Shown here piece by piece: positions 1 through 64,000 of a stretch of DNA of 64,000 nt. Under the pieces are notes generated by a model. It searched no databases. It was given only the letters and a program-made list of their open reading frames with translations, and had not been told where the DNA came from. Origin of the DNA: a virus; the IMG/VR virus record IMGVR_UViG_3300044716_000068; one strand, written 5' to 3'. Made by a program: the position numbers and the translations under genes. Numbering within the stretch: position 1 is the first letter of the stretch; the number at the start of each line of letters is the position of its first letter.

Positions 1-656
1 GTAACTTGTTCTATATTGTCCCAATCATGTTGGTAATATGGTATGCCTAAGTATTGATATATCCTTGTCATCTCTGTATCAGGATAGAGACACAGGTCTT
101 CAAACCTAACAAATAACATATGCTTGTCTATTCCTAATCTATATAACTCTTGAAGTCTTTCAATAGCAAGACCAACAGGTTGACTCTGTGCCCAGATGTC
201 TATACGTTTAGGAACTGTTGTTCCTTGCATCTGTGCCCAATTGAGAATAGCATTAGCCTTATCAGGATTCTTTCTATAGTTGTTTTCCATAGAAGCAAAG
301 ATATCTCTAAGGTCCCTGACCATGCATATAATCTTTGGCTCTGGATGGATGAAGTTTAGGAAGTCATAGTGAATTCCCCATCCTCTAGATTTGTCTACAA
401 CATATTTCTTATCTGTAATAGCATTGTAATAAGCAATCATTCCTTCTTTACAGAATGCTTGGAATGCAGCTTTCATCACCTGTGGGTCTTGGGCTTGGAA
501 CTCTGGGCTGTCTGTGTAATTACCTCTAGCAGCAAACACCAATTCAAGAACACCACTAGTTGGTGTAGCATATACGTCTGGGTTTTGTGCTAATATGTTT
601 TGTAACAATGTTGAACCTGCTCTTGGTAATGAGCTTTGATAGAATATATTTTCCAT
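1..656 (-). CDS. sulfotransferase family protein (N-terminal ~218 aa; C-terminus lies beyond the left window edge)
   Basis: Manual translation of the minus strand is open from the ATG at 656-654 to position 1: MENIFYQSSLPRAGSTLLQNILAQNP...VRDLRDIFASM...FVRFEDLCLYPDTEMTRIYQYLGIPYYQHDW. PRAGSTLL matches the PAPS 5-prime-phosphosulfate binding loop (P-K/R-x-G-T/S-T-x-L). RDLRD matches the 3-prime-phosphate binding RDPRD-type motif. VRFEDL...LGIPY is the conserved C-terminal segment of Stf0/Sulfotransfer_3-like enzymes. The ORF is absent from the supplied track because it is truncated by the window edge. Confidence 0.75.
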   Translation of the reverse strand, partial: MENIFYQSSLPRAGSTLLQNILAQNPDVYATPTSGVLELVFAARGNYTDSPEFQAQDPQVMKAAFQAFCKEGMIAYYNAITDKKYVVDKSRGWGIHYDFLNFIHPEPKIICMVRDLRDIFASMENNYRKNPDKANAILNWAQMQGTTVPKRIDIWAQSQPVGLAIERLQELYRLGIDKHMLFVRFEDLCLYPDTEMTRIYQYLGIPYYQHDWDNIEQV

Positions 657-657
657 A

Positions 658-1533
658 TTAAGATTTTAAAGATGCAATAACTTGATCTACGTTAAATATT
701 TCTGTTTCATTGTTATATGGAAACTCTAATAGGTTTCCAGAGATGTCAAACTTCTGCAAGTATGCATTACGTAATTCAGGTTTCTTAGTGAATGGATTAC
801 ATACAATGTTATCATGTACATGATGTCCAAACACTACAGGTTTGTTACACACCCAAAGGACTGTAGAAGGTTTATTCATAGCAGCAGCTGCGTGATGGCC
901 AAAACTATCCATAAACAATCTCTTACTACTAAGTTCTATAAGAACAGCCAAAGCTCTGAAGTTGTCTGTAACAGGAGTGGTGAAGTCATAACCAATTTGA
1001 TCTTCTCTTCTTATGTGTACAATGTTATATTCATTTTTAAACTCCTCAATAACAGGACCTATAACACATGTAGGAATGTCTCTAGCCCATGAGTATTTCA
1101 ACTCTTGTCCTGGAGCACCACCATTTGTTTGTAATAATAAAATAGGTTTATCAGACGTAAACTTCTGACCAAAGAATTTACGTTCTCTATCTGTAAGATA
1201 GAGCTTAGGTATACTACTCTCAGGAGCGTCAATGCCAAACATCTTTGTCCATGTGAGACTCAAATGTTCATTCTGCATAAGATGTTCTGTCTGTATATAT
1301 GGATCATGTCCAAACACTTTAAACTCTTTACCCTCTATAAAATCTTCATAGAAGTATTGTGTCATACCAAAAGAAAATGAGCGATACACAAAGGGGTTGT
1401 TTATAAACACCTCTGGGTAACCGCTCATTACAATTAATTGACTATCAGGATATTGTGTACGAATTGCTTCACATACAGATGTGGCAAGTATACACTTACC
1501 TATACCACCATTGATTTGAAAAATGATATTCAT
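658..1533 (-). CDS. glycosyltransferase family 9-like (heptosyltransferase-like)
   Basis: 291 aa. The N-terminal NGGIGKCILATSVCEAIRTQYPDSQLIVMSGYPEVFINNPFV parallels the GT9 LGDxxxxTPxxxALRxxYPxAxIxxL...P.VD motif. The C-terminal MDSFGHHAAAAMNKPSTVLW parallels the GT9 NDSGPMHLAAALGTPTVALFG motif. The gene is 1 nt upstream of the sulfotransferase start. Confidence 0.65.
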   Translation of the reverse strand: MNIIFQINGGIGKCILATSVCEAIRTQYPDSQLIVMSGYPEVFINNPFVYRSFSFGMTQYFYEDFIEGKEFKVFGHDPYIQTEHLMQNEHLSLTWTKMFGIDAPESSIPKLYLTDRERKFFGQKFTSDKPILLLQTNGGAPGQELKYSWARDIPTCVIGPVIEEFKNEYNIVHIRREDQIGYDFTTPVTDNFRALAVLIELSSKRLFMDSFGHHAAAAMNKPSTVLWVCNKPVVFGHHVHDNIVCNPFTKKPELRNAYLQKFDISGNLLEFPYNNETEIFNVDQVIASLKS

Positions 1534-1591
1534 AATTTAGCTTTATAAGCAAAGGTATACATTGCTTATAATAAAACCAAATTATTTAATA

Positions 1592-1972
1592 TTATTTTGC
1601 TGTAGTGGTAGTAGTGGTAGTTGTAGCAGGAGCACTAGTTGTGCTAGTGGTAGTTGTAGTTGTTGAATCTACAAACACTGCTGCAGCTAATGCGTCTAAT
1701 AAAGCTTGATCAAGATTAGCAGCTTCCACTCTAAATGATTGTGCATCTGGGCTATTAGGTAACCAGTCACTAAATAAACCATTGAAGTTGTTAATAGCAT
1801 GATAGGTCTTTGGACCTGTGTAGCCTACTGGCTTACCTGCCCATACGTTGTCTATCACTGCTTGTGCTTCTACTTGTACATCTGCAATAGGTGCCTGTAC
1901 GTTTTGTGTGTCAGAAATTACCTGCACTGTACCAAAACCAAAAATGTGGATTGTATTCCATGCGTTTGCCAT
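1592..1972 (-). CDS. small hypothetical protein with C-terminal poly-Thr/Ser tail
   Basis: 126 aa ending ...DSTTTTTTSTTSAPATTTTTTTTAK. It lies between the mega-fibre and the GT9 gene, with no recognisable domain. Confidence 0.45.
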   Translation of the reverse strand: MANAWNTIHIFGFGTVQVISDTQNVQAPIADVQVEAQAVIDNVWAGKPVGYTGPKTYHAINNFNGLFSDWLPNSPDAQSFRVEAANLDQALLDALAAAVFVDSTTTTTTSTTSAPATTTTTTTTAK

Positions 1973-1992
1973 AGTTGTTATTTTTTGTAAAG

Positions 1993-4900
1993 TTAAATTA
2001 AATTATTGTTTTTCAAAATATTTTTTATCATTTTTATTTCATCCTTCAGATTATCATTCTCAGCTTTAAGTTCTTTGAAAGCGTTTACATAAGAAGCATA
2101 TATGGCATCCTTCTCAAATTGTAGGATTGGACTACCACCTTGTTCAACTATCACCTCAAGACCATTCTCATCCACTCTAGATAGTGGGTTTGTTTCCACT
2201 ACACAAGACATTACTTGTTGTACTTCCTGTGCTATGAAACCATATTTCTTATGGCATGATGTATCACCATTCCAGCAATAGCTTACAGGTCTTAATTTAA
2301 CAATATCATCTAGACCAAAGCAAGTATCTTGAATAGTATTCTTTCTTCTACAGTCAGAGATACCACCACCCCATTGACATAAGTTATTTACAAATGTGTA
2401 GTTGTTTGCCACACCTGGAATACAAGAACCAATAATGTGAGAGTTAGTTGTGCTATTACTACAGTTGTATGTACCACCTAAAATTGTTGACCAAGGAGAG
2501 AAACAGTTTACACAATTGCAATAACCACCAACTATAATTGAACAATCAGAACCTACAAAGTTAGTAGAACCACCTCCTGCAACTGAATGTGCTCCAAATG
2601 CATTATTAACAAATCCACCTCCTGCTACTGAATAATTACCATTTCCACCATTACCATATCCTCCACTCACTGTTGAACCAACACCACTTCCAATATTTGC
2701 ATAACCACCACCTATTGATGTGCATGCACCTGAGCCAACGTTACCATCACCCCCTGCCACTGTAGCACAAGCTCCTACAACATTATTACCTCTACCACCT
2801 CCAATTGTAGAAAAAACTCCTGATACAATATTACCACAACCACCACCAATTGCTGAATGAAGTCCTGATGCACAGTTACTTGTTCCTCCACCAACAAATG
2901 AACGACCACCTGTTGCTCTATTTACATAGCCACCTGAAACTGTAGAATAAGCTCCTGATGAACTATTATTGTAACCTCCTCCAACAAAAGCTCTTGGGCT
3001 TGTGGCACAGTTATCACTACCTCCTACTGTTGTAGACCAAACACCTGATGAAATGTTTGCTTGACCACCTCCAACAAATGAACAAGCTCCTGTAGCTGTG
3101 TTTGATATACCACCTCCTACTGTTGAGCGATAAGCTGATGCTGTATTAGAACTACCTCCTCCAACAACACTTGAATAACTACTTGATATATTAGAATTAC
3201 CTCCTCCAATAAAAGCAAAATAACAAGATGAAGTATTATTACTACCGCCTACTACAGAACTTCTATAGAAATTAGCAGTATTTGTGTAACCTCCTCCTAC
3301 AAATGACCAACCTCCTGATGCAACGTTATATCTTCCACTAAATGTTCCTGAACAACCTCCTGATGCAGTGTTTTGTAATGCACCACCTACAACAGAATGT
3401 CCTGATGATGCTATATTTAATTGTCCACCACTAACAGTAGCGTGTCCTACTGATGCTGTATTAGCGTTACCTCCTCCTATTGTAGCACAGTTTCCTGATG
3501 CATTGTTACCACATCCACCTGCCACTACACTTGCTGAAGCTGAAACTGTATTCCCCAATCCACCACCTATAGTTGCGTATGAGCCATAAGCACTACTTAC
3601 TGTATTTGACCTACCACCTCCTATTGTTGCATCTGTAGCTTGTATTAAGTTAGAATAACCACCTGAAATAGTAGAACTATTTTGACAAGTTCTATTATTA
3701 TATCCACCACCTGTTGTTGAATATGCTCCTGTAGCTACGTTACTTGAACCTCCTCCAACAACAGAACGATATCCTGATGATGTATTACTTGCTCCGCCAC
3801 TTACTACTGAAGCGTTTCCTGATGCTATATTATTTCCACCTGCACCAATAAAAGCACATCCTCCTGATGCTGAATTACTTATTCCACCTGCAACTGTTGT
3901 ATAATTTGAAGAAGAAGTATTTATTTTACCTCCTCCTACTGTTGAGCCTGAGTTTGTTGAAGCATTATTTCTACCACCACTCACTGTAGAATAATAAGAA
4001 GAGGCTGTGCCACCTGTACCACCTGCAATTGTTATACCATAAGCACCATTTATTAAGTTAGCACTCCCACCACCAATAACTGAATAAACTCCTAAATTAT
4101 TTCCTGTTCCACATATACAGTTAGAATTACCACCACCTATAAATCCAAATGAACCTATCACAACTTTATTAAGATTACCTCCTGCAACTGTAGAACAATT
4201 TGCAGAAGATAAATTAGATGCACCACCTCCAACATTAGATTCATTTCCTGAAGCTGTGTTAAAACTACCTCCACCTACTCTTGCATATCCTGCTGTTGCA
4301 GTATTACCTATACCACCTCCAATACTTGAATATACTGCATTAGCTGTATTATTTAATCCTCCTAATACTGATGCCCAATCTGCTATTGCTCTACTATTAT
4401 GACCACCAACCGCAGTTGAACGAGTACCTGTTGCACAGTTAAAAACACCCCCTCCAACAAAAGAATGAACTCCTGTTGACTGATTACCTTCTCCACCTAC
4501 AACAATTGAATAATTATTACTTGCAGTGTGAGCACATCCCCCACCAATAAAAGAACAATTACCTGAAGCTATATTACCTTGACCACCACCTAATGTAGAA
4601 CGAGTACCTGAAGCTGTGTTACTTAACCCTCCTCCTATATGTGAATTAGTTCCTGAAGCTGTATTTGTTCTACCACCTCCCACAGAACTATCAGTACCTG
4701 AAGCTGAACTATTAAATCCTCCTGCTACAACAGACATATAACCACTTGCAGAGTTAGCTGCACCACCACCAATAAATGTATAAGTATTACTTGTAGCATT
4801 TTGATTACCACCTGCTATTGTTGAACTTGTACAGTTAGCTGTATTTCCTGAACCGCCTCCAACAATAGAACAAGCACCTGTAGCCCTATTCTGAAGCCCT

Positions 4901-7900
4901 CCTCCTATTGTAGATAATAGACCTGCTGCATAGAAAGTAGTTGGTGCCACAGAAAAATATCCTGCTATATTCCAAGTACCACCTGATGTATTATTACCAA
5001 CCCCACCTGCAATTGTTGAACCTGAACTTGCATTAGCAGCAGAACACATCCAATTACAAATACCACCACCTATTGTTCCATTAGATGCAAGCATATAGTT
5101 TCTATAACCTCCACTAATTGTTCCTGCATAACTACTTGTAGCAATTGAATTTATATAACCACCACCTACTGTTGAATAGTTATGAGATGCTGTATTAGTA
5201 TATCCTCCTCCAACTGTTGAATACACTGCTGTAGTACAGTTTCCTTGACCACCTCCAATAAAGGAACAAGCTCCTGATGCAATGTTTGCTCTACCACCAC
5301 CTACAAAAGAGTGAACTGCTGATGCTTGATTTGATTCCCCACCTGATACTGTTGAGTGTGAAAATGTAGCTACATTATATTTACCACCTGATACTGTTGA
5401 CCAAGTTGCTGATGCAGAATTACCATAACCTCCTGATACCGTAGCATATGAATTTGTTGCACCATTTGATAGACCACCTGCTACAACAGAATCATATCCT
5501 GAAGCAGTGTTTGATATACCTGCACCTACAAATGCTTGAGAACCTGATGCTGTATTTGAATTACCACCTAAAACAGCTGCGTTTGTACCTGATGCTGCAT
5601 TTGTAGTACCACCGCCAACAGTAGAACAAGCTCCTGAAGCTGTGTTTGAAATACCTCCTGAAATAGTAGTTCCTCCATTGTTAGCAGTGTGACTAAAACC
5701 ACCTGCAATTACAGAACAGTTACCTGATGCTGTGTTTAAACATCCACCTCCTGCAGAAGAAAATGTTCCTGTAGCTTTTACATATTGTCCACCAACTACA
5801 CTACTATGACTTCCTGTTGCACAGTTAAAAAGACCTCCTCCTACAAATGCTCTTGTATTTACTGCTTGGTTTAATTCTCCTCCTACCACTACACTATAAC
5901 CACTACCTGAAACATTCGCACAACCTCCTCCTACAAATGCACAATTACCATTAGCAGTGTTTGCTCTACCTCCTGATACTGTTGAATGAGCTGCTGAAGC
6001 AAGATTGGCTTGACCTCCTCCTACTGTAGAAAAACCACCACTTGATGTATTACTAAATCCACCTGCTATTGTTGAATAGCACGCAGATACTGTATTAATA
6101 TAACCACCTGCTATTGTAGCCAAGTAACCACTAGCTGAGTTTCCTCTACCACCACCTACTGTTGATTGTCCATTAGAAGATGTGTTACTAGCTCCCCCAC
6201 CTACTACTGAACAGTTTCCTGATGCAGTATTACCAAATCCTCCTCCTATAAAACCACGATAACCTGATGCTGTATTACTAGCTCCACCTGCAACTATAGA
6301 ATCTGCACCATTTGATACATTGCTTCTACCTCCTCCTATAAATGACCAAGTACCTGATGCTGTGTTAAGACAACCACCAACTATTGTAGCAAAAGTATTA
6401 GTAGCTCTATTTTGAAATCCTCCTCCTATAAAACTAAAATCACCTGCTGTGCATATTGTAGGGGCAACATTAAATCTTTGACCATTCCAAGTACCACCTG
6501 TTGTATTACCACCTACACCACCTGCTATTGTTACAGCACAAACTTTTGCACCACAAATATAGTTTGAACTACCCCCACCAATAGCTGCAAACCCATTACC
6601 AAATGCAGTAGATACACTACAAATAAAATTTTGATAGCCTCCTGATATTGTAGAATAACTTGCAGAGTTAGTATTAAAATACCCACTCAATATAGATGCA
6701 TAAGGTTTAGGGGCACTATTACCAAATCCACCACCAATTATTGATAAGTCACCTGATGCTATATTGCATCCGCCTCCTAAAACAACAGAACAAGCATTTG
6801 AGGCTGTGTTATTTGCACCACCTCCAACAATTGAATGTCCACCTGATGCTGTGTTTGAGTTTCCACTACCAATAAAAGAACGACTTCCTGACGCTATATT
6901 TCCTAAACCACCTCCTATTGTTCCTTGATAACCACTTGATGTATTTGCTCTACCACTTCCTACAAAAGAATATCCTGATGAAGCTGTATTACCACAACCT
7001 CCTGCTACTGCTGCTCTATAAGATGACGCTGTATTATTTTGACCTCCTCCTATAAATGAATGTGCACCACTAGCATTATTGCTTTGACCTCCACCAATAG
7101 CAGCACAAGCTCCTGAAGAACTATTTAATTTACCACTACCTATAAAGGAATGACTTCCTAATGAAACGTTATTACACCCACTAGCAATACCTGACATATC
7201 TCCTGTAGCACAGTTTTGCAATCCTGCACCAACAAAAGCTCTTGCATTTGTTGCAAGGTTTAATTCACCACCTGCTACAACTGAATATACACCACTAGCT
7301 GTATTTGCACATCCTGCTCCTGCAAAAGAACAAGCACCTGAAGATGTGTTAGCTCTACCTCCTGCAACACTTGCAAAAGCACCTGAAGCAACGTTATTAA
7401 AACCACCACCTATAGATGAGTAGTTACCTGAAGCAGTTCCATTATAACCACCTGCTACAACAGACGCATTACCTGTTGCTTTGTTTACATTACCACCACC
7501 TACAGTAGATTGATTAGCTATAGCACAGTTTTTATATCCACCTGAAGCAGTTGAATGTTCTCCTGCTGCTCTGTTTTGGAAACCACCTCCTATGAAGCTA
7601 TATTGACCTGCAACACATTTAGTTGGAGCCACTGTAAAATCACAAGCTGCTAAAGACCAAGTACCACTTGTAGTGTTGTTACCAATACCACCTGCTATGG
7701 TAGCACCAAGAACTAAACAAGATGATGTAGGGCTGCAAATTATATTACAAAGTCCTGCTCCTACAAATGAATAAATACCACCTGCATAGTTTACACCACC
7801 ACCAACTATTGTTGATTCTATGGCTGATGCTACGTTTGCATATCCTCCACCTATAAACGAATAACATCCTGATACAGTATGACCTCTACCGCCACCAAGG

Positions 7901-10900
7901 AATGACATACAGTTGCTCACTGTATTAGAAAATCCACCTACCGCTGAAGAATATCTTGAAGATGCAGTGTTACCATATCCACTTCCTATGAATGAACTAG
8001 TCGCTGTAACTGTATTCCTATCTCCACCTGCTATTGTTGCAAAGTTTCCACAAGCTACGTTTGTGCATCCACCTCCTACAGCAGCATATACTGCTGAAGC
8101 AACATTACCTTGACCTCCACCTATAAAACTACAAGCTCCTGATGCTGTGTTTGATATACCTCCTGCAACTGTTGAGTTTGCTCCTGAAGCACAGTTACTT
8201 GTTCCTCCTCCTATAGTGGAACGATTACCTGATGCTCTATTTATGTAACCACCTGATATTGTAGAATATGTATTTGAAGCACTATTATTATAACCTCCAC
8301 CTACAAACGCTCTTGGACTTATAGCACAGTTATCACTACCTCCTACAACTGCAGACCAAGCACCTGTTGCAGTATTTGCTTGACCACCTCCTACTGTTGA
8401 ACAGTTACCTGATGCAGTGTTACCTTGACCACCTCCAATAAATGACATATTTGCTGAAGCTGAATTACCACTACCCCCTCCAATAAAAGAATTTGAATTT
8501 TGTGTTGTATTAGAAAGACCTCCTGCTATAGCAGAATATGTACCCACTGAAGCATTAGCTGAACCACTTAAAGAACCACTATATGCTCCTGAAGAAGTAT
8601 TTGTTACACCACATCTTACTGAAGAACACAATCCTGCTCCAAGCACAATAACAGCACTAGAACCAACATTTATACCTGAGCTTCCTGAACTACCACTTGT
8701 ACCTGACGTACCACTGGTGCCAGAAGTTCCACTTGTTCCTGAGCTACCACTGGTTCCTGTTGTACCACTAGACCCACTAGAGCCTGTTGTACCAGAGGTT
8801 CCTGTTGTACCAGACGTACCACTGGTAGCTGATGTACCACTAGAGCCTGAAGTACCTGTGGTACCTGACGTACCACCTGTACCATTGGTTCCACTTGTAC
8901 CACTTGTACCTGTAGTTCCAGCTGTACCTGAGGTGCCATTAGATCCATTAAGACCTGATGTTCCTGAGGTACCTGTAGAACCTGAGGTTCCTGATGTGCC
9001 ATTGACACCACTACTGCCTGAGGAACCAGATGTTCCTGAAGATCCAGAAGTACCTGTGGTTCCAGAGGTTCCACTTGTACCACCTGTTCCATTAGTGCCA
9101 GACGTGCCACTAGAACCTGCTGAGCCACTAGAGCCAGAAGTTCCTGTTGTGCCACTTGTTCCACTTGTTGCAGACGTACCACTAGATCCACTTGTACCTG
9201 TAGTACCACTAGTTCCAGAAGAGCCAGTCGTACCACTAGTACCACTTGTTCCTCCTGTTCCATTAGTTCCACTTGTACCTGATGTTCCTGTGGTACCAGA
9301 TGTACCATTTATTCCTGAAGATCCTGAAGATCCTGATGTTCCTGTTGTTCCTGAAGTACCTGAGGTTCCTCCAGATCCATTGGTACCTGACGTACCACTA
9401 GTTCCTGTAGTTCCACTTGTTCCTGTTGTACCGCTACTACCACTGCTGCCAGAAGTGCCAGAAGTACCTGAAGAACCATCACCTCCTGATGCACCATCAA
9501 GATTTACTATCCATGATGTATAAGTACCACTACCTACTGTTCTAGTAGGTGCTGCGAATGATAAAGATCCTGTTGCTGGGTTATATGAAATTACCTCACA
9601 CTCTTGGAAGTTGTTTGCATCATAAACCACAATGATTGATTGGGCCACTGTATAAGCCAATCCTAATCCTACAATGATTGTCCCAGCATTGCCTAATGTA
9701 AAAGTAGAAGATGATGTTGTTGCATATCTATCTCCTTGTAATCCTGAGGTACCACTCGTACCACTTGTCCCAGTTGTTCCTGATGTACCAGCTGTACCAC
9801 TAGAGCCTGCACTACCACTAGAACCACTTGTTCCTGTTGTTCCACTTGTTCCAGAAGTTCCTGTAGTTCCAGAAGTTCCTGTAGTACCACTAGATCCTGA
9901 GGTGCCTGTAGTGCCACTTGTTCCACTAGTACCTCCAGTACCATCTGTTGCAGATGTTCCTGAACTTCCTGATGTTCCAGAAGTACCACTAGTACCTGTA
10001 GTGCCTGATGTACCAGCACTACCACTTGTTCCACTAGTTCCACTTGTTCCTGTTGTACCTGAAGAGCCAGAAGACCCTGTTGTTCCTGAGGTGCCAGAAG
10101 TACCTCCTGTACCATCAGTTCCACTTGTTCCACTGGTTCCTGCAGTACCAGATGTTCCAGATGTTCCAGAAGTTCCACTTGTTCCTCCTGTACCATCAGT
10201 ACCTGAAGTTCCACTTGTACCACTTGAACCTGCTGTTCCACTAGATCCTGCTGTTCCACTAGTACCACTAGTACCAGTTGTACCAGAGGTTCCCCCTGTT
10301 CCATCTGTACCACTAGTTCCTGACGTTCCTGTTGTACCTGCTGTACCACTTGATCCTGAGGTTCCTGAACTGCCACTGGTTCCTGTAGTACCTGAAGTGC
10401 CACTGGTACCTGCTGTACCTGATGTACCTGTTGTACCAGCAGTTCCTGAACTGCCAGATGTACCAGAGCTACCTGAAGTTCCTGTGGTTCCACTTGTACC
10501 AGATGTGCCATCTGTACCTGAAGTACCTGATGTAGCACTTGTACCTGATGAACCTGAGCTTCCAGAAGTACCTGTTGTACCACTTGTGCCAGTTGTACCA
10601 CTAGTCCCTGATGTACCATCAGTACCACTTGTTGCAGAAGTACCATCTGTTCCACTTGTACCAGATGTACCAGTAGTTCCAGAAGTGCCAGAGGTTCCTG
10701 AAGTACCATCAATACCTGAAGTACCAGAGGTACCACCTGTAGCTGTGAAGTTTGCAATAGTACCATCACCTCGTATATATTGAGCTGCTGATCCTGTTGC
10801 TACAACGTTTATAGTTCCTGAAGAAGTTATAGGGGGTGTTGTAATGCTGAATGCTGGAGGCATGGCAAGTTGTACACTTGTCACTGTTCCTACAGACCAA

Positions 10901-11721
10901 CTTCTATTTGCTGATAAGTTTTGTGTTAAACCATTGATGCTCAACGTTCTAGTTGTAGGCACTGGTGTATATCCTAATGCAGATATAATATCTCCTTGTG
11001 TAACAGGAGTGGCAGACGTCACAAGACCTTTGCCATTCACAGCCACCTTTAAAAAGGTGTTGCTTCCATAGACATTAGGATTGACTGTCTGTAATGTAAG
11101 AGTTGTAGGAGAACCTGTCATACCAGTTCCTGTTACATCACCAACAATAATGATGACACCAGAAGGAACAGCAATGTTTACAGGAGTGATGTTAGTCACT
11201 AATCCTTTTGTGTTCACTGTTACTACTGGAACCTGTGTAGTGGAACCATATGTTCCTGGGTTAGGATTAACACTAGCCAATGTAAGGACAGCAGAGCCTG
11301 GGCCACTAGCTGTACCATCTCCTGTTAGTGCTGTGATATAAGGACCTGATGGTTGGTATGATGTATTATCTAAGCTACCATCCCCTTTGACAAAGTCAGA
11401 AGAGGTTCCACCTGTTGTTATTAATGCTGCAGACTCAATTGAATCTGTAATCTTGAATGTATAGCCATTACTAAGAATGACTGTGTTCTGGGTTAAGCTA
11501 CCGCCTAGCTTCACTGGTTGACCAGGAGCTGACTGTATAATTCCATTTTGGAATATATACCCAAGACCAGCATCTCCAAACTTTGCGTCTATTTTTTGTA
11601 GAGCTGTCTGAAGATTATCATTAGTGTTGATGCCAGTGTATATTAAATTCTCACCTTCATAGAATACGCAGGTGGCATTTAGTATGACTGGACATGGTTC
11701 TGCTGAACAAGATACATCCAT
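1993..11721 (-). CDS. giant tail fibre (3242 aa): N-terminal adaptor, Ig-like modules, two collagen-like blocks, ~130 x 15-residue beta-roll-like repeats, C-terminal S74 intramolecular chaperone
   Basis: N-terminal domain YTGINTNDNLQTALQKIDAKF is shared with the 87-aa and 394-aa proteins. Two ~65-aa repeated modules (GTYGSTTQVPVVTVNTKGLVTNITPV / NVYGSNTFLKVAVNGKGLVTSATPV) are Ig-like. Long Gly-X-Y runs (GTSGTSGTDGTSG...) follow. A long array of [FST][IV]GGGxxNxASGxxS repeats comes next. The C-terminus SDCRRKNTIQDTCFGLDDIVKLRPVSYCW...YGFIAQEV matches the Peptidase_S74 / endosialidase chaperone domain. Confidence 0.9.
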   Translation of the reverse strand: MDVSCSAEPCPVILNATCVFYEGENLIYTGINTNDNLQTALQKIDAKFGDAGLGYIFQNGIIQSAPGQPVKLGGSLTQNTVILSNGYTFKITDSIESAALITTGGTSSDFVKGDGSLDNTSYQPSGPYITALTGDGTASGPGSAVLTLASVNPNPGTYGSTTQVPVVTVNTKGLVTNITPVNIAVPSGVIIIVGDVTGTGMTGSPTTLTLQTVNPNVYGSNTFLKVAVNGKGLVTSATPVTQGDIISALGYTPVPTTRTLSINGLTQNLSANRSWSVGTVTSVQLAMPPAFSITTPPITSSGTINVVATGSAAQYIRGDGTIANFTATGGTSGTSGIDGTSGTSGTSGTTGTSGTSGTDGTSATSGTDGTSGTSGTTGTSGTTGTSGSSGSSGTSATSGTSGTDGTSGTSGTTGTSGSSGTSGSSGTAGTTGTSGTAGTSGTSGTTGTSGSSGTSGSSGTAGTTGTSGTSGTDGTGGTSGTTGTSGTSGTAGSSGTAGSSGTSGTSGTDGTGGTSGTSGTSGTSGTAGTSGTSGTDGTGGTSGTSGTTGSSGSSGTTGTSGTSGTSGSAGTSGTTGTSGTSGTSGSSGTSATDGTGGTSGTSGTTGTSGSSGTTGTSGTTGTSGTSGTTGTSGSSGSAGSSGTAGTSGTTGTSGTSGTSGLQGDRYATTSSSTFTLGNAGTIIVGLGLAYTVAQSIIVVYDANNFQECEVISYNPATGSLSFAAPTRTVGSGTYTSWIVNLDGASGGDGSSGTSGTSGSSGSSGTTGTSGTTGTSGTSGTNGSGGTSGTSGTTGTSGSSGSSGINGTSGTTGTSGTSGTNGTGGTSGTSGTTGSSGTSGTTGTSGSSGTSATSGTSGTTGTSGSSGSAGSSGTSGTNGTGGTSGTSGTTGTSGSSGTSGSSGSSGVNGTSGTSGSTGTSGTSGLNGSNGTSGTAGTTGTSGTSGTNGTGGTSGTTGTSGSSGTSATSGTSGTTGTSGTTGSSGSSGTTGTSGSSGTSGTSGTSGTSGTSGSSGSSGINVGSSAVIVLGAGLCSSVRCGVTNTSSGAYSGSLSGSANASVGTYSAIAGGLSNTTQNSNSFIGGGSGNSASANMSFIGGGQGNTASGNCSTVGGGQANTATGAWSAVVGGSDNCAISPRAFVGGGYNNSASNTYSTISGGYINRASGNRSTIGGGTSNCASGANSTVAGGISNTASGACSFIGGGQGNVASAVYAAVGGGCTNVACGNFATIAGGDRNTVTATSSFIGSGYGNTASSRYSSAVGGFSNTVSNCMSFLGGGRGHTVSGCYSFIGGGYANVASAIESTIVGGGVNYAGGIYSFVGAGLCNIICSPTSSCLVLGATIAGGIGNNTTSGTWSLAACDFTVAPTKCVAGQYSFIGGGFQNRAAGEHSTASGGYKNCAIANQSTVGGGNVNKATGNASVVAGGYNGTASGNYSSIGGGFNNVASGAFASVAGGRANTSSGACSFAGAGCANTASGVYSVVAGGELNLATNARAFVGAGLQNCATGDMSGIASGCNNVSLGSHSFIGSGKLNSSSGACAAIGGGQSNNASGAHSFIGGGQNNTASSYRAAVAGGCGNTASSGYSFVGSGRANTSSGYQGTIGGGLGNIASGSRSFIGSGNSNTASGGHSIVGGGANNTASNACSVVLGGGCNIASGDLSIIGGGFGNSAPKPYASILSGYFNTNSASYSTISGGYQNFICSVSTAFGNGFAAIGGGSSNYICGAKVCAVTIAGGVGGNTTGGTWNGQRFNVAPTICTAGDFSFIGGGFQNRATNTFATIVGGCLNTASGTWSFIGGGRSNVSNGADSIVAGGASNTASGYRGFIGGGFGNTASGNCSVVGGGASNTSSNGQSTVGGGRGNSASGYLATIAGGYINTVSACYSTIAGGFSNTSSGGFSTVGGGQANLASAAHSTVSGGRANTANGNCAFVGGGCANVSGSGYSVVVGGELNQAVNTRAFVGGGLFNCATGSHSSVVGGQYVKATGTFSSAGGGCLNTASGNCSVIAGGFSHTANNGGTTISGGISNTASGACSTVGGGTTNAASGTNAAVLGGNSNTASGSQAFVGAGISNTASGYDSVVAGGLSNGATNSYATVSGGYGNSASATWSTVSGGKYNVATFSHSTVSGGESNQASAVHSFVGGGRANIASGACSFIGGGQGNCTTAVYSTVGGGYTNTASHNYSTVGGGYINSIATSSYAGTISGGYRNYMLASNGTIGGGICNWMCSAANASSGSTIAGGVGNNTSGGTWNIAGYFSVAPTTFYAAGLLSTIGGGLQNRATGACSIVGGGSGNTANCTSSTIAGGNQNATSNTYTFIGGGAANSASGYMSVVAGGFNSSASGTDSSVGGGRTNTASGTNSHIGGGLSNTASGTRSTLGGGQGNIASGNCSFIGGGCAHTASNNYSIVVGGEGNQSTGVHSFVGGGVFNCATGTRSTAVGGHNSRAIADWASVLGGLNNTANAVYSSIGGGIGNTATAGYARVGGGSFNTASGNESNVGGGASNLSSANCSTVAGGNLNKVVIGSFGFIGGGNSNCICGTGNNLGVYSVIGGGSANLINGAYGITIAGGTGGTASSYYSTVSGGRNNASTNSGSTVGGGKINTSSSNYTTVAGGISNSASGGCAFIGAGGNNIASGNASVVSGGASNTSSGYRSVVGGGSSNVATGAYSTTGGGYNNRTCQNSSTISGGYSNLIQATDATIGGGRSNTVSSAYGSYATIGGGLGNTVSASASVVAGGCGNNASGNCATIGGGNANTASVGHATVSGGQLNIASSGHSVVGGALQNTASGGCSGTFSGRYNVASGGWSFVGGGYTNTANFYRSSVVGGSNNTSSCYFAFIGGGNSNISSSYSSVVGGGSSNTASAYRSTVGGGISNTATGACSFVGGGQANISSGVWSTTVGGSDNCATSPRAFVGGGYNNSSSGAYSTVSGGYVNRATGGRSFVGGGTSNCASGLHSAIGGGCGNIVSGVFSTIGGGRGNNVVGACATVAGGDGNVGSGACTSIGGGYANIGSGVGSTVSGGYGNGGNGNYSVAGGGFVNNAFGAHSVAGGGSTNFVGSDCSIIVGGYCNCVNCFSPWSTILGGTYNCSNSTTNSHIIGSCIPGVANNYTFVNNLCQWGGGISDCRRKNTIQDTCFGLDDIVKLRPVSYCWNGDTSCHKKYGFIAQEVQQVMSCVVETNPLSRVDENGLEVIVEQGGSPILQFEKDAIYASYVNAFKELKAENDNLKDEIKMIKNILKNNNLI
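1996..2358 (-). other. Peptidase S74 / intramolecular chaperone autoproteolytic domain of the mega-fibre (predicted self-cleavage before SDCRRKN)
   Basis: SDxRxKxNI...L.PV.Y.W......YGFIAQEV matches the conserved signature of phage tail-spike/endosialidase C-terminal IMC domains. The domain is followed by a coiled-coil-like KELKAENDNLKDEIKMIKNILKNNNLI. Confidence 0.8.
2480..8690 (-). repeat. ~130 tandem 45-bp (15-codon) repeats encoding [FST][IV]GGGxxNxASGxxS beta-roll/YadA-head-like units, interrupted by three ~55-aa Cys/Trp modules
   Basis: GGG recurs every 15 residues throughout this part of the 3242-aa ORF. Three modules carrying the GGTW signature lie near nt 4975, 6490 and 7660, with consensus IAGG.GNNT.GGTW...VAPT.C.AG..SFIGGGFQNRA. 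Their exact extents were not delimited. Confidence 0.7.
8690..9480 (-). repeat. collagen-like Gly-X-Y block 2 of the fibre (9-bp periodic DNA repeats)
   Basis: GSSGTSGSSGSSGTTGTSGTTG... repeats. Plus-strand mirror ORFs (PEVPLVP...) in the ORF track come from the same periodicity. Confidence 0.75.
9705..10737 (-). repeat. collagen-like Gly-X-Y block 1 of the fibre
   Basis: About 345 residues of GTSGTSGTDGTSGTSGTTG... starting near aa 329. It is separated from block 2 by a ~90-aa globular insert (LQGDRYATTSSSTFTLGNAGTIIVGLGLAYTVAQSIIVVYDANNFQECEVISYNPATGSLSF). Confidence 0.75.
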
Positions 11722-11764
11722 AATATATTAATAATAAAAATGTGTAAGTAAATGATACGCAAAT

Positions 11765-11832
11765 AGGTGTACCTCTTTTTGTAAAGTACACCTATATACG
11801 CAAAAGTAGTTGAAATTAGTTTATTTTCAATG
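11765..11832 (-). promoter_or_regulatory. candidate Bacteroidota-type promoter (TTG-N19-TAnnTTTG) plus 8-bp perfect stem-loop in the 5-prime leader of the fibre gene
   Basis: On the minus strand, cattg is followed after 19 nt by TACTTTTG (plus-strand caaaagta at 11801-11808). An inverted repeat AGGTGTAC/GTACACCT lies at 11765-11772 and 11786-11793. TTTGCGTAT occurs twice flanking the hairpin. The element sits in the 147-bp gap between the 1704-aa gene and the fibre gene. Confidence 0.3.
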
Positions 11833-11868
11833 AGTTAGGATAAAGAATGCCACATAATATAGCATTCC

Positions 11869-14800
11869 TTATCTATTTTCTTTCTGTATAGTAACGTCAT
11901 ATTCTTTAGCAAAGTCAGCATCTAAAATAGCTAGGTATGTAACTAGTGATTTTGTGAAAGGGAACATCTTCATAGCGTTCTTTACAGGCTGTGCTTTCTT
12001 CCTTACATCTTCTGCTGTTGTTTCTGATTTCATATCAAGCCCTGTTGTTTCCATCCACACATGATCCATGAATCTACCAAAGTCTTTAATGATACCAGTT
12101 GCTGGGAATATACCTTGATCTAATAAGGATTGATAGTTAACTGGATTATAGAAGAACGAAAGCTCACCTACAAACTTATCTATCACTCTTGTTGTATATC
12201 TGTGGAAGTTCTTAGCTGCTTTGTCTTCGTCATCATCAGGTGCTATGAATCCTAGAGAGAACATCATTCCTATCAACGAACCTAAGATGGCTAATTCCTT
12301 AATCTGATTCTGTAAGTTGTTTCTTACCATATCAATGAACTGCTCCTTGGTCATGTATAATTCTTGACCTGTAGTTCTTTTATACTCCTGTCCATACTGT
12401 TCATACATCTCATTAAGCTTCTTGATACCTTCATCATTCATATTCATGATGTTGAGAAGATTGGTTTGCTTATCTTTAAATGAAGAACCAATTACAGCAG
12501 CTAGTAGACGAATACGTCCAATGTCATATTTCTCACCAATAGGTATTCCATCTTCTCCAATCTCTACAGAGAAGTCATCACTCACTCTTCTGAACTCAGA
12601 GAAACGAGTATCTGTTAATTTTGGAATCCAGTTCTTAAACAACATCATACTCTTGGTCCAGATAGACATAGACATCCTGTTGATGTCACCATCTGATAAG
12701 TTACCTGTTGCGTTTCTAGATATACGTCTAGTCAGTGTAGTGAGTCTTTGTATCTCTTCTCTATTGTTTAGATCCAAGCCAGGGATGACTAACTTACCAT
12801 CTTCTATCTTTCTAGTATTAGCAATAGACCTTGTCTTCTTTAGCTCTTCAATCTCTGCATCTATCTTAGATTTGCTTTCTGCAAACTTAGCAGCACTGTC
12901 ATATCTATCTTTATACTTACTATTTACAAACTCTCTGATACTAACTATTCTACCATTCTCCACCATCATGTTTTCAAGTAGGGTGAGGAATGTAGCTTTC
13001 TCTAATAGTTGTTCTGGTTTTCTCATAAAGACCATCAGAGTATCAGAAAGACTACCTCTAGTTAACTTACTCAAACCAGCTCTCTTAAATTCTTCATAAG
13101 AAAGATCATCTTTCAATGGCATGAATGTATTAACAAGTTCAATAAACGTTTCCTTATCTTCCTCATTAGCAAAGCTTTGTCCTATAAGTTTAGCTTCATT
13201 CTTTGCAAACTCTCTAGCCTTGAAGTAGTTTCCTGCTTGGGTAGCAATCTGAATATTACCACCAAACATGTTGGCAGCACCAGATATAAATTCAAATCCA
13301 AGTGTCTTTAACTGGAATGCTCTGTTAGCAGCATCCATTGTTTTAATCAATGATGTAGGTGTAGGATTTTCTTCAGGTGAGAAGATTTCTTTACCAGCCA
13401 CTTTGTTGATACCATTCTTAATAAAGTTTGTCACCTTATCCATGTTCAATGGTAAGTCTGCATCATCTATAGTGTATTTTTGATCATACAATAAAGATCT
13501 TAAAAACTCATCATATATCTTTGTATTCTCCTCATTACCAGGAAGTTCTTGCACATTACCATCCTTTCTAACTACATCACTGTATCTAGTGGTATTAAGA
13601 TGTCCCTTGAATGATTCAATAGTTCTTACTAAGTTTAACTGACCTTCCACCTCAGATAGATATTTGTATTTCTCTACTTGTTGGATGTATAGGATGAGGT
13701 TTTTAAATAAATCTTCACTCACCTCAGAGTAGTCATTAACTCCTGTATCAGTTTGTGTGAAGTCATATGTATAGTATTTAGGAATACCATTCTGTAATTC
13801 TCCTGTGATTTCATTGATGCTACCATAACCAGTGTCATCAGCTCTAGCTTGAAGACTGTTATAGAAGTTGTTCATAACAGACAACTTATTATCCCATATA
13901 AGCTGTTCAGCCATGCTCTTTCTAATGAATGGTAAGAAGTTCTTAGCCACCATATTGTTGATGTAACCAATATCCTTTGCCTTCTCATTATACTTAGTAA
14001 TGAAATTGTACAACTCAAGTAGGTCAGAGTCTTTTTGAATCTCTAAATATTCATCAGATAACCATTCACTCTTAGGGTGTCTTTTAACAACATAGTTATT
14101 AAAGCCATTAAAGTCTTCTCTATCTATATCCCATAAGCGTTGTGTCTCAAGTATATATTTTTCTCTTTGTTCATTTTGTTCTTCTGCTGAACCAGGATAA
14201 GAACTCTTGTTGATTCTAGCAATCTGGTTTTCTAATAAAGGAGCAGCTTCTTTTTTATAAGCTTCTACATCAATGTTATTTAATAACCATTCTTTATCTC
14301 CACCTTCACTAGCTTTTTTATCTATTTGCTCAAAGAAATCTTTATTATATTTATAGATTAGTTTGTTTACTAATCCACCTTCTGTAGTCTTTTGATAAAG
14401 CTTTTGTATAAGTTTTCTTGTATCACCACCTCTAGCAACAAGCTTATCTCTAAGACTCATTAAGACTTCCACTTCTTTAAATGCATCAGCTGAAGCATTG
14501 TTCTTTGCTGTAGATGTAAGCTTATATAACACTTGTAATGCACGTGAAGGTAGCTCTGATACACCTCTAAACCTAGCAGCCAATCCTTTGATTACTGCTT
14601 CAGCTTTGGTCAATCCTGCTACAAGGTTTCTTTGTCCTATGTGTTTATCAGCAAACTCTTCAGATGCTTTAATAATTTGCTTGATAGAAAGTCTGATAGA
14701 TTTAGATTCTGAATCTAAGTCTTCTAATATCTCCTTTCTAAGGTCTATGTTTTCTTTCTCTGCTTCTGTAGTAGCTCCCTCTTCCATGTCTGTTGTATAG

Positions 14801-16983
14801 ATTAAATAACCTATATCATCACCAATGCTTGAAAACACCTCAGAGAATCTGATGTAATTATTCATGTCATCAGCAAAGTCAGACAACTCTTCATTAGTAG
14901 AGTCTGTATCTCTAGCAGGTCTATCCTTATAGATAGTGTTATAATCATTTAAGATTCTATCACCATCTCTTCTCATCACCTGGATTACATCTACAAGAGG
15001 TTGTAAGTTTCCAGTTCCTTGTACTAAACGAATAGCTCTTCTCAGAGTGTTCATACGTTCAATCTTGAATATACGCTCTCCCTCATCACCTACTTGCTCT
15101 TTAGCATATTCACGCATTAATGCATTCAACTTACCTAATACACCATCAAGTGCTTCACTACCAGTGGTTTCTGATTCCTCAGATAGAGGAATAAGTTTCA
15201 TCTCTGTCAATGGATCTATCTTAGATTTATCTACAGAGCCTATTGCTATGCCATCTAGTTTGAATCCTTTCTTAGCATCCATCTTATCCACTCTTCCAAA
15301 CTCTAAAGAGATGGGAATAGCACGTAACATACCAAATTCTTTGATACCATAGTTTTCACGTAGGATGTTTTTGTATGTACCAATCTGAATATTGAAAGCT
15401 CCTTGCTTAAACCAAGCAACATCATTGCCTGCAATATGCATAAACTTCCAATCCAAGATGTGTGTTTTACCTTCTGGCTCTACAGCTAAGAAGTCAATTG
15501 TTCCAGCCTCTTTGTTTTTCTTATCATATATAACAACCTCAGAGAATATAAGTGTATCCTTTGGGAATGTTTCAATTAATTCTGTATAATAGTTTTCTAG
15601 AGTTTCATACATAGCTCTACTCTCTAGATTATACTTAGTAGGTCTAGGCTCAGGATACTCACGTTTAGTTCCATCCTCATTGTAGTATCTACTATGTATT
15701 TCTTCTAAGTCTCTGTGTCCAGCTACTCCTAGAGTTCTTTTAAGTTCATTGAACTTCTTCTCTTGTTCACTAAACACCTTATTGCCAAACCTTTCTTTAT
15801 ACCAAGCTTTGACCCTATCAGTTACCCTCTTTGTTATCTTTGTCCAAGTGCCATCATCATTCTTAATCTCATAGCCATTGTTAGCTTCTTCAGAATCTAA
15901 TAACAAAGGGTCAGCATTCTTTTCAGCATATTCAACCTTTCTAATATTGTTAGGATCTTGTGTCTTAGCTATGTTTTCCTGTATTACTTTTTGTTGAGGA
16001 CTAATGATTTGATAGTAAGGACCTTGTCCATTAATAATTGGAATACCTTCTATCTTACCACCAAGAATTTCACTAGCTGCTTCTCTAAATATATCTATAC
16101 TAGCTTTACTGTATAGTCCATGAATAAAGTCTTTAATCATGCTCCACCACTTCTGAACTAATGATATGTTATCTTCATTAGCTAACTCAGGGAAGTATTC
16201 ATTACCAGTACCTTCATTTACAATCACTTCAGCAATTAACTTATCTACAGCTTCCTTCTTAATCTTGCGAATGTCAGGCTTGCCATTAGGAAGTTGGTAA
16301 TCTTTATTGTCCTTGTATAATTTGTATGTTTGATTATAGATGGCAAACTTATCTATTCTAGATATCATTTGCGTAACTAGTTGAGGATTAGTCTGTTCTA
16401 TCATAGCTGTAGCTATGTGAACAAGCTCTTCTGTTAATGCTACATCTTCTTGACCCTCAGCAATAGCAATAACACCTCTAGCCAAGTCAGCTACACCATT
16501 AATGTTTGTAGTGTCTAAGCCAGTATTTTTAGCATATGTTGCTAAGTCTTCAATAGATATACCCATCTTAGTAGCAGCTTCCTTAACCTTTTCTATAATA
16601 GCAGGGGTAGCCACTGTGCTTGGGAATCCAGTTACTTGTAAGAAGTTAGTTGGTTCATCATTAGTATAATTATTATCCTCTCCTTCTGTTGTTGGTTTGT
16701 TTTCTTCTACAGCCAACTCACTATTGTAATAATCTAAATACTTCTGAGCAAGCTCATTAGATGGACTAATGAAGTAGGTTGTTCTATCTCCATAGCTTGG
16801 AGTGAGTAACATTTCTCCAAAGGCATCATTAACCTTCTTAGCAGAAAGCTCAGCTAATGTATTATCAGTTATTCTTAATGAATCTCTTTCTCCATGAATA
16901 TAGGTAAATCCACCATTATCCATAGCAAGGTCTCTTGCTGTGTCTGTAATATCAAACTTAATATCTAATATACATTTGCTCAT
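11869..16983 (-). CDS. large hypothetical virion protein (1704 aa), possibly an internal/ejected cargo protein
   Basis: Long uninterrupted ORF with a TAATG-type 1-nt overlap with the upstream 3905-aa gene. No catalytic motif was recognised. Its position among giant proteins at the distal end of the structural block suggests a virion cargo role. Confidence 0.5.
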   Translation of the reverse strand: MSKCILDIKFDITDTARDLAMDNGGFTYIHGERDSLRITDNTLAELSAKKVNDAFGEMLLTPSYGDRTTYFISPSNELAQKYLDYYNSELAVEENKPTTEGEDNNYTNDEPTNFLQVTGFPSTVATPAIIEKVKEAATKMGISIEDLATYAKNTGLDTTNINGVADLARGVIAIAEGQEDVALTEELVHIATAMIEQTNPQLVTQMISRIDKFAIYNQTYKLYKDNKDYQLPNGKPDIRKIKKEAVDKLIAEVIVNEGTGNEYFPELANEDNISLVQKWWSMIKDFIHGLYSKASIDIFREAASEILGGKIEGIPIINGQGPYYQIISPQQKVIQENIAKTQDPNNIRKVEYAEKNADPLLLDSEEANNGYEIKNDDGTWTKITKRVTDRVKAWYKERFGNKVFSEQEKKFNELKRTLGVAGHRDLEEIHSRYYNEDGTKREYPEPRPTKYNLESRAMYETLENYYTELIETFPKDTLIFSEVVIYDKKNKEAGTIDFLAVEPEGKTHILDWKFMHIAGNDVAWFKQGAFNIQIGTYKNILRENYGIKEFGMLRAIPISLEFGRVDKMDAKKGFKLDGIAIGSVDKSKIDPLTEMKLIPLSEESETTGSEALDGVLGKLNALMREYAKEQVGDEGERIFKIERMNTLRRAIRLVQGTGNLQPLVDVIQVMRRDGDRILNDYNTIYKDRPARDTDSTNEELSDFADDMNNYIRFSEVFSSIGDDIGYLIYTTDMEEGATTEAEKENIDLRKEILEDLDSESKSIRLSIKQIIKASEEFADKHIGQRNLVAGLTKAEAVIKGLAARFRGVSELPSRALQVLYKLTSTAKNNASADAFKEVEVLMSLRDKLVARGGDTRKLIQKLYQKTTEGGLVNKLIYKYNKDFFEQIDKKASEGGDKEWLLNNIDVEAYKKEAAPLLENQIARINKSSYPGSAEEQNEQREKYILETQRLWDIDREDFNGFNNYVVKRHPKSEWLSDEYLEIQKDSDLLELYNFITKYNEKAKDIGYINNMVAKNFLPFIRKSMAEQLIWDNKLSVMNNFYNSLQARADDTGYGSINEITGELQNGIPKYYTYDFTQTDTGVNDYSEVSEDLFKNLILYIQQVEKYKYLSEVEGQLNLVRTIESFKGHLNTTRYSDVVRKDGNVQELPGNEENTKIYDEFLRSLLYDQKYTIDDADLPLNMDKVTNFIKNGINKVAGKEIFSPEENPTPTSLIKTMDAANRAFQLKTLGFEFISGAANMFGGNIQIATQAGNYFKAREFAKNEAKLIGQSFANEEDKETFIELVNTFMPLKDDLSYEEFKRAGLSKLTRGSLSDTLMVFMRKPEQLLEKATFLTLLENMMVENGRIVSIREFVNSKYKDRYDSAAKFAESKSKIDAEIEELKKTRSIANTRKIEDGKLVIPGLDLNNREEIQRLTTLTRRISRNATGNLSDGDINRMSMSIWTKSMMLFKNWIPKLTDTRFSEFRRVSDDFSVEIGEDGIPIGEKYDIGRIRLLAAVIGSSFKDKQTNLLNIMNMNDEGIKKLNEMYEQYGQEYKRTTGQELYMTKEQFIDMVRNNLQNQIKELAILGSLIGMMFSLGFIAPDDDEDKAAKNFHRYTTRVIDKFVGELSFFYNPVNYQSLLDQGIFPATGIIKDFGRFMDHVWMETTGLDMKSETTAEDVRKKAQPVKNAMKMFPFTKSLVTYLAILDADFAKEYDVTIQKENR

Positions 16984-19900
16984 TAGCAGTTGTTTACATT
17001 GTTATTTTCTATCTCTGGAAGACCAGGAGCTTTGATTTTCTTAACCTTTTTAGATACAGCCTTAGGAGCATTATCTTTCTTCACCTCAAAATACTTTCTA
17101 ATATCATCATCTTCTTTCTCAATGGTTTGAATAAAGCCATTAGGAATTACAGATTCTCTAGCATTTTCATAGAACTCATTAGCTTTGTAGCTATCTCCCC
17201 ATGCATTGATCATCTTGTAGATGAATGTATCAGCACCATAGAAGTTCTTGATAGCAAATGGTGTATCACCATTATATACCTTCTTGAACAATCCTTTCTT
17301 GATGTAAGAGAAGTCACCATCTTTTCTCATCTTAATCTTCTCTGACTTAGTTCCTTCTTCCCATGTGTACACAATGTAGTCACTCTTAGACTCACGTGCC
17401 ATGTGATGTATCTTTACTAACTGAGGAGTCTTACCTGCTTGGATATCAAGATTTAATGCTTCATTCTTCTTGAACTGTATGCCATTGCTGTAATACCAGT
17501 TACCTTGATTGTCCTGATTGAATGTAGCTTTCTTGTAAGGAACAACATCATCATCAGCCCAGTTGTTTCTTTGGAATACACCTAGTTTATAAAATTGATC
17601 TAAGTTAGGCATTTTATCCAACTTAGACAAAGTTTTGTTATATATTTTTGCAAAGTCTTCGTAAGGAAGTAAGTTAGTAAATGATATAGGACTGTTAGCA
17701 ATACCAGATTGTAATACAGAAAGTCTAACTAACTTATCATATATAGGGTCTTTGCCAAGATAAGACTTAAGTTCTTTGAAGCCATATATCATTTGGTTTT
17801 GATCATATGTCTTATTGTTCTTATTCTTAATCTTAATGTTATTAACTCCATCCTCTGTAGGAGAAGGTAGGTTTTCTAACAGATTAACTATAATGTTGTC
17901 AAACAATTTATGGTTAGGATCTGCTTTAACCTTATTTACAAAGTCTGTAATTTCACCAGCAGCATTGTCATCACCTAATAACATACCACTGATTTCTTGG
18001 TTAAGCTTTTGGTCCACCTGTACAGCCCAATCAAATAGATTAGTTACAGCCTTTCTAGACACATTAACAAATTCATCATCTGACATATCTGTATATGGTA
18101 GAAGCACATTCTCAAGAACACGTCTAGTGTTGTTTTTATCAGAGGTAAGAATCTCAGCATAAGCATTTCTGATGTTGCCAATTCTTTCAGCTAACTTACC
18201 TAAGAAAGAGTTTGCTAATATGTCATCTACAGAAGAGATGATTGTGTTCTGTGCTTTGAGCAACTGTTGTTGTTTCTTAAACACTAAGAATGGATCATTG
18301 AATGTAGCTGTATCAAAGTTAGATCCTTGAGTGACAAGAAACATTTGATTAGCCATCCTAGCATATTTTAAGAACTCATCCAACATAAACTGTTGTTCAG
18401 CTTTCTGATCTTGGTTTAAGTTGTTATTTCCCACTGTACTAGATAACTTAGATGCAGAAGGTATAGTTGTAATCTTACTAAAGTTATAGTTATCAGCCAC
18501 CTTATACTTAGGGCTTTGTTTCATTTCTTTAACAAAGTCTTCAATGAATAACCAAGAGTATCCAGCATTTTCAATCTTACGTAAGTAATCACGTATGATT
18601 GGTTGGTTCATGAAGTAGGAGATATCCTCAATAGGCACACCAAGCTTAGTTAAGAATAACCAAGTGGAAGCTGTATTAGGAGTGGCACCTAGTTCCATGA
18701 TCCATGGACCCTTAGAGATATCCACGTATCCATCAATAAACTGACCAATGATATCTGAAATGTAATCTCCTTTAGCATTCTTAACCATAGACAATGTAGC
18801 AACAGGTTTGTTGTTTATCATTATCTTATTGTAATCCTTAAAGTTAATTTTACCATTACCTATCCATGCTCTGTCAGCACTATCTAACATAGCTAGTTTG
18901 TCTGTGTCAACATATATAGGTTGTCTTTGGTTAAGAGAGTGGTTTGTTTGGTTTACAGCAGCAATACCAATTGCATACTTACCAGATACAAACGCTTGTC
19001 TTAATCTAGACATAAAGTTTCTATCTAACATATTGCCTGGAGTGTCATAGTTAAATGATTCAAATCCAAGCTTTCTTGTAATCTTCTTAGCCAACCCTTT
19101 CATTTGGTCTGCAGAGTTAGGCTTAGTTAATGAAGCAAAGTTTTCTTCTCTTGTAATTAAGTTTTCCATTGACTGGATATACTCATTCTCAAGACTCTTC
19201 TTGTACATTCTATCTACAAACTTTTCCATTAGAACTGCCTGTAAATCAAGGTCATACAAGTCTTCAAGTTTTTTACCTGTCTCTTCCAACTTAGTCATCA
19301 ATGCATCTTCAATCTCAATAACAGATAAACTATCCCCAAACATATTCTGAAGTATAGGAATCCATTTCTCAGCAGTCTTGCTAGAAGCTTCGCCAAGAGC
19401 AATGTCACTTAATAGGTTTTGTAAGTTGCCAAGTTTTGTTTTGCTTTCTTGTGTAATCTTAATCTTGTTTTCAGATATATCAGCATACAAGTCTTCAAAC
19501 TTTTCTTTAGCAGCATCACCAATACCATAGTAAGGAACTAGTTTGATGTTGCCAAGACCATCCTTATAAGTATTCTTTAAGTATATAAATAACTTATCAA
19601 TGTCAAAGTCAGAACCAGCTTTCTTAACTAGGGCAGAAGGAATCACAACACTGTCACCAAACTCTCTAGGAAGGAATTGCTTAATCACAATTGCATCAAT
19701 AGAGTTTTGTTTCTGTGTAGGGATACGATATGCCACACCTTTTAATATCTTCTGTCCTTCTTCTGTATTGTTTAAATAGTCAAGAAGTTCTGCGTCAGTC
19801 TTATTGCTGTCAAACCATCTACCTACCATCACCTCAGCTACACGCTCACCCTCTTTGTTTGTATAAAACTTAAGGACGTCAGATGTATATCCTTTACCAT

Positions 19901-22900
19901 CCTTAGATTTAATTCTATTCTCTTCTAAAAATGTAGAAGGAATCTGTACCTTTTGACCACCAGACATCTTTGGTGTAATCACCTCTCTGTCTGCAATAGA
20001 ATATAGGATGTTTCTGATTTGTTGGTAAGCAGGAGTTGCTTCAATAACAACTTTGCCTTCTAAGAAACCAGCTAACGCATCAGCCACATTATCATTAACT
20101 TCTCTTTTAAGAATCTCTCTACGTAATAAGTTAGCAGATTTGGAGAAGTCTGCAATCTTAAACTTACCATTCTTTAACTCCTTGATTCCCATTTGTTTAA
20201 GAAGGCTTTGATAACCATTATCAATCATTGCTTCTAATAACTCTTGGTTATGCTTAACCTCATTGTATAAGTTTTTACCATCATTATAGGTAGACTTATT
20301 CTTAAGAGCATTCCATTTATCAAGACGCTGATTAAAGTTATCACCTGGCTCAAAGTCAATAGGTACACCAGCTTCCATGTAGTCAAGAGTGACTAACTTA
20401 GTAACCTGACTACCTCTAGTTACAACAGGCTCATCTTTAGATGGAACCTCAGATTGTATAGACATGATACCAAATGGTACATTAACAATACCTACATAAG
20501 GAGCTTCGTTGAATTGATCATTCTCATTGTATGGTTCGTTAAGCTCTTCAGCTCCCACCTTTCTACCAGACTTAAATACTGTGTAATCAATGTTCTCAGC
20601 TTGCATTTTATTGTAAAACTTAATGCTGTTTGATTCAGGATTAAGTTGATGTAACACCCTGAAGCTCAATGGATAAAGAGCAAACTTATCTAATACAATA
20701 TCATTATAAGATCTGCCATTAGCTTTGTTACCAGACACAATAGGTTTAAGAGGAGTGTATGCACTCTTTACACCTGGGTTCTTTTTATTAAACTCAGCAA
20801 TCTCTTCCTTACTTGCACCAGACTTAACAAGCTTCTCATAAGCAATATCAAATCTGTATTGTGATTCCTCATTATCATTCCACTCACCTGCACGTATTCT
20901 AAAGTTGCGATAGGCCTTCATGGTAATAATACCACTACCATCTGTTTCTTCCCAAGCTTCTTCTTGATAGCCAGGAAGATCACCAGTTGCTAAGACATCA
21001 GAATATGTTGCTGTTCTGAAATAGTCTTGTGTGAAGTCTGTGTTTCCTATATCACCTTCATCAAATCCTTCATTCCAAATGTTATTCAACGCAGCGTTCA
21101 TGCTTGCTGAATTAGAAATAATAGATTGACGTGGAGATAGGAAACTCTTGATACGCTTTAACTCATCCTTATATTGATATGGATCTGAGTATAATAATTT
21201 ATGTAACTCAATGTTGTTAATCATGAAATTGATTTGCAACATTTCAAGTTCTCTATTTAAGTTTTCTGTTGTAGTGGTGCCAGATTGAGCAAACGCTAAG
21301 TTTTCAACAAACCAAGTTTCTTTCTCTTCTCCTTTGGTAATGATACCATAGTTGCTAAGACTTCTTTTGAATGCTGCTGTCTTTTCAACAATATACTTAG
21401 TGATGGCTTCATCTATTGCGTTTACATTTGTATTCTCGTCAGTGAATGCTTCGTACACTTCTTGTGGTGTAAGCACTTCACCATCTTCACCCATCACTTG
21501 ATCGTGTAACTCTTCACCAAGGATATCCTTGAAGAAGCGTAACTCATTGGTGTTTCTTGTAAATGGACGAGTCTCTCTAGCTAATTCAATCTCAGAGAAT
21601 AAATATCCTCTGAATGTATCTAGTACACCACCTGGTTGATCATAACCTGCTCTGATTGATTCCTTAGAAATAAAGTTGCCCATGTTTACCATGTGCTCAA
21701 GAGAAGCATCACCAGGTACAAGGTTATAATAGTAACCAGCAAGGTTCATATTAATCTCTTGTACTAAACGTTGTTTATATGTAAGCTTAGAAGATTGTTT
21801 CTTTTTACCATTACCTTGGTCTAATGTACCATCAGCCCAAGAAGCTTCCATTAACTTTTCTGTACCTTTTATACGATTACCTCCTTCAGCAATATTGAAC
21901 ATCTGTCCTAGGATAACTGAGTTCTTAGCAAAGTTATCTGTAAGTAAATATGAATATGGAGTATCACGTAAGTCATTGATATTCTGTGCTTTAGAAAGAA
22001 CATCTGATAATTTACTTAAAGCATTAACACCAATGAATGATTGTGTAGCATCTCCATTTACATTGTAGAATACACTATCAAACTCAGGGTTATCTATCTT
22101 AGCTTTGATATTAGCTAGTTTTAATAATCTACCATTGATAGATAATACACTACCAGAGAAGGTAGCTATCTTATTTAATTCAGTGAAACTTTTCTTAATA
22201 CCCTTTACTGATTCTGAGAAGTCATCTTGATCCTCACCTGACATTTCTAATAGGTCAGCTTTGTTAAATATAATACCAAACTTCTTTAAGAAGTTAAGTT
22301 GCTCATCTAATGTATCTACAGCAAACTTAGAAATAACAGCTTTACCATTAGCATCTACAACAGGCATGTAAGCCTTTTGCAAACTGCTGTAATGGAAGTA
22401 TCCATTTTGTTTCTTTACAGAAACAACAATAGCATTTAAGAAATCTTGATTAAGTTGTCTTGCAGCAGTGGCAAAGTTAGAATCACCCACTTGTACTTCT
22501 CCATTAGGTAATATGTATAAGTTCTTTACAATAGGACTTTGCTTATTGAAAGTTCTCCATAGAGCTGAAACTAATTGAAGGTCATGTCTGTTCTTCAAAT
22601 CAGTAAACTCAAATGTATCCATATTATATGAACTCTTTGATATGCGTTCATATAGAGTGCGATAGTTTTCATCATTCTCAGCTAGTTTGCGAAGACCCTC
22701 AATCATTTCATCAGGGCTATTAGCATTGTGTGTTTGGTTCATGATAGCCATAAACACTTGACTAGTAGGAAGTAAGGTGGCACCATTGATAGATGAATAC
22801 ACAATTTTACCTTCTCTTACAATAGGTATTGTAGATAGTAACATCTTCACAGCAGCGTTTGCTCTCTTGAAGTTATCTATCTGAGTGGCTTCACCATATG

Positions 22901-25900
22901 GATCTTCTTTAGCTTTATCAGTTATGTAAGCTGCTTCATTGTTATTATCAAACTCAATGTTATAAGCAGATAAGTATTCTTTATGTTTTTCAACTAACTC
23001 ATCCCAGTTGTCTGTAATCTTTTGCCATAACGCTCTAGACTTCTCTTTAGTAGGAGCTGCTTGCTCTTCAGTGATTGTACCTTGATCTACTAAATCTTCA
23101 GCAGCCTTCATTGTTTTAAGGGCTGTCTTTTGTAAATCTTCTTTAAGCTCTTGGTATAATTCTACTTTGTTTATGCTTGGAATAGTGAAGAGACTCTTGT
23201 TATTCTTTGTAAACTTACCTAATGTTACATAGGTCATTTGTTGCATGATGTCATGTACAGTTTGACCAGGTAGATCCTTAAGGCGATACTCACTATTAGC
23301 CCCACCATAAGCATCTGAAATATCTATAATGCCATTCTTAGCATATGATAATTTAGAACCTAAAGGAGAATATTCTTTATAGAAACCACCAGTCATTCTC
23401 TTGAATAACTCTTCTGTGTTTCTTGCAGCTTGAGGACCATAGAAGAATGACTTGATAAAGTTAACTAAGTCATTAAACAACTTAACAATAAATGGTTGTC
23501 CTTTACTTGGCTTAGTTGGAACTTTGCCATATTGTACAAAGTCTCTGAATTCCTCAGCTAATTGTTCTTTGATTTGGAAAGCAGTGGCATTAGAATATTT
23601 AATCTCTTGTCCTGTAACTCTATCTACAAAACTACCACTTCTATCTTTGAATTCACTTACAATGTTATCTCTTTCCTCAGGGCTAGAGAACATCTTCCAT
23701 ACAGCTTCAAACACTTCATGATATGCTGTACCAACTTCTGCGTTGGCATATACATACACACCACCATTCTTTAACATACCCCAAGCTTCTAATCCATTAG
23801 TTCCTCTGATTATATTCTTAACTCTGTATAAAGGAATGTTAGGGAAGTTTGCTTTAAAGAAAGCTTCTATCTTAGGCCAGTCTTCTTTTTCAAACTTAGT
23901 GATTTGATCCTTAGTCTTAATACGAAAAGGAGCATCATCACCCATGCTATTCAATTGTCTTCTGATTAACTCTTCTGCATCAGGAGTAGTTGTAACAATC
24001 TGTGCAGCTTGTTTCTCTTCAGCTTTAGTAGTAGGTTGCTTTTCTAAAGCAGCTAGTTCTGCATTATATTTAGCATTAATAGCTTTAACTCCAGCTACTG
24101 TAATGTCTCCTGATTTATATTTATCTAACTCTTCTTTTCTTCTTTTTTCTATATCAGCTTCTTCAGCAGAAACAGGAGCAATAGATTGCGCTGCTTGTTG
24201 AGGAGCAACCTTATTATATATAGATGCTACTAAAAGATCTGTAGCTTTATTCTTGTCAATATTTCTACTCTTAGCTAATGCTTCAATAGCTTTGGTATTA
24301 CCTGGATCATCTTGAACTAAACTAATACCTTTTTTACCACCACTAGTTTCAAGTTCTTTAGCATCAGCTACAAATGTAATCTTTCCTAATTGAGGATTGT
24401 CAATTACATTAGGTGTTTGATTATCAAGGATATATCTAGCTGTAGCTGTCTCAGCTAACTCACCTGTTCTAACAGCACCAGGAGTTAATAGAGTTGGTTT
24501 TTCTTTACCAACCTTTTCAACCACTCCTGCATATCTATCAGCAGTGTCTGTAACTACAAAGTAGATACCTTCTCTGTTTGTATCACCCACACCTTTAGTT
24601 GGTCTGATAGGTACAGTGAGAGGAGTCTCTTGTCCAGTTCTACCTTCTGTAGATAATAAGTATGATTGATAGTTCTTCCAAGTCTTAGATTTGATTTTAC
24701 CATCAGCAGTTACAGATGTAATTTGCTCATATGGTTTATTCCAATTAGACAAATCTTTAGCAACATAAGCAGATCTTATATTACCATACATCTTTTGTAT
24801 TTGCTCAACTATCTTATCTTTATTTGATTCAACACCAATAGGACTAAATGGTACGTTCATACCTTCATTAGAAATGTTTAATTTCAATCCTATTAATCCT
24901 GCTTTGTCAAACCAGATGCTATTAACACCAGCTTGGTTCTTTGGATTACCCCAGTATACAACACTTCTTAACCATTCTAATAGACGAGTGGCTTCAGCAG
25001 AACTAAGGTCACCATCTGTATATTTAATCTCTGATAGTCTGTAGATAGCATCATATATTAATGTAGCTTCTTGTAAACTATGTTGTTTGTTTTGTAAAGC
25101 AACATATCCATTAGCACCAATTAGGAATGGTTTTCCTAATGCTTTGGTATAACGTGTTGATCCTCTTGATATTACACCATCTCCCAATGTTGGAACATAT
25201 ATAACAGGCTTCTCAGCTAAGTCAGATTGTTTAATCAATCCAGCTTCTGTTACACCTGTTCTAGCATTCTCTACAGCTTTACCTTCAGTGTCTACCGCTG
25301 GTTGAGGTATACCAAAAGATGCTTCTATTTTATGAGGTTCAAGTTCTTTATTTTCTAATGTATCTTCTACAAACTTTGTATACTCTTTAGTAATGGCTTT
25401 CATTACATTGTCAGGAGTTCCCTCTCTGAACATGCTCTTTCCACCATACTTTTCACTCCATTGGAGTTTAGGGTCAGGCATTACTTGGAACACAATCTTA
25501 TCAAAGTTGCTTCCTATTATTGGTTGACCATCAACACCTACAAGCTTTACACCATTGCCTGATTGTTCAACCATTACTAATGCAATAGTTTTAGCAGGAT
25601 CTACATCACTAGTTCCCTTGATGTGATTCATTAATCCACCAAGTCCTAATGTTTCTTCATTAGCTAATGTAACATACACACCACGTATCTTCTCCCTGTT
25701 AGGAAAGTTGTATAGATTTGCACCAAATGCAACAGAGTTCTTATAACCAGGAAGTTGCTGTGTAGCAACTGTGGCCCTAGGAACTACAGTGGTATCTTTT
25801 CTATTGTCTGTATCAGTTACATATAATGTTGGAACAGGAGTGTCTGTGGGCACTGAGTCAGTGTCTGATGTAGAAAGGACTTGAGCATTACCTTTCTGAT

Positions 25901-28700
25901 TCTTTATTTCCTTCTCTCTGTTCTTTAAGAAGTCTTCTGATTGCTCATTAAACTCTTTAAGTATATCATTAACTAATTCAGGATCATTCAAAGAGTTTAC
26001 ATAGTCTAATTTGTTTTGTCCTTCTTCAGGCTTAGCAACATCACTATACTTCTTCTTATTTAATACTTTATCAATTGCCTTATCTAATATATATCCTAAC
26101 TCTTCAGCAGTCTCATCTTCGCTAATGTTGAAGTCTCTGAACTGTTGTGGAGTCATAAATGCTACATCACCTGTAGGAAGTTGAACTTCTAGTTCTCCTC
26201 CTAAGGTTTGTGATAATACACTTAGTGTTGGCTTAAATATTAATTTGCCATCTCGTATCAAGACTGGTTCTTTAAGAGAATACACCTTACCAATCTCTAA
26301 CTTCTTCTCAACAATCTTAGCTTTGCCTTTCTTCTTTGCTGCTGCAACCTTCTGTTCAATAGTAACTGGAACTTCTTCCTCTGCACCAAACTCTTCTTCC
26401 ATCTCCTCATATTCCTTGGGATCTTGTTTGATAGCATCATATTCTTGAATGTATTTTCTTCTGTTTAATGAAAGGTCAATAACATCAGCTAACGCAGTTT
26501 TAAGATCTTCTTTAACATCAGATATAACATCCATGCTATTGATTTGATCTAATACATCCTGTGTAGCTTGTTTGTTAGGCTCATTACCTGCAATAATACT
26601 TTGTAGTATTTGACCAGTGTTAATACCTGCCTCATTTAAAATAGAATTCACTTGTGGAATACGCACATCATAGTTACCCACTTTGGCTGTAGCGTATACA
26701 AGTTTATCTATCACCTTATCATTATACAACTTGTTACCTTCCTTATCAACAAGGTTAGAATATCTTTCTCTAACCATAGAATAGGTATCTTCTACCTGCT
26801 TAGCTAGAGCTGTTAAGTTGTCAAGTCTTTGAACAAATTGTTCTCTTGTTTCATTAGCATTAACCACCCCATCAGCTACTAATTCCTCAAAGCCTACATT
26901 ATCCATAGCTTGAGATTTGTAATAGGATAGTTCTTGATCAACAGCATCTATCTTACCATACTTAACTCTAGGCATTAGATATGATAGAGTGAAGTCATGC
27001 TCCATATCTTTCTCAGTGACTTTATCATTAGCTACGATAGCAGCTTGTCTTGCTTTCTGAGAACCAATACCAATACCAATATAGTTAGCTAGATCTTTTA
27101 GAACAGCTGTAGAGTTTGTTTTATTTAATGCTTCTATTGCTATGTCTGTATTTCTACCTCTCTCACCACCATATCCAAAGAATCCTCTTTCACCTAATTC
27201 ACCAGACTTACCAAATCCAAATTTAGTTTTACCTTGCTCATCTTGATAAGTACCTGCGTATCCAGCTTGTTGTAAACCACCAGACAATGCACCTATAAGT
27301 ATGTTTGACATACCCTCTTTAGTGTACAATGCTTGATCTATACCATAGCTAGTTATGTTTCCCATAACATCATTCATGTTATTTAGAAAACTAGAAACAT
27401 CTTTTTTGTTTCTGTATGCTCTATTGAAATAATCATTAACACCAGTTTGAATAGCAAATTGTGAACCCTCTTCAAATCCTTCTGAAGGAGATACAATAAG
27501 ACCACCAACATTTCTAATACCACTACCTATTTTACCAAGTCTTGTCTTTGGTAAGTATTTAGCCCACTCCCCACCAACTACTGATTGCTCAATGTCATTG
27601 ATAATTGCAGCGTCTGCTTTCTTAGAAGAACCCAAGATCTTTGGAAGTTGAATATAGTTTGTTGCTGTAAGTAACAATGAGTTCATTCCCCATGTGAAGT
27701 TACCCACTTTGTCTGTGTACTCATTAATAGAATCTAAGTCTTTGCCTGTAGGAGTTTCACCATACTTATCTCTATATGCTTGGATGGCATTCTCTCTAAA
27801 GGAGTTCATGTTCTGAAGACCTTCTAATCCTGCTTCACCAAATGTACCTGTAGCAGATGTAATGATTCTATCTGAGTTTCTTAATATAGAAGCCATTGGT
27901 GACTTCAAATACTTCTGTGCTACAGAGTTAAGTGCACCATCAAAAGCAGCAAACTTTTGTAGTCTAGGAACTGCAGACATAGATTCTTCTACAGCTGTCA
28001 TTGCTTCTAGACCTTGACCTGCTTTAACTAACTTACTTGTTATACCTAATGCTTTAATGGCTTTACTCCATGCAAAACCACCTCCTATTGTACCTAATGA
28101 ATATCCTAAGTTTTTAAGGATACCATCAGAAAAGAAGTTAGCTGTTAATAAATAATCAGGGGAATACCAGTTAGCATCAGTTTGCTTCTGGGTCATATAG
28201 TTAGGAAGTGCATCTTCTAATGCCTTGTATGAATCATCTAACTTCCTATTAATTTCATTATCAAATAATGAAGCAAATCTACCATCACGTACCATAGCAC
28301 CTAAGCCATAAACAGTACCAGCTGTACCAGAGATAAAACTATTGGTAGCTGTACCTACAAATTTTAAAGCACCATTCTTCCATTGATCTAATGCACTTTG
28401 TTGTTGTGCATATTTTTCTTCTAGATCAGTTTCATATGGTCTACTGCTTTTATATCTATTGCCAATATATATTGAAGAAGTGGGAAGTTGAGGGACATGA
28501 CTTTTCTCTGGAGTAATATTATTCCATATATCTTCAGCAGACATATTACCGCCTGCAACCCCTGTCTTGCTATCAATTGAAGGAACATCAAAACTTATGT
28601 CTTGAAACTTTGCCTGACCACCTAAGTTAACAACTTTTGGTTCAGAGGTAGGTTGTGTAGCATCACCTGTCCCTAAATTAATTACTTTTTCTTCTGGCAT
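16983..28700 (-). CDS. giant virion protein (3905 aa) with RNA polymerase beta-prime-like double-psi beta-barrel catalytic segment (crAss-like vRNAP candidate)
   Basis: Residues ~2992-3035 are YRIPTQKQNSIDAIVIKQFLPREFGDSVVIPSALVKKAGSDFDIDKLFIY. This parallels the RNAP beta-prime segment [40 protein letters not shown] (R.P[ST]....SI.A...[IL]......V......[AS]DFDxD) with similar spacing. About 340 aa upstream, FKSGRKVGAE weakly resembles the beta-subunit GRHGNKG barrel motif. The DxDxD codons lie at plus-strand nt 19596-19610. Confidence 0.55.
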   Translation of the reverse strand: MPEEKVINLGTGDATQPTSEPKVVNLGGQAKFQDISFDVPSIDSKTGVAGGNMSAEDIWNNITPEKSHVPQLPTSSIYIGNRYKSSRPYETDLEEKYAQQQSALDQWKNGALKFVGTATNSFISGTAGTVYGLGAMVRDGRFASLFDNEINRKLDDSYKALEDALPNYMTQKQTDANWYSPDYLLTANFFSDGILKNLGYSLGTIGGGFAWSKAIKALGITSKLVKAGQGLEAMTAVEESMSAVPRLQKFAAFDGALNSVAQKYLKSPMASILRNSDRIITSATGTFGEAGLEGLQNMNSFRENAIQAYRDKYGETPTGKDLDSINEYTDKVGNFTWGMNSLLLTATNYIQLPKILGSSKKADAAIINDIEQSVVGGEWAKYLPKTRLGKIGSGIRNVGGLIVSPSEGFEEGSQFAIQTGVNDYFNRAYRNKKDVSSFLNNMNDVMGNITSYGIDQALYTKEGMSNILIGALSGGLQQAGYAGTYQDEQGKTKFGFGKSGELGERGFFGYGGERGRNTDIAIEALNKTNSTAVLKDLANYIGIGIGSQKARQAAIVANDKVTEKDMEHDFTLSYLMPRVKYGKIDAVDQELSYYKSQAMDNVGFEELVADGVVNANETREQFVQRLDNLTALAKQVEDTYSMVRERYSNLVDKEGNKLYNDKVIDKLVYATAKVGNYDVRIPQVNSILNEAGINTGQILQSIIAGNEPNKQATQDVLDQINSMDVISDVKEDLKTALADVIDLSLNRRKYIQEYDAIKQDPKEYEEMEEEFGAEEEVPVTIEQKVAAAKKKGKAKIVEKKLEIGKVYSLKEPVLIRDGKLIFKPTLSVLSQTLGGELEVQLPTGDVAFMTPQQFRDFNISEDETAEELGYILDKAIDKVLNKKKYSDVAKPEEGQNKLDYVNSLNDPELVNDILKEFNEQSEDFLKNREKEIKNQKGNAQVLSTSDTDSVPTDTPVPTLYVTDTDNRKDTTVVPRATVATQQLPGYKNSVAFGANLYNFPNREKIRGVYVTLANEETLGLGGLMNHIKGTSDVDPAKTIALVMVEQSGNGVKLVGVDGQPIIGSNFDKIVFQVMPDPKLQWSEKYGGKSMFREGTPDNVMKAITKEYTKFVEDTLENKELEPHKIEASFGIPQPAVDTEGKAVENARTGVTEAGLIKQSDLAEKPVIYVPTLGDGVISRGSTRYTKALGKPFLIGANGYVALQNKQHSLQEATLIYDAIYRLSEIKYTDGDLSSAEATRLLEWLRSVVYWGNPKNQAGVNSIWFDKAGLIGLKLNISNEGMNVPFSPIGVESNKDKIVEQIQKMYGNIRSAYVAKDLSNWNKPYEQITSVTADGKIKSKTWKNYQSYLLSTEGRTGQETPLTVPIRPTKGVGDTNREGIYFVVTDTADRYAGVVEKVGKEKPTLLTPGAVRTGELAETATARYILDNQTPNVIDNPQLGKITFVADAKELETSGGKKGISLVQDDPGNTKAIEALAKSRNIDKNKATDLLVASIYNKVAPQQAAQSIAPVSAEEADIEKRRKEELDKYKSGDITVAGVKAINAKYNAELAALEKQPTTKAEEKQAAQIVTTTPDAEELIRRQLNSMGDDAPFRIKTKDQITKFEKEDWPKIEAFFKANFPNIPLYRVKNIIRGTNGLEAWGMLKNGGVYVYANAEVGTAYHEVFEAVWKMFSSPEERDNIVSEFKDRSGSFVDRVTGQEIKYSNATAFQIKEQLAEEFRDFVQYGKVPTKPSKGQPFIVKLFNDLVNFIKSFFYGPQAARNTEELFKRMTGGFYKEYSPLGSKLSYAKNGIIDISDAYGGANSEYRLKDLPGQTVHDIMQQMTYVTLGKFTKNNKSLFTIPSINKVELYQELKEDLQKTALKTMKAAEDLVDQGTITEEQAAPTKEKSRALWQKITDNWDELVEKHKEYLSAYNIEFDNNNEAAYITDKAKEDPYGEATQIDNFKRANAAVKMLLSTIPIVREGKIVYSSINGATLLPTSQVFMAIMNQTHNANSPDEMIEGLRKLAENDENYRTLYERISKSSYNMDTFEFTDLKNRHDLQLVSALWRTFNKQSPIVKNLYILPNGEVQVGDSNFATAARQLNQDFLNAIVVSVKKQNGYFHYSSLQKAYMPVVDANGKAVISKFAVDTLDEQLNFLKKFGIIFNKADLLEMSGEDQDDFSESVKGIKKSFTELNKIATFSGSVLSINGRLLKLANIKAKIDNPEFDSVFYNVNGDATQSFIGVNALSKLSDVLSKAQNINDLRDTPYSYLLTDNFAKNSVILGQMFNIAEGGNRIKGTEKLMEASWADGTLDQGNGKKKQSSKLTYKQRLVQEINMNLAGYYYNLVPGDASLEHMVNMGNFISKESIRAGYDQPGGVLDTFRGYLFSEIELARETRPFTRNTNELRFFKDILGEELHDQVMGEDGEVLTPQEVYEAFTDENTNVNAIDEAITKYIVEKTAAFKRSLSNYGIITKGEEKETWFVENLAFAQSGTTTTENLNRELEMLQINFMINNIELHKLLYSDPYQYKDELKRIKSFLSPRQSIISNSASMNAALNNIWNEGFDEGDIGNTDFTQDYFRTATYSDVLATGDLPGYQEEAWEETDGSGIITMKAYRNFRIRAGEWNDNEESQYRFDIAYEKLVKSGASKEEIAEFNKKNPGVKSAYTPLKPIVSGNKANGRSYNDIVLDKFALYPLSFRVLHQLNPESNSIKFYNKMQAENIDYTVFKSGRKVGAEELNEPYNENDQFNEAPYVGIVNVPFGIMSIQSEVPSKDEPVVTRGSQVTKLVTLDYMEAGVPIDFEPGDNFNQRLDKWNALKNKSTYNDGKNLYNEVKHNQELLEAMIDNGYQSLLKQMGIKELKNGKFKIADFSKSANLLRREILKREVNDNVADALAGFLEGKVVIEATPAYQQIRNILYSIADREVITPKMSGGQKVQIPSTFLEENRIKSKDGKGYTSDVLKFYTNKEGERVAEVMVGRWFDSNKTDAELLDYLNNTEEGQKILKGVAYRIPTQKQNSIDAIVIKQFLPREFGDSVVIPSALVKKAGSDFDIDKLFIYLKNTYKDGLGNIKLVPYYGIGDAAKEKFEDLYADISENKIKITQESKTKLGNLQNLLSDIALGEASSKTAEKWIPILQNMFGDSLSVIEIEDALMTKLEETGKKLEDLYDLDLQAVLMEKFVDRMYKKSLENEYIQSMENLITREENFASLTKPNSADQMKGLAKKITRKLGFESFNYDTPGNMLDRNFMSRLRQAFVSGKYAIGIAAVNQTNHSLNQRQPIYVDTDKLAMLDSADRAWIGNGKINFKDYNKIMINNKPVATLSMVKNAKGDYISDIIGQFIDGYVDISKGPWIMELGATPNTASTWLFLTKLGVPIEDISYFMNQPIIRDYLRKIENAGYSWLFIEDFVKEMKQSPKYKVADNYNFSKITTIPSASKLSSTVGNNNLNQDQKAEQQFMLDEFLKYARMANQMFLVTQGSNFDTATFNDPFLVFKKQQQLLKAQNTIISSVDDILANSFLGKLAERIGNIRNAYAEILTSDKNNTRRVLENVLLPYTDMSDDEFVNVSRKAVTNLFDWAVQVDQKLNQEISGMLLGDDNAAGEITDFVNKVKADPNHKLFDNIIVNLLENLPSPTEDGVNNIKIKNKNNKTYDQNQMIYGFKELKSYLGKDPIYDKLVRLSVLQSGIANSPISFTNLLPYEDFAKIYNKTLSKLDKMPNLDQFYKLGVFQRNNWADDDVVPYKKATFNQDNQGNWYYSNGIQFKKNEALNLDIQAGKTPQLVKIHHMARESKSDYIVYTWEEGTKSEKIKMRKDGDFSYIKKGLFKKVYNGDTPFAIKNFYGADTFIYKMINAWGDSYKANEFYENARESVIPNGFIQTIEKEDDDIRKYFEVKKDNAPKAVSKKVKKIKAPGLPEIENNNVNNC

Positions 28701-28706
28701 TCTTTA

Positions 28707-31547
28707 TTATTTTAAAGCAGCTTGTGCAAATTCTGGACCTAGTGATTTCAATTTATTTATAACAACCTCTAAATTTGGATCTCCTGGTAATGCTTTTACA
28801 GTTCTCTTACCACCATCTGCTGTAGATGTATAAACATATGCATAATATAAATCATTGGCTTTCACCACATTAGCTTGCATGTCATAGTTACCATTACCTA
28901 CCATTCTTGGGAATTCAAACTTCTCAAAGTATGAATCTGCTTTGGTATATGTAGAAACATCTCCTGGATCTAATTTAGATGTAGAACCTATTGGACTTCT
29001 TCTTAGAGCACGTCTTACATTAGTAACTTCATCTGATTCATACAATCCACTTACATCAATACCAAGACCTTTTGCTTCATCATCTGCAATCACAATAGAC
29101 CCAGACTTATTAGTCTTTAAATCAGTTCCTAATATTTGTATAACTTTCTTTCCACCAGGACCTGTCATTGTCTTTGCTTCTAATGAAATATCTGATAGGT
29201 CTCCTCTAATAGCTTCTAACATTCCATCTAGTTCACCTGAGACTGATAAATTCTTTCCAGATTTTCCATAGTCAAGTGTCCATCTTCTAATGTTATTAAG
29301 TGTTTGCTTATCTGTTTCAGTATCACCTGTAAGGATAGGCATCTTAACATCAGGTTTGAAGAAGCTCTTACTTTGAAGAAGTTCAGCTTTTCTAGTCAAT
29401 GCTTTTGCTGAAGCCTCAGTATCTATCACCTTATAAACCTTTTTTAAATTGTTTTCAAAGTCACCTCTAGTATCTATGTTTACTTGCCATCCTTTAGGAT
29501 TTCTTAAATAAACATCATCTGTAAATGGTAGTAACTCTACTGCTTGTCTTGCTGTAGTTTTAAAATCTCTTAAAACTCCTGAAGGACTAAGGTAGCTAGT
29601 AGCAAACTTATCTAGAACAGTAGGAATTAAAAAAGATTTGCCTCTGCTAGTTAATCTAGCTTCAGCAGCTTTAGCGTTTTCTTTATGAATCTTATCATCA
29701 AAATACCCACCTACAGTGACATTACCTTTGGCATACAAAGCTAAGTCATAAAAGTCTTCTTTGGTAACTATAACATCCTTACCTTGAAACTTCATTGGTG
29801 TATCTTTAATTTCTACATTATTTATAATGTTTGCTAAATCAGTACCAACTTCTTTAGCCACTTGTTCATTAACATCTGCTGATTCTTGTGATATAGATTG
29901 AAATGTCTTTTGCTTCTTTTTAAACAAGTTATATGCATCACCTAAAGCAGGGGGTACTCCACCTGGTTTTGTTTTTAATTCAGTTACCACTTTATCAGAC
30001 CATCTTGTTATAAAGTCTGTATATGGTTCTTTATTAGCATTAGCAGTATTTTTTAAAATGGTTTCAATACCTTGCTCTCTTGTTTTACCCAATGCCATTT
30101 GTTTATTTAATGACTGGATGTTTTTTGGATTGTTAGCAAAGAAACCTGACCATACAAGTTCATTTCCTGTAGTTAGCATGTCAGTGGCAGCATTTGTTTT
30201 TATCTGCTCACTGTTTACAATTACATCCATACTAGATGGGTTCTCAGCAAACTCAAGTCCTCTTTCATCATCAGGACCAGTTCCAGGTTTCTTTGTACCA
30301 CCTGGACCTTTCATTGCTGCTATTCTAAGAGCATTCTCACGATCTAAATCTTTTTGTCTAGATTGTTCTTTTAAGTTAGTATATTTAAAAGCAAGTTCAG
30401 CAGCTGCTTCTTTCATATCATTAGCCTCTTGATACTCCTTAAAGTTAGCTTGCCAAAGAGGACTATCCATAGCTTGCTTACTTACTTTCACTGAACCAAA
30501 CATACCTTGTAAGTTATCTAAAGAATGTTCTTTATAAACAAATCCTCTTACATAGTCTGGGTTCTTATAAGCTGCTTGTGCTATTTGGTCATATGAAGAT
30601 TTAACACCATCAGCTTTGCTTTGAAGCTGATCTATTTCTCCTTGGATAAACTTCTTACCTTCATCAGTTTTTTCTAATGTTTTCTTCAATGTAAGTTCAG
30701 CTATCTTATCATTATATCCTGCTGTCTTTTCATCTCTTTGAGCATACACCATATCTACAAGACCTCTTTCATCTATGTTTGCATAGTTATACTCTCCTGT
30801 AATATTAAGTTGTTTAGCCACTCTAGGATCAGAAAAGATCTGACCAAGTGTAGCTTTAACCTCTGCAGGTAGTCTACCCTCTTGTTCCATTCTCACCATG
30901 TAAGGAGAAACAACAGGAGTTTGTTTTATAATGTTACCCTTCTTATCTTTTACAATATCAAACTTATAATTGCCTTGAGCATCTGTTTCATACAATTGAT
31001 CAAACGACCACTTGCCTGGTTTGATAGCATCAAATTGCTCCTTAGCAAACTTCATGATGTCAAAATGAGGAGTATATGCACCATTGAATGATTCTCCTGG
31101 TTTTTGAGAAGTTAACCAAGGTTGAGCTTGTTTATTGAAGTTATATATATTAGCTGGATTAGCTTTACCCTCATCTGTGTCTTTTTGGATTCTGGTTAAT
31201 CCAGTTCTGTAAGCAGCTGTAGATGATATAGCATTTGTAATCAATTTATCCTTAGATATTTGTGCTGTCATACCAGTAACAGAATTAACCAACTGTTGAT
31301 TAGAAAAGTCACCTGCTGCCACTGTCTTTAAGTTATTACCTAATTCACCTAGCTTTGACTGAAGATATTGTTTATCTACATCTCTATACACGTCTACCCC
31401 AGCCACCCTATCAATGTAGTTCTGGATTTTTTGCACACCTTGGTTGTATTGGGCCTGCTTGGCCATACCAACCTGGTACATCTCCTGAACTGGCAGTTCC
31501 TGGATGTAGGGGTTAAATTGTGATAGTTTGTCAGTAAAAGATGCCAT
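28707..31547 (-). CDS. hypothetical large virion protein (946 aa)
   Basis: Intact ORF immediately upstream of the 3905-aa gene. No recognisable motif. Confidence 0.45.
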   Translation of the reverse strand: MASFTDKLSQFNPYIQELPVQEMYQVGMAKQAQYNQGVQKIQNYIDRVAGVDVYRDVDKQYLQSKLGELGNNLKTVAAGDFSNQQLVNSVTGMTAQISKDKLITNAISSTAAYRTGLTRIQKDTDEGKANPANIYNFNKQAQPWLTSQKPGESFNGAYTPHFDIMKFAKEQFDAIKPGKWSFDQLYETDAQGNYKFDIVKDKKGNIIKQTPVVSPYMVRMEQEGRLPAEVKATLGQIFSDPRVAKQLNITGEYNYANIDERGLVDMVYAQRDEKTAGYNDKIAELTLKKTLEKTDEGKKFIQGEIDQLQSKADGVKSSYDQIAQAAYKNPDYVRGFVYKEHSLDNLQGMFGSVKVSKQAMDSPLWQANFKEYQEANDMKEAAAELAFKYTNLKEQSRQKDLDRENALRIAAMKGPGGTKKPGTGPDDERGLEFAENPSSMDVIVNSEQIKTNAATDMLTTGNELVWSGFFANNPKNIQSLNKQMALGKTREQGIETILKNTANANKEPYTDFITRWSDKVVTELKTKPGGVPPALGDAYNLFKKKQKTFQSISQESADVNEQVAKEVGTDLANIINNVEIKDTPMKFQGKDVIVTKEDFYDLALYAKGNVTVGGYFDDKIHKENAKAAEARLTSRGKSFLIPTVLDKFATSYLSPSGVLRDFKTTARQAVELLPFTDDVYLRNPKGWQVNIDTRGDFENNLKKVYKVIDTEASAKALTRKAELLQSKSFFKPDVKMPILTGDTETDKQTLNNIRRWTLDYGKSGKNLSVSGELDGMLEAIRGDLSDISLEAKTMTGPGGKKVIQILGTDLKTNKSGSIVIADDEAKGLGIDVSGLYESDEVTNVRRALRRSPIGSTSKLDPGDVSTYTKADSYFEKFEFPRMVGNGNYDMQANVVKANDLYYAYVYTSTADGGKRTVKALPGDPNLEVVINKLKSLGPEFAQAALK

Positions 31548-31623
31548 AATACAAAATTAATTTAAAATATTAGAATTACCAAGAGCTATAACAAATTTTA
31601 GTAATTCACTATAACTGAATTAG

Positions 31624-34401
31624 TTAGAGATTCTTTAGAGCTTTAACAACTGAGCTATTTCTAGCCTTTGTTTTTCCACCATTCTTCTGCATATAATTGT
31701 CTAGCTCACCCAATGATGGAGGAGTAGTAGTACTGTCTTTAGTCTTTCTAGTTCCAATGATACGTCCTAATTCATCATATGTGAATGCTGTATCAGGAGC
31801 TAATCCTCCACCTCCTTTAGTTGCTGTACCAAATGGATTACCTGAAGTATTGAAAGATTGTAATGCGTTAGCATTAATTGCTCTGCCTTTAGGATCAAAT
31901 CTGAAGTTGTACAGATTCTCCATAACAGCTAGTTTTCTATTAGCAGCTCTTTGTTGTGCAGTCTTAGCAGCAATAGAACTTAAAGCAGCTTGAGTTTGTT
32001 CTTTAGTGCTAGATTTAGCTTGGGCCTGTCTAACATATTGTTGATCAAGGATTTGTAAGTTTCTAAGTTGAGCATCATTTAATGCAGCTCTGTTCTTGTC
32101 ATAAACCTGCATCCTATTTGCTTGATTGATTCTAGTTTGCTCTCCTAAGATTTGATTCTTAGCTTGTAGTGTCTGAGACATAATCATTGCCTGTGCAGCA
32201 GGATTAGAACCAGCAGCTCTAATAGCAGCTCTAGACTGAGAATCAACAGCAGCCAATTGATCATTTAAAGAAATGTCTACAGGACTATCCAACATTGGTT
32301 GATACGTCTGAGCCTGTACAGGTTCTAACTGATTGGTAGCCAATGCATAAAACTCAGGATACAACTGATCTGCAGGTAAGTCTTCGTCAGCGTTAGTTGG
32401 TCTTAAGAATGATTCTAAATTAGATAAAGCAGTAGGGCCATATTTTTCAATTCCTTTTCCTAAAAACTTACCTGTTGATTTCAATGCATTCATTAATCTA
32501 CTACTATTCTTTGATGTAGGATCACCTGGCATATCTTCAATGCTAGGAGGTTGAAACGCAGGTTCATTTGAAACTGCAACCTTTGGTTGTACATATCCTT
32601 CTTGATAAGGAATTGTTATATTAGGTTGCTTTGGTCCAAACTGTGGAACAATAGTGTTTATATCAAACTTATATTTTGGAGTGGTTGTGCCTTTTTGAGC
32701 TACCATACTTGGATTTGTTTCTCTTTCTAATTTACCTTCAGCTAATTTGTCATTCTTAACACCTAACTCCTTGGCTGTCTGATGAATAGAGTCTTGTACA
32801 ATACCAGCTTGCTGAATCTTGTCAGCATTAATCTTTTGCCAAGCTTGAGCACCTTTAACCATAAGCCCTCCTGTGTTTAAAGACAAATGATCAAATGCAC
32901 TATTCTCATCAGCATTCTCAATTAACTTAAGACCTTTGTTTATTCTCTTTAATTGTTTAGCATCATTCTTAGCAACATCAGCTACATATGTTTTAAACTT
33001 CATTCCTTTTGCTTTTGGATCTCCCATAAGATTTGCTACTTCTTTATTAATTTTCATGTTACCAAATACAACAAGGTTATCACTAGATCCACCATCTTGT
33101 AGTTTAACAGCTGGTTCACCACCTTCTACTTCCACTTCATTCTCACCATACTTAGTTTGGATGCCACCATTGTCATGAGATGCACCTCTAAACATTCCTA
33201 TCTCACCACCAGGTAAATTAGGATTGTATGACATTGTTTCAAAGCGACCCCCATCTCCCACTTCTAATTCACCACCCATAGCCATTTGTGTTCCATATTG
33301 AGCTCTAGGCATACCTGGTCTACCAGTGTATAATGCTTCTGCACTAGGAGGAGTATAATCAACCTGAGCAAGATGACCACCACTTCTTAACATATCTGCA
33401 TCATGTGGAGGTTTTAAAAGATCTTTAATATTATATTCTCCAAACTTAGTAATTGTTTGTGGTTGCCAATCATGACTTACCCATCCACCATTTTCCATGT
33501 ATGCATTAAGAGGACCTTGTGATCTAGCTTGTTGGAAGGCTAATTGGTTTTGGCTCAAAGCAGTTTTATCTTTCTGTGCTTGTAATGCTCTAGCATCTTT
33601 AGCACCACCTAATGCATTACCTGCCACCTTACCTAAGAACTTACCAACAGCAGCTCCTGCAGGACCAAAGGCAGAACCAATAGATTCTCCTACAGCACTA
33701 CCAACTTGAGCTTGACCTGAGTCTTGGAAGTACTCACCAAACTCTGCTTTGGGCATATGACCACCATGTCTGAATTGTTTGTATGTTTCTTGTAATGGTT
33801 CAAATCCAAGATCATCATATATGTCATTTGTAGGAGCATATGTATTCTGAATCTCAGTGGGGTTACCACCAATCATTCTACCATTCTGAGCTAGGTAGTT
33901 TGTACCTGATCCATAAGGATTACTTAATTGTCCTGGTTGAGTAGGATTATCTTCTGGTCTAACATAATTACGTTGAGGATCTTGCATAGTTTGATTAGCC
34001 TGTAAAGCAAGTCCTGATAACTGAGCAGTTTGATCTGCTTTCTTAATGTTTTTCTTTTGCTCAGCAATAGCACTAATTCCACCAGCAATCTTATCTAAGT
34101 TTTGAAGAGCACTCATACCAGCAGCTGCAGCTCCACCACCAAAACTTCCTTCAGAATTTTTTGCAGTGGCACCAAATTTAGTAAATCCAAACTCAGGTGG
34201 TGTAGTAGCTCCAGTTTGAGCAATAGGAGGATTACCAAAGTCAGTTAACTGATGTAATTGGTCATTGACCATCTTACTACCCATAGCAGCTTTTTTAAAC
34301 TCCTTCTTATGAGCTTTCATAAATGCTTCTTCTGTTGGGTACTTTTTGTAAAATTCCTTTTCAGACTTAACTCCTGCAATCTTTAAGATTTGATCTTTCA
34401 T
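31624..34401 (-). CDS. hypothetical Gly/Gln/Pro-rich virion protein (925 aa)
   Basis: Low-complexity G/Q/A/P-rich sequence typical of phage internal/ejection proteins. No enzymatic motif seen. Confidence 0.45.
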   Translation of the reverse strand: MKDQILKIAGVKSEKEFYKKYPTEEAFMKAHKKEFKKAAMGSKMVNDQLHQLTDFGNPPIAQTGATTPPEFGFTKFGATAKNSEGSFGGGAAAAGMSALQNLDKIAGGISAIAEQKKNIKKADQTAQLSGLALQANQTMQDPQRNYVRPEDNPTQPGQLSNPYGSGTNYLAQNGRMIGGNPTEIQNTYAPTNDIYDDLGFEPLQETYKQFRHGGHMPKAEFGEYFQDSGQAQVGSAVGESIGSAFGPAGAAVGKFLGKVAGNALGGAKDARALQAQKDKTALSQNQLAFQQARSQGPLNAYMENGGWVSHDWQPQTITKFGEYNIKDLLKPPHDADMLRSGGHLAQVDYTPPSAEALYTGRPGMPRAQYGTQMAMGGELEVGDGGRFETMSYNPNLPGGEIGMFRGASHDNGGIQTKYGENEVEVEGGEPAVKLQDGGSSDNLVVFGNMKINKEVANLMGDPKAKGMKFKTYVADVAKNDAKQLKRINKGLKLIENADENSAFDHLSLNTGGLMVKGAQAWQKINADKIQQAGIVQDSIHQTAKELGVKNDKLAEGKLERETNPSMVAQKGTTTPKYKFDINTIVPQFGPKQPNITIPYQEGYVQPKVAVSNEPAFQPPSIEDMPGDPTSKNSSRLMNALKSTGKFLGKGIEKYGPTALSNLESFLRPTNADEDLPADQLYPEFYALATNQLEPVQAQTYQPMLDSPVDISLNDQLAAVDSQSRAAIRAAGSNPAAQAMIMSQTLQAKNQILGEQTRINQANRMQVYDKNRAALNDAQLRNLQILDQQYVRQAQAKSSTKEQTQAALSSIAAKTAQQRAANRKLAVMENLYNFRFDPKGRAINANALQSFNTSGNPFGTATKGGGGLAPDTAFTYDELGRIIGTRKTKDSTTTPPSLGELDNYMQKNGGKTKARNSSVVKALKNL

Positions 34402-34421
34402 ATCAAACGTTTATATGTGGT

Positions 34422-36854
34422 TTATTTATATTTATTTAGCCAGCCACCTTTTGGATATTCAGTGACATAGTCTCCATCAAATTTATAATTCTTTCCTGGT
34501 TTCATCAACTTTTTGTCACCAGTATTACTTACACCTAGTACATCATAGTTAACACCTTTCATAGTAATATCATTACCTGGAATAGTAGTTGTTTTTCCTG
34601 GGTGTGCCCATTGTCCCATTGAGTCTACAATCTGTCCACCATTCTTCCAGTTTTTAATTGTCTTGTATTTATTAACCATTACATCTGCATCTCCTAAAAG
34701 TGAAGGGTTGTTTTCAACAAGTCTTCTAAATTCAGGTGTATTAAATTCTTCAAATGGTAACTTTTGTCCTTGAAACTTTATATAAGGCATTTGTAAATTT
34801 GATCCTGTATATTTATTAAGAGTCTCATACGTTCTTTCAAGTTTTGGAAATTGCTCAATTGTTTCATCATACCAAGCAAGAGGACTAAATCCTTCAGCAC
34901 GAGTAATCTTATTTAAAGTAGCCATGTACTCATTTGGCTCAAGTTGTATTCTACCTGGTTGACCACTAGTTAATTTAGCAATACGTGTATTTAACAATGG
35001 CTGAGAGTGAACACTTGTGCTTATTGGTGATATACGTGCTTGTTTAGGCAAATGACTAAATACTATATTCATTTGCTTAGAGCTACTATTAGGGTCTCTA
35101 TTAAAGAAACTTATATCATTTACATCAACATATGGATCTCCTGCGTCTTGTGAAGTTTTAACTTCTACATAATTCATAGACTTATCTTTGTCTACTATTT
35201 TATATCTTCTGTCTATTGAATTATTTATAGGTGATATATCTATATCTTCATATATATTATGTCCTTCAGGATGTGCTGTTCTAAACTTACCTGCATCACT
35301 ACCTTCACCAATGCGAAAGTTTTCAGGACTCCATTGTTTTTCAGTGGGTCCAGTTCTTGCTTCTGGAGGACGTGGCACAGAACCTGGTCCTCCTCTTAGT
35401 TGAGATAAAGATCTCATAGGACGTCCCTCACGAAGATATTGTGCATCTTGTGCAATAATGTCATCTGAAATACCAGAAGTTCTTAATGCCTCCATTCTTC
35501 TATTTAACCTTTCATAAGTTAACGTTGGGTTATTAGGATGTACTATAGATCTTGGATTAGTAGCGTCAACAGGAAAATTAGTTTCTCTTCTTATATCATT
35601 CATTGCTGCTTGCTGTGCTGATTCTGCTTGAGAATCAACTCTTCTAGCTGATGGATATTCCATTAATTCAGCATATGATGGACGAGGGTCTACTTGTTGT
35701 ATTCTCTCAAATCTATCTAACGCAGTCATATCCTCAGGGGTTCCTGTAGACTGACGACTAACTCTAGGGGCATATCTTTCAGCCTCACGTGCATTCATCA
35801 TAGCAAGTTCTTCATCTGTAGGAAACTGATAAGGAGCTCTTGTGCTTTGACTTCCTCGTGACACTGCTTCTGAAAGTCTTTGTTGACGTATGAGATCTAA
35901 TTGTTGTTGAGATCTTTCTGCAGCAGTTGCTGATTCAAGACTTCTTGTAGAACTACCTAATCTTGGACCTGCAGTTTGTACATTATAACCAAGACGATCT
36001 ACTGCTCCTTGAGACCAACGCTGAGCTTTCATAACATCTCCTAATGGATCAACTCCTAACGCACCTAATCCTGCAGTCATAGCTAATGTTGCAGCAGCAC
36101 CACCAATATCTCTTCTAGCTACAGATTCTCCAAGTTGATCTGTTAAAGATCCAACTACGTAAGCTGGGTTTACATACTCATCAAACATTTCTCCCACTCC
36201 ACCAACACTGCTAGGAAATAGTCTAAGTTTATCTGCTGTATGCCAGCTACCAGGAGTGCTTAGATCCCCCTTTGTATTTTTATTAGCTTGTCTTTCAGCT
36301 ACTATCTTCTTATCACGTTCTTCTGTCTTTTTCTGATTTTCTTTGTTTATCCTAGCATTTTCTTCTTGTTCTTTCTTTGTAAGAGGTCTTACAGCAGGAG
36401 CCACTCGTGTAGCATCTGAACGCATCTTCTCTGGCTCAAAGTTCATTAACAAACCATCTTGTGCAGAAGCTTTTGTCTTCTTAGCATATTTACCATTACT
36501 AGGAGCAGGACTTTGTGTACGTGCGTATGTGAATCCTACAGCACCTGGTAAAGCACCACCCATTGCAAACTGTCCACCCCATGCAGGAGAATAGTTTCTA
36601 CCTGTTATATCATAACCAAGACCTACAAAGTCAGGACCTACAGATGCTTGGACATCATTAGGATTGGGTTTCTTACCATAGTTGTCATCAGGCTGTTGGT
36701 CTAAAACCATTCCTCCTTGCTCATACTTATTTAACCATCCTCCATTTTTCATGGTGTTATCCTTTCCACATATGTGACACACATTCATATCTTTTCCACT
36801 AGAGCTTGCTTTACTCCAGGAATGTCCACATGTGCATTTAATATTATTATTCAT
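34422..36854 (-). CDS. hypothetical virion protein (810 aa) with N-terminal zinc-ribbon and GGWLNKY motif at both termini
   Basis: The N-terminus has a zinc-ribbon-like CTCGHSW...CHICGKDN followed by GGWLNKYEQGG. The C-terminus ends YPKGGWLNKYK. The middle is Gly/Pro/Arg-rich. Confidence 0.45.
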   Translation of the reverse strand: MNNNIKCTCGHSWSKASSSGKDMNVCHICGKDNTMKNGGWLNKYEQGGMVLDQQPDDNYGKKPNPNDVQASVGPDFVGLGYDITGRNYSPAWGGQFAMGGALPGAVGFTYARTQSPAPSNGKYAKKTKASAQDGLLMNFEPEKMRSDATRVAPAVRPLTKKEQEENARINKENQKKTEERDKKIVAERQANKNTKGDLSTPGSWHTADKLRLFPSSVGGVGEMFDEYVNPAYVVGSLTDQLGESVARRDIGGAAATLAMTAGLGALGVDPLGDVMKAQRWSQGAVDRLGYNVQTAGPRLGSSTRSLESATAAERSQQQLDLIRQQRLSEAVSRGSQSTRAPYQFPTDEELAMMNAREAERYAPRVSRQSTGTPEDMTALDRFERIQQVDPRPSYAELMEYPSARRVDSQAESAQQAAMNDIRRETNFPVDATNPRSIVHPNNPTLTYERLNRRMEALRTSGISDDIIAQDAQYLREGRPMRSLSQLRGGPGSVPRPPEARTGPTEKQWSPENFRIGEGSDAGKFRTAHPEGHNIYEDIDISPINNSIDRRYKIVDKDKSMNYVEVKTSQDAGDPYVDVNDISFFNRDPNSSSKQMNIVFSHLPKQARISPISTSVHSQPLLNTRIAKLTSGQPGRIQLEPNEYMATLNKITRAEGFSPLAWYDETIEQFPKLERTYETLNKYTGSNLQMPYIKFQGQKLPFEEFNTPEFRRLVENNPSLLGDADVMVNKYKTIKNWKNGGQIVDSMGQWAHPGKTTTIPGNDITMKGVNYDVLGVSNTGDKKLMKPGKNYKFDGDYVTEYPKGGWLNKYK

Positions 36855-37723
36855 TATTTATAAGAGATTTGAGCAGGTGCAACAATGAATTGAGAAACTA
36901 TATGAGCTTCAGAGCTGTTATCAAGTATATGTCTCACTTTGAGATCTTTAGCCCTCAATGGTTCTTTTTTAAATGATCTTTTTCCATAATCCATATTTGT
37001 TTGATTTACAAGCTTATCAACTGATAATGATTCACAACTTGTAATAAACAAAGGTATGGATTTGTTTTTAACAAGACTCCAAAATGTATTGTATTGATAG
37101 AAGTTATCACTCTTTGTATACATAATGGTTTTACTATTAGTATTGTATATAGGGTATGTTAAATATGCACTTAGGTTGTTAATAGGCTTTGGTACCAATT
37201 CTAATACACCTGTGGACTGTTGTCCATTGTATAAAACAGCTTTGTTAAACCATTGATTATCAACTTGTATCTGAGCATTGTCATTAAATACACCATCTAC
37301 AAGAGGTAGATAGTTATACACTTTACTGTAGTCTTTTATGTTTTGAAGAATCTCATCATAGCTTTGGTAGCTAAAAGGATATTCAATTATGTATGGTTCT
37401 ATATTACCATAGAACTTATTATAATTTAATGTGTCTGTTAAGTGTCTCCAAATAGAGCCTGTGTTACATGTTGTATATGTCAAAGCTGCAAGTTCTTCTA
37501 TAGTAGCAGTACCAATTAAAACTTCTATAAAGATACCATTGCATTTGCCTGCAGATGTTATAATAACACTATCAATAGCATCATCAACGCTAACAGTATA
37601 ACCATCAATTAAGTTTTGCTTGGTTATATTAGTGCCTAGAACATTACCTTCATTATCAGTGATATTGAAGGGTCCAGTTCTACCACCTGAGCACGTTAAT
37701 CTTATTATTACTATTTTAGACAT
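36854..37723 (-). CDS. hypothetical tail-associated protein (289 aa) with N-terminal GPF domain shared with the 182-aa protein
   Basis: LTCSGGRTGPFNITDNEGNVLGTNITKQNLIDGYTVSVDDAIDSVIITSAGKCN aligns with LTLAGADTGPFDIYSDADGYTTPLASGISKAALQAGYTLTGVPDGATIIRVTSLATCTN of the ORF at 46190..46738. Confidence 0.45.
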   Translation of the reverse strand: MSKIVIIRLTCSGGRTGPFNITDNEGNVLGTNITKQNLIDGYTVSVDDAIDSVIITSAGKCNGIFIEVLIGTATIEELAALTYTTCNTGSIWRHLTDTLNYNKFYGNIEPYIIEYPFSYQSYDEILQNIKDYSKVYNYLPLVDGVFNDNAQIQVDNQWFNKAVLYNGQQSTGVLELVPKPINNLSAYLTYPIYNTNSKTIMYTKSDNFYQYNTFWSLVKNKSIPLFITSCESLSVDKLVNQTNMDYGKRSFKKEPLRAKDLKVRHILDNSSEAHIVSQFIVAPAQISYK

Positions 37724-37734
37724 ATATTAATCAA

Positions 37735-40700
37735 TTACGATGTTGCTGCAGCTGTACCAGCTAAATTACATTGTGGTGCTGCAGTAGTTGTTGTTGTTGT
37801 GGTGGTTGTAGGTGTAGAAGTTGTAGTTGTAGTAGTTGTGGGAGTAGAAGTTGTTGTAGATGTAGTAGTAGTTGTTGTACTTGTACTTGTACTTGTGGTT
37901 GTAGTAGTTGTATACTCTTCATTAATTGCTGTTCCTTCTAATGCACATACATTTACTGCTGTACCAGACAAGTTACAATAATAAATTACTGTTGTTGTAG
38001 TGGTAGTGGTAGGAGAAGGAATCTCTGTAACAGCTATTGCTGAGATATCACAACTTTCATTTAATCCAGAATAGAAGAAATTGTTTTCCCCTATGTAGAA
38101 GTTAGGCAGGTATGTATGGAAACTCACCCAGCTTTTAGTATTGAAGTTAAATGAAGCAGTCCATGATTTATTACAGAAGTATTCTAAGTCTGTTACAGCT
38201 ACAAATCTTTTTACTGATGTATTACCAGCAGTTGGTTGATTTACATAAAACTCTTTAGCCACATCATCATAGAATATTTCCTTACCTGGTTGAGGTATAT
38301 AGTCTAACTTAGTAATAATTACTCTATCAAACTTGCTATCAAACACACCATGTAAACCAATATTCTTGAAGTTGTTATCTATATCAACATTTGGGAAGTA
38401 TCTTAATATTTCAAATGATAAATGGTCTGTAAAGAATCTGTTTAGACCAGAGCCAAAGCCTGATATATCTGTTGCTTGGGTACCAGTGATTAAGAATATT
38501 TGTCCTCTCTTGGCATCCACAGTCACCTGACCTTGTGGTATTCTAAGCAACATTTTGTTTTGACATCCTACATAACCAAGATCTGTTTCAGCAAAGTCAA
38601 TAGGGGGTGCATTACCAAATAACTCACCACCTCCTAAATATGCAGATTGAGGATTGCTTGTATCTATTGTTAACAAGTTATTGTATAACAATGTCTTATT
38701 CTCAAATCTAGCTAATGTTGCTCTGTTCTGTATACCATCTAGTGATACTAAGTTACCATAGTTTTGAGGGAAGTCAAAGAAGCTTGCTGGACGATATATC
38801 AACCAGCTATTTATTCTATTATCAGAATAGCTTTCTTGTCTGTCAGAGTATATTGCTCTAAATGGAAAATATGTGTAACATAATTGTTGCACCCAATCTG
38901 TAGGCAAATGAGAGAAGAAGTTCTCTACGTTTTGTTTAGTGAATGTTGTATTGTAGTAGTACGTATTGTCAAATGCAATAGGTACTCTGTTCTCTTGGAA
39001 CCATTGGTCAGGAATACCTGAACTCACGTGTGGATAGTAATCACCTTCTAAGTTATTAAATGCTTGACGTAAGTCTACATTAATAGAAGACTCTACATAA
39101 TAATAAGGAACTCCATAAGCAAATAGATACATCTTACCATCATAAACATAATTAAATGTTCCTGGTGCAGTGGTACCAATAGGAGGAGTTGTAGATGTAG
39201 TGGTTGTACTAGTTGATGTATTATCTACAATGTCATCATTAGGACAGTCAAGGTAATGAGCTTTCACTGATATGATGTTCTTCATTAATGTAGATCCTAC
39301 ATAATAGTCATACAATACAGATCTTGCTGAGTACCAGTATTCTGGATAGGCTATATTACCTATCTCATCATAATAGATATCACTATCATCAGGAGCCTTA
39401 ACTCTATTATCAATAAAGAATGGAAGCTTAGTTTTGAAACCAAACTTGCTAATAAATGTGTCACCACCAAATACCACTTCAACACCACTTGCTGGTAGAG
39501 AATTAAATATTCTCTGAAATCCTGTATCAATAGTTTGATAGGAATATATCTGTCCCCACTGTCCATTGTTGATTGTCTTGATTGAACCATAATATGAAAC
39601 AACCTTTATATCTTGTTGAAATTCAGGAGTTCCACAGTTCCCTGATTCTCCAAGTGTAAATCTAGAATTATCAGAGATTTGACTTACACCTGCTACAACA
39701 AGGTTTGGTGTTTTGTTAGGATATGGTAACGCTGGTACAGGTCCCACTCCAGTTCTTGTTTCAATACTTTTGGTATATACTGATGATTCTCTGTTCCAGT
39801 TATTAAGATCATAATCATCTCCCACAGATTGAACACCTGGGAATACATATTGAGATCTATCAAGTTGTCTTTGTTTAATACCTAGCGTACCAGTTAAAGG
39901 ATTAGTAGCAGAATTCTGTATAGCTTCACTATAGTCATAGCTAGATATAGAATTAAAAGAATATGCAAAGTTTCTTCTACTAACTCCATTCACATATATC
40001 TGTAAGTAAGATTGATATGCTGTGAACATAGCAGTGGCATTGAATCCGCCTAGATCAGCAATTGCTCTACTAGAATTCAAGGCATCTATCTGTGCTTGTT
40101 TAGTAAGAAGCTTGTACATTGCGTGCTCCTTCACTTGTACAAAGTGAGCTCTACCAGCTCCAAATAATACACTCTCCAACTTAAGAACATTACCTAATGT
40201 AGGTTGTCCAAAAGAAGTTTCTGGTGAATTAAATACTTGTCTGTATGGTGACTCATTATTATTAAATCCATCTAACTGAGCAGGATAACATTCAGTATTT
40301 TTATTGTTATTATTAGCAACTATTGTGTATCCTGTGCAACCACTAACACGTACAGGAACAGTAGAAGAATTTACTGTAATTGACGTACCTTTTTGTACAG
40401 TGATATTTGTCAAAGATTGAGTGATAGGATCTGTATAGCTAAATGCAGGTGGACCACCAGCACAAGCAAGTGGAACAGTAATTGTGTAAGCTGTAGCTGT
40501 AACATTTGTAAATGTAGCAGCTCCACTATTTACAACAGGAAGTGTAATAGAACATATCTGAGTTGTTGCTGTTGTAAAAGCAAAAATTGCTGTCTGTCCA
40601 GTGTTGCAATCTGTATATTGTAAATTACCATTAATAGTTGCTGTCACTTTGAATGTATCACATTGAGAATTGTATGCGTTGCTTTTCTCAAGTAAGAAAG

Positions 40701-42615
40701 GATCTTCGTTAAGATCATTATAAGGATAGTTTGGATAGTAGTAAGGAGTTCCTTCTCTATCATATTTACCCACGTTTCTAAGGATGCCCTTAGCAATAAT
40801 AGATTTATTTGTACTTCTATTACCTCTCACTATCTTAAATCCAACAATAGAGGCTTTCTCTGCAGCTGTTAAACTAGATGCTTGGATGAGAAATATTACT
40901 TGTTGTACATCTATCTTTACACCAATTGGATATACAGCACTAGCTGATTGCATTGTTGGTTGTATCTGTCCACCAGAATATATAATAGGAGCACTCTCAA
41001 AGTGAGGACTTACAAGTACATCAGGAAATTTATGATGTCTAATTGGTTCATTAGCAAGGTCTCCCCATACATCCACATTACATGGATACAGATCTGTAGA
41101 TTCCCAATATGCAAAGTCTCCAGATTGATATGGATATGCATCTCCTATCTTTTCAGCATCTGTTGTAGGAACAGGATATGTAGCTGTTACACTAGCTGTA
41201 TTATATATTTTCCAATAAGGAGCACTAGTTCCTTCTCCAATAAAGTCATTGTTAGTATTTGGTACAACAATTAAATCATTAGATGTTGATGCTCTACCAG
41301 GAATATGGAAACCATCTGTTTGTTTACCATTGTCTAATAAAAAGACTATCTCAAATGCATATACCTCATCTCTTAAATAACCTCTAAGATTGGCAGTGTA
41401 GAAGCCATCAGCATACGTATTGTTAGCTGGTAGCTTATATGTCTCCCATTGAAGTTGAATTTGATTAGCAATACCTTGATAGTTAATTCTATCAATAGAT
41501 GTGAGGTTATCCCATACAATAACATCCTGTACGTTTGTAACATCTTGAGCAATATCATAATAAGCAAACTTCTCAAGTATGTCATTAAGACTCAAAGGAA
41601 TTTGAGTTATGTTCTGACCTGTATAAGTGATTGTTCTAGACTTATCTTGTATGTTGTAAGTTCCTACAAGTTCTACAGTGGTGCCATTATTTATTGTTTT
41701 AATGACAGCCAAGTTAAAGTATTGGAAGTATCCTGTAATATCTATGTCACTGATACTCAACACAATAGAGTTTCCTACAGAGTATTGAAAGTCAGGTGTT
41801 GTTATCTCTGTGTTTGCAATAGATACAGGATTAGTAATTGAGTAGTATGATGTATATGCATCTCCTGATGCATTACAATATTGAATAGCAAATTGATAAG
41901 CTCCTGCTTTTAAATCTCCACCTACAACAATATCAGTAACATCTAAGTTAGGAATTGTGAAGTTAGGTTGCACCTTTAACTTATTACAGTCTAACGTTGC
42001 TTCAATATCTGGATCACAATTTTGATCACCTGTAAATATGGTGATATATGGAATTGAATCAATATTAATATATCTTCTTGGATTAAGACCATCTGTCCAA
42101 TAGACCTCAGTGGTACAGTTGGTAATCTTATGTACAGCTTTATGAATAGGATAGTTGATGTCAAAGTTCAAACATGGAGAATTTGCACAAACTGTTAATT
42201 CTGTATCAGGGATTGGAGTACATAATAAATGATATACACAGTCATTGTTATTCATATACCCTATCTCACTTCCTCCTGTTTCAGGATTAGCTAAGAAGAA
42301 GATGTGTTTATTTTTCTCTTGAATGAAGTGTGTACCAATAAGTTGGTAGCCTTCAGGGAAATCTAAACAAGCTTCATTTGAAGGTTCATTCTGATAGTTT
42401 ACAGAATTAGAGTCAAAGTTCTCTAATGCTGCGTTTAGGGCATAAGAAAGTTTCCCCTTCTGTATTTGATTTACAGAAGAGTCCATGTCTAGTCCCACTC
42501 TACCAAGATTAAATTCTTGTCTTACACTAGAGGTGCCTTGATTATCTGTTCCATCCATGTCCATATCTTGAGCTTCTGTTTGGTAATTCATATTGTGCAA
42601 AACGTTGTAAGTCAT
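37735..42615 (-). CDS. large tail protein (1626 aa), putative receptor-binding/tail-spike protein with C-terminal ~55-residue poly-Thr/Ser tract
   Basis: The ORF ends ...EEYTTTTTTSTSTSTTTTTTSTTTSTPTTTTTTTSTPTTTTTTTTTAAPQCNLAGTAAATS and has an internal TSTSTTTTSTTPP linker. Its 5-prime end overlaps the upstream 328-aa gene. Confidence 0.5.
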   Translation of the reverse strand: MTYNVLHNMNYQTEAQDMDMDGTDNQGTSSVRQEFNLGRVGLDMDSSVNQIQKGKLSYALNAALENFDSNSVNYQNEPSNEACLDFPEGYQLIGTHFIQEKNKHIFFLANPETGGSEIGYMNNNDCVYHLLCTPIPDTELTVCANSPCLNFDINYPIHKAVHKITNCTTEVYWTDGLNPRRYINIDSIPYITIFTGDQNCDPDIEATLDCNKLKVQPNFTIPNLDVTDIVVGGDLKAGAYQFAIQYCNASGDAYTSYYSITNPVSIANTEITTPDFQYSVGNSIVLSISDIDITGYFQYFNLAVIKTINNGTTVELVGTYNIQDKSRTITYTGQNITQIPLSLNDILEKFAYYDIAQDVTNVQDVIVWDNLTSIDRINYQGIANQIQLQWETYKLPANNTYADGFYTANLRGYLRDEVYAFEIVFLLDNGKQTDGFHIPGRASTSNDLIVVPNTNNDFIGEGTSAPYWKIYNTASVTATYPVPTTDAEKIGDAYPYQSGDFAYWESTDLYPCNVDVWGDLANEPIRHHKFPDVLVSPHFESAPIIYSGGQIQPTMQSASAVYPIGVKIDVQQVIFLIQASSLTAAEKASIVGFKIVRGNRSTNKSIIAKGILRNVGKYDREGTPYYYPNYPYNDLNEDPFLLEKSNAYNSQCDTFKVTATINGNLQYTDCNTGQTAIFAFTTATTQICSITLPVVNSGAATFTNVTATAYTITVPLACAGGPPAFSYTDPITQSLTNITVQKGTSITVNSSTVPVRVSGCTGYTIVANNNNKNTECYPAQLDGFNNNESPYRQVFNSPETSFGQPTLGNVLKLESVLFGAGRAHFVQVKEHAMYKLLTKQAQIDALNSSRAIADLGGFNATAMFTAYQSYLQIYVNGVSRRNFAYSFNSISSYDYSEAIQNSATNPLTGTLGIKQRQLDRSQYVFPGVQSVGDDYDLNNWNRESSVYTKSIETRTGVGPVPALPYPNKTPNLVVAGVSQISDNSRFTLGESGNCGTPEFQQDIKVVSYYGSIKTINNGQWGQIYSYQTIDTGFQRIFNSLPASGVEVVFGGDTFISKFGFKTKLPFFIDNRVKAPDDSDIYYDEIGNIAYPEYWYSARSVLYDYYVGSTLMKNIISVKAHYLDCPNDDIVDNTSTSTTTTSTTPPIGTTAPGTFNYVYDGKMYLFAYGVPYYYVESSINVDLRQAFNNLEGDYYPHVSSGIPDQWFQENRVPIAFDNTYYYNTTFTKQNVENFFSHLPTDWVQQLCYTYFPFRAIYSDRQESYSDNRINSWLIYRPASFFDFPQNYGNLVSLDGIQNRATLARFENKTLLYNNLLTIDTSNPQSAYLGGGELFGNAPPIDFAETDLGYVGCQNKMLLRIPQGQVTVDAKRGQIFLITGTQATDISGFGSGLNRFFTDHLSFEILRYFPNVDIDNNFKNIGLHGVFDSKFDRVIITKLDYIPQPGKEIFYDDVAKEFYVNQPTAGNTSVKRFVAVTDLEYFCNKSWTASFNFNTKSWVSFHTYLPNFYIGENNFFYSGLNESCDISAIAVTEIPSPTTTTTTTVIYYCNLSGTAVNVCALEGTAINEEYTTTTTTSTSTSTTTTTTSTTTSTPTTTTTTTSTPTTTTTTTTTAAPQCNLAGTAAATS

Positions 42616-43528
42616 TTCTTACACGTCTTTGCTTAGTCCATGCATCCTGTTTCTTAATCTCAATCATTGCCATTATAAAAGCCTCATCATGTAATGCTTT
42701 ATAGTAAATTAGCTTCTGTTGTATTTGTTGGAATGTTTCATCAGTTAGCTGATTAGACAATGTTTCAAACACTTTATATTTGAGGAATGCCTCAACAAAC
42801 TCTCTAATACGATAGTTGTCTGGAATCATTTGATTACCAACACAATCATACTCTGTAGCATAGAATATTAAATGCACCACTCCATTTCTGAAGTTGGTAA
42901 CAAACTTATTATCTCTAATATCAAAGCTATCATAACCAGCAGATCCTGGAGTAAATTCTCTAATAGGAGGAGCAGTTTGATAAAACTCCCAAGCATTTGT
43001 ATAAGTTACATCACAGTTTTGTCTTGCAGAAATGTTACCTGGTTTTAATAAGTATTCATGTGTGAAAGCTCTTGTTCCTTGTTGATTAGTTTTATATACA
43101 GCAGGAATGATTACAGGTAGACAACTACCATCACATTGAGGATTGATACAACCATGATCATGTTGACAATCTACGCAAGGAGTACCACCCACTGTTACAG
43201 GAGTTACCTGTATTGTGGTTTGTGAAACTGCTTGAGAGTAGAATGAATTGGCTGTTTGATATGGATAGCCAGCTGTTGATGTACACATCCAAGCTTCTCT
43301 TACAGCGTAAAAGTTATCTGGGAGTCTAGCTTCAAAGTCTTCTACATATAACACCTCTTCACTAATAACATAAGTTGCCCTACCTAACTTCTTAAGACAT
43401 TTGTCTAAGTAGGTGGGAAACAATAAATCATCCACTGCTCCTGTGTCAAAATAAGACTTTAACTCTTCCTTAACAGTTGAATAAACTGGATCAGGAGAGA
43501 CAAAGTTATACTTGTAATAATATGACAT
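42542..43528 (-). CDS. hypothetical structural protein (328 aa), Cys-rich segment GTPCVDCQHDHGCINPQCDGSC
   Basis: Intact ORF in the tail gene neighbourhood. Function unknown. Confidence 0.4.
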   Translation of the reverse strand: MSYYYKYNFVSPDPVYSTVKEELKSYFDTGAVDDLLFPTYLDKCLKKLGRATYVISEEVLYVEDFEARLPDNFYAVREAWMCTSTAGYPYQTANSFYSQAVSQTTIQVTPVTVGGTPCVDCQHDHGCINPQCDGSCLPVIIPAVYKTNQQGTRAFTHEYLLKPGNISARQNCDVTYTNAWEFYQTAPPIREFTPGSAGYDSFDIRDNKFVTNFRNGVVHLIFYATEYDCVGNQMIPDNYRIREFVEAFLKYKVFETLSNQLTDETFQQIQQKLIYYKALHDEAFIMAMIEIKKQDAWTKQRRVRNDLQRFAQYELPNRSSRYGHGWNR

Positions 43529-43534
43529 GTTATT

Positions 43535-44011
43535 TTATTTTTTCCACTCACAGTAAATGTTTTGGTATTTACTGTCAGTTTTTATGTAATGGGATAGTAA
43601 TCTAGATGTTGTACGAGAGGGCTTGAAATACCAGAGGTCTATGTTTCTTATTCTTGTAGATTCTTTGAACCACATCCAACCAAAGAAAAACCCTTCTGTA
43701 TGATAGTTGAAATTGTATATGCGTTTACCTTTCTCCTTAGTTTTTTTCCAATCTATAGGTAAGTTAACTACTTCTTTACCATCAACAGTTTTTAGTTTTC
43801 TCCTTTTCTTTTTGTTGATGGAAAACTCTCCAAAGCCAAAAGGAAGTCTTGCTTTCTCTCCTGTTTCTAGAATGTAGTTTTTAAAATACTCATTGTATGA
43901 GTATATGATATTCTTCCACTGATCAAATGTAATTTTTAAAGTGGGATTCTTATTGCAAAAATTATTGTAGTTTTCTTTACTAGAACTTCTCCAATCTATC
44001 TTTGTACGCAT
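43535..44011 (-). CDS. IHF/HU-like DNA-binding protein (158 aa)
   Basis: LPFGFGEFSINKKKRRKLKTVDGKEVVNLPIDWKK matches the HU/IHF arm signature GFGxF...R.GRNP.TGE.I.I.A. Lys-rich. Confidence 0.65.
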   Translation of the reverse strand: MRTKIDWRSSSKENYNNFCNKNPTLKITFDQWKNIIYSYNEYFKNYILETGEKARLPFGFGEFSINKKKRRKLKTVDGKEVVNLPIDWKKTKEKGKRIYNFNYHTEGFFFGWMWFKESTRIRNIDLWYFKPSRTTSRLLSHYIKTDSKYQNIYCEWKK

Positions 44012-44745
44012 TAGTTGCTTGGTTTTACAGCATTTGGTGCCTGCCCATCTGCACCATCGTCAGATATATCTGTTTTAAGTCTAAAGTAAGTAGATAACAA
44101 CTTTTGAGAAGTGAGCTCTAACACTTGCTTCTCTAAATATCCAGGACATCCATATTCCTTATCTAAAGGATTCATACAGACTTCTTCTATAGGATATACT
44201 ATACTACCACAGCCACACTCAGGGAACATTATTTCATTAGGTACATCTTCTTCAAAGAAAGCAGATATTCTTGTTGCCTTTAATAATGGATTGTTAATAT
44301 ATAAATAGCCACCATTAGCTATCCAATAGTATTGTTCATTCTTTATAATAGGAAGTTTCAATAAGTTTAAATACCTATTGATTGTAATCTCTTTAAATCT
44401 TTTACCTTGACCACCCATAGCGTTGATAGAATATACACCCTGAATTACATATTGATAGTTTCCTTCAGATATGCGAGGAAGTTTATATCTGCTTCTTGCT
44501 ACATTGCATGGATCTACAAATTCACAACATTCAGAAATAGGAACCTCTACCATCTCTAAACAAGGGATGGTAGTAAATAAAGTATCAGTGGCCCAAAGCT
44601 TTCTAAGATTTGTTTCACGCTTAACCAATAACTGTGTGTTGTTCTTAATCTCAGATGCCACCACCCTATCAGTGATAAGGTTATCTGTGGATAGCAACTT
44701 GTGCATTCCACGTACATCTGAAACTAATTTCCTTAATGTTGCCAT
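44011..44745 (-). CDS. hypothetical protein (244 aa)
   Basis: Intact ORF with 1-nt overlaps to both neighbours. No motif recognised. Confidence 0.4.
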   Translation of the reverse strand: MATLRKLVSDVRGMHKLLSTDNLITDRVVASEIKNNTQLLVKRETNLRKLWATDTLFTTIPCLEMVEVPISECCEFVDPCNVARSRYKLPRISEGNYQYVIQGVYSINAMGGQGKRFKEITINRYLNLLKLPIIKNEQYYWIANGGYLYINNPLLKATRISAFFEEDVPNEIMFPECGCGSIVYPIEEVCMNPLDKEYGCPGYLEKQVLELTSQKLLSTYFRLKTDISDDGADGQAPNAVKPSN

Positions 44746-45995
44746 TATAAATACTGTTTGAATATATTTGTCATTCCATCAGTCTCATCTATCAAGAATG
44801 CTGTCACTTCTGCTTTAGACATTACGTGACCATTCTTATCATCCCAAAGACTCTTTGCATTTGAGAATGCTGGAATTTGGTAAAATTTAATACCATTAAA
44901 ATCATGACTCACCTCGTGGTGTTTGTCTCCTGTAAATATATAGAAGTTATCATAATCAGACCAGTTGTTCTTAAACTCAATTGGAAATATACCAGCAAGC
45001 TTTACAGGCTTAATAGCATCTCCATGGTTAAACATCATTGCTGTATTACCATATCCTATGTATTTTCTATATTTAGGGCTGATGTTAAAGTCAGCTCTTT
45101 CTTCTTTTCTAAAATACGTTTGTAACCAATTAACCATATGCCATCCTACAAACTCATCATGATTACCAGCTACATACACTACGTTAACATTTTTAGCATA
45201 TTGTAATAACATTGTAATTACAAGTATTTCATGATTACATATCTTAAGAAATCCTTCATGATATGTACCTATATTAGTTTGAGGAGTTCCTTTTGTAGTG
45301 TTGTTAGTATGCTCACTGTTAAACTCATCTGAACCAATTATGTAAGTGATGTGATCTAGATTGTTAGATAGTTGAGCTTGAGTTAAAATAAGTTCTGTTT
45401 TAAACATCATTCTAGCAAACCTTTCTTCTATATCATTATTTCCATCTATGTCAAACTTATTCAAATGTGAGTCTTGTTTATTAATAACTAAACAAGCATG
45501 TTGCTTAGTTGGAACAAACTTAGGACTTATAACTGCTTGACTTACAGGCTCATATGAAGCTAAAAAGTCTACAAAACTATCTTGAAAAACTTGCTCTGTA
45601 GACTTCTTTCCTAACCATGCTTTGACTTGCCAATGAGGATTTCCACCATTCCCCCAGAAGTTTTGTACATATTTAGTTATTTCCCATTTCTCTGTATCTA
45701 TCTTACACTTATTAATTAACTCATCTAAGCTCTTTACTTCTTCGCTAAAATTAGCTACCACCTCTCCTGTACCCTTTACAAGGTCTTCTGTAAACTTAAC
45801 AACCCTATCTTCTAAGTCTGTTATATAGTTTCCAATCTCTGCATTTTCTTGAGCCACCTCTTCATTTCTTAGTTCTTTTAGTAAATCATCAACCTCTAAT
45901 TCTGTAATTCCAAGCTTATCAGCGTAGAACTTCTTGCTCTTTTTCCAATGTAGAATGTCTTCTAACTGTTGTAGTAAGGATTGGTTTTCAGGCAT
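44745..45995 (-). CDS. calcineurin-like metallophosphoesterase (416 aa)
   Basis: Motifs VYVAGNHDEF (GNH[DE]), NHGDAIKP and FTGDKHHEVSHD (GD/GHxH-like) lie in the C-terminal half. They match the metallophosphoesterase motif III/IV/V pattern. Confidence 0.55.
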   Translation of the reverse strand: MPENQSLLQQLEDILHWKKSKKFYADKLGITELEVDDLLKELRNEEVAQENAEIGNYITDLEDRVVKFTEDLVKGTGEVVANFSEEVKSLDELINKCKIDTEKWEITKYVQNFWGNGGNPHWQVKAWLGKKSTEQVFQDSFVDFLASYEPVSQAVISPKFVPTKQHACLVINKQDSHLNKFDIDGNNDIEERFARMMFKTELILTQAQLSNNLDHITYIIGSDEFNSEHTNNTTKGTPQTNIGTYHEGFLKICNHEILVITMLLQYAKNVNVVYVAGNHDEFVGWHMVNWLQTYFRKEERADFNISPKYRKYIGYGNTAMMFNHGDAIKPVKLAGIFPIEFKNNWSDYDNFYIFTGDKHHEVSHDFNGIKFYQIPAFSNAKSLWDDKNGHVMSKAEVTAFLIDETDGMTNIFKQYL

Positions 45996-46104
45996 ATGTA
46001 GCTAAGTTTAATTAAAATTAGCGTAAAGATAGGAACTATTTCTGATATACCCAAAAATTTACTAACTAATTTAATTATATAGAATAACTTTTTTTGTTAG
46101 AGTT

Positions 46105-46140
46105 AAAACAAAAACCCCCAGCCTAGAAAGGCCAGGGGGT
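46105..46140 (-). terminator. rho-independent terminator (GC hairpin followed by U-tract on the minus-strand transcript)
   Basis: The minus-strand RNA reads CCCCCUGGCC-UUUCUA-GGCUGGGGG followed by UUUUUGUUUU. It is the only GC-rich hairpin in the 194-bp gap between the 182-aa gene and the phosphoesterase gene. Confidence 0.55.
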
Positions 46141-46189
46141 ACTCTGTAAACCAACAAACAGGGTTTTTGATATATTAAATGTTAATCTA

Positions 46190-46738
46190 TTAACAGCTTA
46201 CATAGTTTGTAAGTTCTCCATTAACATCTACTTCCACTGCATAATCAGTACCACTTCTGGTTAATTTTCTCCATCCCACTGAACCAACAAATGGTGTTGT
46301 CAAACTTGGACTATCATAGAAAATCATTGTTACAATAGGAACAGTATATCCAGGTAAAGCATAAACAAGACTTGTTGTAGTTGAACCACTACAAGCACTA
46401 GCAGAACTACCTGTAGCTGAGTTATCAATTGTATATTCCACAGGTCCTGCTACAGTAGTTGTTGTAGTTGTTGTACTAGTACTAGTAGATGTGGTAGATG
46501 TAGTTGTTGTGGTGGTTCCTCCAGAAATAAGCATGTCAAGAGAGTTGGTACATGTTGCCAAAGAGGTCACTCTAATAATAGTAGCTCCATCAGGTACACC
46601 TGTTAGGGTGTATCCTGCTTGTAAGGCTGCTTTTGATATACCAGAAGCTAAGGGTGTAGTGTATCCATCTGCATCTGAATAGATGTCAAATGGGCCTGTA
46701 TCTGCCCCAGCTAGGGTTAATGTTACTAAGACTGTCAT
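46190..46738 (-). CDS. hypothetical tail-fibre-associated protein (182 aa) with GPF N-domain and poly-Thr/Ser linker
   Basis: N-domain is homologous to the 289-aa protein. It is followed by GGTTTTTTSTTSTSTSTTTTTTTVAGP and a C-terminal globular part. Confidence 0.45.
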   Translation of the reverse strand: MTVLVTLTLAGADTGPFDIYSDADGYTTPLASGISKAALQAGYTLTGVPDGATIIRVTSLATCTNSLDMLISGGTTTTTTSTTSTSTSTTTTTTTVAGPVEYTIDNSATGSSASACSGSTTTSLVYALPGYTVPIVTMIFYDSPSLTTPFVGSVGWRKLTRSGTDYAVEVDVNGELTNYVSC

Positions 46739-46760
46739 TTTTTAAATTGATTTTGATTGG

Positions 46761-47024
46761 TTATGGACATTGATTCAATAAATTACAAAGAGCAGTTTGT
46801 AATTGTACACTATTTCCAATAGCAGTTAAGATTGTTTGGGCTAATAGTGTTGGATCTAAATCAGCGTCTATCTTTTGGAGAGCCACTGTTAAGTTATCAT
46901 TTGTTTCTATACCTGTATTAGGAAGATTAGGGCCTGTGTATTTTATATTGTTTGTACCAATACAATATACAGGACCTGCAGTTTGTCCTTCTGGGGTATA
47001 ACATGGATTATAAATATTAACCAT
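46761..47024 (-). CDS. small protein (87 aa) consisting of the shared tail-fibre N-terminal adaptor domain
   Basis: YTGPNLPNTGIETNDNLTVALQKIDADL aligns with YTGINTNDNLQTALQKIDAKF of the mega-fibre and with the 394-aa protein N-region. Confidence 0.45.
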   Translation of the reverse strand: MVNIYNPCYTPEGQTAGPVYCIGTNNIKYTGPNLPNTGIETNDNLTVALQKIDADLDPTLLAQTILTAIGNSVQLQTALCNLLNQCP

Positions 47025-47033
47025 TTTTTTCTA

Positions 47034-48218
47034 TTAAGGGATGTACATTATATAATATGCAGCAATTACAGGTTGTATGTTTAAATGAGCTCCATCATTA
47101 CCTGTAGGGTCAACTGTTATAGCCACATTATTAGGAGCATTGGAAGTCACTGTAATTCCAGTGGTAGCTGTTGTTGTTTGAACATTAAAAGGGCTTCTGT
47201 TTACAATACCAATATTACCAGCACTATCCCAACCTTCTGGTGAATTGCCAAGATAATGACTATGACCAGGGTCGTTCAATGTAACAGTTGCTGTACCTAA
47301 AGCATTGTGTGAGTGGGCTGGCAATTGTGAAGGAATAAGCACTATTGTATTTGCTCCTGCTGTACCAGATAAAGCATAGTTAGGGTTGCCAGCAAAAGCA
47401 GGATTAACAGCAGCATCAAGACCAATTCCTACAGGAGGTACACTAGCAATAGCTCCTACAGCAACACGTCCTCTTTTATCAGGAGTGCCATTTAAGCCAT
47501 TGCATAGATACACCTTGTTGAAACCATTTGCTGGAATACCAGCACCTGTTCCATCAAAGTCAGTCAATGACCCATAATATTCATATGCTACAAAAGGAAC
47601 CATCTTTGAAGACTGCTGGGTAGAACCACCTGCTTGACTAGCTAAATAAGCAGCAATTAAAGCATCTAGGTCTGCAAGCTTAACATAGTTTGTATCTAAG
47701 TCTAAAGTAAGAGCAGCTAAGTTAGCTTCAACTATACAAAGCTTTGTTATAACAGCTTGTAATACAGCATGTGTATCACTAGAGTCTGTTACACCACTTA
47801 GACAGTCTACATCATAATCAGCATTCAATATAGCAATTTCAGCTTCTACAGCATCAACTTGTACTTGTAAATCACAAGCAGCTCTTACTAAAGCAGACAA
47901 CACCTCAACTAAGTTAGGTGTTCCTACTGGTAAGTATTGATCTACTAGTTCACAATAATAAGCAGGATTGATAGTTATGTCAATACCTGTTCCATCTAAG
48001 AAGGAAACAACAGTATCAATTAATATATTCTCTACAGTGAGCAATGAGTCTCCTGTTGTAATACCCAATGCTTCAGAGCCAATACCTGTATATCTAACAC
48101 ATTGATCAGATACAATCTCTACACAGCCATTATAACAGGCATCACAAGGTCTTATTGTTGTACTGGTAGAAGTGGTACTTGTAGTAGTAGTAGTAGTAGT
48201 AGTGGTATCTTCTGGCAT
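47034..48218 (-). CDS. tail fibre protein (394 aa): poly-Thr N-terminus, shared adaptor domain, phage tail collar domain, HxH-containing distal tip
   Basis: The N-terminus is MPEDTTTTTTTTTSTTSTSTT. CDACYNGCVEIVSDQCVRYTGIGSEALGITTGDSLLTVENIL is the shared adaptor. VYLCNGLNGTPDKRGRVAVG matches the tail collar (LCNGQ...LPDLRGR) motif. LPAHSHNALGTATV...DPGHSHYLG are HxH motifs as found in T4-type fibre tips. Confidence 0.65.
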   Translation of the reverse strand: MPEDTTTTTTTTTSTTSTSTTIRPCDACYNGCVEIVSDQCVRYTGIGSEALGITTGDSLLTVENILIDTVVSFLDGTGIDITINPAYYCELVDQYLPVGTPNLVEVLSALVRAACDLQVQVDAVEAEIAILNADYDVDCLSGVTDSSDTHAVLQAVITKLCIVEANLAALTLDLDTNYVKLADLDALIAAYLASQAGGSTQQSSKMVPFVAYEYYGSLTDFDGTGAGIPANGFNKVYLCNGLNGTPDKRGRVAVGAIASVPPVGIGLDAAVNPAFAGNPNYALSGTAGANTIVLIPSQLPAHSHNALGTATVTLNDPGHSHYLGNSPEGWDSAGNIGIVNRSPFNVQTTTATTGITVTSNAPNNVAITVDPTGNDGAHLNIQPVIAAYYIMYIP

Positions 48219-48226
48219 TTTATAAT

Positions 48227-48550
48227 TTATTTATGAATTAAAATTTTAACTCTACTAGCTATTCTTTGTACAGAGAAATGGTTGGCATAGTCTGGATTAC
48301 AATACTTGTATGTTAGTATTCTTTTGTAATTCAACAACTCACCAATTGGACTACACGCAAGGCTATAGTTCATAGAGAATATGATATTGTTATATTGAAT
48401 CTTAGCTAACTCAGTTAGCTTATAGTCAATATCTTGAAGCAAGACAGGGATGCTTGCACATTCTATACAGTTAGTTAATCTTGGCTGCAACATATTTAAT
48501 AAGGTTTGTAGCTTGTTTAACAGCAGCATTGCATGCTGAACATAAGCCAT
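48227..48550 (-). CDS. hypothetical protein (107 aa)
   Basis: ORF only. Confidence 0.35.
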   Translation of the reverse strand: MAYVQHAMLLLNKLQTLLNMLQPRLTNCIECASIPVLLQDIDYKLTELAKIQYNNIIFSMNYSLACSPIGELLNYKRILTYKYCNPDYANHFSVQRIASRVKILIHK

Positions 48551-48606
48551 TAATCAATTGACATCCACAACCAAATTTAGCTCCACAGTTTCTACAGTTT
48601 GCCATA

Positions 48607-49164
48607 TTAATAAAAGTTAATGATGTAATTATTTCCAGAACAACCACAGTTGCTCCTAATAAAATTGTTTAACATATTATTTGCTTGCATATAAAGCTTA
48701 TTAGCAGTATCTATAGCACAGTTGTTTGCAGCAGCTATTGAACCTGATATCATATAATAGATGCTAGTCAATGCCACTTTTGATTGTGTTTTGATAGCAA
48801 GATCACATTCCATTAAATCAAGTTTCATAAAAGCATTATCAAACTTCTCTTGTATAAGCTCAGTACGCATGATGTTTCTTTCTACATGATACGTAATAGC
48901 AGGTGCCACTGTATACCTTAGATAGTATATACCATCTGGTAGAGGAATTAATGGTTCACCTACAAGACTAAGTCCTAAAGATGTAGAATTGAATATATTA
49001 AAGTCATTTGGAACAAATGGTAAAGATACCACTCCAAAATTGGGTACTGTTATTTCTATTGTAGGGGAGCTCACAACAGGAGGATCTGTGTCATATGTTG
49101 AAGCGTCAGCAATACCTAGTGTTAAGGTATTGTAAGTTGGTATTACCAATATATCTAAGACCAT
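48607..49164 (-). CDS. hypothetical structural protein (185 aa)
   Basis: ORF only. Confidence 0.35.
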   Translation of the reverse strand: MVLDILVIPTYNTLTLGIADASTYDTDPPVVSSPTIEITVPNFGVVSLPFVPNDFNIFNSTSLGLSLVGEPLIPLPDGIYYLRYTVAPAITYHVERNIMRTELIQEKFDNAFMKLDLMECDLAIKTQSKVALTSIYYMISGSIAAANNCAIDTANKLYMQANNMLNNFIRSNCGCSGNNYIINFY

Positions 49165-49246
49165 GTTATTTAAAATAAAAATGCCAGAGGATTTGAGAAT
49201 ATCCTCTCACCCTCTGGCATAGGTTAATATGATAACTACCTTACTA

Positions 49247-50407
49247 TTAAGGAATTAAAGTAGTTGTTGTTGAAGTACTAGGCCATACAGTTGTAGTGGT
49301 AGACGTTGTTGTAATACAAGCGTTATCACTAGCAACAGTTCCTAAAGCAGCTTCTAATATAGCTTCAATTGCAGCACTTAAGCTCTGAGGACTAGCTATA
49401 ATTACAGTGCTATCTTCCATAATGTAATCACCCCATTGATAAGCTGACTTGTCATACTCGTTAAACTTGATGTAGTAGGTATCATAGGTAGTACCATCTG
49501 TTACCCAACTTTCAAAGTTTTCATTATAACCAGCCATTCTGTAAAGATGCTTTAAGTAACCAGCTTGGTAGCTATAGAAATTCTTTTCTAATTGTTGAAT
49601 TTCTGCAGAAGTACCTAGAGGGTAGCTAGAGCGTTGAGTGATAACAGGTTCAGCAACAAAGTTACATCTGTCAGCCACAATAAAGTCAGCAGTAGTTGCA
49701 GGACCAGAATACACAAATGTGCGGAAGTAAAATCTGTCATACTCCCAAGGGAATGCAGCAACGTCACATGGTTGACCATATTGAGTTAGAGGCTTACCAG
49801 AGATAACTAATACAGCATCTGCATCATTACCAACTCTTTGGAATTGGTAGAAAGTGTTAAAGCTAATGTTGTCTGGGTTATCACCAGGAGCTTGTTGTGT
49901 TAACTTGATGATAAATTGATCAATTAATGCAGGAACGTCTACATCAGTGCAAGGATCACCACCACAATCACAACATGGAGCTTGTACAGTTACACTACGA
50001 GTGAAACCATTGAAGTATAAGGTGTCAACGTAAGAAGAGTGACCACGTAACGTTAATGTTACGATCTCACCACATTTTACTGTCCAACCACCAACTTCAG
50101 TTACTTGGTTAGCTACTGTAGCACATCCTGTAACTTTGTACCATTCTGTTACATTAGATTTGCAAGAAGAACCTGAAGGACATCCAGAAATTTTATCTGA
50201 ACGCTTAGATCCTTGTAAATAAGTGTTTACTCTACCTTGAGCTGCATAAAAATAGGGGGATGCTGCAATGTTACCAGCGTTAGCCACTGTATAATCACTA
50301 CGAAACAATCCAAATTGACCAGCTGTTAAATCTTGTGTTGAGCCAGAGCTAGGTAAAGTATTGCCTACTGGTACAACAAAGAGCGTGGTTAGGGAAAAAT
50401 CTGCCAT
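49247..50407 (-). CDS. hypothetical structural protein (386 aa) with Cys-rich core and C-terminal Thr/Ser tract
   Basis: The ORF ends ...ACITTTSTTTTVWPSTSTTTTLIP. Internal Cys-rich segments include QAPCCDCGGDPC and DVDVPALID. Confidence 0.4.
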   Translation of the reverse strand: MADFSLTTLFVVPVGNTLPSSGSTQDLTAGQFGLFRSDYTVANAGNIAASPYFYAAQGRVNTYLQGSKRSDKISGCPSGSSCKSNVTEWYKVTGCATVANQVTEVGGWTVKCGEIVTLTLRGHSSYVDTLYFNGFTRSVTVQAPCCDCGGDPCTDVDVPALIDQFIIKLTQQAPGDNPDNISFNTFYQFQRVGNDADAVLVISGKPLTQYGQPCDVAAFPWEYDRFYFRTFVYSGPATTADFIVADRCNFVAEPVITQRSSYPLGTSAEIQQLEKNFYSYQAGYLKHLYRMAGYNENFESWVTDGTTYDTYYIKFNEYDKSAYQWGDYIMEDSTVIIASPQSLSAAIEAILEAALGTVASDNACITTTSTTTTVWPSTSTTTTLIP

Positions 50408-50433
50408 TTTGTTTTATTTTAAATTGTAAAAAA

Positions 50434-51165
50434 TTACTCGTTTGTTTGTATTCTATATATAGAGCTTTGAACAGCAGATTGATTTTCTGTGTACATTGCT
50501 AAATTTTGTACTGTAAGATCTAGTAACTCATCTTCAAGATAGGTTTCTAGTTCACAAGGAGAATCAATTGAATTTGTGCCATCAAATCTAACGTACCCAA
50601 CTTTATCTATGTATTGTGGGTAACGCATATATGAAATGTATATATTAGTTGGTGTAAAAGTACCATCTGTAAATATAGAGATTTCATCAGAAGATAAGGA
50701 ATTGAACGTTTCTTGATATTCAAAAGATGGTCTATAGTGAGTGTTAGTTAAACAAAACTGTAGATCACCATGTTTAGCAAGATCTCTATTAATCCAAATC
50801 TTTCTATCTGTACACACTCCTTTGTCTGCCAATACATAACTATCAATATAGAACATGTATTTAGGAGTGAGTAAATGTATGTTTGCAGACCATTGATTTA
50901 ATTCAGCGTTCTTAATTGTTAAGTTAAGAGGCTGATGGTTATAGGTCAACACCAGACTTTGTAGGTCTTCATAACGCTTTTTAAAAGAGTCTAGACCCAT
51001 TCCTGATACAGTACTAAAACCATCAACCTTTTGCTTTATAAGTTTTATCTGAGCTTCATTCAACGCTAGAATTTTATCTTCTAGGTTGATTTGTTGATGT
51101 TCATTTGTTGATAGTTTATTTAGTTTCTGATCAATTTTGTATAATAAACTATCTACAGGGATCAT
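50434..51165 (-). CDS. hypothetical protein (243 aa)
   Basis: ORF with 4-nt overlap to the upstream gene. No motif recognised. Confidence 0.4.
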   Translation of the reverse strand: MIPVDSLLYKIDQKLNKLSTNEHQQINLEDKILALNEAQIKLIKQKVDGFSTVSGMGLDSFKKRYEDLQSLVLTYNHQPLNLTIKNAELNQWSANIHLLTPKYMFYIDSYVLADKGVCTDRKIWINRDLAKHGDLQFCLTNTHYRPSFEYQETFNSLSSDEISIFTDGTFTPTNIYISYMRYPQYIDKVGYVRFDGTNSIDSPCELETYLEDELLDLTVQNLAMYTENQSAVQSSIYRIQTNE

Positions 51166-52127
51166 AATGCAGCTATTTTTTTACCTTTTAATTTACCTTC
51201 TAAAATCAATAATTGATCTTGATTATCATCATCTGCTAAGAACTTAACTAAATCATCTTCATCCTTAGCTATTTCAAACTCACCTTCATAGATCTTACCA
51301 TTTGGTTTAGCTCTATATACTGAGTGAGCAACTGCTTGTTTAACCAAGTCTTTAATATGGAGTAAGTTTTCCTTCATGTCTGCAAATCTGTTAAACACCT
51401 CAATTGGACTTAACCCTTGATATTTGCCATTCTTGAATTCTGTTTGTTTTAATAGGTTATCCACCTGATTGTATACAGATTCTTCTTTTGAATCATCTGA
51501 TATTGGAAGACCAAGTAGACGAGCTACCTTCTTCTTTTTGTCAGGAGTCATATCATCAAACTTGATGATTGCTTTATTAATAAGTTGTTTCTTTTTAAAG
51601 ATCACTTTACTTTCAATCTCATCATCAGCAACATAATATTGAACGTCTGCTGGATATTCACCACGCTCCCAAGCTTGATAGCTAGAAGCAATTGTTGGAT
51701 GAACTCTTAACCATGAGAATGCTAATTCTTGTAATGGAATACTTAAGTCATAATAATTATCACCATCTGACAATTTAACTGGTTGCACGTGCAGAGAGTC
51801 ATCAACAGAAGTTGATAAGCCATAATTCCAGAACTGAGCACGAGGATTTAAATCAACGTTCAAAGCATCTTCAAGCTTTTGTTTTAATTCTGTTACTCTT
51901 TCAATCTCCATCTCTCTTTCAAGAGGATCAGAGATCCTTCTGATGTAAGCAGCTTTAGGATCTAACCCTGTTCTGTACTGACCATCTAACTCTTTGTAAG
52001 GATACTTAAATACACCTGTACCAGGGATTCTTGTGTAACCTTTCATTGCAAGTCCACCTTGCATTGTCTGCAATTGTGAATTATTGTACTCTTTCTTAAT
52101 AGTAGAGATTTTTCCTATCTTACCCAT
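51162..52127 (-). CDS. hypothetical head-associated protein (321 aa)
   Basis: ORF downstream of the MCP/HNH genes. Charged and helical. Confidence 0.4.
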   Translation of the reverse strand: MGKIGKISTIKKEYNNSQLQTMQGGLAMKGYTRIPGTGVFKYPYKELDGQYRTGLDPKAAYIRRISDPLEREMEIERVTELKQKLEDALNVDLNPRAQFWNYGLSTSVDDSLHVQPVKLSDGDNYYDLSIPLQELAFSWLRVHPTIASSYQAWERGEYPADVQYYVADDEIESKVIFKKKQLINKAIIKFDDMTPDKKKKVARLLGLPISDDSKEESVYNQVDNLLKQTEFKNGKYQGLSPIEVFNRFADMKENLLHIKDLVKQAVAHSVYRAKPNGKIYEGEFEIAKDEDDLVKFLADDDNQDQLLILEGKLKGKKIAAL

Positions 52128-52130
52128 TTT

Positions 52131-52535
52131 TTATGTAGTTTTTGTTTGGTTTATAAAAAGTTTATTTCTTCTTTCAATTGTTTTAATTCTATGACAATTT
52201 GCACATCTCACTTCACATTTACTCATCTCATTAGTTAGTCTTTCTAAAGACCATGCATTATTTACTGCATGAGATATGTTTCCTTCCTTGTCATCATTTA
52301 TATGATCAAATTCTAGAACTCTTATATCTGTGTTTCCACAGTCTACACAAGGATGATTATTTAAGTAATTTGTTACGAATTCTCTGTTTCTCTTTTTACA
52401 AACCTCTCTAGAACTGCTTCTATTGAGCTTGATAGATTCTTCCTTATTCAAACATTTATACCTACCCATATGTAGTTTTATTTGCAGATGGCTCCCATTG
52501 AAGGGAATGCAGTGGGGCATGTAGCCCAAACTCAT
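52131..52535 (-). CDS. HNH homing endonuclease
   Basis: CVDCGNTDIRVLEFDHINDDKEGNISHAVNNAWSLERLTNEMSKCEVRCANCHRIKT matches the HNH pattern C.DCG...L.FDH...N......N...LC..CH. The true start may be the internal MGRYKC (aa 23), because the annotated N-terminus runs into a GC-hairpin region. Confidence 0.75.
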   Translation of the reverse strand: MSLGYMPHCIPFNGSHLQIKLHMGRYKCLNKEESIKLNRSSSREVCKKRNREFVTNYLNNHPCVDCGNTDIRVLEFDHINDDKEGNISHAVNNAWSLERLTNEMSKCEVRCANCHRIKTIERRNKLFINQTKTT

Positions 52536-52547
52536 CCATCTGTGTGA

Positions 52548-52586
52548 GAAGACTCCCCCACTGGGAGGAGTGGGGGGGAATTCTTC
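52548..52586 (-). promoter_or_regulatory. long GC-rich imperfect stem-loop between the MCP and HNH genes (possible terminator/attenuator or RNA processing site)
   Basis: GAAGACTCCCCCACT-GGGAGG-AGTGGGGGGGAATTCTTC has a ~15-bp imperfect stem. Additional small GC hairpins lie at 52496-52535. There is no clear U-tract on the minus transcript. Confidence 0.4.
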
Positions 52587-52627
52587 TCTGTATTTGTAGA
52601 GCGTAGTTCTAACCTTGCTCTAGATTT

Positions 52628-54181
52628 TTAGAATTGTGGTATTTCCTCAATCAAGACTGTACGAGACAAATCTTCAATGAACACATCACAACGATCTTTC
52701 ATCCATAATTCATAACCAGGGAATTTGTTCGCAGAACTCATACCTTGAGACTTAGCAAAGCCTAAGTGGTGACGAGTACCATCGATATAACCCCAAGTCA
52801 TAGAAGGAGCACCCTTCATACGTACTTCACGAATGTTGTTGATCATTGAGCCATCGCTCATAGGAGATACATCAAACACCATGAATACAGGTGTGCTTTT
52901 CTTGTTCTGTCCAAATTCTAGGTTTGTTTGAGGAAGGTCTAATTCTTTTAAGTGAATTAGTTCAACACGACCTGTTTCACGTGTAACCATTGCATCGAAT
53001 GCAAAGTTGTAAGTGATGTGTTGACCTTCTCCTTGTAAATAACGATTACCAGAATCAGCCATGAAAGTAAGACCAGAATTTAAAGCATCTGTTTTTAAAG
53101 CTTGTTGGAATACGTCAAAGCCAGCTTCATTAGTGTACATTTTAACACGTCTGTCTTTAACATCCACACGTCTGTAGAATAAGTCACCAAATACAGCACG
53201 AATCAAGTTAGCTGTAAACTCACCACGATTGTATTGTACTAAGTTACCATTGTTACGCATTCTGTGATATACACCAGCAGAAGTACGCTTTAATTCTTGC
53301 TTAGAACCATTAGTCTTCACAGTTCCAGGACGAGCCCAGATCATACGCTTAACTTTTAATTCTAACATAGACTTACGCATCCAGAACTCAATAAATGGTT
53401 CCCATTTAACATCATTACGAGTTAAAGGTAATTGGTTACGTCTTTGAGGAGCATACACTAAGATATCTAATGCGTTACCTTTGCTATCTCTCATCATTTT
53501 GTCATCAGCCCACTCAGTGATTTTGTGCTCATAACCATATGCAGAACCCAAAGATTCAAACATTGTGATTTGCTCACCTAAACGAGGAAGACCTAATAAG
53601 TCTTGATCAAATTCACCAATAGCAGCATCAACTAATTCTAATTCAATACCAACTTGTAAGAAGGTAGAGCTTACGAAATCTACAGTTGGGTTGTCACTTA
53701 CTAATGTGAAACTGTACAAGAAACCTACGTTCCAAGGAACTGGATCTTTTACTACGTAAAAACGTGGACCATATTGACGAGTACCTACAGAGATGATTGC
53801 GTTCTTAGAGAACTCATTAGTGTCAATCACTAATTGAAATTCTTGACCATCAATACCAGGCTTGTTTAATTCCTGTGTTGAAGTTGGGACGTCAATGATT
53901 TTTGGAAACTTGTAAGGTACTTGTACTTGCCACTTCCAAGCATCACTATTATTGTCAATGTAGTAAGGAGTAGACTTGTTAATCATGTCTAAGAAATCAT
54001 TACTGTACAAAGAACTCTGAGTATACAAACTGATGATCTTTTTATCATAATCAGCAGGCTCAGTTGAGTGAAAGCTTTCCAAGTGGTTTGCATCAGTCAA
54101 TTTACCTACTGCACGCTTGTCCATAGAAGCGACTCTAGCATAGGTAAAACCAGTTAAACCTGGGATTGTTTGAATTGCCAT
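52628..54181 (-). CDS. putative major capsid protein (517 aa)
   Basis: It is called on size and on its position after the scaffold-like gene and before a strong stem-loop. No sequence motif was verified. Confidence 0.45.
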   Translation of the reverse strand: MAIQTIPGLTGFTYARVASMDKRAVGKLTDANHLESFHSTEPADYDKKIISLYTQSSLYSNDFLDMINKSTPYYIDNNSDAWKWQVQVPYKFPKIIDVPTSTQELNKPGIDGQEFQLVIDTNEFSKNAIISVGTRQYGPRFYVVKDPVPWNVGFLYSFTLVSDNPTVDFVSSTFLQVGIELELVDAAIGEFDQDLLGLPRLGEQITMFESLGSAYGYEHKITEWADDKMMRDSKGNALDILVYAPQRRNQLPLTRNDVKWEPFIEFWMRKSMLELKVKRMIWARPGTVKTNGSKQELKRTSAGVYHRMRNNGNLVQYNRGEFTANLIRAVFGDLFYRRVDVKDRRVKMYTNEAGFDVFQQALKTDALNSGLTFMADSGNRYLQGEGQHITYNFAFDAMVTRETGRVELIHLKELDLPQTNLEFGQNKKSTPVFMVFDVSPMSDGSMINNIREVRMKGAPSMTWGYIDGTRHHLGFAKSQGMSSANKFPGYELWMKDRCDVFIEDLSRTVLIEEIPQF

Positions 54182-54217
54182 TTGTTATTCTTTTTTAATT
54201 TTTGTTATATAAAATTG

Positions 54218-55489
54218 TTATTGAAACCAAGAATTGGGTTTAGTTGATGGTTTGGATTTCACTGAACTCTTCTGGGCTTGTCTGGCAACCTCACCAAATA
54301 ATTCATTTGACTTTTTGGTAATACCTGTCTTTTGAATAGTAGATAATGTAGGATCTTTCTCCATTATCTTCATGATTAACGCAAGCTTTACTTTTGTTGC
54401 ATGATTCTCAGGACGTTTCAGCTCCAGAATAGTCTTATCAAAGTCTGTGAGAGTCTCACCTGAATTTGTTTTGTACTTGTCTGTTACTAGGAAATCTTGT
54501 AGTTCACCAGCCAGTTTAGGATTAATTGGTATGCCATCAAACTCTTTAGCTTTGATCTTCTCCTGTAAAACATTGTTTACATTTTGATAATACTGCTGTT
54601 TGATAGCCTGTTGCTGTTGTAATTGAGATTCTTTTTGTTGCTCCATTTGTTGGAGCTTTGCAGATTCTTTCTTTACTAATACTTTGTGGTGCTTGGTAGC
54701 AACGTTCTCAAGGTCACCATAGTTTTTAAGTCTTTCAACTTCTGTATCTACATCTTCTTTTTCAAAACCTTGATCTGTAAGAGCTTGTCTTATAACAGAT
54801 ACTTGGTTACTTTCTTGGCTAAGATCCATATCTGTGAAAGATTGAATCTGATTGTAGGTACCAAAGTAATCTTTAGGATCTACACCTTTTACAAATATGG
54901 CATCAAATGCTTGTTGATAATCATCTCCAAATTGACCAATGAAGTTGTTTACAATTTCAATAGCCCCTTTCTTCTTCTCTGCTTGGAACTTTTCCAAGAA
55001 AGCTTCTGGGGTTTCTATTGCTGCATCTTCTTCTTCATCATCTTCTTTAGAGAAAACACCTAGTTTGAAAAGGTCTTTTGACAAAGCAGTGAATTGGTTT
55101 GCACCATCTTCATCACCTTCTTCATCACTATCTTCTTGATTATCAGTACCTTGTGCAGCAGTTTTTTTAGCTGGTGCTGGTGCTGGTTCATCTTCATCAT
55201 CATCTTCTTCATCGTCTTCTCCATATAAGAAGTCTTGAATTCCTTTAACAGGTTCATCTTTCTTATCTTCTTCTGGAGCAGGCTCTGAAGCAGCTGGTTG
55301 TTTAGAAGTAGTTTTCTTAGTTGGAACAGGAGCAGGATCATTTTTAATATCCTGAATATCATCAGGATTAGATGTTGCACTATCAGGGCTCAATAAGTCA
55401 TTTAATAACTCTTGGTTACCCATACCCATGTCCATAGTATCTTGAATACTAAAGTTACCCATTTGGGGAATATCTAGATTTTCAGCCAT
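54218..55489 (-). CDS. acidic coiled-coil protein, putative scaffolding protein (423 aa)
   Basis: Highly acidic low-complexity (EDDEEDDDEDE), Gln-rich coiled-coil (QQMEQQKESQLQQQQAIKQQYYQN). It lies between the portal and the MCP candidate. Confidence 0.4.
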   Translation of the reverse strand: MAENLDIPQMGNFSIQDTMDMGMGNQELLNDLLSPDSATSNPDDIQDIKNDPAPVPTKKTTSKQPAASEPAPEEDKKDEPVKGIQDFLYGEDDEEDDDEDEPAPAPAKKTAAQGTDNQEDSDEEGDEDGANQFTALSKDLFKLGVFSKEDDEEEDAAIETPEAFLEKFQAEKKKGAIEIVNNFIGQFGDDYQQAFDAIFVKGVDPKDYFGTYNQIQSFTDMDLSQESNQVSVIRQALTDQGFEKEDVDTEVERLKNYGDLENVATKHHKVLVKKESAKLQQMEQQKESQLQQQQAIKQQYYQNVNNVLQEKIKAKEFDGIPINPKLAGELQDFLVTDKYKTNSGETLTDFDKTILELKRPENHATKVKLALIMKIMEKDPTLSTIQKTGITKKSNELFGEVARQAQKSSVKSKPSTKPNSWFQ

Positions 55490-55609
55490 ATGTAGTTGTA
55501 TTTATTTGGTTTTCAAGGTGTAAAAGTATATTAAGTTAATGTAATAGCAAAGAGACAAGGCTCTATATAGGCTATTATTCAGCATAATATAGCATTAATA
55601 TTTTTTACT

Positions 55610-56140
55610 CTAATCTAATTTGTTAGTGAAATTGTCATTTATTAGTCTATAGCTTCTTATTGGGGCAAGATCTGTAAGTGTAACTTGCTGAACCTCAACC
55701 CCCCACTTCTTTGCTTCCACTCTCACTTTCTTAGTAAGAGTGTTATCAAGTTCTGTATCTGTACATTCTTCCAAGGTCATAGACATAATAACGTTTTTGA
55801 TTATGCTTTGAGACATATCTGATAGAGCATCTTGGGCATCATACACTTCAAGAAGGAATGTCTTGACATCTGCTATCTTATATTTAATAAGTCCCTTCAC
55901 CACAATGTTCTGTTTGTCCTTTGTATATAAAGACTGAGCGTCTAGACTTAATGTGGTAACTACCACATGTTGATCTATCACCTCATCAAAGAAGGGAAGT
56001 TTTAAATGTATCCCTGGCTTAAGAACTGAATGAAATCTACCAAACCTAAGCAACACAGCCTCTTCATAATCTCTGATTATAATAAAAGGTATTATCTGGT
56101 ACCACCAGTGTGATAGGATTTCAATCAGTTTATCAAACAT
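55610..56140 (-). CDS. SPFH/band-7 (stomatin-prohibitin-like) domain protein
   Basis: LLRFGRFHSVLKPGIHLKLPFFDEV parallels the [25 protein letters not shown] core. IKNVIMSMTLEE and KWGVEVQQVTLTDLAPI parallel the LRSVIGEMELDEIL and PWGIKVTRVEIKDIDPP segments of HflK/C and stomatin-like proteins. Confidence 0.75.
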   Translation of the reverse strand: MFDKLIEILSHWWYQIIPFIIIRDYEEAVLLRFGRFHSVLKPGIHLKLPFFDEVIDQHVVVTTLSLDAQSLYTKDKQNIVVKGLIKYKIADVKTFLLEVYDAQDALSDMSQSIIKNVIMSMTLEECTDTELDNTLTKKVRVEAKKWGVEVQQVTLTDLAPIRSYRLINDNFTNKLD

Positions 56141-56142
56141 AA

Positions 56143-58725
56143 TTATTTAGTTTTCTTAGCTCTTCCCTTGGCATTTTCCTTAGCAATAGCCAAATCGTTT
56201 GCTTGGTTCTCTCTGCTCACTTTAATCTTCTCTTTTTCTACGTTAAGTTTTTCCATTGCCATTGTATGTTTGTTTTGAATATCAGACAACTTAGTCTGAT
56301 AATCTTTTTGGGCTTTGGTTTGTGCTAGAGCTAACTTGCTGATTTCTAATACATCAGGTGTTCCTGATGCATCAATATCTGATAATGGACCACCTTTAGA
56401 CTCTGCTGCAATAAGAGCAATTTCTTTCTTATTGATTCTATCCATCTCAGCATTGTAGTTTTCATTAGCAATCCTCTCTGCTTGTTGTTGTTGTTGCAAT
56501 TGTAATTGAGCTTGACCAAGTTGTTGTTGTTGCTCAAGTTCTTGTTGCTTCTGTTGTAATTGCTGATTTTGTATTTCTTCTTGTCTTTCTTTAAGCGTCT
56601 TGAATACCTTCTTCATCTGTCTGATTGAGTTGGTACTGTAAAGCTCAATTACATCATGTAAAGATCCACCATTCTGAATAACAGCTTGAGACAATCCTCT
56701 GATTTCATTGAATGCTTCTCTATCTTCAGGTCTGTTAGTTAAGTAAACTTTCAAATCTCTAAATCTAAGGTCTGTACCATTTACAGATACAAATGCAGAC
56801 TCTCCTTCATTAGTAATGTAAGATATAGTTGATTGTGGTTTCTTAGCTTCTACATACAAAGCTGCATCAATGATTGCTTGGTAAAGCTGACCCATAATAT
56901 ATTCATGTGCTACAAACAAAGGTTCTGTCTGAGCATAAGATTGTGTAATAGCTGCGTTAGTACCTGTAGCTGATTCGCTAGCAGTTATAGATCCAAGTCT
57001 TTGTCTTGACATACCTATTAGTTCCCAACATTCATTCTTTATTTGTTGTGCTAGAGTATATCTTGCTTGGATCTCCTGTGTACGTGTAAGGTCAAGGCTA
57101 GTAAATTGGTTAAAGCTAGATGGACTCTTTAAGTTCTCTGGGCTGTCATCAATAAATACCACTCCTCTATTACGAGCTTCCATTTCCCAAATATCAAGAG
57201 CATCTTGGGCATCTCCATCCTTAGGAATAGGAATATGTCTGATAGACATCAATTGCACCTTACCCACTTCCTTCTCAAGAAGCTTATACAATTGGTTCAT
57301 ACAAACGTTGTATATCACCTGGAAAGGTTTCATCATATCTACTAAGCTCTTAGCTTCTGTATTCTTCACCTCAAAGGTTTGACCAATGATAGGACAGTAA
57401 GGTAATAACTTATATGGTTTAATGTGGTAGATGTCTGGACCAATCTTGATACCTTGATACCATTGGTTAATCCAACCCCACTCTAATGATTCTTGTGTAG
57501 GAATAGTTCCAGACTTATAGTTTTCATCAACAAGCATAGATTGCTCATTGCCCATTTCATCTAAGTAGATTAGTTTACCAATCTTTTTCTTGGAGATCCA
57601 ATAAGCTCTAACAACAACATACTTATAACCAAATGAGCTAACGTTTGACGTTAGTCCTAAGAAATCTTTAAGTCCATCATTGTTCTCTTTCATTTCAGAT
57701 TCAATGATCATTCTAGTTTGTAGAACAAGAGGATCATATGTATCATATTGTACAGAGTCTTGACCTGGAATTGCGTTAGGGTTACCTAAGTTTGATTCAC
57801 GTACATTGATCAATCCATAGTCTTGTAATGAACTACGTAAATGATCTATTTCATCTTTAGTTAAGTCAGGAATAGCTTCAATGATTTCTGAAAGTTCCAT
57901 AACCTGTACAATACCAGCAGCATACGCTCCTTGTGCACGACCTGTAGGATCAGAAATCCACTTTCTATCAGGAGTGGTTAAGAACCAAGTGTTTTTGGGA
58001 TTAGCCACTTCTATATTAAAACCAAGCTTTGAATTATCCTCATATATATGGAAGAACTCTCTAGCAGAGATTAATAAGTCTCTGAATGAATCTTCTCCTT
58101 TCTCTTTTATATTAAACTCAACCTTCTGAGATGTAAGAATATGGTTTGCCCACTTCTCTGCTGTAGATGTATAAGAGTCTAATTCATCTTTCACTTCTTC
58201 AAGAGTCATCTGAGTTAGCTCATCATCTTCAATCTCTTGACCTTCAGCCATAGCTTTTTCCTGTATCTTCATCTTAGCTTGACTGATGATGTAGTTATTT
58301 AACATCTCAGTTTTAAACTCTAACTCCTCAGCTTTACTATCATCATCAAATGCTTTGACACGAAATGCATCTGGTCGTTTACTAATCTCTCCTACTAGTT
58401 CATTGATAGGAGTGGTCATTATAGAATAGTGTTTTACATAGGCAGGTAGCTCTAAGTCTGATGTAAGTACATCTGTAAAACTTCTAACTTCTGGTTCTTG
58501 ATAAAAATCCTCTCTTCTTAAAATACCTTTAATAAGATCATAGTTCTTTACAAACGTATCCCTACTCTTAACATATTCAGCATATGCTTTGTTTGCAAAG
58601 TAGTCCATTGTGTTCTTCACCCAACTCTCATCCTGCTTTTCCTTATCAGTTTTGAACTGATCTGGGAATATGTTTAAATAGGCATACCTTATGGTAGCGT
58701 CTTTCGTATATCTTATAATTGCCAT
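56143..58725 (-). CDS. portal protein (860 aa)
   Basis: Immediately downstream of large terminase with a TAATG overlap. Size and the Gln-rich coiled-coil C-terminal tail are typical of crAss-like portals. Confidence 0.65.
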   Translation of the reverse strand: MAIIRYTKDATIRYAYLNIFPDQFKTDKEKQDESWVKNTMDYFANKAYAEYVKSRDTFVKNYDLIKGILRREDFYQEPEVRSFTDVLTSDLELPAYVKHYSIMTTPINELVGEISKRPDAFRVKAFDDDSKAEELEFKTEMLNNYIISQAKMKIQEKAMAEGQEIEDDELTQMTLEEVKDELDSYTSTAEKWANHILTSQKVEFNIKEKGEDSFRDLLISAREFFHIYEDNSKLGFNIEVANPKNTWFLTTPDRKWISDPTGRAQGAYAAGIVQVMELSEIIEAIPDLTKDEIDHLRSSLQDYGLINVRESNLGNPNAIPGQDSVQYDTYDPLVLQTRMIIESEMKENNDGLKDFLGLTSNVSSFGYKYVVVRAYWISKKKIGKLIYLDEMGNEQSMLVDENYKSGTIPTQESLEWGWINQWYQGIKIGPDIYHIKPYKLLPYCPIIGQTFEVKNTEAKSLVDMMKPFQVIYNVCMNQLYKLLEKEVGKVQLMSIRHIPIPKDGDAQDALDIWEMEARNRGVVFIDDSPENLKSPSSFNQFTSLDLTRTQEIQARYTLAQQIKNECWELIGMSRQRLGSITASESATGTNAAITQSYAQTEPLFVAHEYIMGQLYQAIIDAALYVEAKKPQSTISYITNEGESAFVSVNGTDLRFRDLKVYLTNRPEDREAFNEIRGLSQAVIQNGGSLHDVIELYSTNSIRQMKKVFKTLKERQEEIQNQQLQQKQQELEQQQQLGQAQLQLQQQQQAERIANENYNAEMDRINKKEIALIAAESKGGPLSDIDASGTPDVLEISKLALAQTKAQKDYQTKLSDIQNKHTMAMEKLNVEKEKIKVSRENQANDLAIAKENAKGRAKKTK

Positions 58726-60764
58726 TATGAAAACAATTTATTGCGTTTATATTTATTTTTTGATCTTCCAAACATATTTCCTCTAGCCTCAGTGAAAAGT
58801 ATATTATTCTTCCTCTTGTTAAACATAGATGCCACTCTCTCATCTGATGTACCTCCTATCTTACCCATTATTGGGTCCATCTTCAAAGCTTGTGCTATGG
58901 CTAATTCAGCAGCAATGATTCTATCAAAGTTACCTGAATCATTGTATTGAATAATCTCTTCAAGCAATACAGGATCAAATATCTTACTTACACCTAACAC
59001 TTCTCTAATCACTTCACCAGCATCATTCTTCTCTTTGAATATGGCATTCTCCATATACTTCTTTAAGCAAGTGTGAAGGTACTCAATTATCTTATCACTT
59101 GAACGATGTATACCATAGTCTCTTTTTACAGTGGTGTTTGGTACAATCTCCTTCAGCCATTCAGGTTGTTTTTCTAGATAATGAGCATCTCCTTTAGCTT
59201 TCATATATTCAATAAAGGATATATCATCATTCTCACAAAGAGTTCTGGCATTGTAATACTTGATAAGAAGTCTAGCTTGTTCTTCCCAAATTTCTTTCTT
59301 ATCAGGTCTTGCACAATACGAAGCTACGAACATATCCTGATACTTCTCTCCACTAATTTCATGCATCCTCTTATATATGTATACAGATCCTAGTGAACTT
59401 GAATAAGCAGATTTACCTTGTCTGTAGGGATCGACTCCAGCTACGTACAATCCATAAGGAGGATTGTCTATAGGGAATTCATATATTACGACAGGTGCAT
59501 CTTTCTGATCTGAGTTTTTTAGAGGGAAGTTTGTAATAGGGAGCTTGTCTGTAAACTCATGCTTTATAGTTCCCTCATCATTAAACAATATAATAGGAGT
59601 TCCTGTTCTTTCTTGTTGTAACAATTTACTCTTCTGTCTCTTAGCTATCTCAATATCAAAGATGTTTGTATCCTCATTTAAAAAGATGTCATCCACCTCC
59701 ATTGGGTAGTACATCTTCTCTTTTAAATAGGCTATTCTATCTCCAGCTTTCTTAAGTCTGTTTAGATTATCATTGGTTATTTGAAGAGCTTTGTCTTCAT
59801 TACTAACAAGCATCTTCACCTGATATAGGTCTGAACTTAGTGGTTCATTTAAGTATGCTCCTAGTGTAGAATCTTCTTTTGCCTCCATTCTATACTTGGC
59901 TGGGATGAACAAGCCATGAATGCGTTTGTCATCTTTCTCATTATTATATGTAAGGAAATTAAAGTTGTCTACGTCAAACATCAAGGACTTAGCGTCCATG
60001 AATTTCTTCATGTCCCCACCAGTACCAGTGAGAATTGGAGAACATCCCCAGCCAAAGGGTGTAGTGAAACCTGGAATAGCTGCCTGTAAACCTCTAAGGA
60101 AATTTCCTTTACCAATCTCATCTATAATTAATTTACGTGGTTTTGTACCTGCAATTGCCTCTTCATTATTACCTTCATCAAGGTTACGTATTAGAATGGA
60201 AGAGAAAGGGATACGTTCACCAGACTTGGTCTTTATACCTAGAGTCACTTGGTTCTTCCAATTATCCTCAATTCTCTGCCACCTCCAATATTCAGGAATG
60301 AAATTCAATCCTTTATCAATCTTATCAGTAATCAGTTTAATATCTGGGGCATTTAAGCCTGCAATAATATTTTGGCTGTTTTCATCAAAGGTCGCACCCC
60401 ATGCTATATAGGATGCTTCTAAAACAGACTTGGCAAAACGTCTAATACCTAGAATGACTAAGCCTCTTTTATCTTTTTGAGCTCTGTCAATTTCGCTTGT
60501 CACAAGCCATTCATTATCTCTCAATAGGGGATTGGCATATTTCTGTGCAATCCTCCCATAACTATCAATTATATCCACTTCTGTGTGCCAGATGTTTAGG
60601 TGCCAATAAAGAAAGGGGTTAATATAAACCCCACCCATCATTGCACCATTCAAACAAAGGTCTTTATGAAAATCATGAAAAGGTTTACACTCTTCACTAT
60701 TTCTATCAGGTATCCTTTTCTGGTTAATGAACCAATCCTTATAGTCTATAGTTTGTATGTTCAT
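58725..60764 (-). CDS. terL: terminase large subunit
   Basis: Walker-A-like LGIRRFAKS. Walker-B-like KLIIDEIG. Nuclease-domain aspartate motif LYVAGVDPYRQG. 679 aa with ATPase N-half and nuclease C-half. Confidence 0.85.
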   Translation of the reverse strand: MNIQTIDYKDWFINQKRIPDRNSEECKPFHDFHKDLCLNGAMMGGVYINPFLYWHLNIWHTEVDIIDSYGRIAQKYANPLLRDNEWLVTSEIDRAQKDKRGLVILGIRRFAKSVLEASYIAWGATFDENSQNIIAGLNAPDIKLITDKIDKGLNFIPEYWRWQRIEDNWKNQVTLGIKTKSGERIPFSSILIRNLDEGNNEEAIAGTKPRKLIIDEIGKGNFLRGLQAAIPGFTTPFGWGCSPILTGTGGDMKKFMDAKSLMFDVDNFNFLTYNNEKDDKRIHGLFIPAKYRMEAKEDSTLGAYLNEPLSSDLYQVKMLVSNEDKALQITNDNLNRLKKAGDRIAYLKEKMYYPMEVDDIFLNEDTNIFDIEIAKRQKSKLLQQERTGTPIILFNDEGTIKHEFTDKLPITNFPLKNSDQKDAPVVIYEFPIDNPPYGLYVAGVDPYRQGKSAYSSSLGSVYIYKRMHEISGEKYQDMFVASYCARPDKKEIWEEQARLLIKYYNARTLCENDDISFIEYMKAKGDAHYLEKQPEWLKEIVPNTTVKRDYGIHRSSDKIIEYLHTCLKKYMENAIFKEKNDAGEVIREVLGVSKIFDPVLLEEIIQYNDSGNFDRIIAAELAIAQALKMDPIMGKIGGTSDERVASMFNKRKNNILFTEARGNMFGRSKNKYKRNKLFS

Positions 60765-61093
60765 CGTCTATTTTTAAGGAACTCCTCAGCTGATCCAGAT
60801 AACTCACCCTTACCTCTAATCTCCACCTTAGCTTCTTCAGCATTCCTTAATTTGTCTACCACCTCTACTAAGGCTAAGTAGTTCTTCATTGTCTCTTGTA
60901 CAAACTTACCTTGTGCTTCAATAGATGCTATGACCATAGGTAAAAGTCCTCCTTTAGCTGTAGGTTTCCACTCAATCCTATCTTTCAATTCATGTAGTGG
61001 GTTTGCATTTACATAAGCTTTCCATGAAATAAGCTGTGATTCAGCCCATTCAAGCTCTGTATTTATGTATGTAGTTTTTTTAATAGTTGCCAT
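60761..61093 (-). CDS. hypothetical protein (110 aa), possible small terminase subunit by position
   Basis: 4-nt overlap with terL. No motif. Confidence 0.3.
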   Translation of the reverse strand: MATIKKTTYINTELEWAESQLISWKAYVNANPLHELKDRIEWKPTAKGGLLPMVIASIEAQGKFVQETMKNYLALVEVVDKLRNAEEAKVEIRGKGELSGSAEEFLKNRR

Positions 61094-61364
61094 CTTCTTC
61101 CTCTTCTTTTAGAATGTTATCAAGATCCATGCCTTCTTTGATGATCTTTTCTAATTCAGACTCATCTGTATGGGGAACATCCATCTCTATCTCAGACTTA
61201 TATTTGCTTAGGACAAATGCAAGTTCTTTATCTGTTATGCCCCAAATGTCACCATATCCATCAAGAGCTGTAGCTAGATGTCTTCCAATGTTATATGTAG
61301 GAAAGCTCTTATTTAGTTCTTGTAGAATAGTAATGACTTCTATATATGGAGTCTTTTTACTCAT
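61080..61364 (-). CDS. hypothetical protein (94 aa)
   Basis: ORF in a tightly overlapping small-gene series. Confidence 0.3.
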   Translation of the reverse strand: MSKKTPYIEVITILQELNKSFPTYNIGRHLATALDGYGDIWGITDKELAFVLSKYKSEIEMDVPHTDESELEKIIKEGMDLDNILKEEEEDGNY

Positions 61365-61621
61365 ATTAATTGGTTTAAATCCTCGTCAGTTAGTTTTGGG
61401 TGTTTTATCTGTAAGTCTAATGTCTCCTCAAATTTATCAATAGTTTTTGCTCCTTCTTCTGTCATGTAGTCTTTAGTGAAGACAATAGCCATCCTATCAA
61501 ACTCTTCACCAGGTACCCCTGATATATCAATATAATCCACTCCCTGATTATACAGATCAACAAGCGTATCAATCAGCCTGTCTAATGGTATCTTTTGAAT
61601 CCTTATCTCTCTATTTTCCAT
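61361..61621 (-). CDS. hypothetical protein (86 aa)
   Basis: ORF in a tightly overlapping small-gene series. Confidence 0.3.
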   Translation of the reverse strand: MENREIRIQKIPLDRLIDTLVDLYNQGVDYIDISGVPGEEFDRMAIVFTKDYMTEEGAKTIDKFEETLDLQIKHPKLTDEDLNQLI

Positions 61622-61913
61622 AGATTTCTTTTTTGAGTGATTCCTCTTCTTCTCTGGAGCTCATTACAGCTTCCCATTTCTTAAGAGGACATTCACAAGA
61701 TAAACATTTTGTTTTAGCAGCTAGTGTACAACCACAGTCTGTGCAATGAACGTCTGGTCTTACTGTCTTATGTTTTGTAGATATCAAAGCACAGTCTTCA
61801 CATATAGACATTCTCTCATTACTAACATCCTTTATATAGCTTCTTAGTTCTTTGGCTGGAAAAAGGTTATTCTTCCAACCTTCATACATTTGGGAGAAGT
61901 TAATCTTCATCAT
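61611..61913 (-). CDS. Cys-rich zinc-ribbon protein (100 aa)
   Basis: CEDC...HCTDCGC...CLSCEC gives four Cys pairs. Confidence 0.4.
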   Translation of the reverse strand: MMKINFSQMYEGWKNNLFPAKELRSYIKDVSNERMSICEDCALISTKHKTVRPDVHCTDCGCTLAAKTKCLSCECPLKKWEAVMSSREEEESLKKEIYGK

Positions 61914-62256
61914 CTGTAATTTTGGTTTTGAGAAAGTTGATCAATGTCTCTGTTTTATCAAGTGTCACCTTAGCTGCGTGTTTCTTTTGTTCTGTTGCGT
62001 TTGGGTTAGCTAGATGGCTTTCCATCATTTGCTTTTTACCAATTAAGGATATAATCCTTTTCTTGGCCTTTTTATTGTTAAAATAAAACTTCCCAAACCC
62101 AGAAACTTCAATGCTATTGTGGAGGTCCATTGCCTCATTGGCAGATTGGAACTGATGGTTCACAATGGTTTCAATCACTTTCTCAGAGACCATTATCTTC
62201 ACTGCCAGGGTTCTGATAAGGTAGTCTTTAACAGACATACTTATAGGCTTATCCAT
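61900..62256 (-). CDS. HU/IHF-like DNA-binding protein (118 aa)
   Basis: SVKDYLIRTLAVKIMVSEKVIETIVNHQFQSANEAMDLHNSIEVSGFGKFYF parallels the HU N-terminal helices plus the GFGxF arm start. Confidence 0.65.
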   Translation of the reverse strand: MDKPISMSVKDYLIRTLAVKIMVSEKVIETIVNHQFQSANEAMDLHNSIEVSGFGKFYFNNKKAKKRIISLIGKKQMMESHLANPNATEQKKHAAKVTLDKTETLINFLKTKITDDED

Positions 62257-62623
62257 GTAGCAGCGTTATTTGTAATACAATATCCTTGTCAAAGTTTAAC
62301 AATATAACAGGATTCACCTTCACCTTTGTCCCATCCTTTACAAAAACCCCCATCTTCTTTAGCTTGGAGATGATGTTATTAATGGCTGGGGCTGTACTCT
62401 CGTACCTTTCACAAAACTCCTTACGTATGTTAGCATAGCTTATGTTCCCCTTTATAGCTGTAAAAGCTATTAGCTGAACTTCCCTATTCGTAAGCTTCAA
62501 ACTGTTCACAGCTGACAACAGCCTGTAATACTTCTCTGCTAGAGCATAGTTGTCTATGACTGATGTCTTCAGTCGCTGTACAATAGGTTTTGTTGAGTTG
62601 GTTTCCATAATTAGTTGACACAC
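62249..62623 (-). CDS. hypothetical protein (124 aa), possible DNA-binding regulator
   Basis: ORF only. The start may be the internal METNSTK. Confidence 0.35.
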   Translation of the reverse strand: MCQLIMETNSTKPIVQRLKTSVIDNYALAEKYYRLLSAVNSLKLTNREVQLIAFTAIKGNISYANIRKEFCERYESTAPAINNIISKLKKMGVFVKDGTKVKVNPVILLNFDKDIVLQITLLHG

Positions 62624-62688
62624 AAAGGTATGGATATCTTTACGATCTACAAATAACTATTTTAGTTATAAGGAAAGTTAATGCTATA

Positions 62689-62937
62689 TTATGCATCAAA
62701 TCTTCTGAATACAGCTATAAAGCAAAACAAAAGAAGCCCTATCCTAAGCTCCTGTTCCAGACCACCATCTGTAAGGGTGTAGTTTCTATTAGACACTCCT
62801 AGCTCAAAGTTGTTGTAATCCTTAGGTAGGAATTCTATACCTATCTCCCACTCTTCAAAACATACAAACCCATAAGCTACAACAGCTATTATCAAAACTA
62901 GAACAATCAATACAATCCCATAAATTATTACACTCAT
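62689..62937 (-). CDS. small membrane protein (82 aa, two hydrophobic segments)
   Basis: The N-terminal IIYGIVLIVLVLIIAVVAYGFV and C-terminal IGLLLFCFIAVF are predicted TM helices. It is the first gene after the strand-switch region. Confidence 0.3.
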   Translation of the reverse strand: MSVIIYGIVLIVLVLIIAVVAYGFVCFEEWEIGIEFLPKDYNNFELGVSNRNYTLTDGGLEQELRIGLLLFCFIAVFRRFDA

Positions 62938-62959
62938 ATCTAAGCTTGTTTGACGAGGA

Positions 62960-63490
62960 TTGGAGTTTATTCCCCACCCTCCACCCTCAAAGGTAGTGTG
63001 AAAATATATTACCCACCAAATTTATTTTTGCCTATTATCAAAACTTGCAGGATTTTCTAGTTTTGATACAACAGGAGTTTATAATATTGGTCCATTTTGT
63101 TGGGAGCAACAATATGCTATAACATATAATCTGTTGGAAAATCCCATCATTATATGTAAAGACATATGATAATGTCCCATAAAAGCAACATTACAAAGGC
63201 TAGGCTGTCCCTTATAAGACACATTATGTAAAGCAATAGCTTGACAATATGTAAATAAGTGTAAAGCTATAAGTTGACTTTTGGCAGAATATAGACTTGT
63301 TATAACTTGCCAAATCAGGAAGTAAAACACAGCCAAACTAGGAAGTATGTTCCATAATGGAACTATCCCCTGCTTTGAACAACAAAATTTTATAGCCCCC
63401 CTACCTCTTTTATATCCAGGGGAGGGGAGCCTACTCCCCATTGATACCCCTCCTAGAATTGAGAGTGTTGGGATACCCCTCCCAGTGCTT
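62960..63490. repeat. strand-switch intergenic region with dispersed C-rich (ACCCCTCC-type) motifs and G/C hairpins; candidate regulatory/origin region
   Basis: CCCCACCCTCCACCCTC lies at 62971-62987. GCCCCCCTACCTC ... CCAGGGGAGGGGAGCCTACTCCCC lies at 63396-63440. GATACCCCTCC occurs twice 27 bp apart (63446 and 63473). TTGACA at 63489 lies immediately upstream of the plus-strand gene. The surrounding sequence is AT-rich. Confidence 0.4.
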
Positions 63491-63523
63491 GACATTATTA
63501 ATTAAAAACAAAAACAGAAAACT

Positions 63524-63913
63524 ATGGCATTCAAATTATCTGCCTACACAAGACAGTCTGGCGAGTTGACAGACAATGGTACAATTGCTAATTTAGTTGG
63601 CAAGAATGGTTCTATCTCTTTCATCAGAAAGAACTTGAACGACCCTGCGAAGCGTGTTGCATTGTTGTTAAAAGACAGCAAGGGTAATAGTGGTGTTGTT
63701 TCTTGTAGTGCTCAATTGAGTAAAGAGATTAGAGCAGGCAAGATTACAATCCACGAGATTGCAGGCTTGTCATTGCTTGAGAATGAAGAAGGTATCACCT
63801 TTGTCTCAATGCCAGGAACAGGTGCAGTTCAAGAGATTGCAATGAAGGACATCAAAGTTGTCTCTTACGAGAGAAGCGAAGAGTTCTTGCCAGAAGAATT
63901 ACTTGCTTTGTAA
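63524..63913 (+). CDS. hypothetical protein (129 aa), only plus-strand gene; monocistronic with own terminator
   Basis: Clean ORF MAFKLSAYTRQSGELTDNG... A perfect-stem terminator follows immediately. Confidence 0.5.
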   Translation: MAFKLSAYTRQSGELTDNGTIANLVGKNGSISFIRKNLNDPAKRVALLLKDSKGNSGVVSCSAQLSKEIRAGKITIHEIAGLSLLENEEGITFVSMPGTGAVQEIAMKDIKVVSYERSEEFLPEELLAL

Positions 63914-63923
63914 TCAAAGCATT

Positions 63924-63967
63924 AACAAGAGAATGGGCTAACAAGCCTGTTCTCTTGTTTTCTATAC
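63924..63967 (+). terminator. rho-independent terminator (10-bp perfect inverted repeat AACAAGAGAA/TTCTCTTGTT followed by T-rich tract)
   Basis: aacaagagaa-tgggctaacaagcctg-ttctcttgtt then ttctatac. It starts 11 nt after the stop codon of the 129-aa gene. Confidence 0.55.
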
Positions 63968-64000
63968 TTGCATAGAACCTTTGTTGCGTAAAAAGAGAGA

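Follow-up and report, generated by a model that had tools for sequence, protein, structure and literature searches.

We lean towards the reading that two things were merged in the first-pass annotation of this phage, namely a set of Thr/Ser-rich linker tracts and a glycosylation toolkit tied to a collagen-like tail fibre. Across the genomes compared, poly-Thr load is independent of both a TibC-like enzyme and a sulfotransferase encoded beside the fibre genes. The annotation had suggested that the tracts are modification sites rather than just hinges, a distinction that is unsupported because the tracts do not covary with the testable enzymes and show the features of linkers.

The window analyzed is the whole 64,000 nt of IMG/VR record IMGVR_UViG_3300044716_000068, which carries the structural module of a crAss-like freshwater phage. 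The crAss-type capsid, portal, ring and muzzle proteins are syntenic in the window, as in a Crassvirales-type virion module, with Pfam matches to Crass_capsid (1.6e-26), P22_portal (1.3e-14), CrAss_Ring_1 (2e-7), Ring_2 (5e-14) and crAss_MUZ (2.2e-27); Ring_3_4 scored under the Pfam cutoff in the window. All tract, fibre and enzyme genes considered here are on the minus strand.

Tracts were defined as windows with at least 8 Ser/Thr per 10 residues, and 32 large ORFs were scanned. Five of them contained tracts:

1592..1972, minus strand: ORF126, small protein lying between the fibre gene and ORF291
nt 1595-1672 (aa 101-126), minus strand: C-terminal poly-Thr tail of ORF126, VDSTTTTTTSTTSAPATTTTTTTTAK
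37735..42615, minus strand: muzzle protein, 1626 aa (Pfam crAss_MUZ, E 2.2e-27)
nt 39181-39225 (aa 1131-1145), minus strand: muzzle tract 1
nt 37987-38019 (aa 1533-1543), minus strand: muzzle tract 2
nt 37777-37917 (aa 1567-1613), minus strand: muzzle tract 3, C-terminal, 47 residues
46190..46738, minus strand: ORF182, with a conserved N-domain (aa 1-71), an S/T linker and a variable C-domain
nt 46448-46525 (aa 72-97), minus strand: internal S/T linker of ORF182
47034..48218, minus strand: ORF394, tail-fibre protein (PHROG phrog_8469 'tail fiber protein', E 3.9e-16)
nt 48150-48212 (aa 3-23), minus strand: N-terminal poly-Thr extension of ORF394
49247..50407, minus strand: ORF386, conserved protein of the tail gene block (by gene position)
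nt 49250-49318 (aa 364-386), minus strand: C-terminal tail of ORF386, ITTTSTTTTVWPSTSTTTTLIP

The tracts are real and non-random, and far above chance, since only ~0.03 such windows are expected at the background S/T frequency of 0.118 over ~21,000 residues. By composition, the five pure tracts would fit mucin-like domains. Thr/Ser runs had previously been assigned to six ORFs, at coordinates that the scan reproduced within a few codons. Five of these stand, whereas the sixth, the 3242-aa fibre's N-terminal region, was rejected as a poly-Thr tract: it is collagen-like Gly-X-Y sequence, and no window of the fibre reaches 8/10 S/T. The C-terminal muzzle tract, put at ~55 residues, measured 47. 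The description of all six as virion proteins holds for the muzzle (Pfam crAss_MUZ), ORF394 (PHROG tail fiber) and the giant fibre, whereas ORF386, ORF182 and ORF126 are placed by gene position only. ORF386 had no Pfam, PDB or informative PHROG match, and its AlphaFold model was unusable (pLDDT 46.7).

Across more than 100 IMG/VR relatives, the muzzle, ORF182 and ORF386 carry tracts at matching positions, which stay constant over 38-100% identity while tract length and sequence vary. The ORF182 tract position is shared by ~80 of 86 homologues (38-100% identity) at lengths of 14-39 residues. The C-domain behind it is exchanged in many of these homologues, and the same C-domain terminates proteins of 900-1285 aa, there too behind a Thr tract. 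In the muzzle, the positions of tracts 1 and 2 are kept in most homologues (59-98% identity); its C-terminal part varies, being built of serial tracts (8-91 residues) and small modules. Small paralogous proteins combine a conserved 48-aa N-domain ending in CCNP with poly-Thr and then variable C-domains. The tracts are located at domain boundaries and termini, with swapped modules downstream, and in this freshwater crAss-like phage clade the standard extended linker or tail is a pure Thr/Ser tract. In ORF182, the muzzle C-terminus and the small modular proteins, they probably tether swappable distal modules to a conserved anchor domain; those of ORF126, ORF394 and ORF386 are terminal extensions.

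Length differences at terminal tracts preserve the reading frame (−3, −6, +12 and +27 nt), and most of them separate relatives that share 97% identity or more. The ORF126 tail was 3 nt shorter in a 96.7%-identical relative, ORF394 differed by −3, −6 and +12 nt among five relatives (four 99-100% identical, one 82%), and the muzzle of one relative (98% identical over the protein) differed by +27 nt. Whole-codon differences, mostly between near-identical genomes, are what functionless, neutral low-complexity expansion by replication slippage could leave behind, and the ORF394 and ORF126 tracts are lineage-specific; that of ORF394 is limited to the closest relatives, and ~55 homologues start at residue 25 without it. 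We nevertheless regard slippage as a very improbable account of the tracts. Thr codons inside them are mixed (ACA/ACT/ACC, not one repeated triplet), so they form no simple DNA microsatellite, and their positions are held across 40-60% sequence divergence. The ORF386 tail was found in 58 of 58 locus homologues (longer and different in L053, L054 and L056) and is nearly invariant in 11 of 12 aligned homologues (76-89% identity), and the cargo, capsid and portal proteins of the window (~13,000 residues) had no tract in the S/T scan. This pattern suggests that tracts are maintained at the amino-acid level and change length by in-frame indels.

The giant fibre differs in kind from the tract proteins, and its features are:

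1993..11721, minus strand: giant tail fibre, 3242 aa (Pfam Collagen E 4.1e-65, Peptidase_S74 E 1.3e-7)
nt 9727-10734 (aa 330-665), minus strand: collagen-like (G-T/S-T/S)n block 1
nt 8668-9477 (aa 749-1018), minus strand: collagen-like (G-T/S-T/S)n block 2
nt 2452-8481, minus strand: ~135 repeats of ~15 residues (GGxxNxA/S)
nt 2197-2358, minus strand: Peptidase_S74 chaperone domain

Pfam Collagen matched the fibre in 8 stretches, showing long uninterrupted Gly-X-Y periodicity within aa 330-1018. A strict count gave 184 triplets (GTS 95, GSS 31, GTT 28), with no proline in X or Y.

Two enzyme genes lie beside the fibre genes within the window:

1..656, minus strand: sulfotransferase, N-terminal 218 aa, cut by the window start (Pfam Sulfotransfer_3)
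658..1533, minus strand: ORF291, GT-B glycosyltransferase with a predicted GT9-like (heptosyltransferase-like) fold (AlphaFold and Foldseek)

Both a sulfotransferase and a glycosyltransferase had been proposed from the sequence, and both proposals were borne out, the first by the Sulfotransfer_3 match (E 3.9e-20) and the second by the modelled fold of ORF291. The sulfotransferase also matched Sulfotransfer_1 (E 5.4e-13) and carries the N-terminal PAPS-binding loop motif PRAGSTLL of a PAPS-dependent sulfotransferase; among named proteins it is closest to NoeE (NCBIfam E 4e-11, under cutoff) and protein-tyrosine sulfotransferases (PDB E 3e-5). ORF291 had no Pfam match even at E≤10, PF01075 included, and no NCBIfam match. 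Its AlphaFold model (pLDDT 82.6, pTM 0.84) placed the GT9 structure 3tov first in Foldseek against the PDB (E 3e-11, TM 0.68), followed by WaaF, WaaC and TibC. The two genes are paired in most of ~95 loci.

Genes past the window edge were read from the relative L087, which matches the window at 96.7% identity over their common 2 kb and has a full-length sulfotransferase of 272 aa. It also encodes an APS kinase-like protein, a small adenylyltransferase-like nucleotidyltransferase and a 1179-aa protein with methyltransferase, GT4 and TibC/AAH-type protein O-heptosyltransferase domains; the TibC-like gene was seen in L087, not in the window itself. With the NCBIfam equivalog model TIGR04414, the 1179-aa protein scored 241.5 bits over aa 844-1175, above the model's cutoff of 200, and it aligned to TibC over ~300 residues (E 4.6e-44), beginning at TibC residue 62 and TIGR04414 model position 25, where the TibC N-terminal beta-barrel comprises residues 1-97. 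Catalytic Asp110 and iron-finger Cys339/342/358/370 were kept in L087 and in all 25 distinct phage copies. These domain identities and conserved catalytic residues are directly supported. No autotransporter was present near the TibC-like gene, whose neighbours are phage fibre genes.

Such enzymes could instead act on the host envelope (LPS, capsule or glycolipid), remodelling it during infection to prevent superinfection, for instance, or have a part in auxiliary sulfur metabolism; plain linkers would then be all that the tracts are. GT9 enzymes are classically LPS heptosyltransferases and make up the top ORF291 fold matches after 3tov, GT4 domain matches include glycolipid and LPS enzymes, NoeE sulfates a lipo-oligosaccharide, the cassette adjoins lysis genes in L087, and the ORF291-sulfotransferase pair is also found in a T4-like cyanophage. 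We consider an envelope or metabolic role unlikely, however, given that the C-terminal domain passes a protein O-heptosyltransferase model and keeps the iron-finger cysteines, that ORF291 homologues lie directly behind tail-fibre genes in unrelated phages, and that the TibC-like enzyme covaries perfectly with one type of fibre.

This covariation was measured over 42 assessable loci, with collagen scored where (G-[ST]-[ST])n came to 100 residues or more. Enzyme and collagen occurred together in 18 of 18 loci and were both absent from 24 of 24, a directly observed co-occurrence (Fisher p 2.8e-12, uncorrected for phylogeny) with at least five state changes on the ORF291 tree. Between the TibC-like gene and the collagen-like fibre lie genes that loci of either kind conserve. 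Loci that lack the enzyme had only short G-[I/P/V]-Q collagen runs, and fibre repeats of ~15 residues are common there.

The tracts behaved differently. Relatives lacking the GT/sulfotransferase pair had been proposed as a check on whether the tracts are present or absent. Poly-Thr residues numbered 156-276 per genome without the TibC-like enzyme vs. 78-172 with it, tract number near ORF291 was equal in both, and tracts were still abundant in two TibC-less genomes that also lack the sulfotransferase beside ORF291. ORF291 is present in every relative in which both regions could be seen, so that the comparison covers the TibC-like enzyme and the sulfotransferase. Pelagiphage HTVC111P has an ORF291 homologue directly behind its tail-fibre gene and no S/T tract, and a cyanophage segment with the ORF291-sulfotransferase pair has none either.

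These results weigh against reading the tracts as mucin-like sites of O-glycosylation on virion proteins that are exposed, which ORF291 and/or the GT4 and TibC-like domains would modify in the cytoplasm before the sugars are sulfated. We keep that reading as a tentative alternative, one compatible with glycosylation of the fibre. In its favour, the tail genes have several GT domains, a PAPS-supply kinase and a NoeE-like sulfotransferase beside them, and mycobacteriophage capsid proteins bear covalent glycans (PMC11256854). A free linker would not be expected to be as near-invariant as the ORF386 tail, whose sequence would fit a recognition site. Leptolyngbya phage Lbo-JY46, the only cultured syntenic relative, has none of these enzymes and no S/T tract in 125 kb, although it is distant. 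The Thr tail of ORF126 was found in eight homologues, each at a locus with the TibC-like enzyme (8 of 14 vs. 0 of 7 without), and other loci have short P/E-rich tails. The association of this tail with the enzyme is restricted to a single clade. Linker and modification-site roles of the tracts could both be true.

Virion glycosylation is plausible, and the collagen-like fibre seems a likelier target than the poly-Thr linkers because the sugar-adding enzyme tracks the fibre and not the tracts. We infer the substrate, sugar, order of steps and sulfation target as follows, the choice of the fibre coming from co-occurrence alone. The genes beside the fibre (GT9-like ORF291, the sulfotransferase, the APS-kinase-like and adenylyltransferase-like proteins and, in this lineage, the 1179-aa enzyme) would form a protein-glycosylation toolkit. 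In the cytoplasm, the TibC-like domain would place a first heptose onto Ser/Thr of GTS repeats that are unfolded or still folding, the GT4 domain would lengthen the glycan and the methyltransferase domain would decorate it. Further additions may come from ORF291 and the sulfotransferase, with PAPS supplied via the phage's own kinase. The glycan could then stabilize and shield a putative proline-free triple helix, as in BclA-type spore glycoproteins. Against the fibre as target, known BAHT substrates are beta-helical autotransporter repeats and not collagen-like triplets, the ~135 repeats of ~15 residues could be the real target, and fibre and enzyme could travel as one cassette for other reasons.

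O-glycosylation is frequent in mucin-like domains and in the Ser/Thr(/Pro)-rich interdomain linkers that secreted modular proteins such as cellulases carry. The phage tracts resemble them in being low-complexity stretches of 10-50 hydroxy-amino-acid residues that separate a conserved domain from a variable module and differ in length and sequence. They differ in being nearly pure Thr/Ser with little Pro, in belonging to cytoplasmically assembled tail proteins, and in the ORF386 tail being near sequence-invariant in most homologues.

Mycobacteriophage glycan sites were reportedly placed by Freeman et al. in 2023 at the C-terminal ends of subunits of the capsid and tail tube, and several tracts here are likewise terminal tails of structural proteins. 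For virion O-glycosylation in Che8, Rita and other mycobacteriophages (Freeman et al. 2023, as cited in PMC11256854 and PMC12582341), phage-encoded GTs are proposed to decorate structural proteins. Our phage is instead a crAss-like, podovirus-type freshwater phage with GT9-like, TibC-type and GT4 enzymes plus a sulfotransferase, and the comparison of its relatives favours a collagen-like tail fibre over capsid or tail tube.

TibC and AAH (BAHT; PDB 4RAP/4RB4) modify the beta-helical passenger of an adjacent autotransporter with ADP-heptose as donor (PMC4358343), and TibC forms a dodecameric ring with catalytic Asp110 and iron-finger Cys339/342/358/370 (eLife 2014, PMC4358343). The phage C-terminal domain is alike in its alignment, TIGR04414 pass, Asp110 and four cysteines; it is, however, phage-encoded, fused to methyltransferase and GT4 domains and without a nearby autotransporter, and it covaries with a (G-T-S)n collagen-like fibre in place of an AIDA-type beta-helix.

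In BclA and BclA3 spore glycoproteins, triplet Thr and Ser are O-glycosylated (PMC7157674; PMC8968730), and the collagen-like GPT repeats of C. difficile BclA3 receive O-GlcNAc on Thr from SgtA, encoded beside bclA3 (PMC7157674). The phage differs in its triplets (G-T-S, G-S-S and G-T-T with no proline, vs. GPT in BclA3), in its TibC-type, GT4 and GT9-like enzymes (SgtA is GT-A) and in bearing the repeats on a tail fibre that has an S74 chaperone domain instead of on a spore protein. Both systems have a long Thr-rich Gly-X-Y region on a surface filament and a GT encoded beside the gene of its substrate, putative in the phage.

The large ORFs of the window all lie on the minus strand and together make up a crAss-like phage structural module, which includes the following:

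52628-54181, minus strand: crAss capsid protein (Pfam)
56143-58725, minus strand: P22-type portal (Pfam)
37735-42615, minus strand: muzzle protein (Pfam)
minus strand: ring proteins 1 and 2, with a weak match for ring 3/4 (Pfam)
1993-11721, minus strand: tail fibre of 3242 aa; collagen-like region, Peptidase_S74 chaperone domain at the C-terminus

A family search returned no match for the giant ORFs of 3905 and 1704 aa. The crAss-like phages of this group are abundant and widespread in the environment. Relatives in IMG/VR number in the hundreds (301 for ORF416; ORFs are named by their length in residues), seven loci were retrieved for ORF1704, and ORF386 had 3633 homologues in metagenomes. The INPHARED phage collection held no close relative, as ORF386 was without a match there and the capsid protein reached 26% at best. 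The sole syntenic relative among sequenced phages was Leptolyngbya phage Lbo-JY46, which is distant (26% identity for the capsid, 32% for the muzzle). The portal and capsid genes flank one for an SPFH/Band 7 domain protein (55610-56140; Pfam E 4.4e-27), which is unusual in a phage head module. Within the tail-ring gene block, the conserved ORF416 (44745-45995) matched the PHROG 'DNA repair exonuclease' (phrog_704, E 1.6e-41), which suggests that a virion protein may have a metallophosphoesterase-like fold.

The presence of Ser/Thr tracts was investigated in 32 ORFs, counting any 10 residues with at least 8 Ser or Thr. Exactly five ORFs contained them, all on the minus strand:

1595-1672, minus strand: ORF126, C-terminus
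39181-39225, 37987-38019 and 37777-37917, minus strand: muzzle, the last being C-terminal and 47 residues long
46448-46525, minus strand: ORF182, internal
48150-48212, minus strand: ORF394, N-terminus
49250-49318, minus strand: ORF386, C-terminus (aa 364-386)

Background composition predicts about 0.03 such stretches, and the same scan found none in the cargo, capsid, portal and terminase proteins (~13,000 residues). The first-pass annotation had described Thr/Ser runs in six ORFs; five were recovered, and the sixth, the fibre, had no stretch reaching this threshold and carries Gly-X-Y triplets instead. The tract codons are mixed (ACA, ACT and ACC), which indicates that the amino acid is kept rather than a DNA repeat and rules out a simple slippage microsatellite as the origin.

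Across relatives, the tracts were compared ORF by ORF. In ORF182, a tract of 14-39 residues of variable sequence stands at the same position in ~80 of 86 homologues (38-100% identity), between a conserved N-domain and a frequently swapped C-domain. This C-domain also terminates much larger proteins, there too after a Thr tract. The two internal muzzle tracts keep their position in most homologues (59-98% identity), and in the variable muzzle C-terminus, tracts of 8-91 residues are strung together with small modules. The ORF394 tract was restricted to the closest relatives and the ORF126 Thr tail to one clade. Terminal tracts differed by -3, -6, +12 and +27 nt, mostly between genomes at least 97% identical, and internal tracts showed no length differences in the same comparison. 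Several relatives also encode small paralogous proteins with a conserved 48-aa N-domain (MAxNKRxLKAFVRFDGSGR...GxWxEIxAYECCNP), in which poly-Thr directly follows CCNP in 26 of 31 copies, and then differing C-terminal domains or nothing (examples at L094:15288-18922, L088:17689-19943, L098:13522-13935 and L149:19794-20351, all loci of relatives). These proteins resemble interchangeable modules for decoration or adhesion. The conserved position, variable length and sequence, swapped domains and in-frame differences all argue for linkers between modules; the best reading of the pure tracts is that of standard linkers and tails of this clade.

Several further observations concern these proteins. 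The muzzle C-terminus of Lbo-JY46 (L202, 82847-87808) aligns with the separate ORF289 of the window (36854-37723), which indicates that the two are fused in that phage; in the window, the muzzle gene (37735-42615), which closes with the poly-Thr tail, stops 12 nt before the ORF289 start. A Cys-rich motif (C..C......CV.Y.G....GI; 48100-48150 and 11600-11700) opens ORF394, behind the Thr tract, and also the giant fibre. This similarity is weak (12/30 identities, E 0.064) and may mark a shared attachment domain. A GT32-like gene adjoining the poly-Thr proteins of L094 was considered as a general link and rejected, as it occurs in a single lineage. Among the late genes of relative L092, a 412-aa protein with a signal peptide (L092:17652-18887) combines a long low-complexity region of Ala/Ser and Ser/Glu/Lys with a beta-barrel-looking C-terminal part; its Ser-rich stretch is of another type than the poly-Thr tracts.

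The ORF386 tail is the exception among tracts with linker features. In the window it reads TTSTTTTVWPSTSTTTTLIP (nt 49250-49318), and the form (I/V)T(S)TTSTTTT(V/I)WPSTSTTTTLIP was kept almost unchanged in 11 of the 12 homologues aligned (76-89% identity), all other tracts being more variable. One lineage has a longer and different S/T tail. The tail could be a recognition or assembly element. ORF386 itself had no match in PDB or Pfam and none informative in PHROG, and its AlphaFold model reached a pLDDT of only 46.7.

Functional statements throughout are drawn from homology and co-occurrence. The ORF cut short by the window start encodes a sulfotransferase (Pfam E 3.9e-20). ORF291 had no sequence-family match, nor any in a profile search against the PDB, and its AlphaFold model (pLDDT 82.6) showed a GT-B fold nearest to GT9 heptosyltransferases and TibC. 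The earlier claim that the window holds a glycosyltransferase and a sulfotransferase was thus upheld, by fold model and by Pfam, respectively. The IMG/VR contig L087, 96.7% identical across the shared 2 kb, reveals the genes past the window edge. There, the fibre genes are followed by the GT9-like ORF291 and the rest of a cassette (L087:10001-16003; window 1-1533), of which only ORF291 and the sulfotransferase extend into the window:

L087:10878-11696 (window part 1-656): full-length sulfotransferase
L087, after the sulfotransferase: APS-kinase-like protein, 144 aa
L087, after the APS-kinase-like gene: NMN-adenylyltransferase-like nucleotidyltransferase, 128 aa, motif GRWQPWHEGH
L087, opposite strand, followed by GH19 lysis genes: 1179-aa methyltransferase/GT4/TibC-like (GT9) enzyme

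The TibC-like gene is located outside the window and is known from this 96.7%-identical relative. Its C-terminal 300 residues matched TibC (E 4.6e-44) and scored 241.5 bits, above the cutoff of 200, against the NCBIfam equivalog model for autotransporter O-heptosyltransferases, a name that JGI annotation also gives to many of 1939 metagenomic homologues. As in TibC, the catalytic Asp and four iron-finger cysteines (PMC4358343) are present in all 25 distinct phage copies. These matches and kept residues argue that the phage line carries a genuine protein O-glycosyltransferase, which would make virion glycosylation a serious possibility. Residues 221-560 of the enzyme contain a DxD-like motif and had no Pfam or PDB match, and we do not call this region a glycosyltransferase. 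The best solved-structure relatives of the sulfotransferase were protein-tyrosine sulfotransferases (E 3e-5, N-terminal half only), and its best NCBIfam model was NoeE, the Nod-factor fucose sulfotransferase (E 4e-11, below cutoff). Its acceptor could be a sugar or tyrosine.

The fibre was the protein that varied with the TibC-like enzyme. Its Gly-X-Y triplets (aa 330-665 and 749-1018) number 184 by strict count, including 95 GTS, 31 GSS and 28 GTT, and proline is absent; local GC in this collagen block rises to 0.45. The triplets are followed by ~135 repeats of ~15 residues (GGxxNxA/S) and the S74 domain. The fibre measures 3242 aa in the window vs. 3083 aa in L087:293-9544 (96.7% identical); repeat number changes fast. 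Among the matches listed, ORF291 and the sulfotransferase occurred together in most of ~95 loci and the TibC-like enzyme in ~28. Flanking sequence sufficed in 42 of the listed loci, and among these, (G-[ST]-[ST])n collagen of at least 100 residues was present in 18/18 loci with the TibC-like enzyme and 0/24 without it (Fisher p 2.8e-12, uncorrected for phylogeny), a pattern that needs five or more changes on the ORF291 tree. Four apparent exceptions were loci ending before the enzyme gene. Loci without the enzyme had short G-[I/P/V]-Q collagen runs only. The ~15-residue repeats were rejected as a covarying partner, being common in loci without the enzyme too. The comparative signal of the glycosylation machinery points to the fibre, and within it to the proline-free GTS collagen.

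The tracts had been proposed as mucin-like O-glycosylation sites. Near ORF291, the number of pure S/T tracts was equal with or without the TibC-like enzyme. Among genomes with both structural and enzyme regions recovered, tract residues came to 78-172 in the six with the enzyme and to 156-276 in the three lacking it, a result that concerns the TibC-like enzyme and the sulfotransferase, since ORF291 was present in every such relative. Two of the three genomes without the TibC-like enzyme also lacked the sulfotransferase adjoining ORF291. No close relative without any glycosyltransferase was verified among the matches listed (three ORF291-relative scans and a motif scan); the tract-rich contigs L020, L053, L071 and L078 (90-116 kb) were not among the best 80 matches of each scan. 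Tracts were thus kept without the TibC-like enzyme or sulfotransferase. Lbo-JY46, whose 125 kb had none of these enzymes and no tract, agrees with the proposal as a single very distant case. That poly-Thr tracts are modified as well, which is compatible with the fibre as target, we consider rather unlikely given a tract load no lower without either enzyme, although the ORF386 tail and ORF126 pattern leave room for it. General O-glycosylation by the host (Bacteroidota D-S/T-x motif) was set aside, as it works in the periplasm and virion assembly is cytoplasmic.

Outside the clade, a distant homologue of ORF291 is encoded in Pelagibacter phage HTVC111P (L200:24562-27878, gp52-gp53), where its annotation reads 'putative glycosyl transferase'. 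It immediately follows the gene of a tail fibre that, like the fibre of the window, consists of short repeats (here NTAIG/NTTG) and has an S74-like C-terminus. The pair precedes lysozyme, so that the gene order matches that of the window, and no S/T tract was found in the genome. The T4-like cyanophage Marine virus AG-345-L05 (Kyanoviridae; L199:25310-27493) has an ORF291 homologue (34% identity) separated by one small ORF from a sulfotransferase-like ORF (GGLPRAGSTLL), and the 49 kb covered contained no tract. Together, the GT9-like and sulfotransferase genes resemble a mobile module of two genes common to unrelated phage families. No relevant work emerged from a literature search on crAss-like phages with a sulfotransferase or on TibC in phages.

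Our tentative proposal, which we hold at somewhat less than even odds, is that freshwater crAss-like phages use enzymes of their own to coat their tail fibres, and possibly their poly-Thr linkers, in O-glycans that are heptose-based, methylated and sulfated, an autotransporter-type heptosyltransferase having been re-targeted to proline-free (Gly-Thr-Ser)n collagen. To our knowledge, virion glycosylation has been demonstrated for mycobacteriophages only. If true, this would be the first such system in phages other than actinobacteriophages, and the first with sulfation, and sugar coats would be a broader phage strategy (stability, protease resistance, host recognition or shielding). The 18/18 vs. 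0/24 co-occurrence offers a concrete enzyme-substrate pair, testable in E. coli without phage culture. The outcome for the poly-Thr tracts is more ordinary: they are useful for marking domain borders and swapped modules in tail proteins. For TibC/AAH, the substrate range would widen from autotransporter beta-helices to collagen-like repeats. The closest precedent is C. difficile BclA3/SgtA, which like this lineage combines collagen-like repeats with a glycosyltransferase gene nearby: Thr of the GPT repeats of BclA3 is O-glycosylated by SgtA, encoded next door (PMC7157674; PMC8968730).

Follow-up and report, generated by a model that had tools for sequence, protein, structure and literature searches.

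The window analysed here, a 64,000-nucleotide stretch of viral DNA (IMG/VR virus record IMGVR_UViG_3300044716_000068), carries on its minus strand a single ATG-initiated open reading frame (1993..11721) encoding a 3,242-aa fibre protein of a crAss-like phage, in agreement with the single ORF of this size given in the first-pass annotation. Across 60 homologues, Met1 and the ~30 residues at the N-terminus hardly vary, indicating that the annotated start is right. An exact-sequence look-up of the whole protein returned no identical protein on record. From the N-terminus to the C-terminus, the following features were delimited:

1993..11721, minus strand: complete fibre ORF (ORF call), 3,242 aa plus stop codon (1993-1995)
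10735..11721, minus strand: conserved N-terminal module, aa 1-329, with a presumed virion-attachment part followed by two hairpin units (homologue conservation)
9727..10734, minus strand: Gly-X-Y block 1, aa 330-665, 336 aa (Gly-X-Y periodicity, Pfam Collagen)
9496..9726, minus strand: non-collagenous 77-aa domain separating the Gly-X-Y blocks, aa 666-742 (read from the sequence)
8668..9495, minus strand: Gly-X-Y block 2, aa 743-1018, 276 aa (Gly-X-Y periodicity, Pfam Collagen)
2443..8622, minus strand: array of ~121-131 fifteen-residue units, aa 1034-3093, a UspA1-type left-handed parallel beta-roll (periodicity, PSSM/DP parse, fold)
7597..7722, minus strand: conserved insertion 1 in the array, aa 1334-1375, ...TIAGGIGNNTTSGTW...FTVAPT...
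6433..6606, minus strand: conserved insertion 2 in the array, aa 1706-1763, ...TIAGGVGGNTTGGTW...FNVAPT...
4912..5172, minus strand: irregular stretch and conserved insertion 3, aa 2184-2270, ...TIAGGVGNNTSGGTW...FSVAPT...
2359..2442, minus strand: beta-roll C-terminal cap and linker, aa 3094-3121, with the predicted mature C-terminus ...NNLCQWGGGI (model, UspA1 alignment)
1996..2358, minus strand: Peptidase_S74 intramolecular chaperone, aa 3122-3242, with Ser3122 and Lys3127

The fibre is encoded inside a crAss-like structural module. The portal protein aligns with crAss-like portals along 98% of its length at ~25% identity (E to 3e-52), the terminase and the major head protein match crAss-like PHROG families, and the gene order giant ORF, 1,704-aa ORF, fibre is kept in about 25 contigs. 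ORF126 was seen exclusively together with this type of fibre and is a possible assembly factor. The gene is highly repetitive, and a giant ORF of this kind might result from misassembly, through repeat-induced chimerism or expansion. We consider this extremely improbable. The 45-nt array units are merely 60-73% identical at the DNA level, the frame is unbroken over 9.7 kb, and the same architecture was found in three independent contigs of other samples (L011, L001 and L003, with 112, 109 and 93 units, respectively). Moreover, the gene is collinear with L011 at 99.1% identity over its initial 3,608 nt, which include both Gly-X-Y blocks.

The N-terminal module contains two "tail-fibre repeat" hairpin units of ~55 aa each (aa ~131-245). 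Searches of Pfam, NCBIfam and PDB sequences gave no match to the module; it has 263 database homologues, none of them named. The AF2 monomer model was poor (pLDDT 70.8, pTM 0.28), and Foldseek with this low-confidence model gave no match at E<1. An Ig-like domain had been suggested earlier; it was recovered neither by Pfam nor, with the low-confidence model of aa 1-329, by Foldseek. Judged by inspection alone, the N-terminus MDVSCSAEPCPVILNATCVFYEGEN has neither the basic n-region nor the hydrophobic h-region of a signal peptide. The module was present in 34 IMG/VR contigs at 55-100% identity, joined to differing distal parts. Receptor-binding fibres classically combine a constant N-terminus with unrelated distal parts in this way.

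The position of the fibre on the virion was considered in the light of phage crAss001, in which a trimeric head fibre, gp21, with its N-terminal 38 residues plugged into hexon pockets, exists alongside a trimeric tail fibre, gp22 (PMC10172136). Since crAss001 has both, "tail" is only a candidate label for the present fibre. A protein of the same architecture could instead be a capsid fibre or decoration protein, serving loose adherence to surfaces or mucus and not primary receptor recognition. The crAss001 precedent is compatible with such a role, and the N-terminal module matches neither gp21 nor gp22; a tblastn search of 50,697 phage records found no crassvirus match to aa 1-329. However, a place on the capsid appears rather unlikely: the PHROG matches of the fibre belong exclusively to tail or tail-fibre families, including collagen-like tail fibre families, aa 125-196 resemble repeats of annotated tail fibre proteins of Acinetobacter phages (E ~1e-4), and the exchange of distal modules on a constant N-terminus is typical of host-range determinants.

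The two collagen-like blocks predicted earlier at ~345 and ~260 residues were confirmed with slightly different lengths (336 and 276 aa), and Pfam Collagen matched the whole protein with an E-value of 4.1e-65. Both blocks together comprise 199 Gly-X-Y triplets, with a longest run of 64 consecutive triplets and five Gly->Ala breaks overall; block 1 is interrupted three times, each time by a single Gly->Ala change. Position X is Thr in 76% of triplets (Thr/Ser in 95%), and position Y is Ser in 66% (Ser/Thr in 81%). Proline, a stabilising imino acid, occurs in X or Y in none of the 199 triplets; the region holds 16 charged residues in 689 aa, and stabilising charge pairing was not found. The stability of a triple helix is therefore uncertain.

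The Pfam Collagen profile mostly rewards Gly periodicity. Taken with the lack of imino acids and the dominance of Thr/Ser, this leaves room for the Gly-Thr-Ser regions to be flexible, possibly O-glycosylated low-complexity linkers that form no triple helix, in a fibre much shorter and floppier than estimated below. We regard such linkers as somewhat unlikely, given that Gly recurs strictly at every third residue over long runs with few breaks, that Gly-Thr-Ser-rich blocks are shared with many relatives (up to 858 aa) and have the same lengths in L011, and that the trimeric modules on either side would keep three chains in register. If the Gly-X-Y blocks do form triple helices, the fibre would be roughly 250 nm long, with about 96 + 79 nm of collagen and about 60 nm of beta-roll; a length of hundreds of nm, as first proposed, is thus plausible by arithmetic.

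The 77-aa spacer between the blocks is also present in relative L027 and has no reliable database match. Matches to designed Kelch proteins were rejected as evidence of a Kelch-like domain, as they were sums of six weak repeats with per-domain E-values of 20-55. The idea that ORF291 is a glycosyltransferase that might act on the Thr/Ser-rich fibre was likewise unsupported by Pfam, NCBIfam and PDB searches.

The distal array (aa 1034-3093) showed a lag-15 identity of 0.364, compared with 0.120 +/- 0.007 in 1,000 shuffles (z = 36.6). The PSSM/DP parse yielded 121 units and about 10 weaker ones sitting in 15-aa gaps, while a simple motif count over the array gave 131. The unit consensus, [T/F]-[V/I]-G-G-G-x-x-N-T-A-S-G-x-[Y/C/R/H]-S, and the unit number agree with the ~130 copies of [FIV]GGGxxNxASGxxS first described. 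Gly occupies consensus positions 3-5 in 72, 110 and 119 of the 121 units, respectively.

Two different segments matched the UspA1 head in phmmer (E 3.6e-15 and 3.2e-05). The array has the YadA-like head fold, a left-handed parallel beta-roll, with a bacterial adhesin head as the closest solved structure. The pectate-lyase-like right-handed beta-helix of tailspikes, named at the outset as the outcome that would overturn an adhesin-type roll, was not matched. Cap strands are present in the model, where the linker (aa 3115-3119) has low pLDDT, and the cap aligns with the end of the UspA1 head. UspA1-type repeats are defined by a 15-residue layer with an extra conserved glycine, GGG (PMC9543794); the fibre has both, together with significant similarity to the UspA1 head. 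The proposed likeness to YadA/Hep_Hag heads therefore holds for the fold, but the repeat is the 15-residue UspA1 variant, which is rare among autotransporters (PMC9543794), and not the canonical 14-residue one. Likewise, Pfam YadA_head (PF05658) and YadA_stalk gave no match at E<=1 on the whole protein or at E<=10 on a 390-aa array segment. UspA1_rep (PF18792) was not reported for the fibre in Pfam scans of the whole protein and of segments, but does match the homologues P0048, P0021 and P0278. A tblastn search of GenBank phages with the C-terminal 302 aa and a 500-aa array segment returned no match, with the low-complexity filter possibly masking the query.

The C-terminal chaperone assigned in the first-pass annotation was corroborated by a Peptidase_S74 match at aa 3122-3175, scoring 32.3 bits in the whole protein and 37.8 bits in the C-terminal segment (cutoff 22), and by the S74 domain fold. 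The Ser-Lys dyad, S3122 and K3127, lies in an S-D-x-R-x-K motif; at the corresponding columns, conservation across 53 homologues is 90% or higher. The junction ...GGGI/SDCRRKN reads in the sequence as given earlier. Peptidase_S74 was the sole C-terminal Pfam match in scans of the whole protein and the C-terminal segment; no YadA_anchor beta-barrel was found there.

Comparison with L011 revealed the plasticity of the array. The two proteins are 100% identical over aa 1-1200; beyond this point they differ by indels, most of which add or remove a multiple of 15 aa, and by a patch at aa 2000-2750 of only 51-56% identity. Distal parts are exchanged as modules, and unit-number indels occur between near-identical phages.

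The first-pass annotation suggested that the array had been acquired from a bacterial adhesin. Shared ancestry of the fibre beta-roll and the adhesin head is supported, and the closest solved structure, as noted, is an adhesin head. Nevertheless, recent capture by a phage from a bacterial trimeric autotransporter adhesin is very unlikely, judging from the nearest relatives listed, which carry S74 but in no case a membrane anchor. Among the best 120 matches listed for a query of array plus C-terminus, precomputed Pfam assignments gave no YadA anchor, and most had Peptidase_S74; the anchor was also absent from all 19 relatives scanned. In addition, the array was matched by 15,438 cluster representatives, of which many are of fibre type or are surface proteins with a signal peptide, and both the rarity of the 15-residue form among autotransporters and the possibility that flow ran equally well from the fibre pool to UspA1 argue against capture. 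In the neighbourhood of the Zixibacteria homologue P0043, one weak terminase match was found and the other genes were cellular, a mixed picture for a prophage origin of such proteins.

Taken together, these data suggest that the gene probably encodes a homotrimeric virion fibre of great length in a divergent crAss-like podophage, with a tail fibre acting in host adhesion as the likeliest assignment. The N-terminal ~130 conserved residues would dock the trimer to the virion, and the Gly-X-Y blocks would serve as thin flexible tethers with a small knot domain between them. The distal rod would consist of ~130 layers of UspA1-type 15-residue left-handed beta-roll, one roll per chain, with the three rolls packed about the axis and punctuated by the three conserved insertions. 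S74 is predicted to trimerise first, templating folding in the C- to N-terminal direction, and then to cleave itself off before Ser3122 as a fragment of ~13.5 kDa by our estimate, leaving the cap exposed. Receptor contact may be made through the tip and/or the repeated solvent-facing positions x6, x7, x13 and x14 along the rod, while recombination in the array would reshuffle unit number and identity.

More tentatively, the 131-layer beta-roll may be a recombination-driven, evolvable adhesion rod, and S74-capped phage-type beta-rolls may be the pool behind the 15-residue head of UspA1. If so, 15-residue layers and multi-layer cassettes would be gained, lost and swapped between otherwise identical crAss-like phages, layer exchange would tune reach and a repeated lateral binding surface, and hence host range, and beta-roll flow would run from phage to bacterium and not the reverse. 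The beta-roll of adhesin heads, found in Moraxella, Yersinia and Burkholderia pathogens, is also a widespread block of phage-type fibres, in which a predicted self-cleaving chaperone holds the C-terminal place of the adhesin membrane anchor. In the open-access papers searched, no phage fibre was described as having a shaft formed by an autotransporter-type beta-roll. At least three relatives are labelled "trimeric autotransporter adhesin" by JGI despite an S74 domain and no membrane-anchor domain on record; such labels could be corrected. The fibre also provides a natural beta-roll that is about six to seven times as long as the largest solved one, with closely related length variants, for work on in-register roll folding, on the effect of length on crAss-like phage adsorption and on engineered rigid protein rods.

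Among known systems, the closest in fold is the UspA1 head of Moraxella catarrhalis (PDB 3PR7/3NTN; PF18792), which belongs to a protein with a signal peptide, a coiled-coil stalk that bears the head, and a C-terminal beta-barrel anchor. The UspA1 beta-roll spans residues 166-267 (PMC9543794), ~7 layers by our arithmetic, compared with ~130 in the fibre, where a collagen-like region replaces the coiled coil, anchor and signal peptide are absent and S74 forms the C-terminus. The heads of YadA (1P9H), BpaC (7O23), BoaA (3S6L), EibD (2XQH), AtaA (3WP8) and CbpF (9U93) differ in having 14-residue layers. The largest solved YadA-like head, BpaC 741-1054, is 89.5 A long (PMC9543794), whereas the fibre beta-roll is estimated at ~60 nm. 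The ryegrass ice-recrystallisation-inhibition protein (3ULT; LbR_Ice_bind) is a short eukaryotic protein; the Pfam score of the fibre for this family was below the cutoff of 30, and no evidence of ice binding was found.

Endosialidase, T5 pb1 and MyRF-type proteins share with the fibre the C-terminal place, S-D-x-R-x-K dyad and fold of the chaperone (Peptidase_S74, ICA domain). Characterised S74 chaperones template a triple beta-helix or other intertwined folds, whereas here S74 follows an autotransporter-head-type beta-roll.

The architectures joined in this ORF had been described as usually found in separate proteins. This did not hold, because beta-roll and S74 are paired in thousands of fibre-type proteins: metagenome and MAG "tail fiber domain-containing proteins" with the same beta-roll, cap and S74 cassette gave >5,600 matches. 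Because the matches listed for the array-plus-C-terminus query, like those for the N-terminal module, ran to at most about 1.75x the query length, their length distributions were set aside. The best match, P0001, is 52% identical over the final 391 aa, and P0241 and P0275 (2.5-2.7 kaa) also carry S74; many of the relatives with GGG repeats and S74 have signal peptides and resemble bacterial surface proteins. Collagen and the same beta-roll fold already occur together in viral "Collagen triple helix repeat" proteins of BFVD. Polinton-like-virus fibres of up to 3.9 kaa combine Gly-X-Y blocks with a C-terminal S74 (PMC12220804), and collagen-like phage and PLV fibres are, as here, large and modular; the present fibre differs from them in its proline-free (Gly-Thr-Ser)n and far longer beta-roll. 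The fibre is thus an extreme version of a modular phage fibre whose modules are individually common. Its distinctive feature is the length of the array, rightly called unusual at first reading: the 149 best database representatives had motif counts of at most 91, compared with 131 here, and none reached 60 aa of Gly-X-Y in all.

The fibre is encoded by a single ATG-initiated ORF of 3,242 aa on the minus strand (1993..11721). Across 60 homologues Met1 and the first ~30 residues hardly vary, so the start codon is correctly placed. The first-pass annotation, which described one giant ORF with collagen-like blocks, a ~130-unit array and a Peptidase_S74 (S74) chaperone domain, was accurate by ORF, periodicity and Pfam analysis, and the GGGI/SDCRRKN junction is present as it stated. 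The Ig-like domain it proposed was not detected by Pfam or fold search; the Pfam scan of the fibre returned nothing beyond Collagen (E 4.1e-65) and Peptidase_S74.

Features of the fibre
aa 330-665, minus strand: Gly-X-Y block 1 (336 aa), from glycine periodicity
77 aa, minus strand: non-collagenous domain separating the Gly-X-Y blocks, from sequence
aa 743-1018, minus strand: Gly-X-Y block 2 (276 aa), from glycine periodicity
aa 1034-3093 (window 2443-8622), minus strand: array of 15-residue units, from periodicity
window 7597-7722, 6433-6606 and 4912-5172, minus strand: conserved insertion, three copies within the array, from motif
aa 3122-3175, minus strand: Peptidase_S74, from Pfam

Together, the Gly-X-Y blocks comprise 199 triplets with five Gly-to-Ala breaks. 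Other ORFs overlap the fibre on both strands at 8.6-10.8 kb, inside the Gly-X-Y coding region, and we take them to be by-products of its 9-nt periodicity. At least 90% of homologues retain the Ser3122/Lys3127 dyad of S74. The N-terminal region, previously read as an adaptor, has a putative virion-attachment role, suggested by its conservation and position.

Within the array, identity at a lag of 15 residues was 0.364 versus 0.120 ± 0.007 in shuffled sequence (z = 36.6). Profile parsing yielded 121 units and about ten of lower score, compared with 131 from plain motif counting; the unit consensus is [T/F]-[V/I]-G-G-G-x-x-N-T-A-S-G-x-[Y/C/R/H]-S. When a 390-aa array segment was compared with all PDB sequences, it matched the head of UspA1, a trimeric autotransporter adhesin of Moraxella catarrhalis (3pr7, E 3.6e-15; 3ntn, E 1e-5), and weakly a ryegrass ice-binding beta-roll, with no further PDB match. 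The last array units, together with the cap, can be aligned to the final part of the UspA1 head. Scored against the phage-unit profile, UspA1 units reached 7.4-15.6 at spacings that are multiples of 15 residues. Units of the phage itself range from 6.1 to 20.9, with 1.4 as the 99.9th percentile of shuffled sequence. Left-handed parallel beta-rolls of trimeric autotransporters have 14-residue layers, the exception being UspA1, with its 'unusual 15-residue repeats' and extra conserved glycine (PMC9543794). The array is also rich in cysteine (68 Cys, 3.2%, mostly at unit positions 14, 9 and 6; window 2443-8622, minus strand), and inter-layer or inter-chain disulfides are possible.

A query of the array plus C-terminus matched more than 5,600 proteins, and almost all of the top ones carry Peptidase_S74; some matches also have Pfam UspA1_rep or LbR_Ice_bind, and one a weak YadA_head. 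NCBI labels them 'tail fiber domain-containing protein', and a few are 'trimeric autotransporter adhesin' at JGI. When 1,200 aa of the array were run exhaustively with HMMER against 1.84 billion cluster representatives, 15,438 matched at E<=1e-3, of which 1,378 reached E<=1e-30. An S74-like domain was found in 57 of the 149 best representatives (C-terminal in 54 of the 57), and a Gly-X-Y total of at least 60 aa in none of the 149. Many of the remaining best representatives have clear signal peptides and resemble bacterial surface proteins; no YadA anchor was found in the 13 scanned. Recent capture of the array from a bacterial adhesin, as first proposed, is unlikely, as the closest relatives listed are S74 fibres that lack an anchor. 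Separately, a Zixibacteria chromosome (CP070839.1, 2.56 Mb; gene 8001-9851) encodes a 616-aa beta-roll and S74 protein among mostly cellular genes, with a single weak terminase-like neighbour. Proteins with an S74-capped beta-roll may in some cases belong to bacterial surfaces and not to phages.

The highest motif counts in the best 149 representatives were 91, 86 and 83, versus 131 in the fibre, whose array is the longest found among these best 149 of 15,438 matches. Uncultured Caudovirales proteins in BFVD have the same fold, as do 'Collagen triple helix repeat' proteins from Marseillevirus and Pithovirus metagenomic bins and a 'YadA-like head' protein of a Klosneuvirus; polinton-like viruses are reported to have large collagen and S74 fibres of up to 3.9 kaa (PMC12220804). 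The combination of modules is thus not confined to this fibre; its novelty lies in the scale and the proline-free Gly-Thr-Ser collagen. No paper with an array-type beta-roll as a phage fibre shaft was found in the open-access literature searched.

Assembly collapse or expansion is unlikely, since DNA identity between the 45-nt units is only 60-73%. The insertion that breaks up the beta-roll in three places (...TIAGGxGxNTxGGTW...F[TNS]VAPT...AG..S) recurs, by its ...GGTW...F[TNS]VAPT... motif, in 7 of the 389 family members fetched (P0252, P0255, P0267, P0318, P0350, P0241 and P0247). The array begins with ~200 aa (aa 1034-1240) that share up to 67% identity with aa 2807-3010, at an offset of 1,773 aa (window 8004-8622 versus 2692-3303, minus strand) and far above the ~36% unit-to-unit background, which suggests growth by internal expansion between the two halves of a short ancestral array. 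DNA repeat family D6 lies within the same two intervals at 73% nucleotide identity.

Scanning IMG/VR with the N-terminal 329 aa identified 34 contigs encoding most of this module. Three of them, L011, L001 and L003, from three different samples, share the whole architecture (3,083, 2,959 and 2,631 aa; 112, 109 and 93 units); the fibre gene is real and independently reproduced. The window and L011 are collinear and 99.1% identical over the first 3,608 nt, including both Gly-X-Y blocks. Past aa 1200, most indels are multiples of 15 aa (15, 60, 75, 90), and some measure 10-16 or 63 aa; identity drops to just 51-56% in a patch spanning aa 2000-2750 and recovers to 81-87% at the C-terminus. By sequence comparison, gain or loss of units and exchange of cassettes concentrate in the array. 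Across the related contigs, the same N-terminal module (55-100% identity) carries very different distal parts, with Gly-X-Y blocks and S74 each present or absent, a pattern typical of receptor-binding fibres that keep one constant end for attachment to the virion. One such contig, IMGVR_UViG_3300005805_000058, has from position 10001 the same N-terminus in a fibre ORF of >3,659 aa that exceeds the fetched locus, with 783 aa of Gly-X-Y and zero 15-aa units; this phage clade thus commonly has giant fibres whose distal modules are of other kinds.

Judged from its gene content, the window is a structural module from a divergent crAss-like phage. The portal shares ~25% identity, over 98% of its length, with crAss-like portals (E to 3e-52), and the terminase and major head protein match the corresponding PHROGs.

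ORFs neighbouring the fibre
16983-28700, minus strand: 3,905-aa ORF upstream, no Pfam or PHROG match
11869-16983, minus strand: 1,704-aa ORF immediately upstream, no Pfam or PHROG match
1592-1972, minus strand: 126-aa ORF directly downstream, poly-Thr C-terminal tail, traced by tblastn
658-1533, minus strand: 291-aa ORF, conserved in L001, L003, L009, L011 and L018

The order of giant ORF, 1,704-aa ORF and fibre is kept in about 25 related IMG/VR contigs; the two upstream products might, from their position in a crAss-like genome, be ejected cargo or proteins of the virion polymerase type. In tblastn searches, the 126-aa ORF occurred only in L001, L003 and L011, the related contigs with a beta-roll-array fibre, and was absent from relatives whose distal modules differ; its product is a candidate accessory or assembly factor specific to this fibre. 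The N-terminus of the 291-aa ORF is reminiscent of GT9-type glycosyltransferases, an assignment unsupported by Pfam, NCBIfam and PDB sequence searches; if true, it would be of interest beside a Thr/Ser-rich fibre.

In the proposed mechanism, the N-terminus would dock the fibre to the virion. A collagen triple helix rises 0.286 nm per residue, and the Gly-X-Y blocks, if triple-helical, would form tethers of about 96 and 79 nm; whether (Gly-Thr-Ser)n makes a stable triple helix is uncertain. Scaled from BpaC 741-1054, the largest solved roll at 89.5 Å (PMC9543794), about 130 layers of ~0.47 nm would give a beta-roll of about 60 nm. The total would be roughly 250 nm, about three times the 88-nm crassvirus capsid (PMC10172136). 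The fibre may be a tail fibre or a head fibre; crAss001, a characterised crassvirus, has both kinds as trimers (PMC10172136). S74 would trimerise, template folding from the C-terminus and cut before Ser3122. Receptor contacts would probably be made by the exposed cap and/or the variable x positions along the roll.

In autotransporters, a C-terminal membrane anchor nucleates the trimer; by analogy, the S74 chaperone of the phage fibre would stand in the same logical position. Built as a UspA1-type beta-roll longer than in any of the matches examined, the shaft has an S74 cap and joins a collagen-like tether free of proline; the fibre of this crAss-like phage is an extreme form of the known modular phage fibre rather than a new kind of system.

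Follow-up and report, generated by a model that had tools for sequence, protein, structure and literature searches.

We found that the giant 3905-aa protein of a 64,000-nucleotide viral DNA stretch (IMG/VR record IMGVR_UViG_3300044716_000068; hereafter the window) is, with a probability of roughly 0.88, a single-chain two-barrel DNA-dependent RNA polymerase (RNAP) of the crAss-like virion family, the type of phi14:2 gp66, carrying a gp67 homolog fused to its N-terminus. This reading draws on sequence homology, motif register, predicted fold and genomic context. It bears out the original prediction of a catalytic core of the crAss-like virion RNAP (vRNAP) type, through homology to gp66, the register of DFDID and the ranking of the gp66 structure (PDB 6VR4) as top structural match. 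The giant fusion is already known in kind; gp65/66/67 fusions were mentioned in the phi14:2 paper (Drobysheva et al., bioRxiv 10.1101/2020.03.07.982082), and a virion RNAP is well known as a characteristic of crAss-like phages.

Table 1. Features of the giant gene and its neighbourhood in the window
Feature	Position	Strand	Remarks
Crassvirus muzzle protein homolog, 1626 aa, which locates the tail tip ahead of the cargo block	37735..42615	minus	Pfam PF25731 crAss_MUZ E 2.2e-27; phrog_37948 E 7.5e-99
Two ORFs, 946 aa and 925 aa, in cargo position between muzzle and giant genes	28707..34401	minus	no cysteine
Giant: fused gp67-like cargo protein and two-barrel virion RNA polymerase (predicted)	16983..28700	minus	one uninterrupted 3905-aa ORF
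N-terminal gp67-like module, aa ~78-1625	23826..28469	minus	residues 72-605 homologous to phi14:2 gp67 52-558
Conserved EVGTAYHEVFEAVW motif, aa 1655-1668 (HExxE 1661-1665), in the fusion-junction zone, aa ~1625-1808	23697..23738	minus	
RNA polymerase core, aa 2306-3373	18582..21785	minus	homologous to gp66 residues 633-1658; AF2 model and Foldseek
GRKVG, aa 2712-2716, first (beta-like) double-psi beta-barrel motif	20553..20567	minus	aligned to gp66 GVKVGA at 1063; K2714-V-G invariant
Connector-equivalent between the two barrels, aa 2744-2917	19950..20471	minus	hhalign to gp66 1095-1238, 143 aligned residues
YRIPTQKQNS, aa 2991-3000, strand of second (beta-prime-like) barrel	19701..19730	minus	R2992, P2994, T2995, S3000 invariant
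DFDID, aa 3031-3035, predicted Mg2+-binding catalytic triad	19596..19610	minus	residue-for-residue match to gp66 1361-DFDID-1365
Bridge-helix equivalent, aa 3226-3268	18897..19025	minus	aligned to gp66 1529-1559; long modelled helix aa ~3227-3257 (segment residues 778-808)
Trigger-loop equivalent, aa 3313-3351	18648..18764	minus	aligned to gp66 1598-1636
C-terminal ~530 aa, aa 3374-3905	16986..18581	minus	conserved within clade
C3905 codon, last residue, sole cysteine in 3905 aa	16986..16988	minus	
C4 codon (MSKC), sole cysteine of the downstream 1704-aa ORF	16972-16974	minus	
1704-aa ORF in gp65 position, downstream of the giant	11869..16983	minus	start overlaps giant's stop (TAATG)

The polymerase core and its likeness to gp66

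Neither Pfam nor PHROGs matched the 3905-aa protein, nor did any PDB sequence over its full length, so that its assignment to the vRNAP family is an aid to annotation. BLASTP aligned aa 2490-3371 with phi14:2 gp66 at E 4e-25, with DFDID, RIPT and GxKVG in register; 6vr4_A was the only significant match for the giant in phmmer against the PDB (E 5e-16); and profile hhalign paired aa 2306-3373 with gp66 633-1658 at 100% probability (E 7e-40, 923 columns). Judged by these sequence comparisons, the flagged motifs are far beyond chance. The original prediction had placed an RNAP beta-prime-like segment at 19590-20600, a range into which YRIPTQKQNS, DFDID and GRKVG all fall; GRKVG is indeed found upstream of DFDID, but at a distance of 319 aa instead of the proposed ~340. 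GRKVG, aligned with gp66 GVKVGA, lies a short way upstream of the region aligned to the gp66 Connector. DFDID is the sole DxDxD in the giant, and D3031/D3033/D3035 align with gp66 D1361/D1363/D1365. From the motif arginine to the first aspartate of DFDID we counted 39 residues, and the same spacing in E. coli beta-prime is 35 residues. The bridge helix and trigger loop were assigned by alignment, the models not being superposed residue by residue.

Structure prediction led to the same family. Upon searching an AF2 model of aa 2450-3400 (pLDDT 77.3, pTM 0.78; below 50 in the DFDID loop) with Foldseek, we obtained 6VR4 as the top match at E 1.3e-25 over 959 columns, so that the similarity to two-barrel RNAPs, whose absence had been named in advance as the outcome that would count against the polymerase claim, was present when this comparison was run. 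QDE-1 and plant RDR2 came next, at E 3e-5 to 9e-4. Bacterial beta-prime chains gave weak, non-significant Foldseek matches to the core model (E of at least 0.14, TM below 0.1), and the giant had no Pfam RNA_pol_Rpb1 or RpoC match; an assignment as a cellular multisubunit RNAP beta-prime subunit was rejected on these grounds, the likeness being at superfamily level only.

Conservation across relatives points to a working enzyme. In a set of 31 homologs, 22-64% identical to this segment of the window, K2714-V-G2716, R2992, P2994, T2995, S3000, G3029 and D3031-F-D-I-D-K3036 were invariant, and the gp66-critical residues were so too across 538 tblastn-confirmed IMG/VR stretches, a set collected through DFDIDK and RIPTQ patterns. 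As the catalytic residues remain invariant across such diverged homologs, we conclude that they are under purifying selection on catalysis. In gp66, alanine mutants of D1361/D1363/D1365 lose activity (bioRxiv 10.1101/2020.03.07.982082). The invariance of all gp66-critical residues makes it very improbable that the giant is a dead polymerase, one that kept the RNAP fold for a purely structural or ejection role as a channel or plug, even if about 2800 of the 3905 aa show no polymerase similarity and the protein at the equivalent position in Leptolyngbya phage Lbo-JY46 lacks DFDxD. Judged by this missing motif, the vRNAP is not universal among the nearest relatives.

Outside the core, the likeness to gp66 fades. 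No similarity to the gp66 C-terminus was detectable in aa 3374-3905, an AF2 model of aa 1560-2300 gave no Foldseek match to 6VR4, and gp66 residues 1-595 did not align to the giant. The latter include the self-inhibiting Cleft-blocking domain (gp66 196-233), which may be too diverged or absent; the limits of the gp66 domains, Connector included, follow Drobysheva et al. (bioRxiv 10.1101/2020.03.07.982082).

The gp67-like module and the fusion junction

Much of the additional length of the giant is accounted for by gp67, a phi14:2 cargo protein whose gene lies just upstream of gp66. The N-terminal module matched gp67 in hhalign (98.5%, E 2.6e-15), and stand-alone homologs of the module exist at 1.5-2.4k aa, one of which, a 2015-aa protein of locus L028, aligns to giant aa 78-1625. 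Hence, the additional uncharacterised domains that had been expected are real as extra length but turn out to be, for the most part, a gp67 homolog joined to the polymerase. Likewise, the size contrast with gp66 (3905 versus 2180 aa, almost twice) is correct but not exceptional, as giants of 3.5-5.2k aa dominate the clade: this architecture, at these lengths, recurs in over 100 cluster representatives from metagenomes and in gp32 of Flavobacterium phage FpV4, and the metagenomic giants show 35-87% identity in the core. In all, 2160 cluster representatives matched the core (E <= 0.001). A ~4000-aa fusion of gp67-like protein and RNAP is thus the common state in a large environmental clade.

Between the two modules, a GTxYHExF[E/H] motif occurred in 120/120 giant representatives (strict or relaxed pattern). 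It raises the question of whether the giant is a polyprotein, cut near aa ~1625-1808 after assembly or ejection to yield a polymerase of ~2100 aa besides a gp67-like protein, with the fused form only a precursor and the conserved HExx[E/H] junction domain perhaps the cutter. Cleavage of such polyproteins was proposed in the phi14:2 paper (bioRxiv 10.1101/2020.03.07.982082), and gp67-like and RNAP proteins stand alone in L028, phi14:2 and crAss001. The last motif position under the strict pattern is, however, E in 79 and H in 35 of the 120 giants, so that the canonical HExxH is a minority form and most giants, the window's included, carry HExxE. In addition, we saw no obvious cleavage site; aa 1560-2300, modelled with AF2 at pLDDT 67, had no PDB match at E < 0.8 and no significant protease match in Foldseek; the junction region had no Pfam peptidase family at E <= 10; and hhalign of this region against the gp65 zincin region was negative. 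We therefore regard processing as unlikely, though still worth considering. A zincin-like metallopeptidase assignment for the HEVFE region (aa ~1640-1760) was likewise rejected, the motif being HExxE with no zincin fold or family profile.

Genomic setting, predicted packaging and terminal cysteines

The gene order runs TerL, portal, MCP, tail proteins, crAss_MUZ muzzle, Cys-poor unknown ORFs, the giant and the ORF in gp65 position, in line with the predicted location at the cargo end of a structural operon. The 946-aa and 925-aa cargo-position ORFs had no family match. The 1704-aa ORF has one predicted TM helix (aa 1564-1582), resembles gp65 only weakly, within the C-terminal TM region (E 0.014), and shares the N-terminal Cys of gp65. 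The best TerL matches were Lbo-JY46 (39%; unclassified Caudoviricetes) and Cellulophaga phi4:1 (32%), with crAss-like phages ranking lower at 26-29%. While the muzzle protein and vRNAP are crass-like, the TerL is thus closest to phages outside Crassvirales, and the experimentally defined crAss-like virion RNAP family extends to such a phage.

This setting argues against a non-virion RNAP that is made after infection for middle or late genes and left unpackaged, as the phiKZ nvRNAP is. Although phiKZ nvRNAP chains appeared among the weak Foldseek matches, the late structural operon encloses the giant gene, which has the muzzle and cargo genes on one side and a tail fibre gene on the other; part of the giant is itself a homolog of a virion protein, gp67; two homologs of the giant, gp66 and crAss001 gp50, occur in virions; and its Cys depletion, common to the neighbouring cargo-position ORFs, fits extracellular storage and unfolded threading. 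We consider this alternative the least probable of all. For the virion polymerase, packaging, injection, activity and timing are carried over by analogy with phi14:2 and crAss001: gp66 is virion-packaged, rifampicin-resistant and transcribes early genes (bioRxiv 10.1101/2020.03.07.982082). The giant would accordingly be a late product that is loaded into the capsid as cargo and, ahead of the DNA or together with it, passes through the tail into the host in a partly unfolded state. After refolding there, it would transcribe the early phage genes independently of host RNAP; D3031/D3033/D3035 of the beta-prime-like barrel are predicted to hold the catalytic Mg2+, facing the beta-like barrel with K2714.

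Cysteines recur at the ends of the cargo proteins. A Cys near the C-terminus was found in 116/120 giant representatives and 60/60 IMG/VR giants, and a Cys at position 3-5 in 55/55 downstream ORFs of related loci. The junction pattern also occurs in phi14:2, crAss001, FpV4, Lbo-JY46 and 55/55 metagenomic loci, and both junction cysteines are missing exactly where cargo genes are fused; we propose that this is because fusion replaces a thiol link. The pattern suggests thiol-linked cargo chains. We hypothesize, tentatively and at somewhat less than even odds, that these conserved cysteines link the gp67-like protein, RNAP and gp65-like protein of crAss-like phages head to tail inside the virion. 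Each bond, in the simplest case a disulfide, would run from the C-terminal Cys of one cargo protein to Cys 3-5 of its successor. The proteins would then pass through the tail as a single unbroken chain, with a set order and a 1:1:1 stoichiometry, until reduction in the host cytoplasm frees them. A gene fusion, such as the window's gp67-like and RNAP giant, would amount genetically to one of these links. We found no description of this terminal-cysteine pattern of crAss-like cargo proteins in the literature, and the 2026 N4 paper calls the organisation and ejection of crassvirus cargo proteins an open question. The pattern bears on that question and is cheaply testable in phi14:2, crAss001 and FpV4; if the megadalton cargo does exit the capsid as a thiol-linked chain, ejection order and stoichiometry would be explained.

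Comparison with known systems

The closest characterised relative, phi14:2 gp66, shares with the giant two double-psi beta-barrels in one chain, the Connector, the DFDID register, regions aligned to bridge helix and trigger loop, and a Cys near the C-terminus, at an identity of only 22-23%. It is a stand-alone protein, whereas the giant adds a ~1600-aa gp67-like module and the junction domain N-terminally, lacks the N-terminal Cys3 of gp66, and does not detectably conserve its Cleft-blocking domain or its N- and C-terminal regions. Further afield, QDE-1, plant RDR2 and cellular beta/beta-prime have the two-barrel catalytic architecture in common with the giant, whose RxPT...DFDxD motif and spacing resemble beta-prime; with about 10% identity and low TM-scores, QDE-1 and RDR2 share its superfamily but not its family.

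Phage N4 gp50 (Schitoviridae) is, like the window's giant, a very large (~3500 aa) encapsidated and ejected RNAP. Its catalytic core, however, is a T7-like single-subunit polymerase and not a two-barrel one, and no similarity between it and the giant appeared in PDB sequence or Foldseek searches. A conserved HExxH in the gp50 C-terminal domain (2026 N4 paper) parallels the HExx[E/H] of the giants.

Mass spectrometry of crAss001 virions detected the three RNAP-associated proteins of this phage (Bayfield et al. 2023, PMC10172136). Its large cargo proteins gp47, gp50 and gp49, encoded downstream of the muzzle gene, are likened to the window's by layout, motif and Cys and not by alignment: gp50 carries DFDVD, and the cysteines lie at -2 in gp47 (sole), at position 5 and 8 residues before the C-terminal residue in gp50, and at position 5 in gp49 (sole). 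The crAss001 proteins are separate, with the gp47 gene on the strand opposite gp50 and gp49, whereas the window encodes a fused giant. That fused architecture recurs in FpV4 gp32 (Fipvunavirus; 4287 aa, annotated 'virion structural protein'), for which we know of no biochemical characterisation. Although gp32 has DYDID in place of DFDID and only 23% identity to the giant over aa 2584-3065, the DxDxD lies at ~73-78% of the length in the giant and its fused relatives (position 3116 of 4287 in gp32), and the sole Cys of gp32 adjoins its C-terminus, while the next, ~1600-aa protein begins MAC.

Catalytic motifs and polymerase core of the giant protein

The minus strand of the window holds one unbroken open reading frame (ORF) of 3905 aa (16983..28700), and the beta-prime-like segment for which its product, here called the giant, was originally singled out is indeed present, with YRIPTQKQNS, DFDID and GRKVG all lying inside 19590-20600 (see the table). 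GRKVG was also correctly placed upstream of DFDID, at a distance of 319 aa rather than ~340. Among homologs 22-64% identical to the window segment, K2714-V-G, R2992, P2994, T2995, S3000, G3029 and D3031-F-D-I-D-K3036 are invariant.

Homology of the giant was visible only through its core segment or by tblastn: the full 3905 aa gave zero matches against Pfam, PHROGs and PDB (phmmer), and megablast against a phage genome collection found no near-identical DNA for the window. A translated search with aa ~2400-3567 matched 139 phage records, the named ones being nearly all crAss-like or uncultured gut phages, and including g066 of Cellulophaga phage phi14:2, annotated 'Catalytic RNA polymerase subunit' (E 3e-20). 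Pairwise BLASTP aligned giant aa 2490-3371 with residues 865-1656 of gp66, the virion RNA polymerase (RNAP) of phi14:2, at E 4e-25, setting 'AYRIPTQKQNS...AGSDFDIDK' on 'GYRIPNQGQSS...TGSDFDIDK' and 'SGRKVGA' on 'DGVKVGA'. The core segment alone matched gp66 in the PDB (6vr4_A, 5e-16), and a 31-sequence profile aligned aa 2306-3373 with gp66 633-1658 (100% probability, E 7e-40); the gp66 domain limits of the phi14:2 paper were carried to the window through the profile alignment.

An AlphaFold2 model of aa 2450-3400 (pLDDT 77.3, pTM 0.78) displayed the structural likeness to two-barrel RNAPs on which the polymerase reading hinged, with Foldseek returning 6VR4 at E 1.3e-25 (TM 0.57, normalised to the query), then QDE-1 and plant RDR2 (3e-5 to 9e-4) and, weakly, bacterial beta-prime chains (E >= 0.14). 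Taken together, the gp66 homology, the motif register and the 6VR4 fold match support the original prediction of a candidate RNAP at the DFDID segment, and, judged from sequence and predicted structure, the giant carries a two-barrel core whose catalytic signature is intact. In gp66, replacing any one of the three aspartates by alanine stops RNA synthesis altogether; gp66 is packaged in the virion and transcribes early genes with rifampicin present (bioRxiv 10.1101/2020.03.07.982082).

Relatives vary around this core. In the uncultured phage cr108_1 (L008, 6462-18052), the RNAP frame is broken inside the catalytic motif, one coding sequence ending '...AKAGSD' and the next starting 'LYDIDK...' ~290 nt later, which fits the breaks within DxDxD reported for RNAP genes of some crAss-like groups. 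Some polymerase relatives (P0002, P0029, P0043, P0061; locus L003, 10001-14818) contain a NADAR domain (PF08719, DUF1768), probably as an addition close to the C-terminal end; Pfam gave no match to this domain in the window's giant.

Features of the window and of the giant protein
Feature	Position (aa)	Position (window)	Strand	Remark
TerL		58725-60764	-	
Portal		56143-58725	-	
MCP		52628-54181	-	
1626-aa protein			-	Pfam crAss_MUZ (crassvirus muzzle protein), E 2.2e-27
GTxYHExF[E/H] motif	1655-1668	23697-23738	-	HEVFE at aa 1661-1665
GRKVG	2712-2716	20553-20567	-	
gp66 Connector equivalent	2744-2917			profile alignment
YRIPTQKQNS	from 2991	19701-19730	-	
DFDID	3031-3035	19596-19610	-	sole DxDxD in the giant
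gp66 bridge helix equivalent	3226-3268			profile alignment
gp66 trigger loop equivalent	3313-3351			profile alignment
Tail fibre, 3242 aa, collagen-like		1993-11721	-	phrog_5073, phrog_1806

Fusion to a gp67-like module within the cargo block

The gene for this RNAP core lies in the cargo block of a structural operon of crass type, and the core is fused in one chain with a cargo module of gp67 type. When a profile built on the first 1500 aa was compared with phi14:2 gp67, a virion protein whose gene stands just before that of gp66, aa 72-605 aligned with residues 52-558 (probability 98.5%, E 2.6e-15). Homologs that consist of this module alone, 1.5-2.4k aa in length, are common, and in the IMG/VR locus L028 a separate 2015-aa module protein aligns to window aa 78-1625 and a separate 2149-aa polymerase to aa 1808-3876, at 45% identity. 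Because of the gp67 match and these separate proteins, we read the giant as a fusion with its seam at aa ~1625-1808. The additional domains expected for the extra length are mostly this gp67-like module. Outside the detectable gp67 homology, a short helix motif at aa 1535-1553 (window 24042-24098), 'VAGVKAINAKYNAELAALE', closely resembles gp67 1333-1351, 'AADTKIINAKYDAKLAALK', with 12/19 residues identical.

Such fusions are not uncommon: 2160 cluster representatives matched at E <= 0.001 in an exhaustive HMMER search, and 120 of the best 150 span 3.5-5.2k aa, the core keeping its relative position; IMG/VR contributed 60 non-redundant loci with giants of at least 3500 aa (longest 5107 aa), and gp32 of the cultured Flavobacterium phage FpV4 has 4287 aa with DYDID at 3116. 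The giants of the IMG/VR loci and of the representative library contradict the short relatives (<= ~1650 aa) suggested by the first protein database. Fusion of these cargo proteins in some phages has already been noted (bioRxiv 10.1101/2020.03.07.982082), and a review puts the upper size of RNAP genes at ~6000 aa; the polymerase feature as flagged is of a known kind, unsurprising to a specialist.

Genuine unfused examples are L028, phi14:2, Bacteroides phage crAss001 and Leptolyngbya phage Lbo-JY46. In Lbo-JY46 (L007), a stand-alone gp67-like protein is followed by XAI97381 (2748 aa, L007 22355-30601), which lacks DFDxD and is not similar to the polymerase by BLAST. We discarded L003 as a giant divided among three genes (1710 + 828 + 1605 aa), its ORF breaks falling at two 100-N scaffold gaps, and also L004 and L005 as evidence of fission, their fragmented, frame-shifting gene calls looking like assembly errors.

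Along the minus strand, TerL, portal and MCP are followed by tail proteins. Between the muzzle and giant genes lie ORFs of 289, 810, 925 and 946 aa of unassigned function, the sole match of the first being a 'virion structural protein' PHROG; the muzzle gene and these ORFs thus precede the giant gene, which sits at the cargo end of the structural operon as anticipated. Past these ORFs come the giant, an ORF of 1704 aa (11869-16983) with its start codon overlapping the stop codon of the giant, and the tail fibre. The window TerL is closest to that of Lbo-JY46 (39%), no other cultured phage being nearer, followed by Cellulophaga phi4:1 (32%) and then Crassvirales; in a broad sense, the phage can therefore be called crAss-like. 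Compared by tblastn with the phi14:2 locus, the neighbouring ORFs gave no match other than the RNAP core.

The 1704-aa ORF occupies the position of phi14:2 gp65, but we did not accept it as a gp65 homolog: the match is weak (C-terminal TM region, E 0.014), and it lacks the HExxH of gp65. At aa ~365-565 (window ~15300-15900) it contains 'EAGTIDFLAVEPEGKTHILDWKF...Q...Y', resembling a PD-(D/E)xK nuclease motif; Pfam PDDEXK_1 stayed below threshold (E 0.092, 13 bits vs a cut-off of 22). The 810-aa ORF (34422-36854) begins with 'MNNNIKCTCGHSWSK', whose Cys 7, 9, 26 and 29 give it the look of a small zinc ribbon, and at aa 250-268 it has a hydrophobic stretch rich in Gly/Ala; N-terminal-Cys proteins also occur in the post-muzzle block elsewhere, as in FpV4 gp30 and a 674-aa Lbo-JY46 protein (both MKKKC). 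Both GC skew and GC content set the tail-fibre gene apart from the rest of the window: the skew is stronger, reaching -0.30 at 2-8 kb, and the content is higher, at 0.42-0.45 for 8-12 kb. At 8670-10783 the gene is overlapped by long other-frame ORFs on both strands, typical of Gly-X-Y repeat coding.

Two stretches of the giant, aa ~1808-2270 and 3374-3905, show no similarity to gp66 or anything in the PDB and are conserved within its clade. The junction zone carries the motif GTxYHExF[E/H] in 120/120 giants examined, the last position under the strict pattern being E in 79 and H in 35 of them. This looks like a metal site; a zincin protease reading of HEVFE gained no support from Pfam (E <= 10), from Foldseek of a pLDDT-67 model or from hhalign with the zincin region of gp65, all of them negative. 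In the unfused L028, a similar GTKYHEFFE sits in the gp65-like protein instead of the polymerase junction.

Terminal cysteines of the cargo proteins

Of the 3905 residues of the giant, only the last is a cysteine, C3905 (window 16986-16988); the sole cysteine of the 1704-aa protein is C4, in MSKC (16972-16974), and the 946-aa and 925-aa ORFs upstream of the giant have none. In phi14:2, the sole gp67 cysteine is the last residue, gp66 has cysteines only at 3 and 2179 (of 2180), and gp65 only at 3. In crAss001, gp47 has its sole cysteine at 2339 of 2341, gp50 has cysteines at 5, 1334 and 2404 of 2412, and gp49 one at 5. The 1552-aa gp67-like protein of Lbo-JY46 ends in its sole cysteine, and the next, of 2748 aa, has its only one at position 4 (MSNC). 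In L028 the sole gp67-like cysteine is at 2013 of 2015, those of the RNAP are at 4 and 2147 of 2149 only, and the protein in gp65 position has its single one at 4. In FpV4 the gp67-like part is fused into gp32, whose sole cysteine is at 4286 of 4287, and gp33 starts MAC. Besides the window, the pattern covers L001, L009, L007, L028, L089 and L010-L088.

Across the 120 giant representatives, all except five have 1-3 cysteines (frequency 0.044%), the last being at most 5 residues from the end in 116. The IMG/VR giants have a cysteine in the last 7 residues in 60/60 cases and in the first 10 in 0/60, and their fusion zone (aa 1000-2300) holds 4 in total over all 60. The ORFs downstream have a cysteine at position 3-5 in 55/55 cases, the sole one in 47, and 19/21 stand-alone gp67-like proteins have one in the last 7 residues; among 100 other ORFs of the same loci, taken as a control, 11 have a cysteine within their first 5 residues and 6 have one within their last 7. 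In the IMG/VR set, the upstream protein's cysteine stands 0-6 residues before its last and the next protein starts M-x(1-3)-C, and where two cargo genes are fused, both junction cysteines are missing.

An RNA-level cause of the junction cysteines was rejected: TGT and TGC are both used, offsets and spacers vary, and crAss001 gp47 is encoded on the strand opposite to gp50 and gp49. As codon choice, offsets and spacers vary, the constraint lies at the protein level, and since the flanking C-terminal sequences belong to several unrelated-looking families, the cysteine itself is what is kept. In the simplest reading of these sequences, the C-terminal cysteine of one cargo protein would pair with the N-terminal cysteine of the next, and gene fusion would take the place of such a link; the pattern suggests an end-to-end thiol linkage of cargo proteins. 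The many structural disulfides of crAss001 virions provide supporting context. The giant family's only other recurrent cysteine site ('GKRVCEIMVGRWF') is at aa 2955, 76 aa upstream of DFDID (window 19836-19838); most giants with a cysteine away from the C-terminus have it here, where it might form a redox pair with the C-terminal one, and the window has alanine. Our literature searches found nothing on cargo cysteines, which go unmentioned in the key papers searched (the phi14:2 paper in a version other than the final Nature one). The terminal-cysteine pattern, described in none of these papers, is directly testable in cultured phages.

Proposed delivery of the giant and known counterparts

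By analogy with phi14:2 and crAss001, we propose that the giant would be expressed late, packaged in the capsid and threaded N-to-C through the tail while partly unfolded, and would then refold and transcribe early genes independently of the host. More speculatively, a thiol link might connect C3905 with residue C4 of the 1704-aa protein, and the HExxE domain might have a role in processing. Phage N4 vRNAP has a conserved HExxH, comparable to the junction HExx[E/H] of the giants, in its C-terminal domain. The gene order of the window mirrors that of crAss001, with muzzle gp44, cargo gp45 and gp46, and RNAP-associated gp47, gp50 and gp49, all of which were detected in virions by mass spectrometry (PMC10172136).

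Follow-up and report, generated by a model that had tools for sequence, protein, structure and literature searches.

The analysed window, a stretch of 64,000 nucleotides (IMGVR_UViG_3300044716_000068), represents the block of structural genes from an uncultured phage of the crAss-like type. Ring protein 2 (44011-44745, minus strand; Pfam CrAss_Ring_2, E 5.1e-14) and ring protein 1 (42542-43528, minus strand; CrAss_Ring_1, E 2e-7) were both matched on the window's own proteins, and a CrAss_Ring_3_4 match (E 0.0018) falls under the Pfam cutoff. Together with a 158-aa protein and a minus-strand ORF at the position of the muzzle protein (37735-42615), the two ring genes form a crAss-like tail block at 37735..44745 (minus strand). 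The muzzle ORF is assigned by position; matches to crAss_MUZ, Crass_capsid, and P22_portal were obtained on the syntenic genes of relatives, whose 87-aa proteins are 82-94% identical. With the rings found on the window's proteins, and muzzle, capsid, and portal on relatives' syntenic genes, the gene content points to a Crassvirales-type virion. Eight kb of the window gave no megablast match among cultured phages.

The fibre genes of interest here lie between two hub-position genes and the ring 2, ring 1, and muzzle genes. One of the former encodes a 185-aa “virion structural protein” (48607..49164, minus strand), a candidate docking hub placed by synteny at the position of THA (gp38) in ΦcrAss001, and the other an 88/107-aa Cys-containing protein (48227..48550, minus strand), a candidate small hub subunit placed in the same way at the position of THB (gp39). 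Both are like gp38 and gp39 in size and in their location from the auxiliary capsid gene to ring 2, with no detectable similarity to ΦcrAss001 THA/THB and no PHROG or Pfam family in common with them. The 185-aa protein matches PHROG 31752 (E 3.1e-8), which also matches a 174-aa protein of the Leptolyngbya phage Lbo-JY46, and has no match among PDB sequences even at E <= 1-10; the 88/107-aa protein matched no family.

Three fibre-related ORFs, all confirmed on the minus strand, are considered below. The mega-fibre (1993..11721) is 3242 aa long and consists of an N-terminal module, a repeat region, collagen-like G-x-y tracts, long beta-helix-like repeats, and a C-terminal S74 intramolecular chaperone. 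It matches PHROG tail-fibre families and Pfam Collagen (E 1.5e-7, 31.5 bits, cutoff 27.2), and its C-terminal Peptidase_S74 match (PF13884; E 6.3e-9, 36.4 bits, cutoff 22) identifies it as an S74 fibre. The 394-aa fibre (47034..48218; PHROG 8469 tail fibre, E 3.9e-16) has a Thr/Ser leader, the module, about 130 aa of long helices, and a C-terminal domain, putatively of collar type, with two HxH motifs. Its Pfam Gp10_C match is under the cutoff of 27 (E 0.038, 15.4 bits), it resembles a BFVD “phage tail collar domain-containing protein” (E 1.3e-17), its relatives are named “microcystin-dependent protein”, and among cultured phages its C-terminal half matches only Burkholderia phage tail fibres. 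The AF2 model is confident at residues 40-200 (pLDDT 80-96) and poor in the collar-type part (<55), and Foldseek comparison with PDB structures returned noise only (E >5). The third ORF (46761..47024) encodes 87 aa, for which neither Pfam nor PHROG yielded a family. In its AF2 model (mean pLDDT 79, 85-95 at residues 30-80) three helices are predicted at residues 45-55, 58-70, and 73-83; Foldseek found 0 matches in the PDB. Adjoining it is the gene for a 182-aa protein (46190..46738, minus strand; PHROG 21885, function unknown) with a conserved N-domain, a poly-Thr linker, and a hypervariable C-domain and without the Cys module; it may be one more fibre or a decoration protein, and is a candidate partner for the 87-aa protein.

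A preliminary description of this DNA had proposed that the three proteins share one N-terminal domain, and this central claim is borne out, with corrections. BLASTP with compositional adjustment aligned the 87-aa protein with the mega-fibre at E 3e-9 (19/30 residues identical) and the 394-aa protein marginally with both (E 0.031 to the 87-aa protein, 0.049 to the mega-fibre), the two marginal alignments keeping one register. An HMM built from mega-fibre N-termini only was used to search the window's 755 six-frame ORFs; it ranked the mega-fibre first (4.7e-34), followed by the 87-aa ORF (9.6e-12) and the 394-aa protein (0.03), with no fourth scoring ORF; exactly three copies of the module occur among these ORFs. 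Profile-profile comparison with hhalign gave a probability of 93% (E 3.5e-7) for the mega-fibre against the 394-aa N-terminus, 95.6% (E 1.1e-8) for the 87-aa family against the 394-aa N-terminus, and 98.5% (E 1.8e-15) for the 87-aa family against the mega-fibre N-terminus. The possibility, raised in advance, that significance would vanish under composition control did not materialise, since none of 200 column shuffles reached the observed scores (35 and 45, against 10 ± 2.4 with a maximum of 21 for the shuffled profiles) and reversed profiles scored 7-10. At the level of sequence, homology of the three N-terminal modules is thus established by the family profiles. It is hardly credible that the resemblance of the 394-aa N-terminus is one of chance or composition and that the module is common to two proteins only: the pairwise E of just 0.03-0.05 and the equally modest HMM value would fit such a reading, but the profile-profile scores lie >10 sd above the column shuffles, all comparisons keep one register, the C, Y, G, and D columns are invariant, and the genes corresponding to the 394-aa and 87-aa proteins both match the combined HMM in 40/45 IMG/VR loci and in Lbo-JY46.

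The module of the 87-aa protein is nearer to that of the mega-fibre (63% protein identity) than either is to that of the 394-aa fibre. Their DNA is only 57% identical, and third codon positions agree in 9/30 cases, which is the random level. The similarity is old and has been maintained by selection; the saturation of synonymous sites rules out that the two modules arose by a recent duplication or were homogenised by gene conversion.

The module comprises ~45 residues with one invariant and several variable cysteines and a Y-x-G ... G-I-x-T-x-D-x-L turn, followed by a helix. It spans aa 5-48 of the mega-fibre (11578..11709, minus strand; combined-module HMM E 1.3e-27, >70 orthologous N-termini), where it reads C-SAEP-C-PVILNAT-C-VFYEGENLIYTGINTNDNLQTALQKIDAKF, and aa 8-56 of the 87-aa protein (46857..47003, minus strand). 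In the 394-aa fibre a diverged version occupies aa 25-75 (47994..48146, minus strand), reads C-DA-C-YNG-C-VEIVSDQ-C-VRYTGIGSEALGITTGDSLLTVENILID, and belongs to a family of 107 proteins with swapped C-termini. The motif by which the module had first been described fits the mega-fibre and the 87-aa ORF and needs correction for the diverged 394-aa version: a regular-expression scan of all six frames for “[DN]NL..AL.KID” matched twice only, in the first two, and the 394-aa protein lacks it, having C-V-R-Y-T-G-IGSEA-L-G-I-T-T-G-D-S-L-L-T-V-E-N-I-L-I-D at that site. The register on Y-T-G was off by nine residues for the mega-fibre, in which Y-E-G corresponds to the Y-T-G of the other two, while its YTGI aligns with NTGI in the 87-aa and ALGI in the 394-aa protein. 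Nor is there a uniform Cys pair; number and spacing vary, with three cysteines in the mega-fibre, four in the 394-aa protein, and two in the module plus two C-terminal ones in the 87-aa protein. Across 42 sequences (87-aa numbering), C8, Y29, G31, and D43 are invariant and V27 and G38 nearly so.

A profile search of 1.84 billion representatives retrieved 1235 proteins at E <= 1e-3, 416 of them at E <= 1e-10, so that the family is counted as at least 1235 protein clusters; a narrower alignment searched against genome contigs found three MAG contigs only. The module starts at or before residue 15 in 124/126 new representatives, which range from 74 to >2000 aa, and what follows it varies from 0 to about 2000 aa and includes DUF5122 beta-propeller, Gp10_C/collar, Peptidase_S74, collagen, and PTL_trimer domains. 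Two features of modular receptor-binding proteins are thereby found, i.e., one anchor joined to unrelated distal domains across relatives and a homologous N-terminal segment in at least two fibre genes of one genome. That the module stands at the extreme N-terminus of hundreds of fibre-like proteins which differ in other respects accords with an attachment module whose distal parts can be swapped. Because the module itself has no Pfam, PHROG, or PDB match, the anchor function is read from position and modularity. The mega-fibre N-terminus and the 394-aa protein matched no PDB sequence even at E <= 1-10, tblastn of the 394-aa N-terminal region found no match in cultured phages, and the literature on NIOZ-UU157 and on crAss receptor-binding N-termini yielded nothing relevant. 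We regard the module as a new sequence family doing a known job.

The 87-aa protein consists of this module and a helical second half (aa 57-87; 46764..46856, minus strand) that ends in an invariant C80-x5-C86-P. Slot-2 genes, as we call those at its position in relatives, encode proteins of 87, 95-121, 212-221, 325-374, 628-639, 687, 1238-1484, and 1359 aa, to all of which the 87-aa unit is common; in the longer ones a poly-Thr linker and a distal domain begin directly after the helical half. Judged from this series, the 87-aa ORF corresponds to the anchor unit of a fibre slot whose content is hypervariable, ranging in relatives from 87 to about 1480 aa, and is a “headless” member of it. One 121-aa variant (P0007), considered as a truncated fusion, was rejected as such, being a complete gene made of the stub and a poly-Thr tail. 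The stub is kept at 86-87 aa in 8 clusters and 24 IMG/VR loci, and stub forms of 86-89 aa exist in three clusters that are >50% diverged (P0004, P0236, and P0327), with the C-x5-C-P end invariant. Its dN/dS of 0.06-0.33 indicates purifying selection, and with the conserved length and end this contradicts the earlier suggestion of a fibre remnant, taken in the sense of a decaying gene. The related suggestion of three receptor-binding proteins remains plausible for two of them, the 87-aa protein being without any distal domain.

We consider it rather probable that the module is the virion-attachment (anchor) end of trimeric fibres with exchangeable distal parts; that it docks on the tail hubs is suggested by analogy with ΦcrAss001. 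The conserved N-terminus would dock on a fixed structural partner, leaving everything distal free for exchange; the likeliest partner would be the fibre-docking hubs that form a collar around rings 1 and 2 of the tail, with the anchor probably locked by disulfide bonds. The genome would then have at least three slots, with the 394-aa fibre (module, helical stalk, and collar-type tip) in slot 1, the 87-aa protein in slot 2, where the fibres of relatives combine the 87-residue unit with a poly-Thr linker and an exchangeable distal domain, and the 3242-aa collagen-like fibre with its self-cleaving S74 chaperone in slot 4. Slot 2 of this phage retains the anchor unit alone.

The virion of ΦcrAss001 has 12 tail hubs, with fibres in both an inner and an outer assembly (PMC10172136), and the N-terminal 26 residues of the trimeric fibre gp22 sit in the hub (Bayfield et al. 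2023, PMC10172136), while hubs and rings are stabilised by disulfides (PMC10172136). Several different fibres per virion, as had been supposed for this phage, agree with such virions (ΦcrAss001, PMC10172136). Of the other early suggestions, docking of all three proteins at one tail site is conjectural, and switchable receptor recognition found no support. Both phages have crAss-like ring 1, ring 2, and muzzle genes, and the fibre genes of the window adjoin hub-position genes as in ΦcrAss001, where gp22 is held in the THA2-THB hub; attachment of a fibre by its extreme N-terminus, several fibre types per tail, and hub disulfides are the points in which the presumed anchor may be likened to that system. 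Unlike the window's fibres, gp22 is without the cysteine module, nor did the HMM of the module detect anything in the structural region of ΦcrAss001. Only gp22 contacts the hub there, other fibres hanging on gp22, whereas the window has three proteins with a presumed docking end. The 22-residue Thr/Ser leader that precedes the module of the 394-aa protein, which starts at residue 25, sits awkwardly with an N-terminus buried in a pocket.

An improbable alternative, though the one that survives best, is that the module is a trimerisation or folding nucleus, i.e., an N-terminal cap registering three chains at, e.g., a collagen or coiled-coil start, rather than an attachment site. The module stands directly ahead of collagen-like or helical stalks in many members, its conserved Cys could make inter-chain disulfide knots as in collagen, and no docking partner was found. 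Yet the stub, which has nothing to trimerise, conserves the module with a short helical bundle under purifying selection, and the S74-chaperone fibres already possess a C-terminal folding nucleus. Trimerisation and attachment roles are not mutually exclusive.

Still less probable is an anchoring to the capsid, as head fibres in hexon pockets, at least for the 87-aa protein. In length it is close to two head fibres of ΦcrAss001, gp21 (97 aa) and gp29 (122 aa), which bind via their N-terminal 38-58 residues (PMC10172136) and of which analogous uncharacterised proteins are expected in other crassvirus groups by the same authors (PMC10172136), and the genes in question follow closely, in the downstream direction, on those for the capsid and auxiliary capsid proteins. 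The same genes, though, lie between the hub-position and ring genes, similarity to gp21 or gp29 is absent, and the module also heads the 3242-aa S74 fibre and the putatively collar-type tail fibre, dozens of which on a capsid are implausible.

Under tail attachment, the preferred reading, the role of the stub has to be accounted for. Purifying selection on it makes an independent structural role most likely: it may fill docking positions and so complete the hub collar, or serve as an adaptor that binds another protein, for which the adjacent variable 182-aa protein is the obvious candidate. Counting against the latter, two loci have the stub and no 182-like gene (L041 and L044), and others have a full-length slot-2 fibre together with a 182-like gene (L032 and L047-L055). 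In a separate comparison, BLASTP at E <= 1e-3 found no exchange of distal cassettes between slot-2 and 182-like proteins. We give as little probability as to the capsid alternative to the earlier suggestion that the stub is a competitor or decoy, here taken to vie with full-length fibres for docking sites and thereby to set stoichiometry, or to block sites during assembly. A conserved protein that has the module, closer to that of the mega-fibre than either is to the 394-aa version, and no distal part would suit such a function, but its slot holds ordinary full-length fibres in relatives and therefore probably has its own docking position, without competition.

A precedent for an anchor without a receptor-binding part exists in K1-5, K1E, and SP6-like podophages, in which an adaptor homologous to the N-terminal domain of the T7 fibre gp17 reportedly carries separate tailspikes. 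Like these adaptors, the stub is short, corresponds to the N-terminal part of a fibre only, lacks a receptor-binding part, and appears to be kept as a structural component; unlike them, it shows no sequence or fold relation, and its co-occurrence with the 182-aa gene is imperfect. Shared N-terminal anchors on several receptor-binding proteins or depolymerases of one phage are known from Klebsiella ΦK64-1-type phages, CBA120 (TSP1-4), and G7C (gp63.1/gp66); in phages other than this one, the combination of a common anchor with swapped tips is a well-established principle. As in these systems, the presumed N-terminal anchor of the window's proteins is conserved, the distal specificity domain can be exchanged, and one genome encodes several proteins of this kind; the window differs in phage lineage and in the fold or sequence family of the anchor. 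The systems of ΦK64-1, CBA120, and G7C are often branched, one receptor-binding protein anchoring the next, whereas all three proteins of the window carry one module.

CrAss-like phages are abundant, and a structural atlas exists for ΦcrAss001 only; environmental lineages do not conserve the sequence by which its fibre is attached. The module offers a simple sequence handle by which all genes for fibres and host recognition can be found, both in this uncultured lineage and among cyanophages of the Lbo-JY46 kind, marks the boundary between constant and exchangeable parts, which aids host prediction and engineering, and with the anchor-only protein provides a compact, testable case of an attachment end acting alone. 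A more far-reaching and rather unlikely reading is that this large undescribed anchor-domain family of at least 1235 clusters is a common “socket-plug” system of environmental crAss-like phages, in which the stub is a functional device. As a site-filler or competitor the stub would then set the number of hubs, out of the 12 on the tail, that each type of fibre occupies, or alternatively it would act as an adaptor recruiting the hypervariable 182-aa protein; in both cases occupancy, in addition to domain swapping, would tune the host range.

Outside the uncultured lineage, the module recurs in Leptolyngbya phage Lbo-JY46 (PP438436.1), which alone among cultured phages has a related capsid protein (26% identity) and for which no published characterisation was found in the literature. 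This phage is very distant from that of the window, and its three module-bearing genes (XAI97406-XAI97408) are adjacent, not split over two loci, with a short member of 156 aa. An HMM trained without Lbo-JY46 detected the module at the N-termini of all three, at 1e-5 in an 814-aa protein, 7e-5 in a 669-aa protein annotated as “tail fiber protein”, and 8e-4 in the 156-aa protein, matches that, as judged from the sequences, constitute an independent replication.

All genes in the window lie on the minus strand. The preliminary description had proposed one N-terminal adaptor common to three receptor-binding proteins, and the ORFs that it named were recovered as a 3242-aa mega-fibre (1993-11721), a 394-aa fibre (47034-48218), and an 87-aa ORF (46761-47024). 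Its core motif, [DN]NL..AL.KID, was located by a six-frame pattern scan of the window in the 3242-aa and 87-aa ORFs only, and hence holds for two of the three N-termini but not for the 394-aa protein, which carries a diverged version (C-VRYTG-IGSEA-LGITTGDSL-LTVENILID). The proposed register was also wrong: in the corrected one, the mega-fibre has YEG in the columns where the 87-aa and 394-aa proteins have YTG, and its YTGI pairs with NTGI and ALGI. Across 42 sequences of this Cys-containing segment of ~45 residues (the module), one Cys, Y, G, and D never vary, and the number and spacing of cysteines differ among proteins.

With compositional adjustment, BLASTP aligned the 87-aa protein to the mega-fibre at E 3e-9 (19/30 identical), and the 394-aa protein to either of these at E 0.03-0.05 only, with the register unchanged. 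Homologues were gathered for each of the three (8 clusters of the 87-aa protein, >70 mega-fibre-type N-termini, and 107 proteins related to the N-terminal region of the 394-aa protein). When an HMM built from the mega-fibre N-termini alone was run on the window's full set of 755 six-frame ORFs, the mega-fibre ranked first, followed by the 87-aa ORF (9.6e-12) and the 394-aa ORF (0.03), with no fourth ORF scoring. Profile-profile comparison yielded 98.5%/1.8e-15 for 87-aa versus mega-fibre, 95.6%/1.1e-8 for 87-aa versus 394-aa, and 93%/3.5e-7 for mega-fibre versus 394-aa. Significance was retained under composition control: the observed scores were 35 and 45, compared with 10 +/- 2.4 (maximum 21) for 200 column shufflings of the 394 profile and 7-10 for reversed profiles. 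As the profile-profile scores exceed these controls, the three N-termini are, at the level of sequence, homologous, and a chance resemblance of the 394-aa N-terminus is not favoured. The 87-aa and mega-fibre modules share 63% protein identity, while their third codon positions match at the random level (9/30), which rules out recent duplication or gene conversion between them; the similarity is therefore old and kept by selection.

The module has no counterpart in Pfam, PHROG, or the PDB. Among 1.84 billion representative proteins, its profile matched 1235 at a threshold of E <= 1e-3 and 416 at the stricter E <= 1e-10, and in 124 of 126 new representatives, which range from 74 to >2000 aa, it starts within the first 15 residues. 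The distal parts that follow are diverse and include collagen-like repeats, S74 chaperones, collar/Gp10_C tips, DUF5122 beta-propellers, and PTL_trimer tips. The same modularity is seen in the 394-aa family, where ~180 N-terminal residues are kept and the C-terminus is swapped (forms of 221, 239, and 297-405 aa). In the window's lineage, a Thr/Ser leader of ~22 residues (MPEDTTTTTTTTTSTTSTSTT; 48153-48218, minus strand) precedes the module of the 394-aa fibre; this leader varies in length among close relatives and is lacking in others (L001 and L031). Poly-Thr tracts also occur at the end of the 386-aa protein in the auxiliary-capsid position and as domain linkers in several fibre proteins.

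Leptolyngbya phage Lbo-JY46, whose sequences were absent from the training of the combined module HMM, provides an independent check. The HMM matched the N-termini of three adjacent genes (814, 669, and 156 aa; 19587-24514, minus strand) at E 1e-5 to 8e-4, one of which is annotated as a tail fibre, and upstream of these genes, as in the window, lie those for a PHROG 31752 protein of 174 aa and a Cys-containing protein of 92 aa. The structural region of ΦcrAss001 had no match to the combined HMM. In virus NIOZ-UU157, a 368-aa collar-domain protein matches the 394-aa model at E 1.3e-17 and proteins of 108 and 1264 aa match it weakly (BFVD); they may represent the same trio of fibre, stub, and long fibre in a marine virus.

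In 45 IMG/VR loci, a module-bearing gene follows immediately downstream of the 394-like fibre gene, and its product measures 87 (the window type), 95-121, 212-221, 325-374, 628-639, 687, 1238-1484, or 1359 aa. The full 87-residue unit, i.e., the module and a helical part ending in an invariant C-x5-C, is common to every version, and the longer ones add a poly-Thr/Ser linker and an unrelated distal domain behind it. The ORF of the window ends exactly where this unit ends, without a distal domain, and is thus not itself a receptor-binding protein. Nor is it the decaying remnant that had been suggested: its length is conserved, dN/dS is 0.06-0.33, and stub forms recur in three clusters that are >50% diverged (P0004, P0236, and P0327), which together mark it as a functional anchor-only protein. 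AlphaFold modelled short beta-bridges followed by three helices (pLDDT 85-95 over residues 30-80).

Several lines of sequence evidence place the window among the crAss-like phages. In relatives whose 87-aa proteins are 82-94% identical, precomputed Pfam matches to P22_portal, Crass_capsid, CrAss_Ring_2, CrAss_Ring_1, and crAss_MUZ follow the gene order of the window, whose own proteins match CrAss_Ring_2 (5.1e-14) and CrAss_Ring_1 (2e-7). In ΦcrAss001, the tail hub genes THA and THB sit between the auxiliary capsid protein gene and the ring 2 gene, and the hubs grip the first 26 residues of gp22, a trimeric fibre, and form a disulfide-stabilised collar of 12 (PMC10172136). The equivalent interval of the window contains, in transcriptional order, a 185-aa "virion structural protein" (PHROG 31752), a tiny Cys-rich ORF, an 88/107-aa protein, the 394-aa fibre, the 87-aa stub, a 182-aa protein (46190-46738), and a 416-aa exonuclease-like protein (44745-45995; PHROG 704 "DNA repair exonuclease", E 1.6e-41). 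No homology of the 185-aa and 88/107-aa hub-position proteins to THA or THB could be demonstrated.

The analysis demonstrates the homology of the module, its N-terminal position, its modularity, the selection on it, and its genomic context, whereas we infer the docking site, disulfides, oligomeric state, and role of the stub. The module would be the attachment end of the fibres, and a partner that is shared or paralogous would constrain its conserved residues; by analogy, the likeliest partner is the collar of hubs encircling rings 1 and 2, and the cysteines of the module would form disulfides as in ΦcrAss001. A virion would then bear fibres of several types: the collar-tipped one of 394 aa, the giant collagen-like one, and the stub. 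This last might fill docking positions of its own, completing the collar, or serve as an adaptor for another protein, with the neighbouring 182-aa protein as the obvious candidate; co-occurrence of stub and 182-like genes is imperfect, and the two families showed no exchange of domains. Possible but not favoured are a competitor role for the stub and, for the module, a role as a capsid (head-fibre) anchor or as a trimerisation nucleus in place of an anchor.

Other phages offer well-known cases in which several proteins of one genome combine a conserved N-terminal anchor with interchangeable distal parts. The closest structural precedent for the window's fibres is gp22 of ΦcrAss001 with its hub, and for the stub we take it to be the anchor-only adaptor of K1-5/SP6-like phages, and the module has no detectable relation to either. 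The sequence family itself is large and undescribed.

Among the neighbouring genes, the 182-aa protein lacks the Cys module. Its conserved N-domain of ~75 aa ("MTVLVTLTLAG...") is joined by a poly-Thr linker to a C-terminal domain, of which close relatives whose N-domains are nearly identical show at least 5 unrelated types; the protein probably represents another variable factor in host interaction. The tiny Cys-rich ORF ("MANCRNCGAKFGCGCQLINGLCSACN...", 44-58 aa; 48471-48647), flanked by the two hub-position genes and conserved in L001 and L003, may be a small virion component stabilised by disulfide or zinc. The 416-aa protein has the metallophosphoesterase motifs GNHD and GDKHH and keeps its position in all relatives, inside the tail-gene block with fibre genes on one side and ring 2 on the other, an odd place for a nuclease.

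No cultured phage matched the window at the DNA level, and Lbo-JY46 is the only cultured relative by capsid protein (26% identity). Mega-fibre relatives occur on phage-sized contigs in Sediminibacterium (Bacteroidota) MAGs (L057 and L058) and in a "Rubrivivax" bin (L059), a weak hint at Sediminibacterium as host; Lbo-JY46 infects a cyanobacterium. Long antisense and alternative-frame ORFs at 8670-10783 (e.g., 9674-10783, plus strand, and 9693-10769, minus strand) fall within the mega-fibre's collagen-like G-T-S repeats and are repeat-composition artefacts rather than genes. Ahead of the mega-fibre lie two giant ORFs of 1704 aa, which has no Pfam match, and 3905 aa (11869-28700, minus strand), presumably crAss-type cargo or virion RNA-polymerase-like proteins. 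In four relatives (L057-L060), an ORF of ~1650-1745 aa always stands immediately ahead of the module-bearing fibre.
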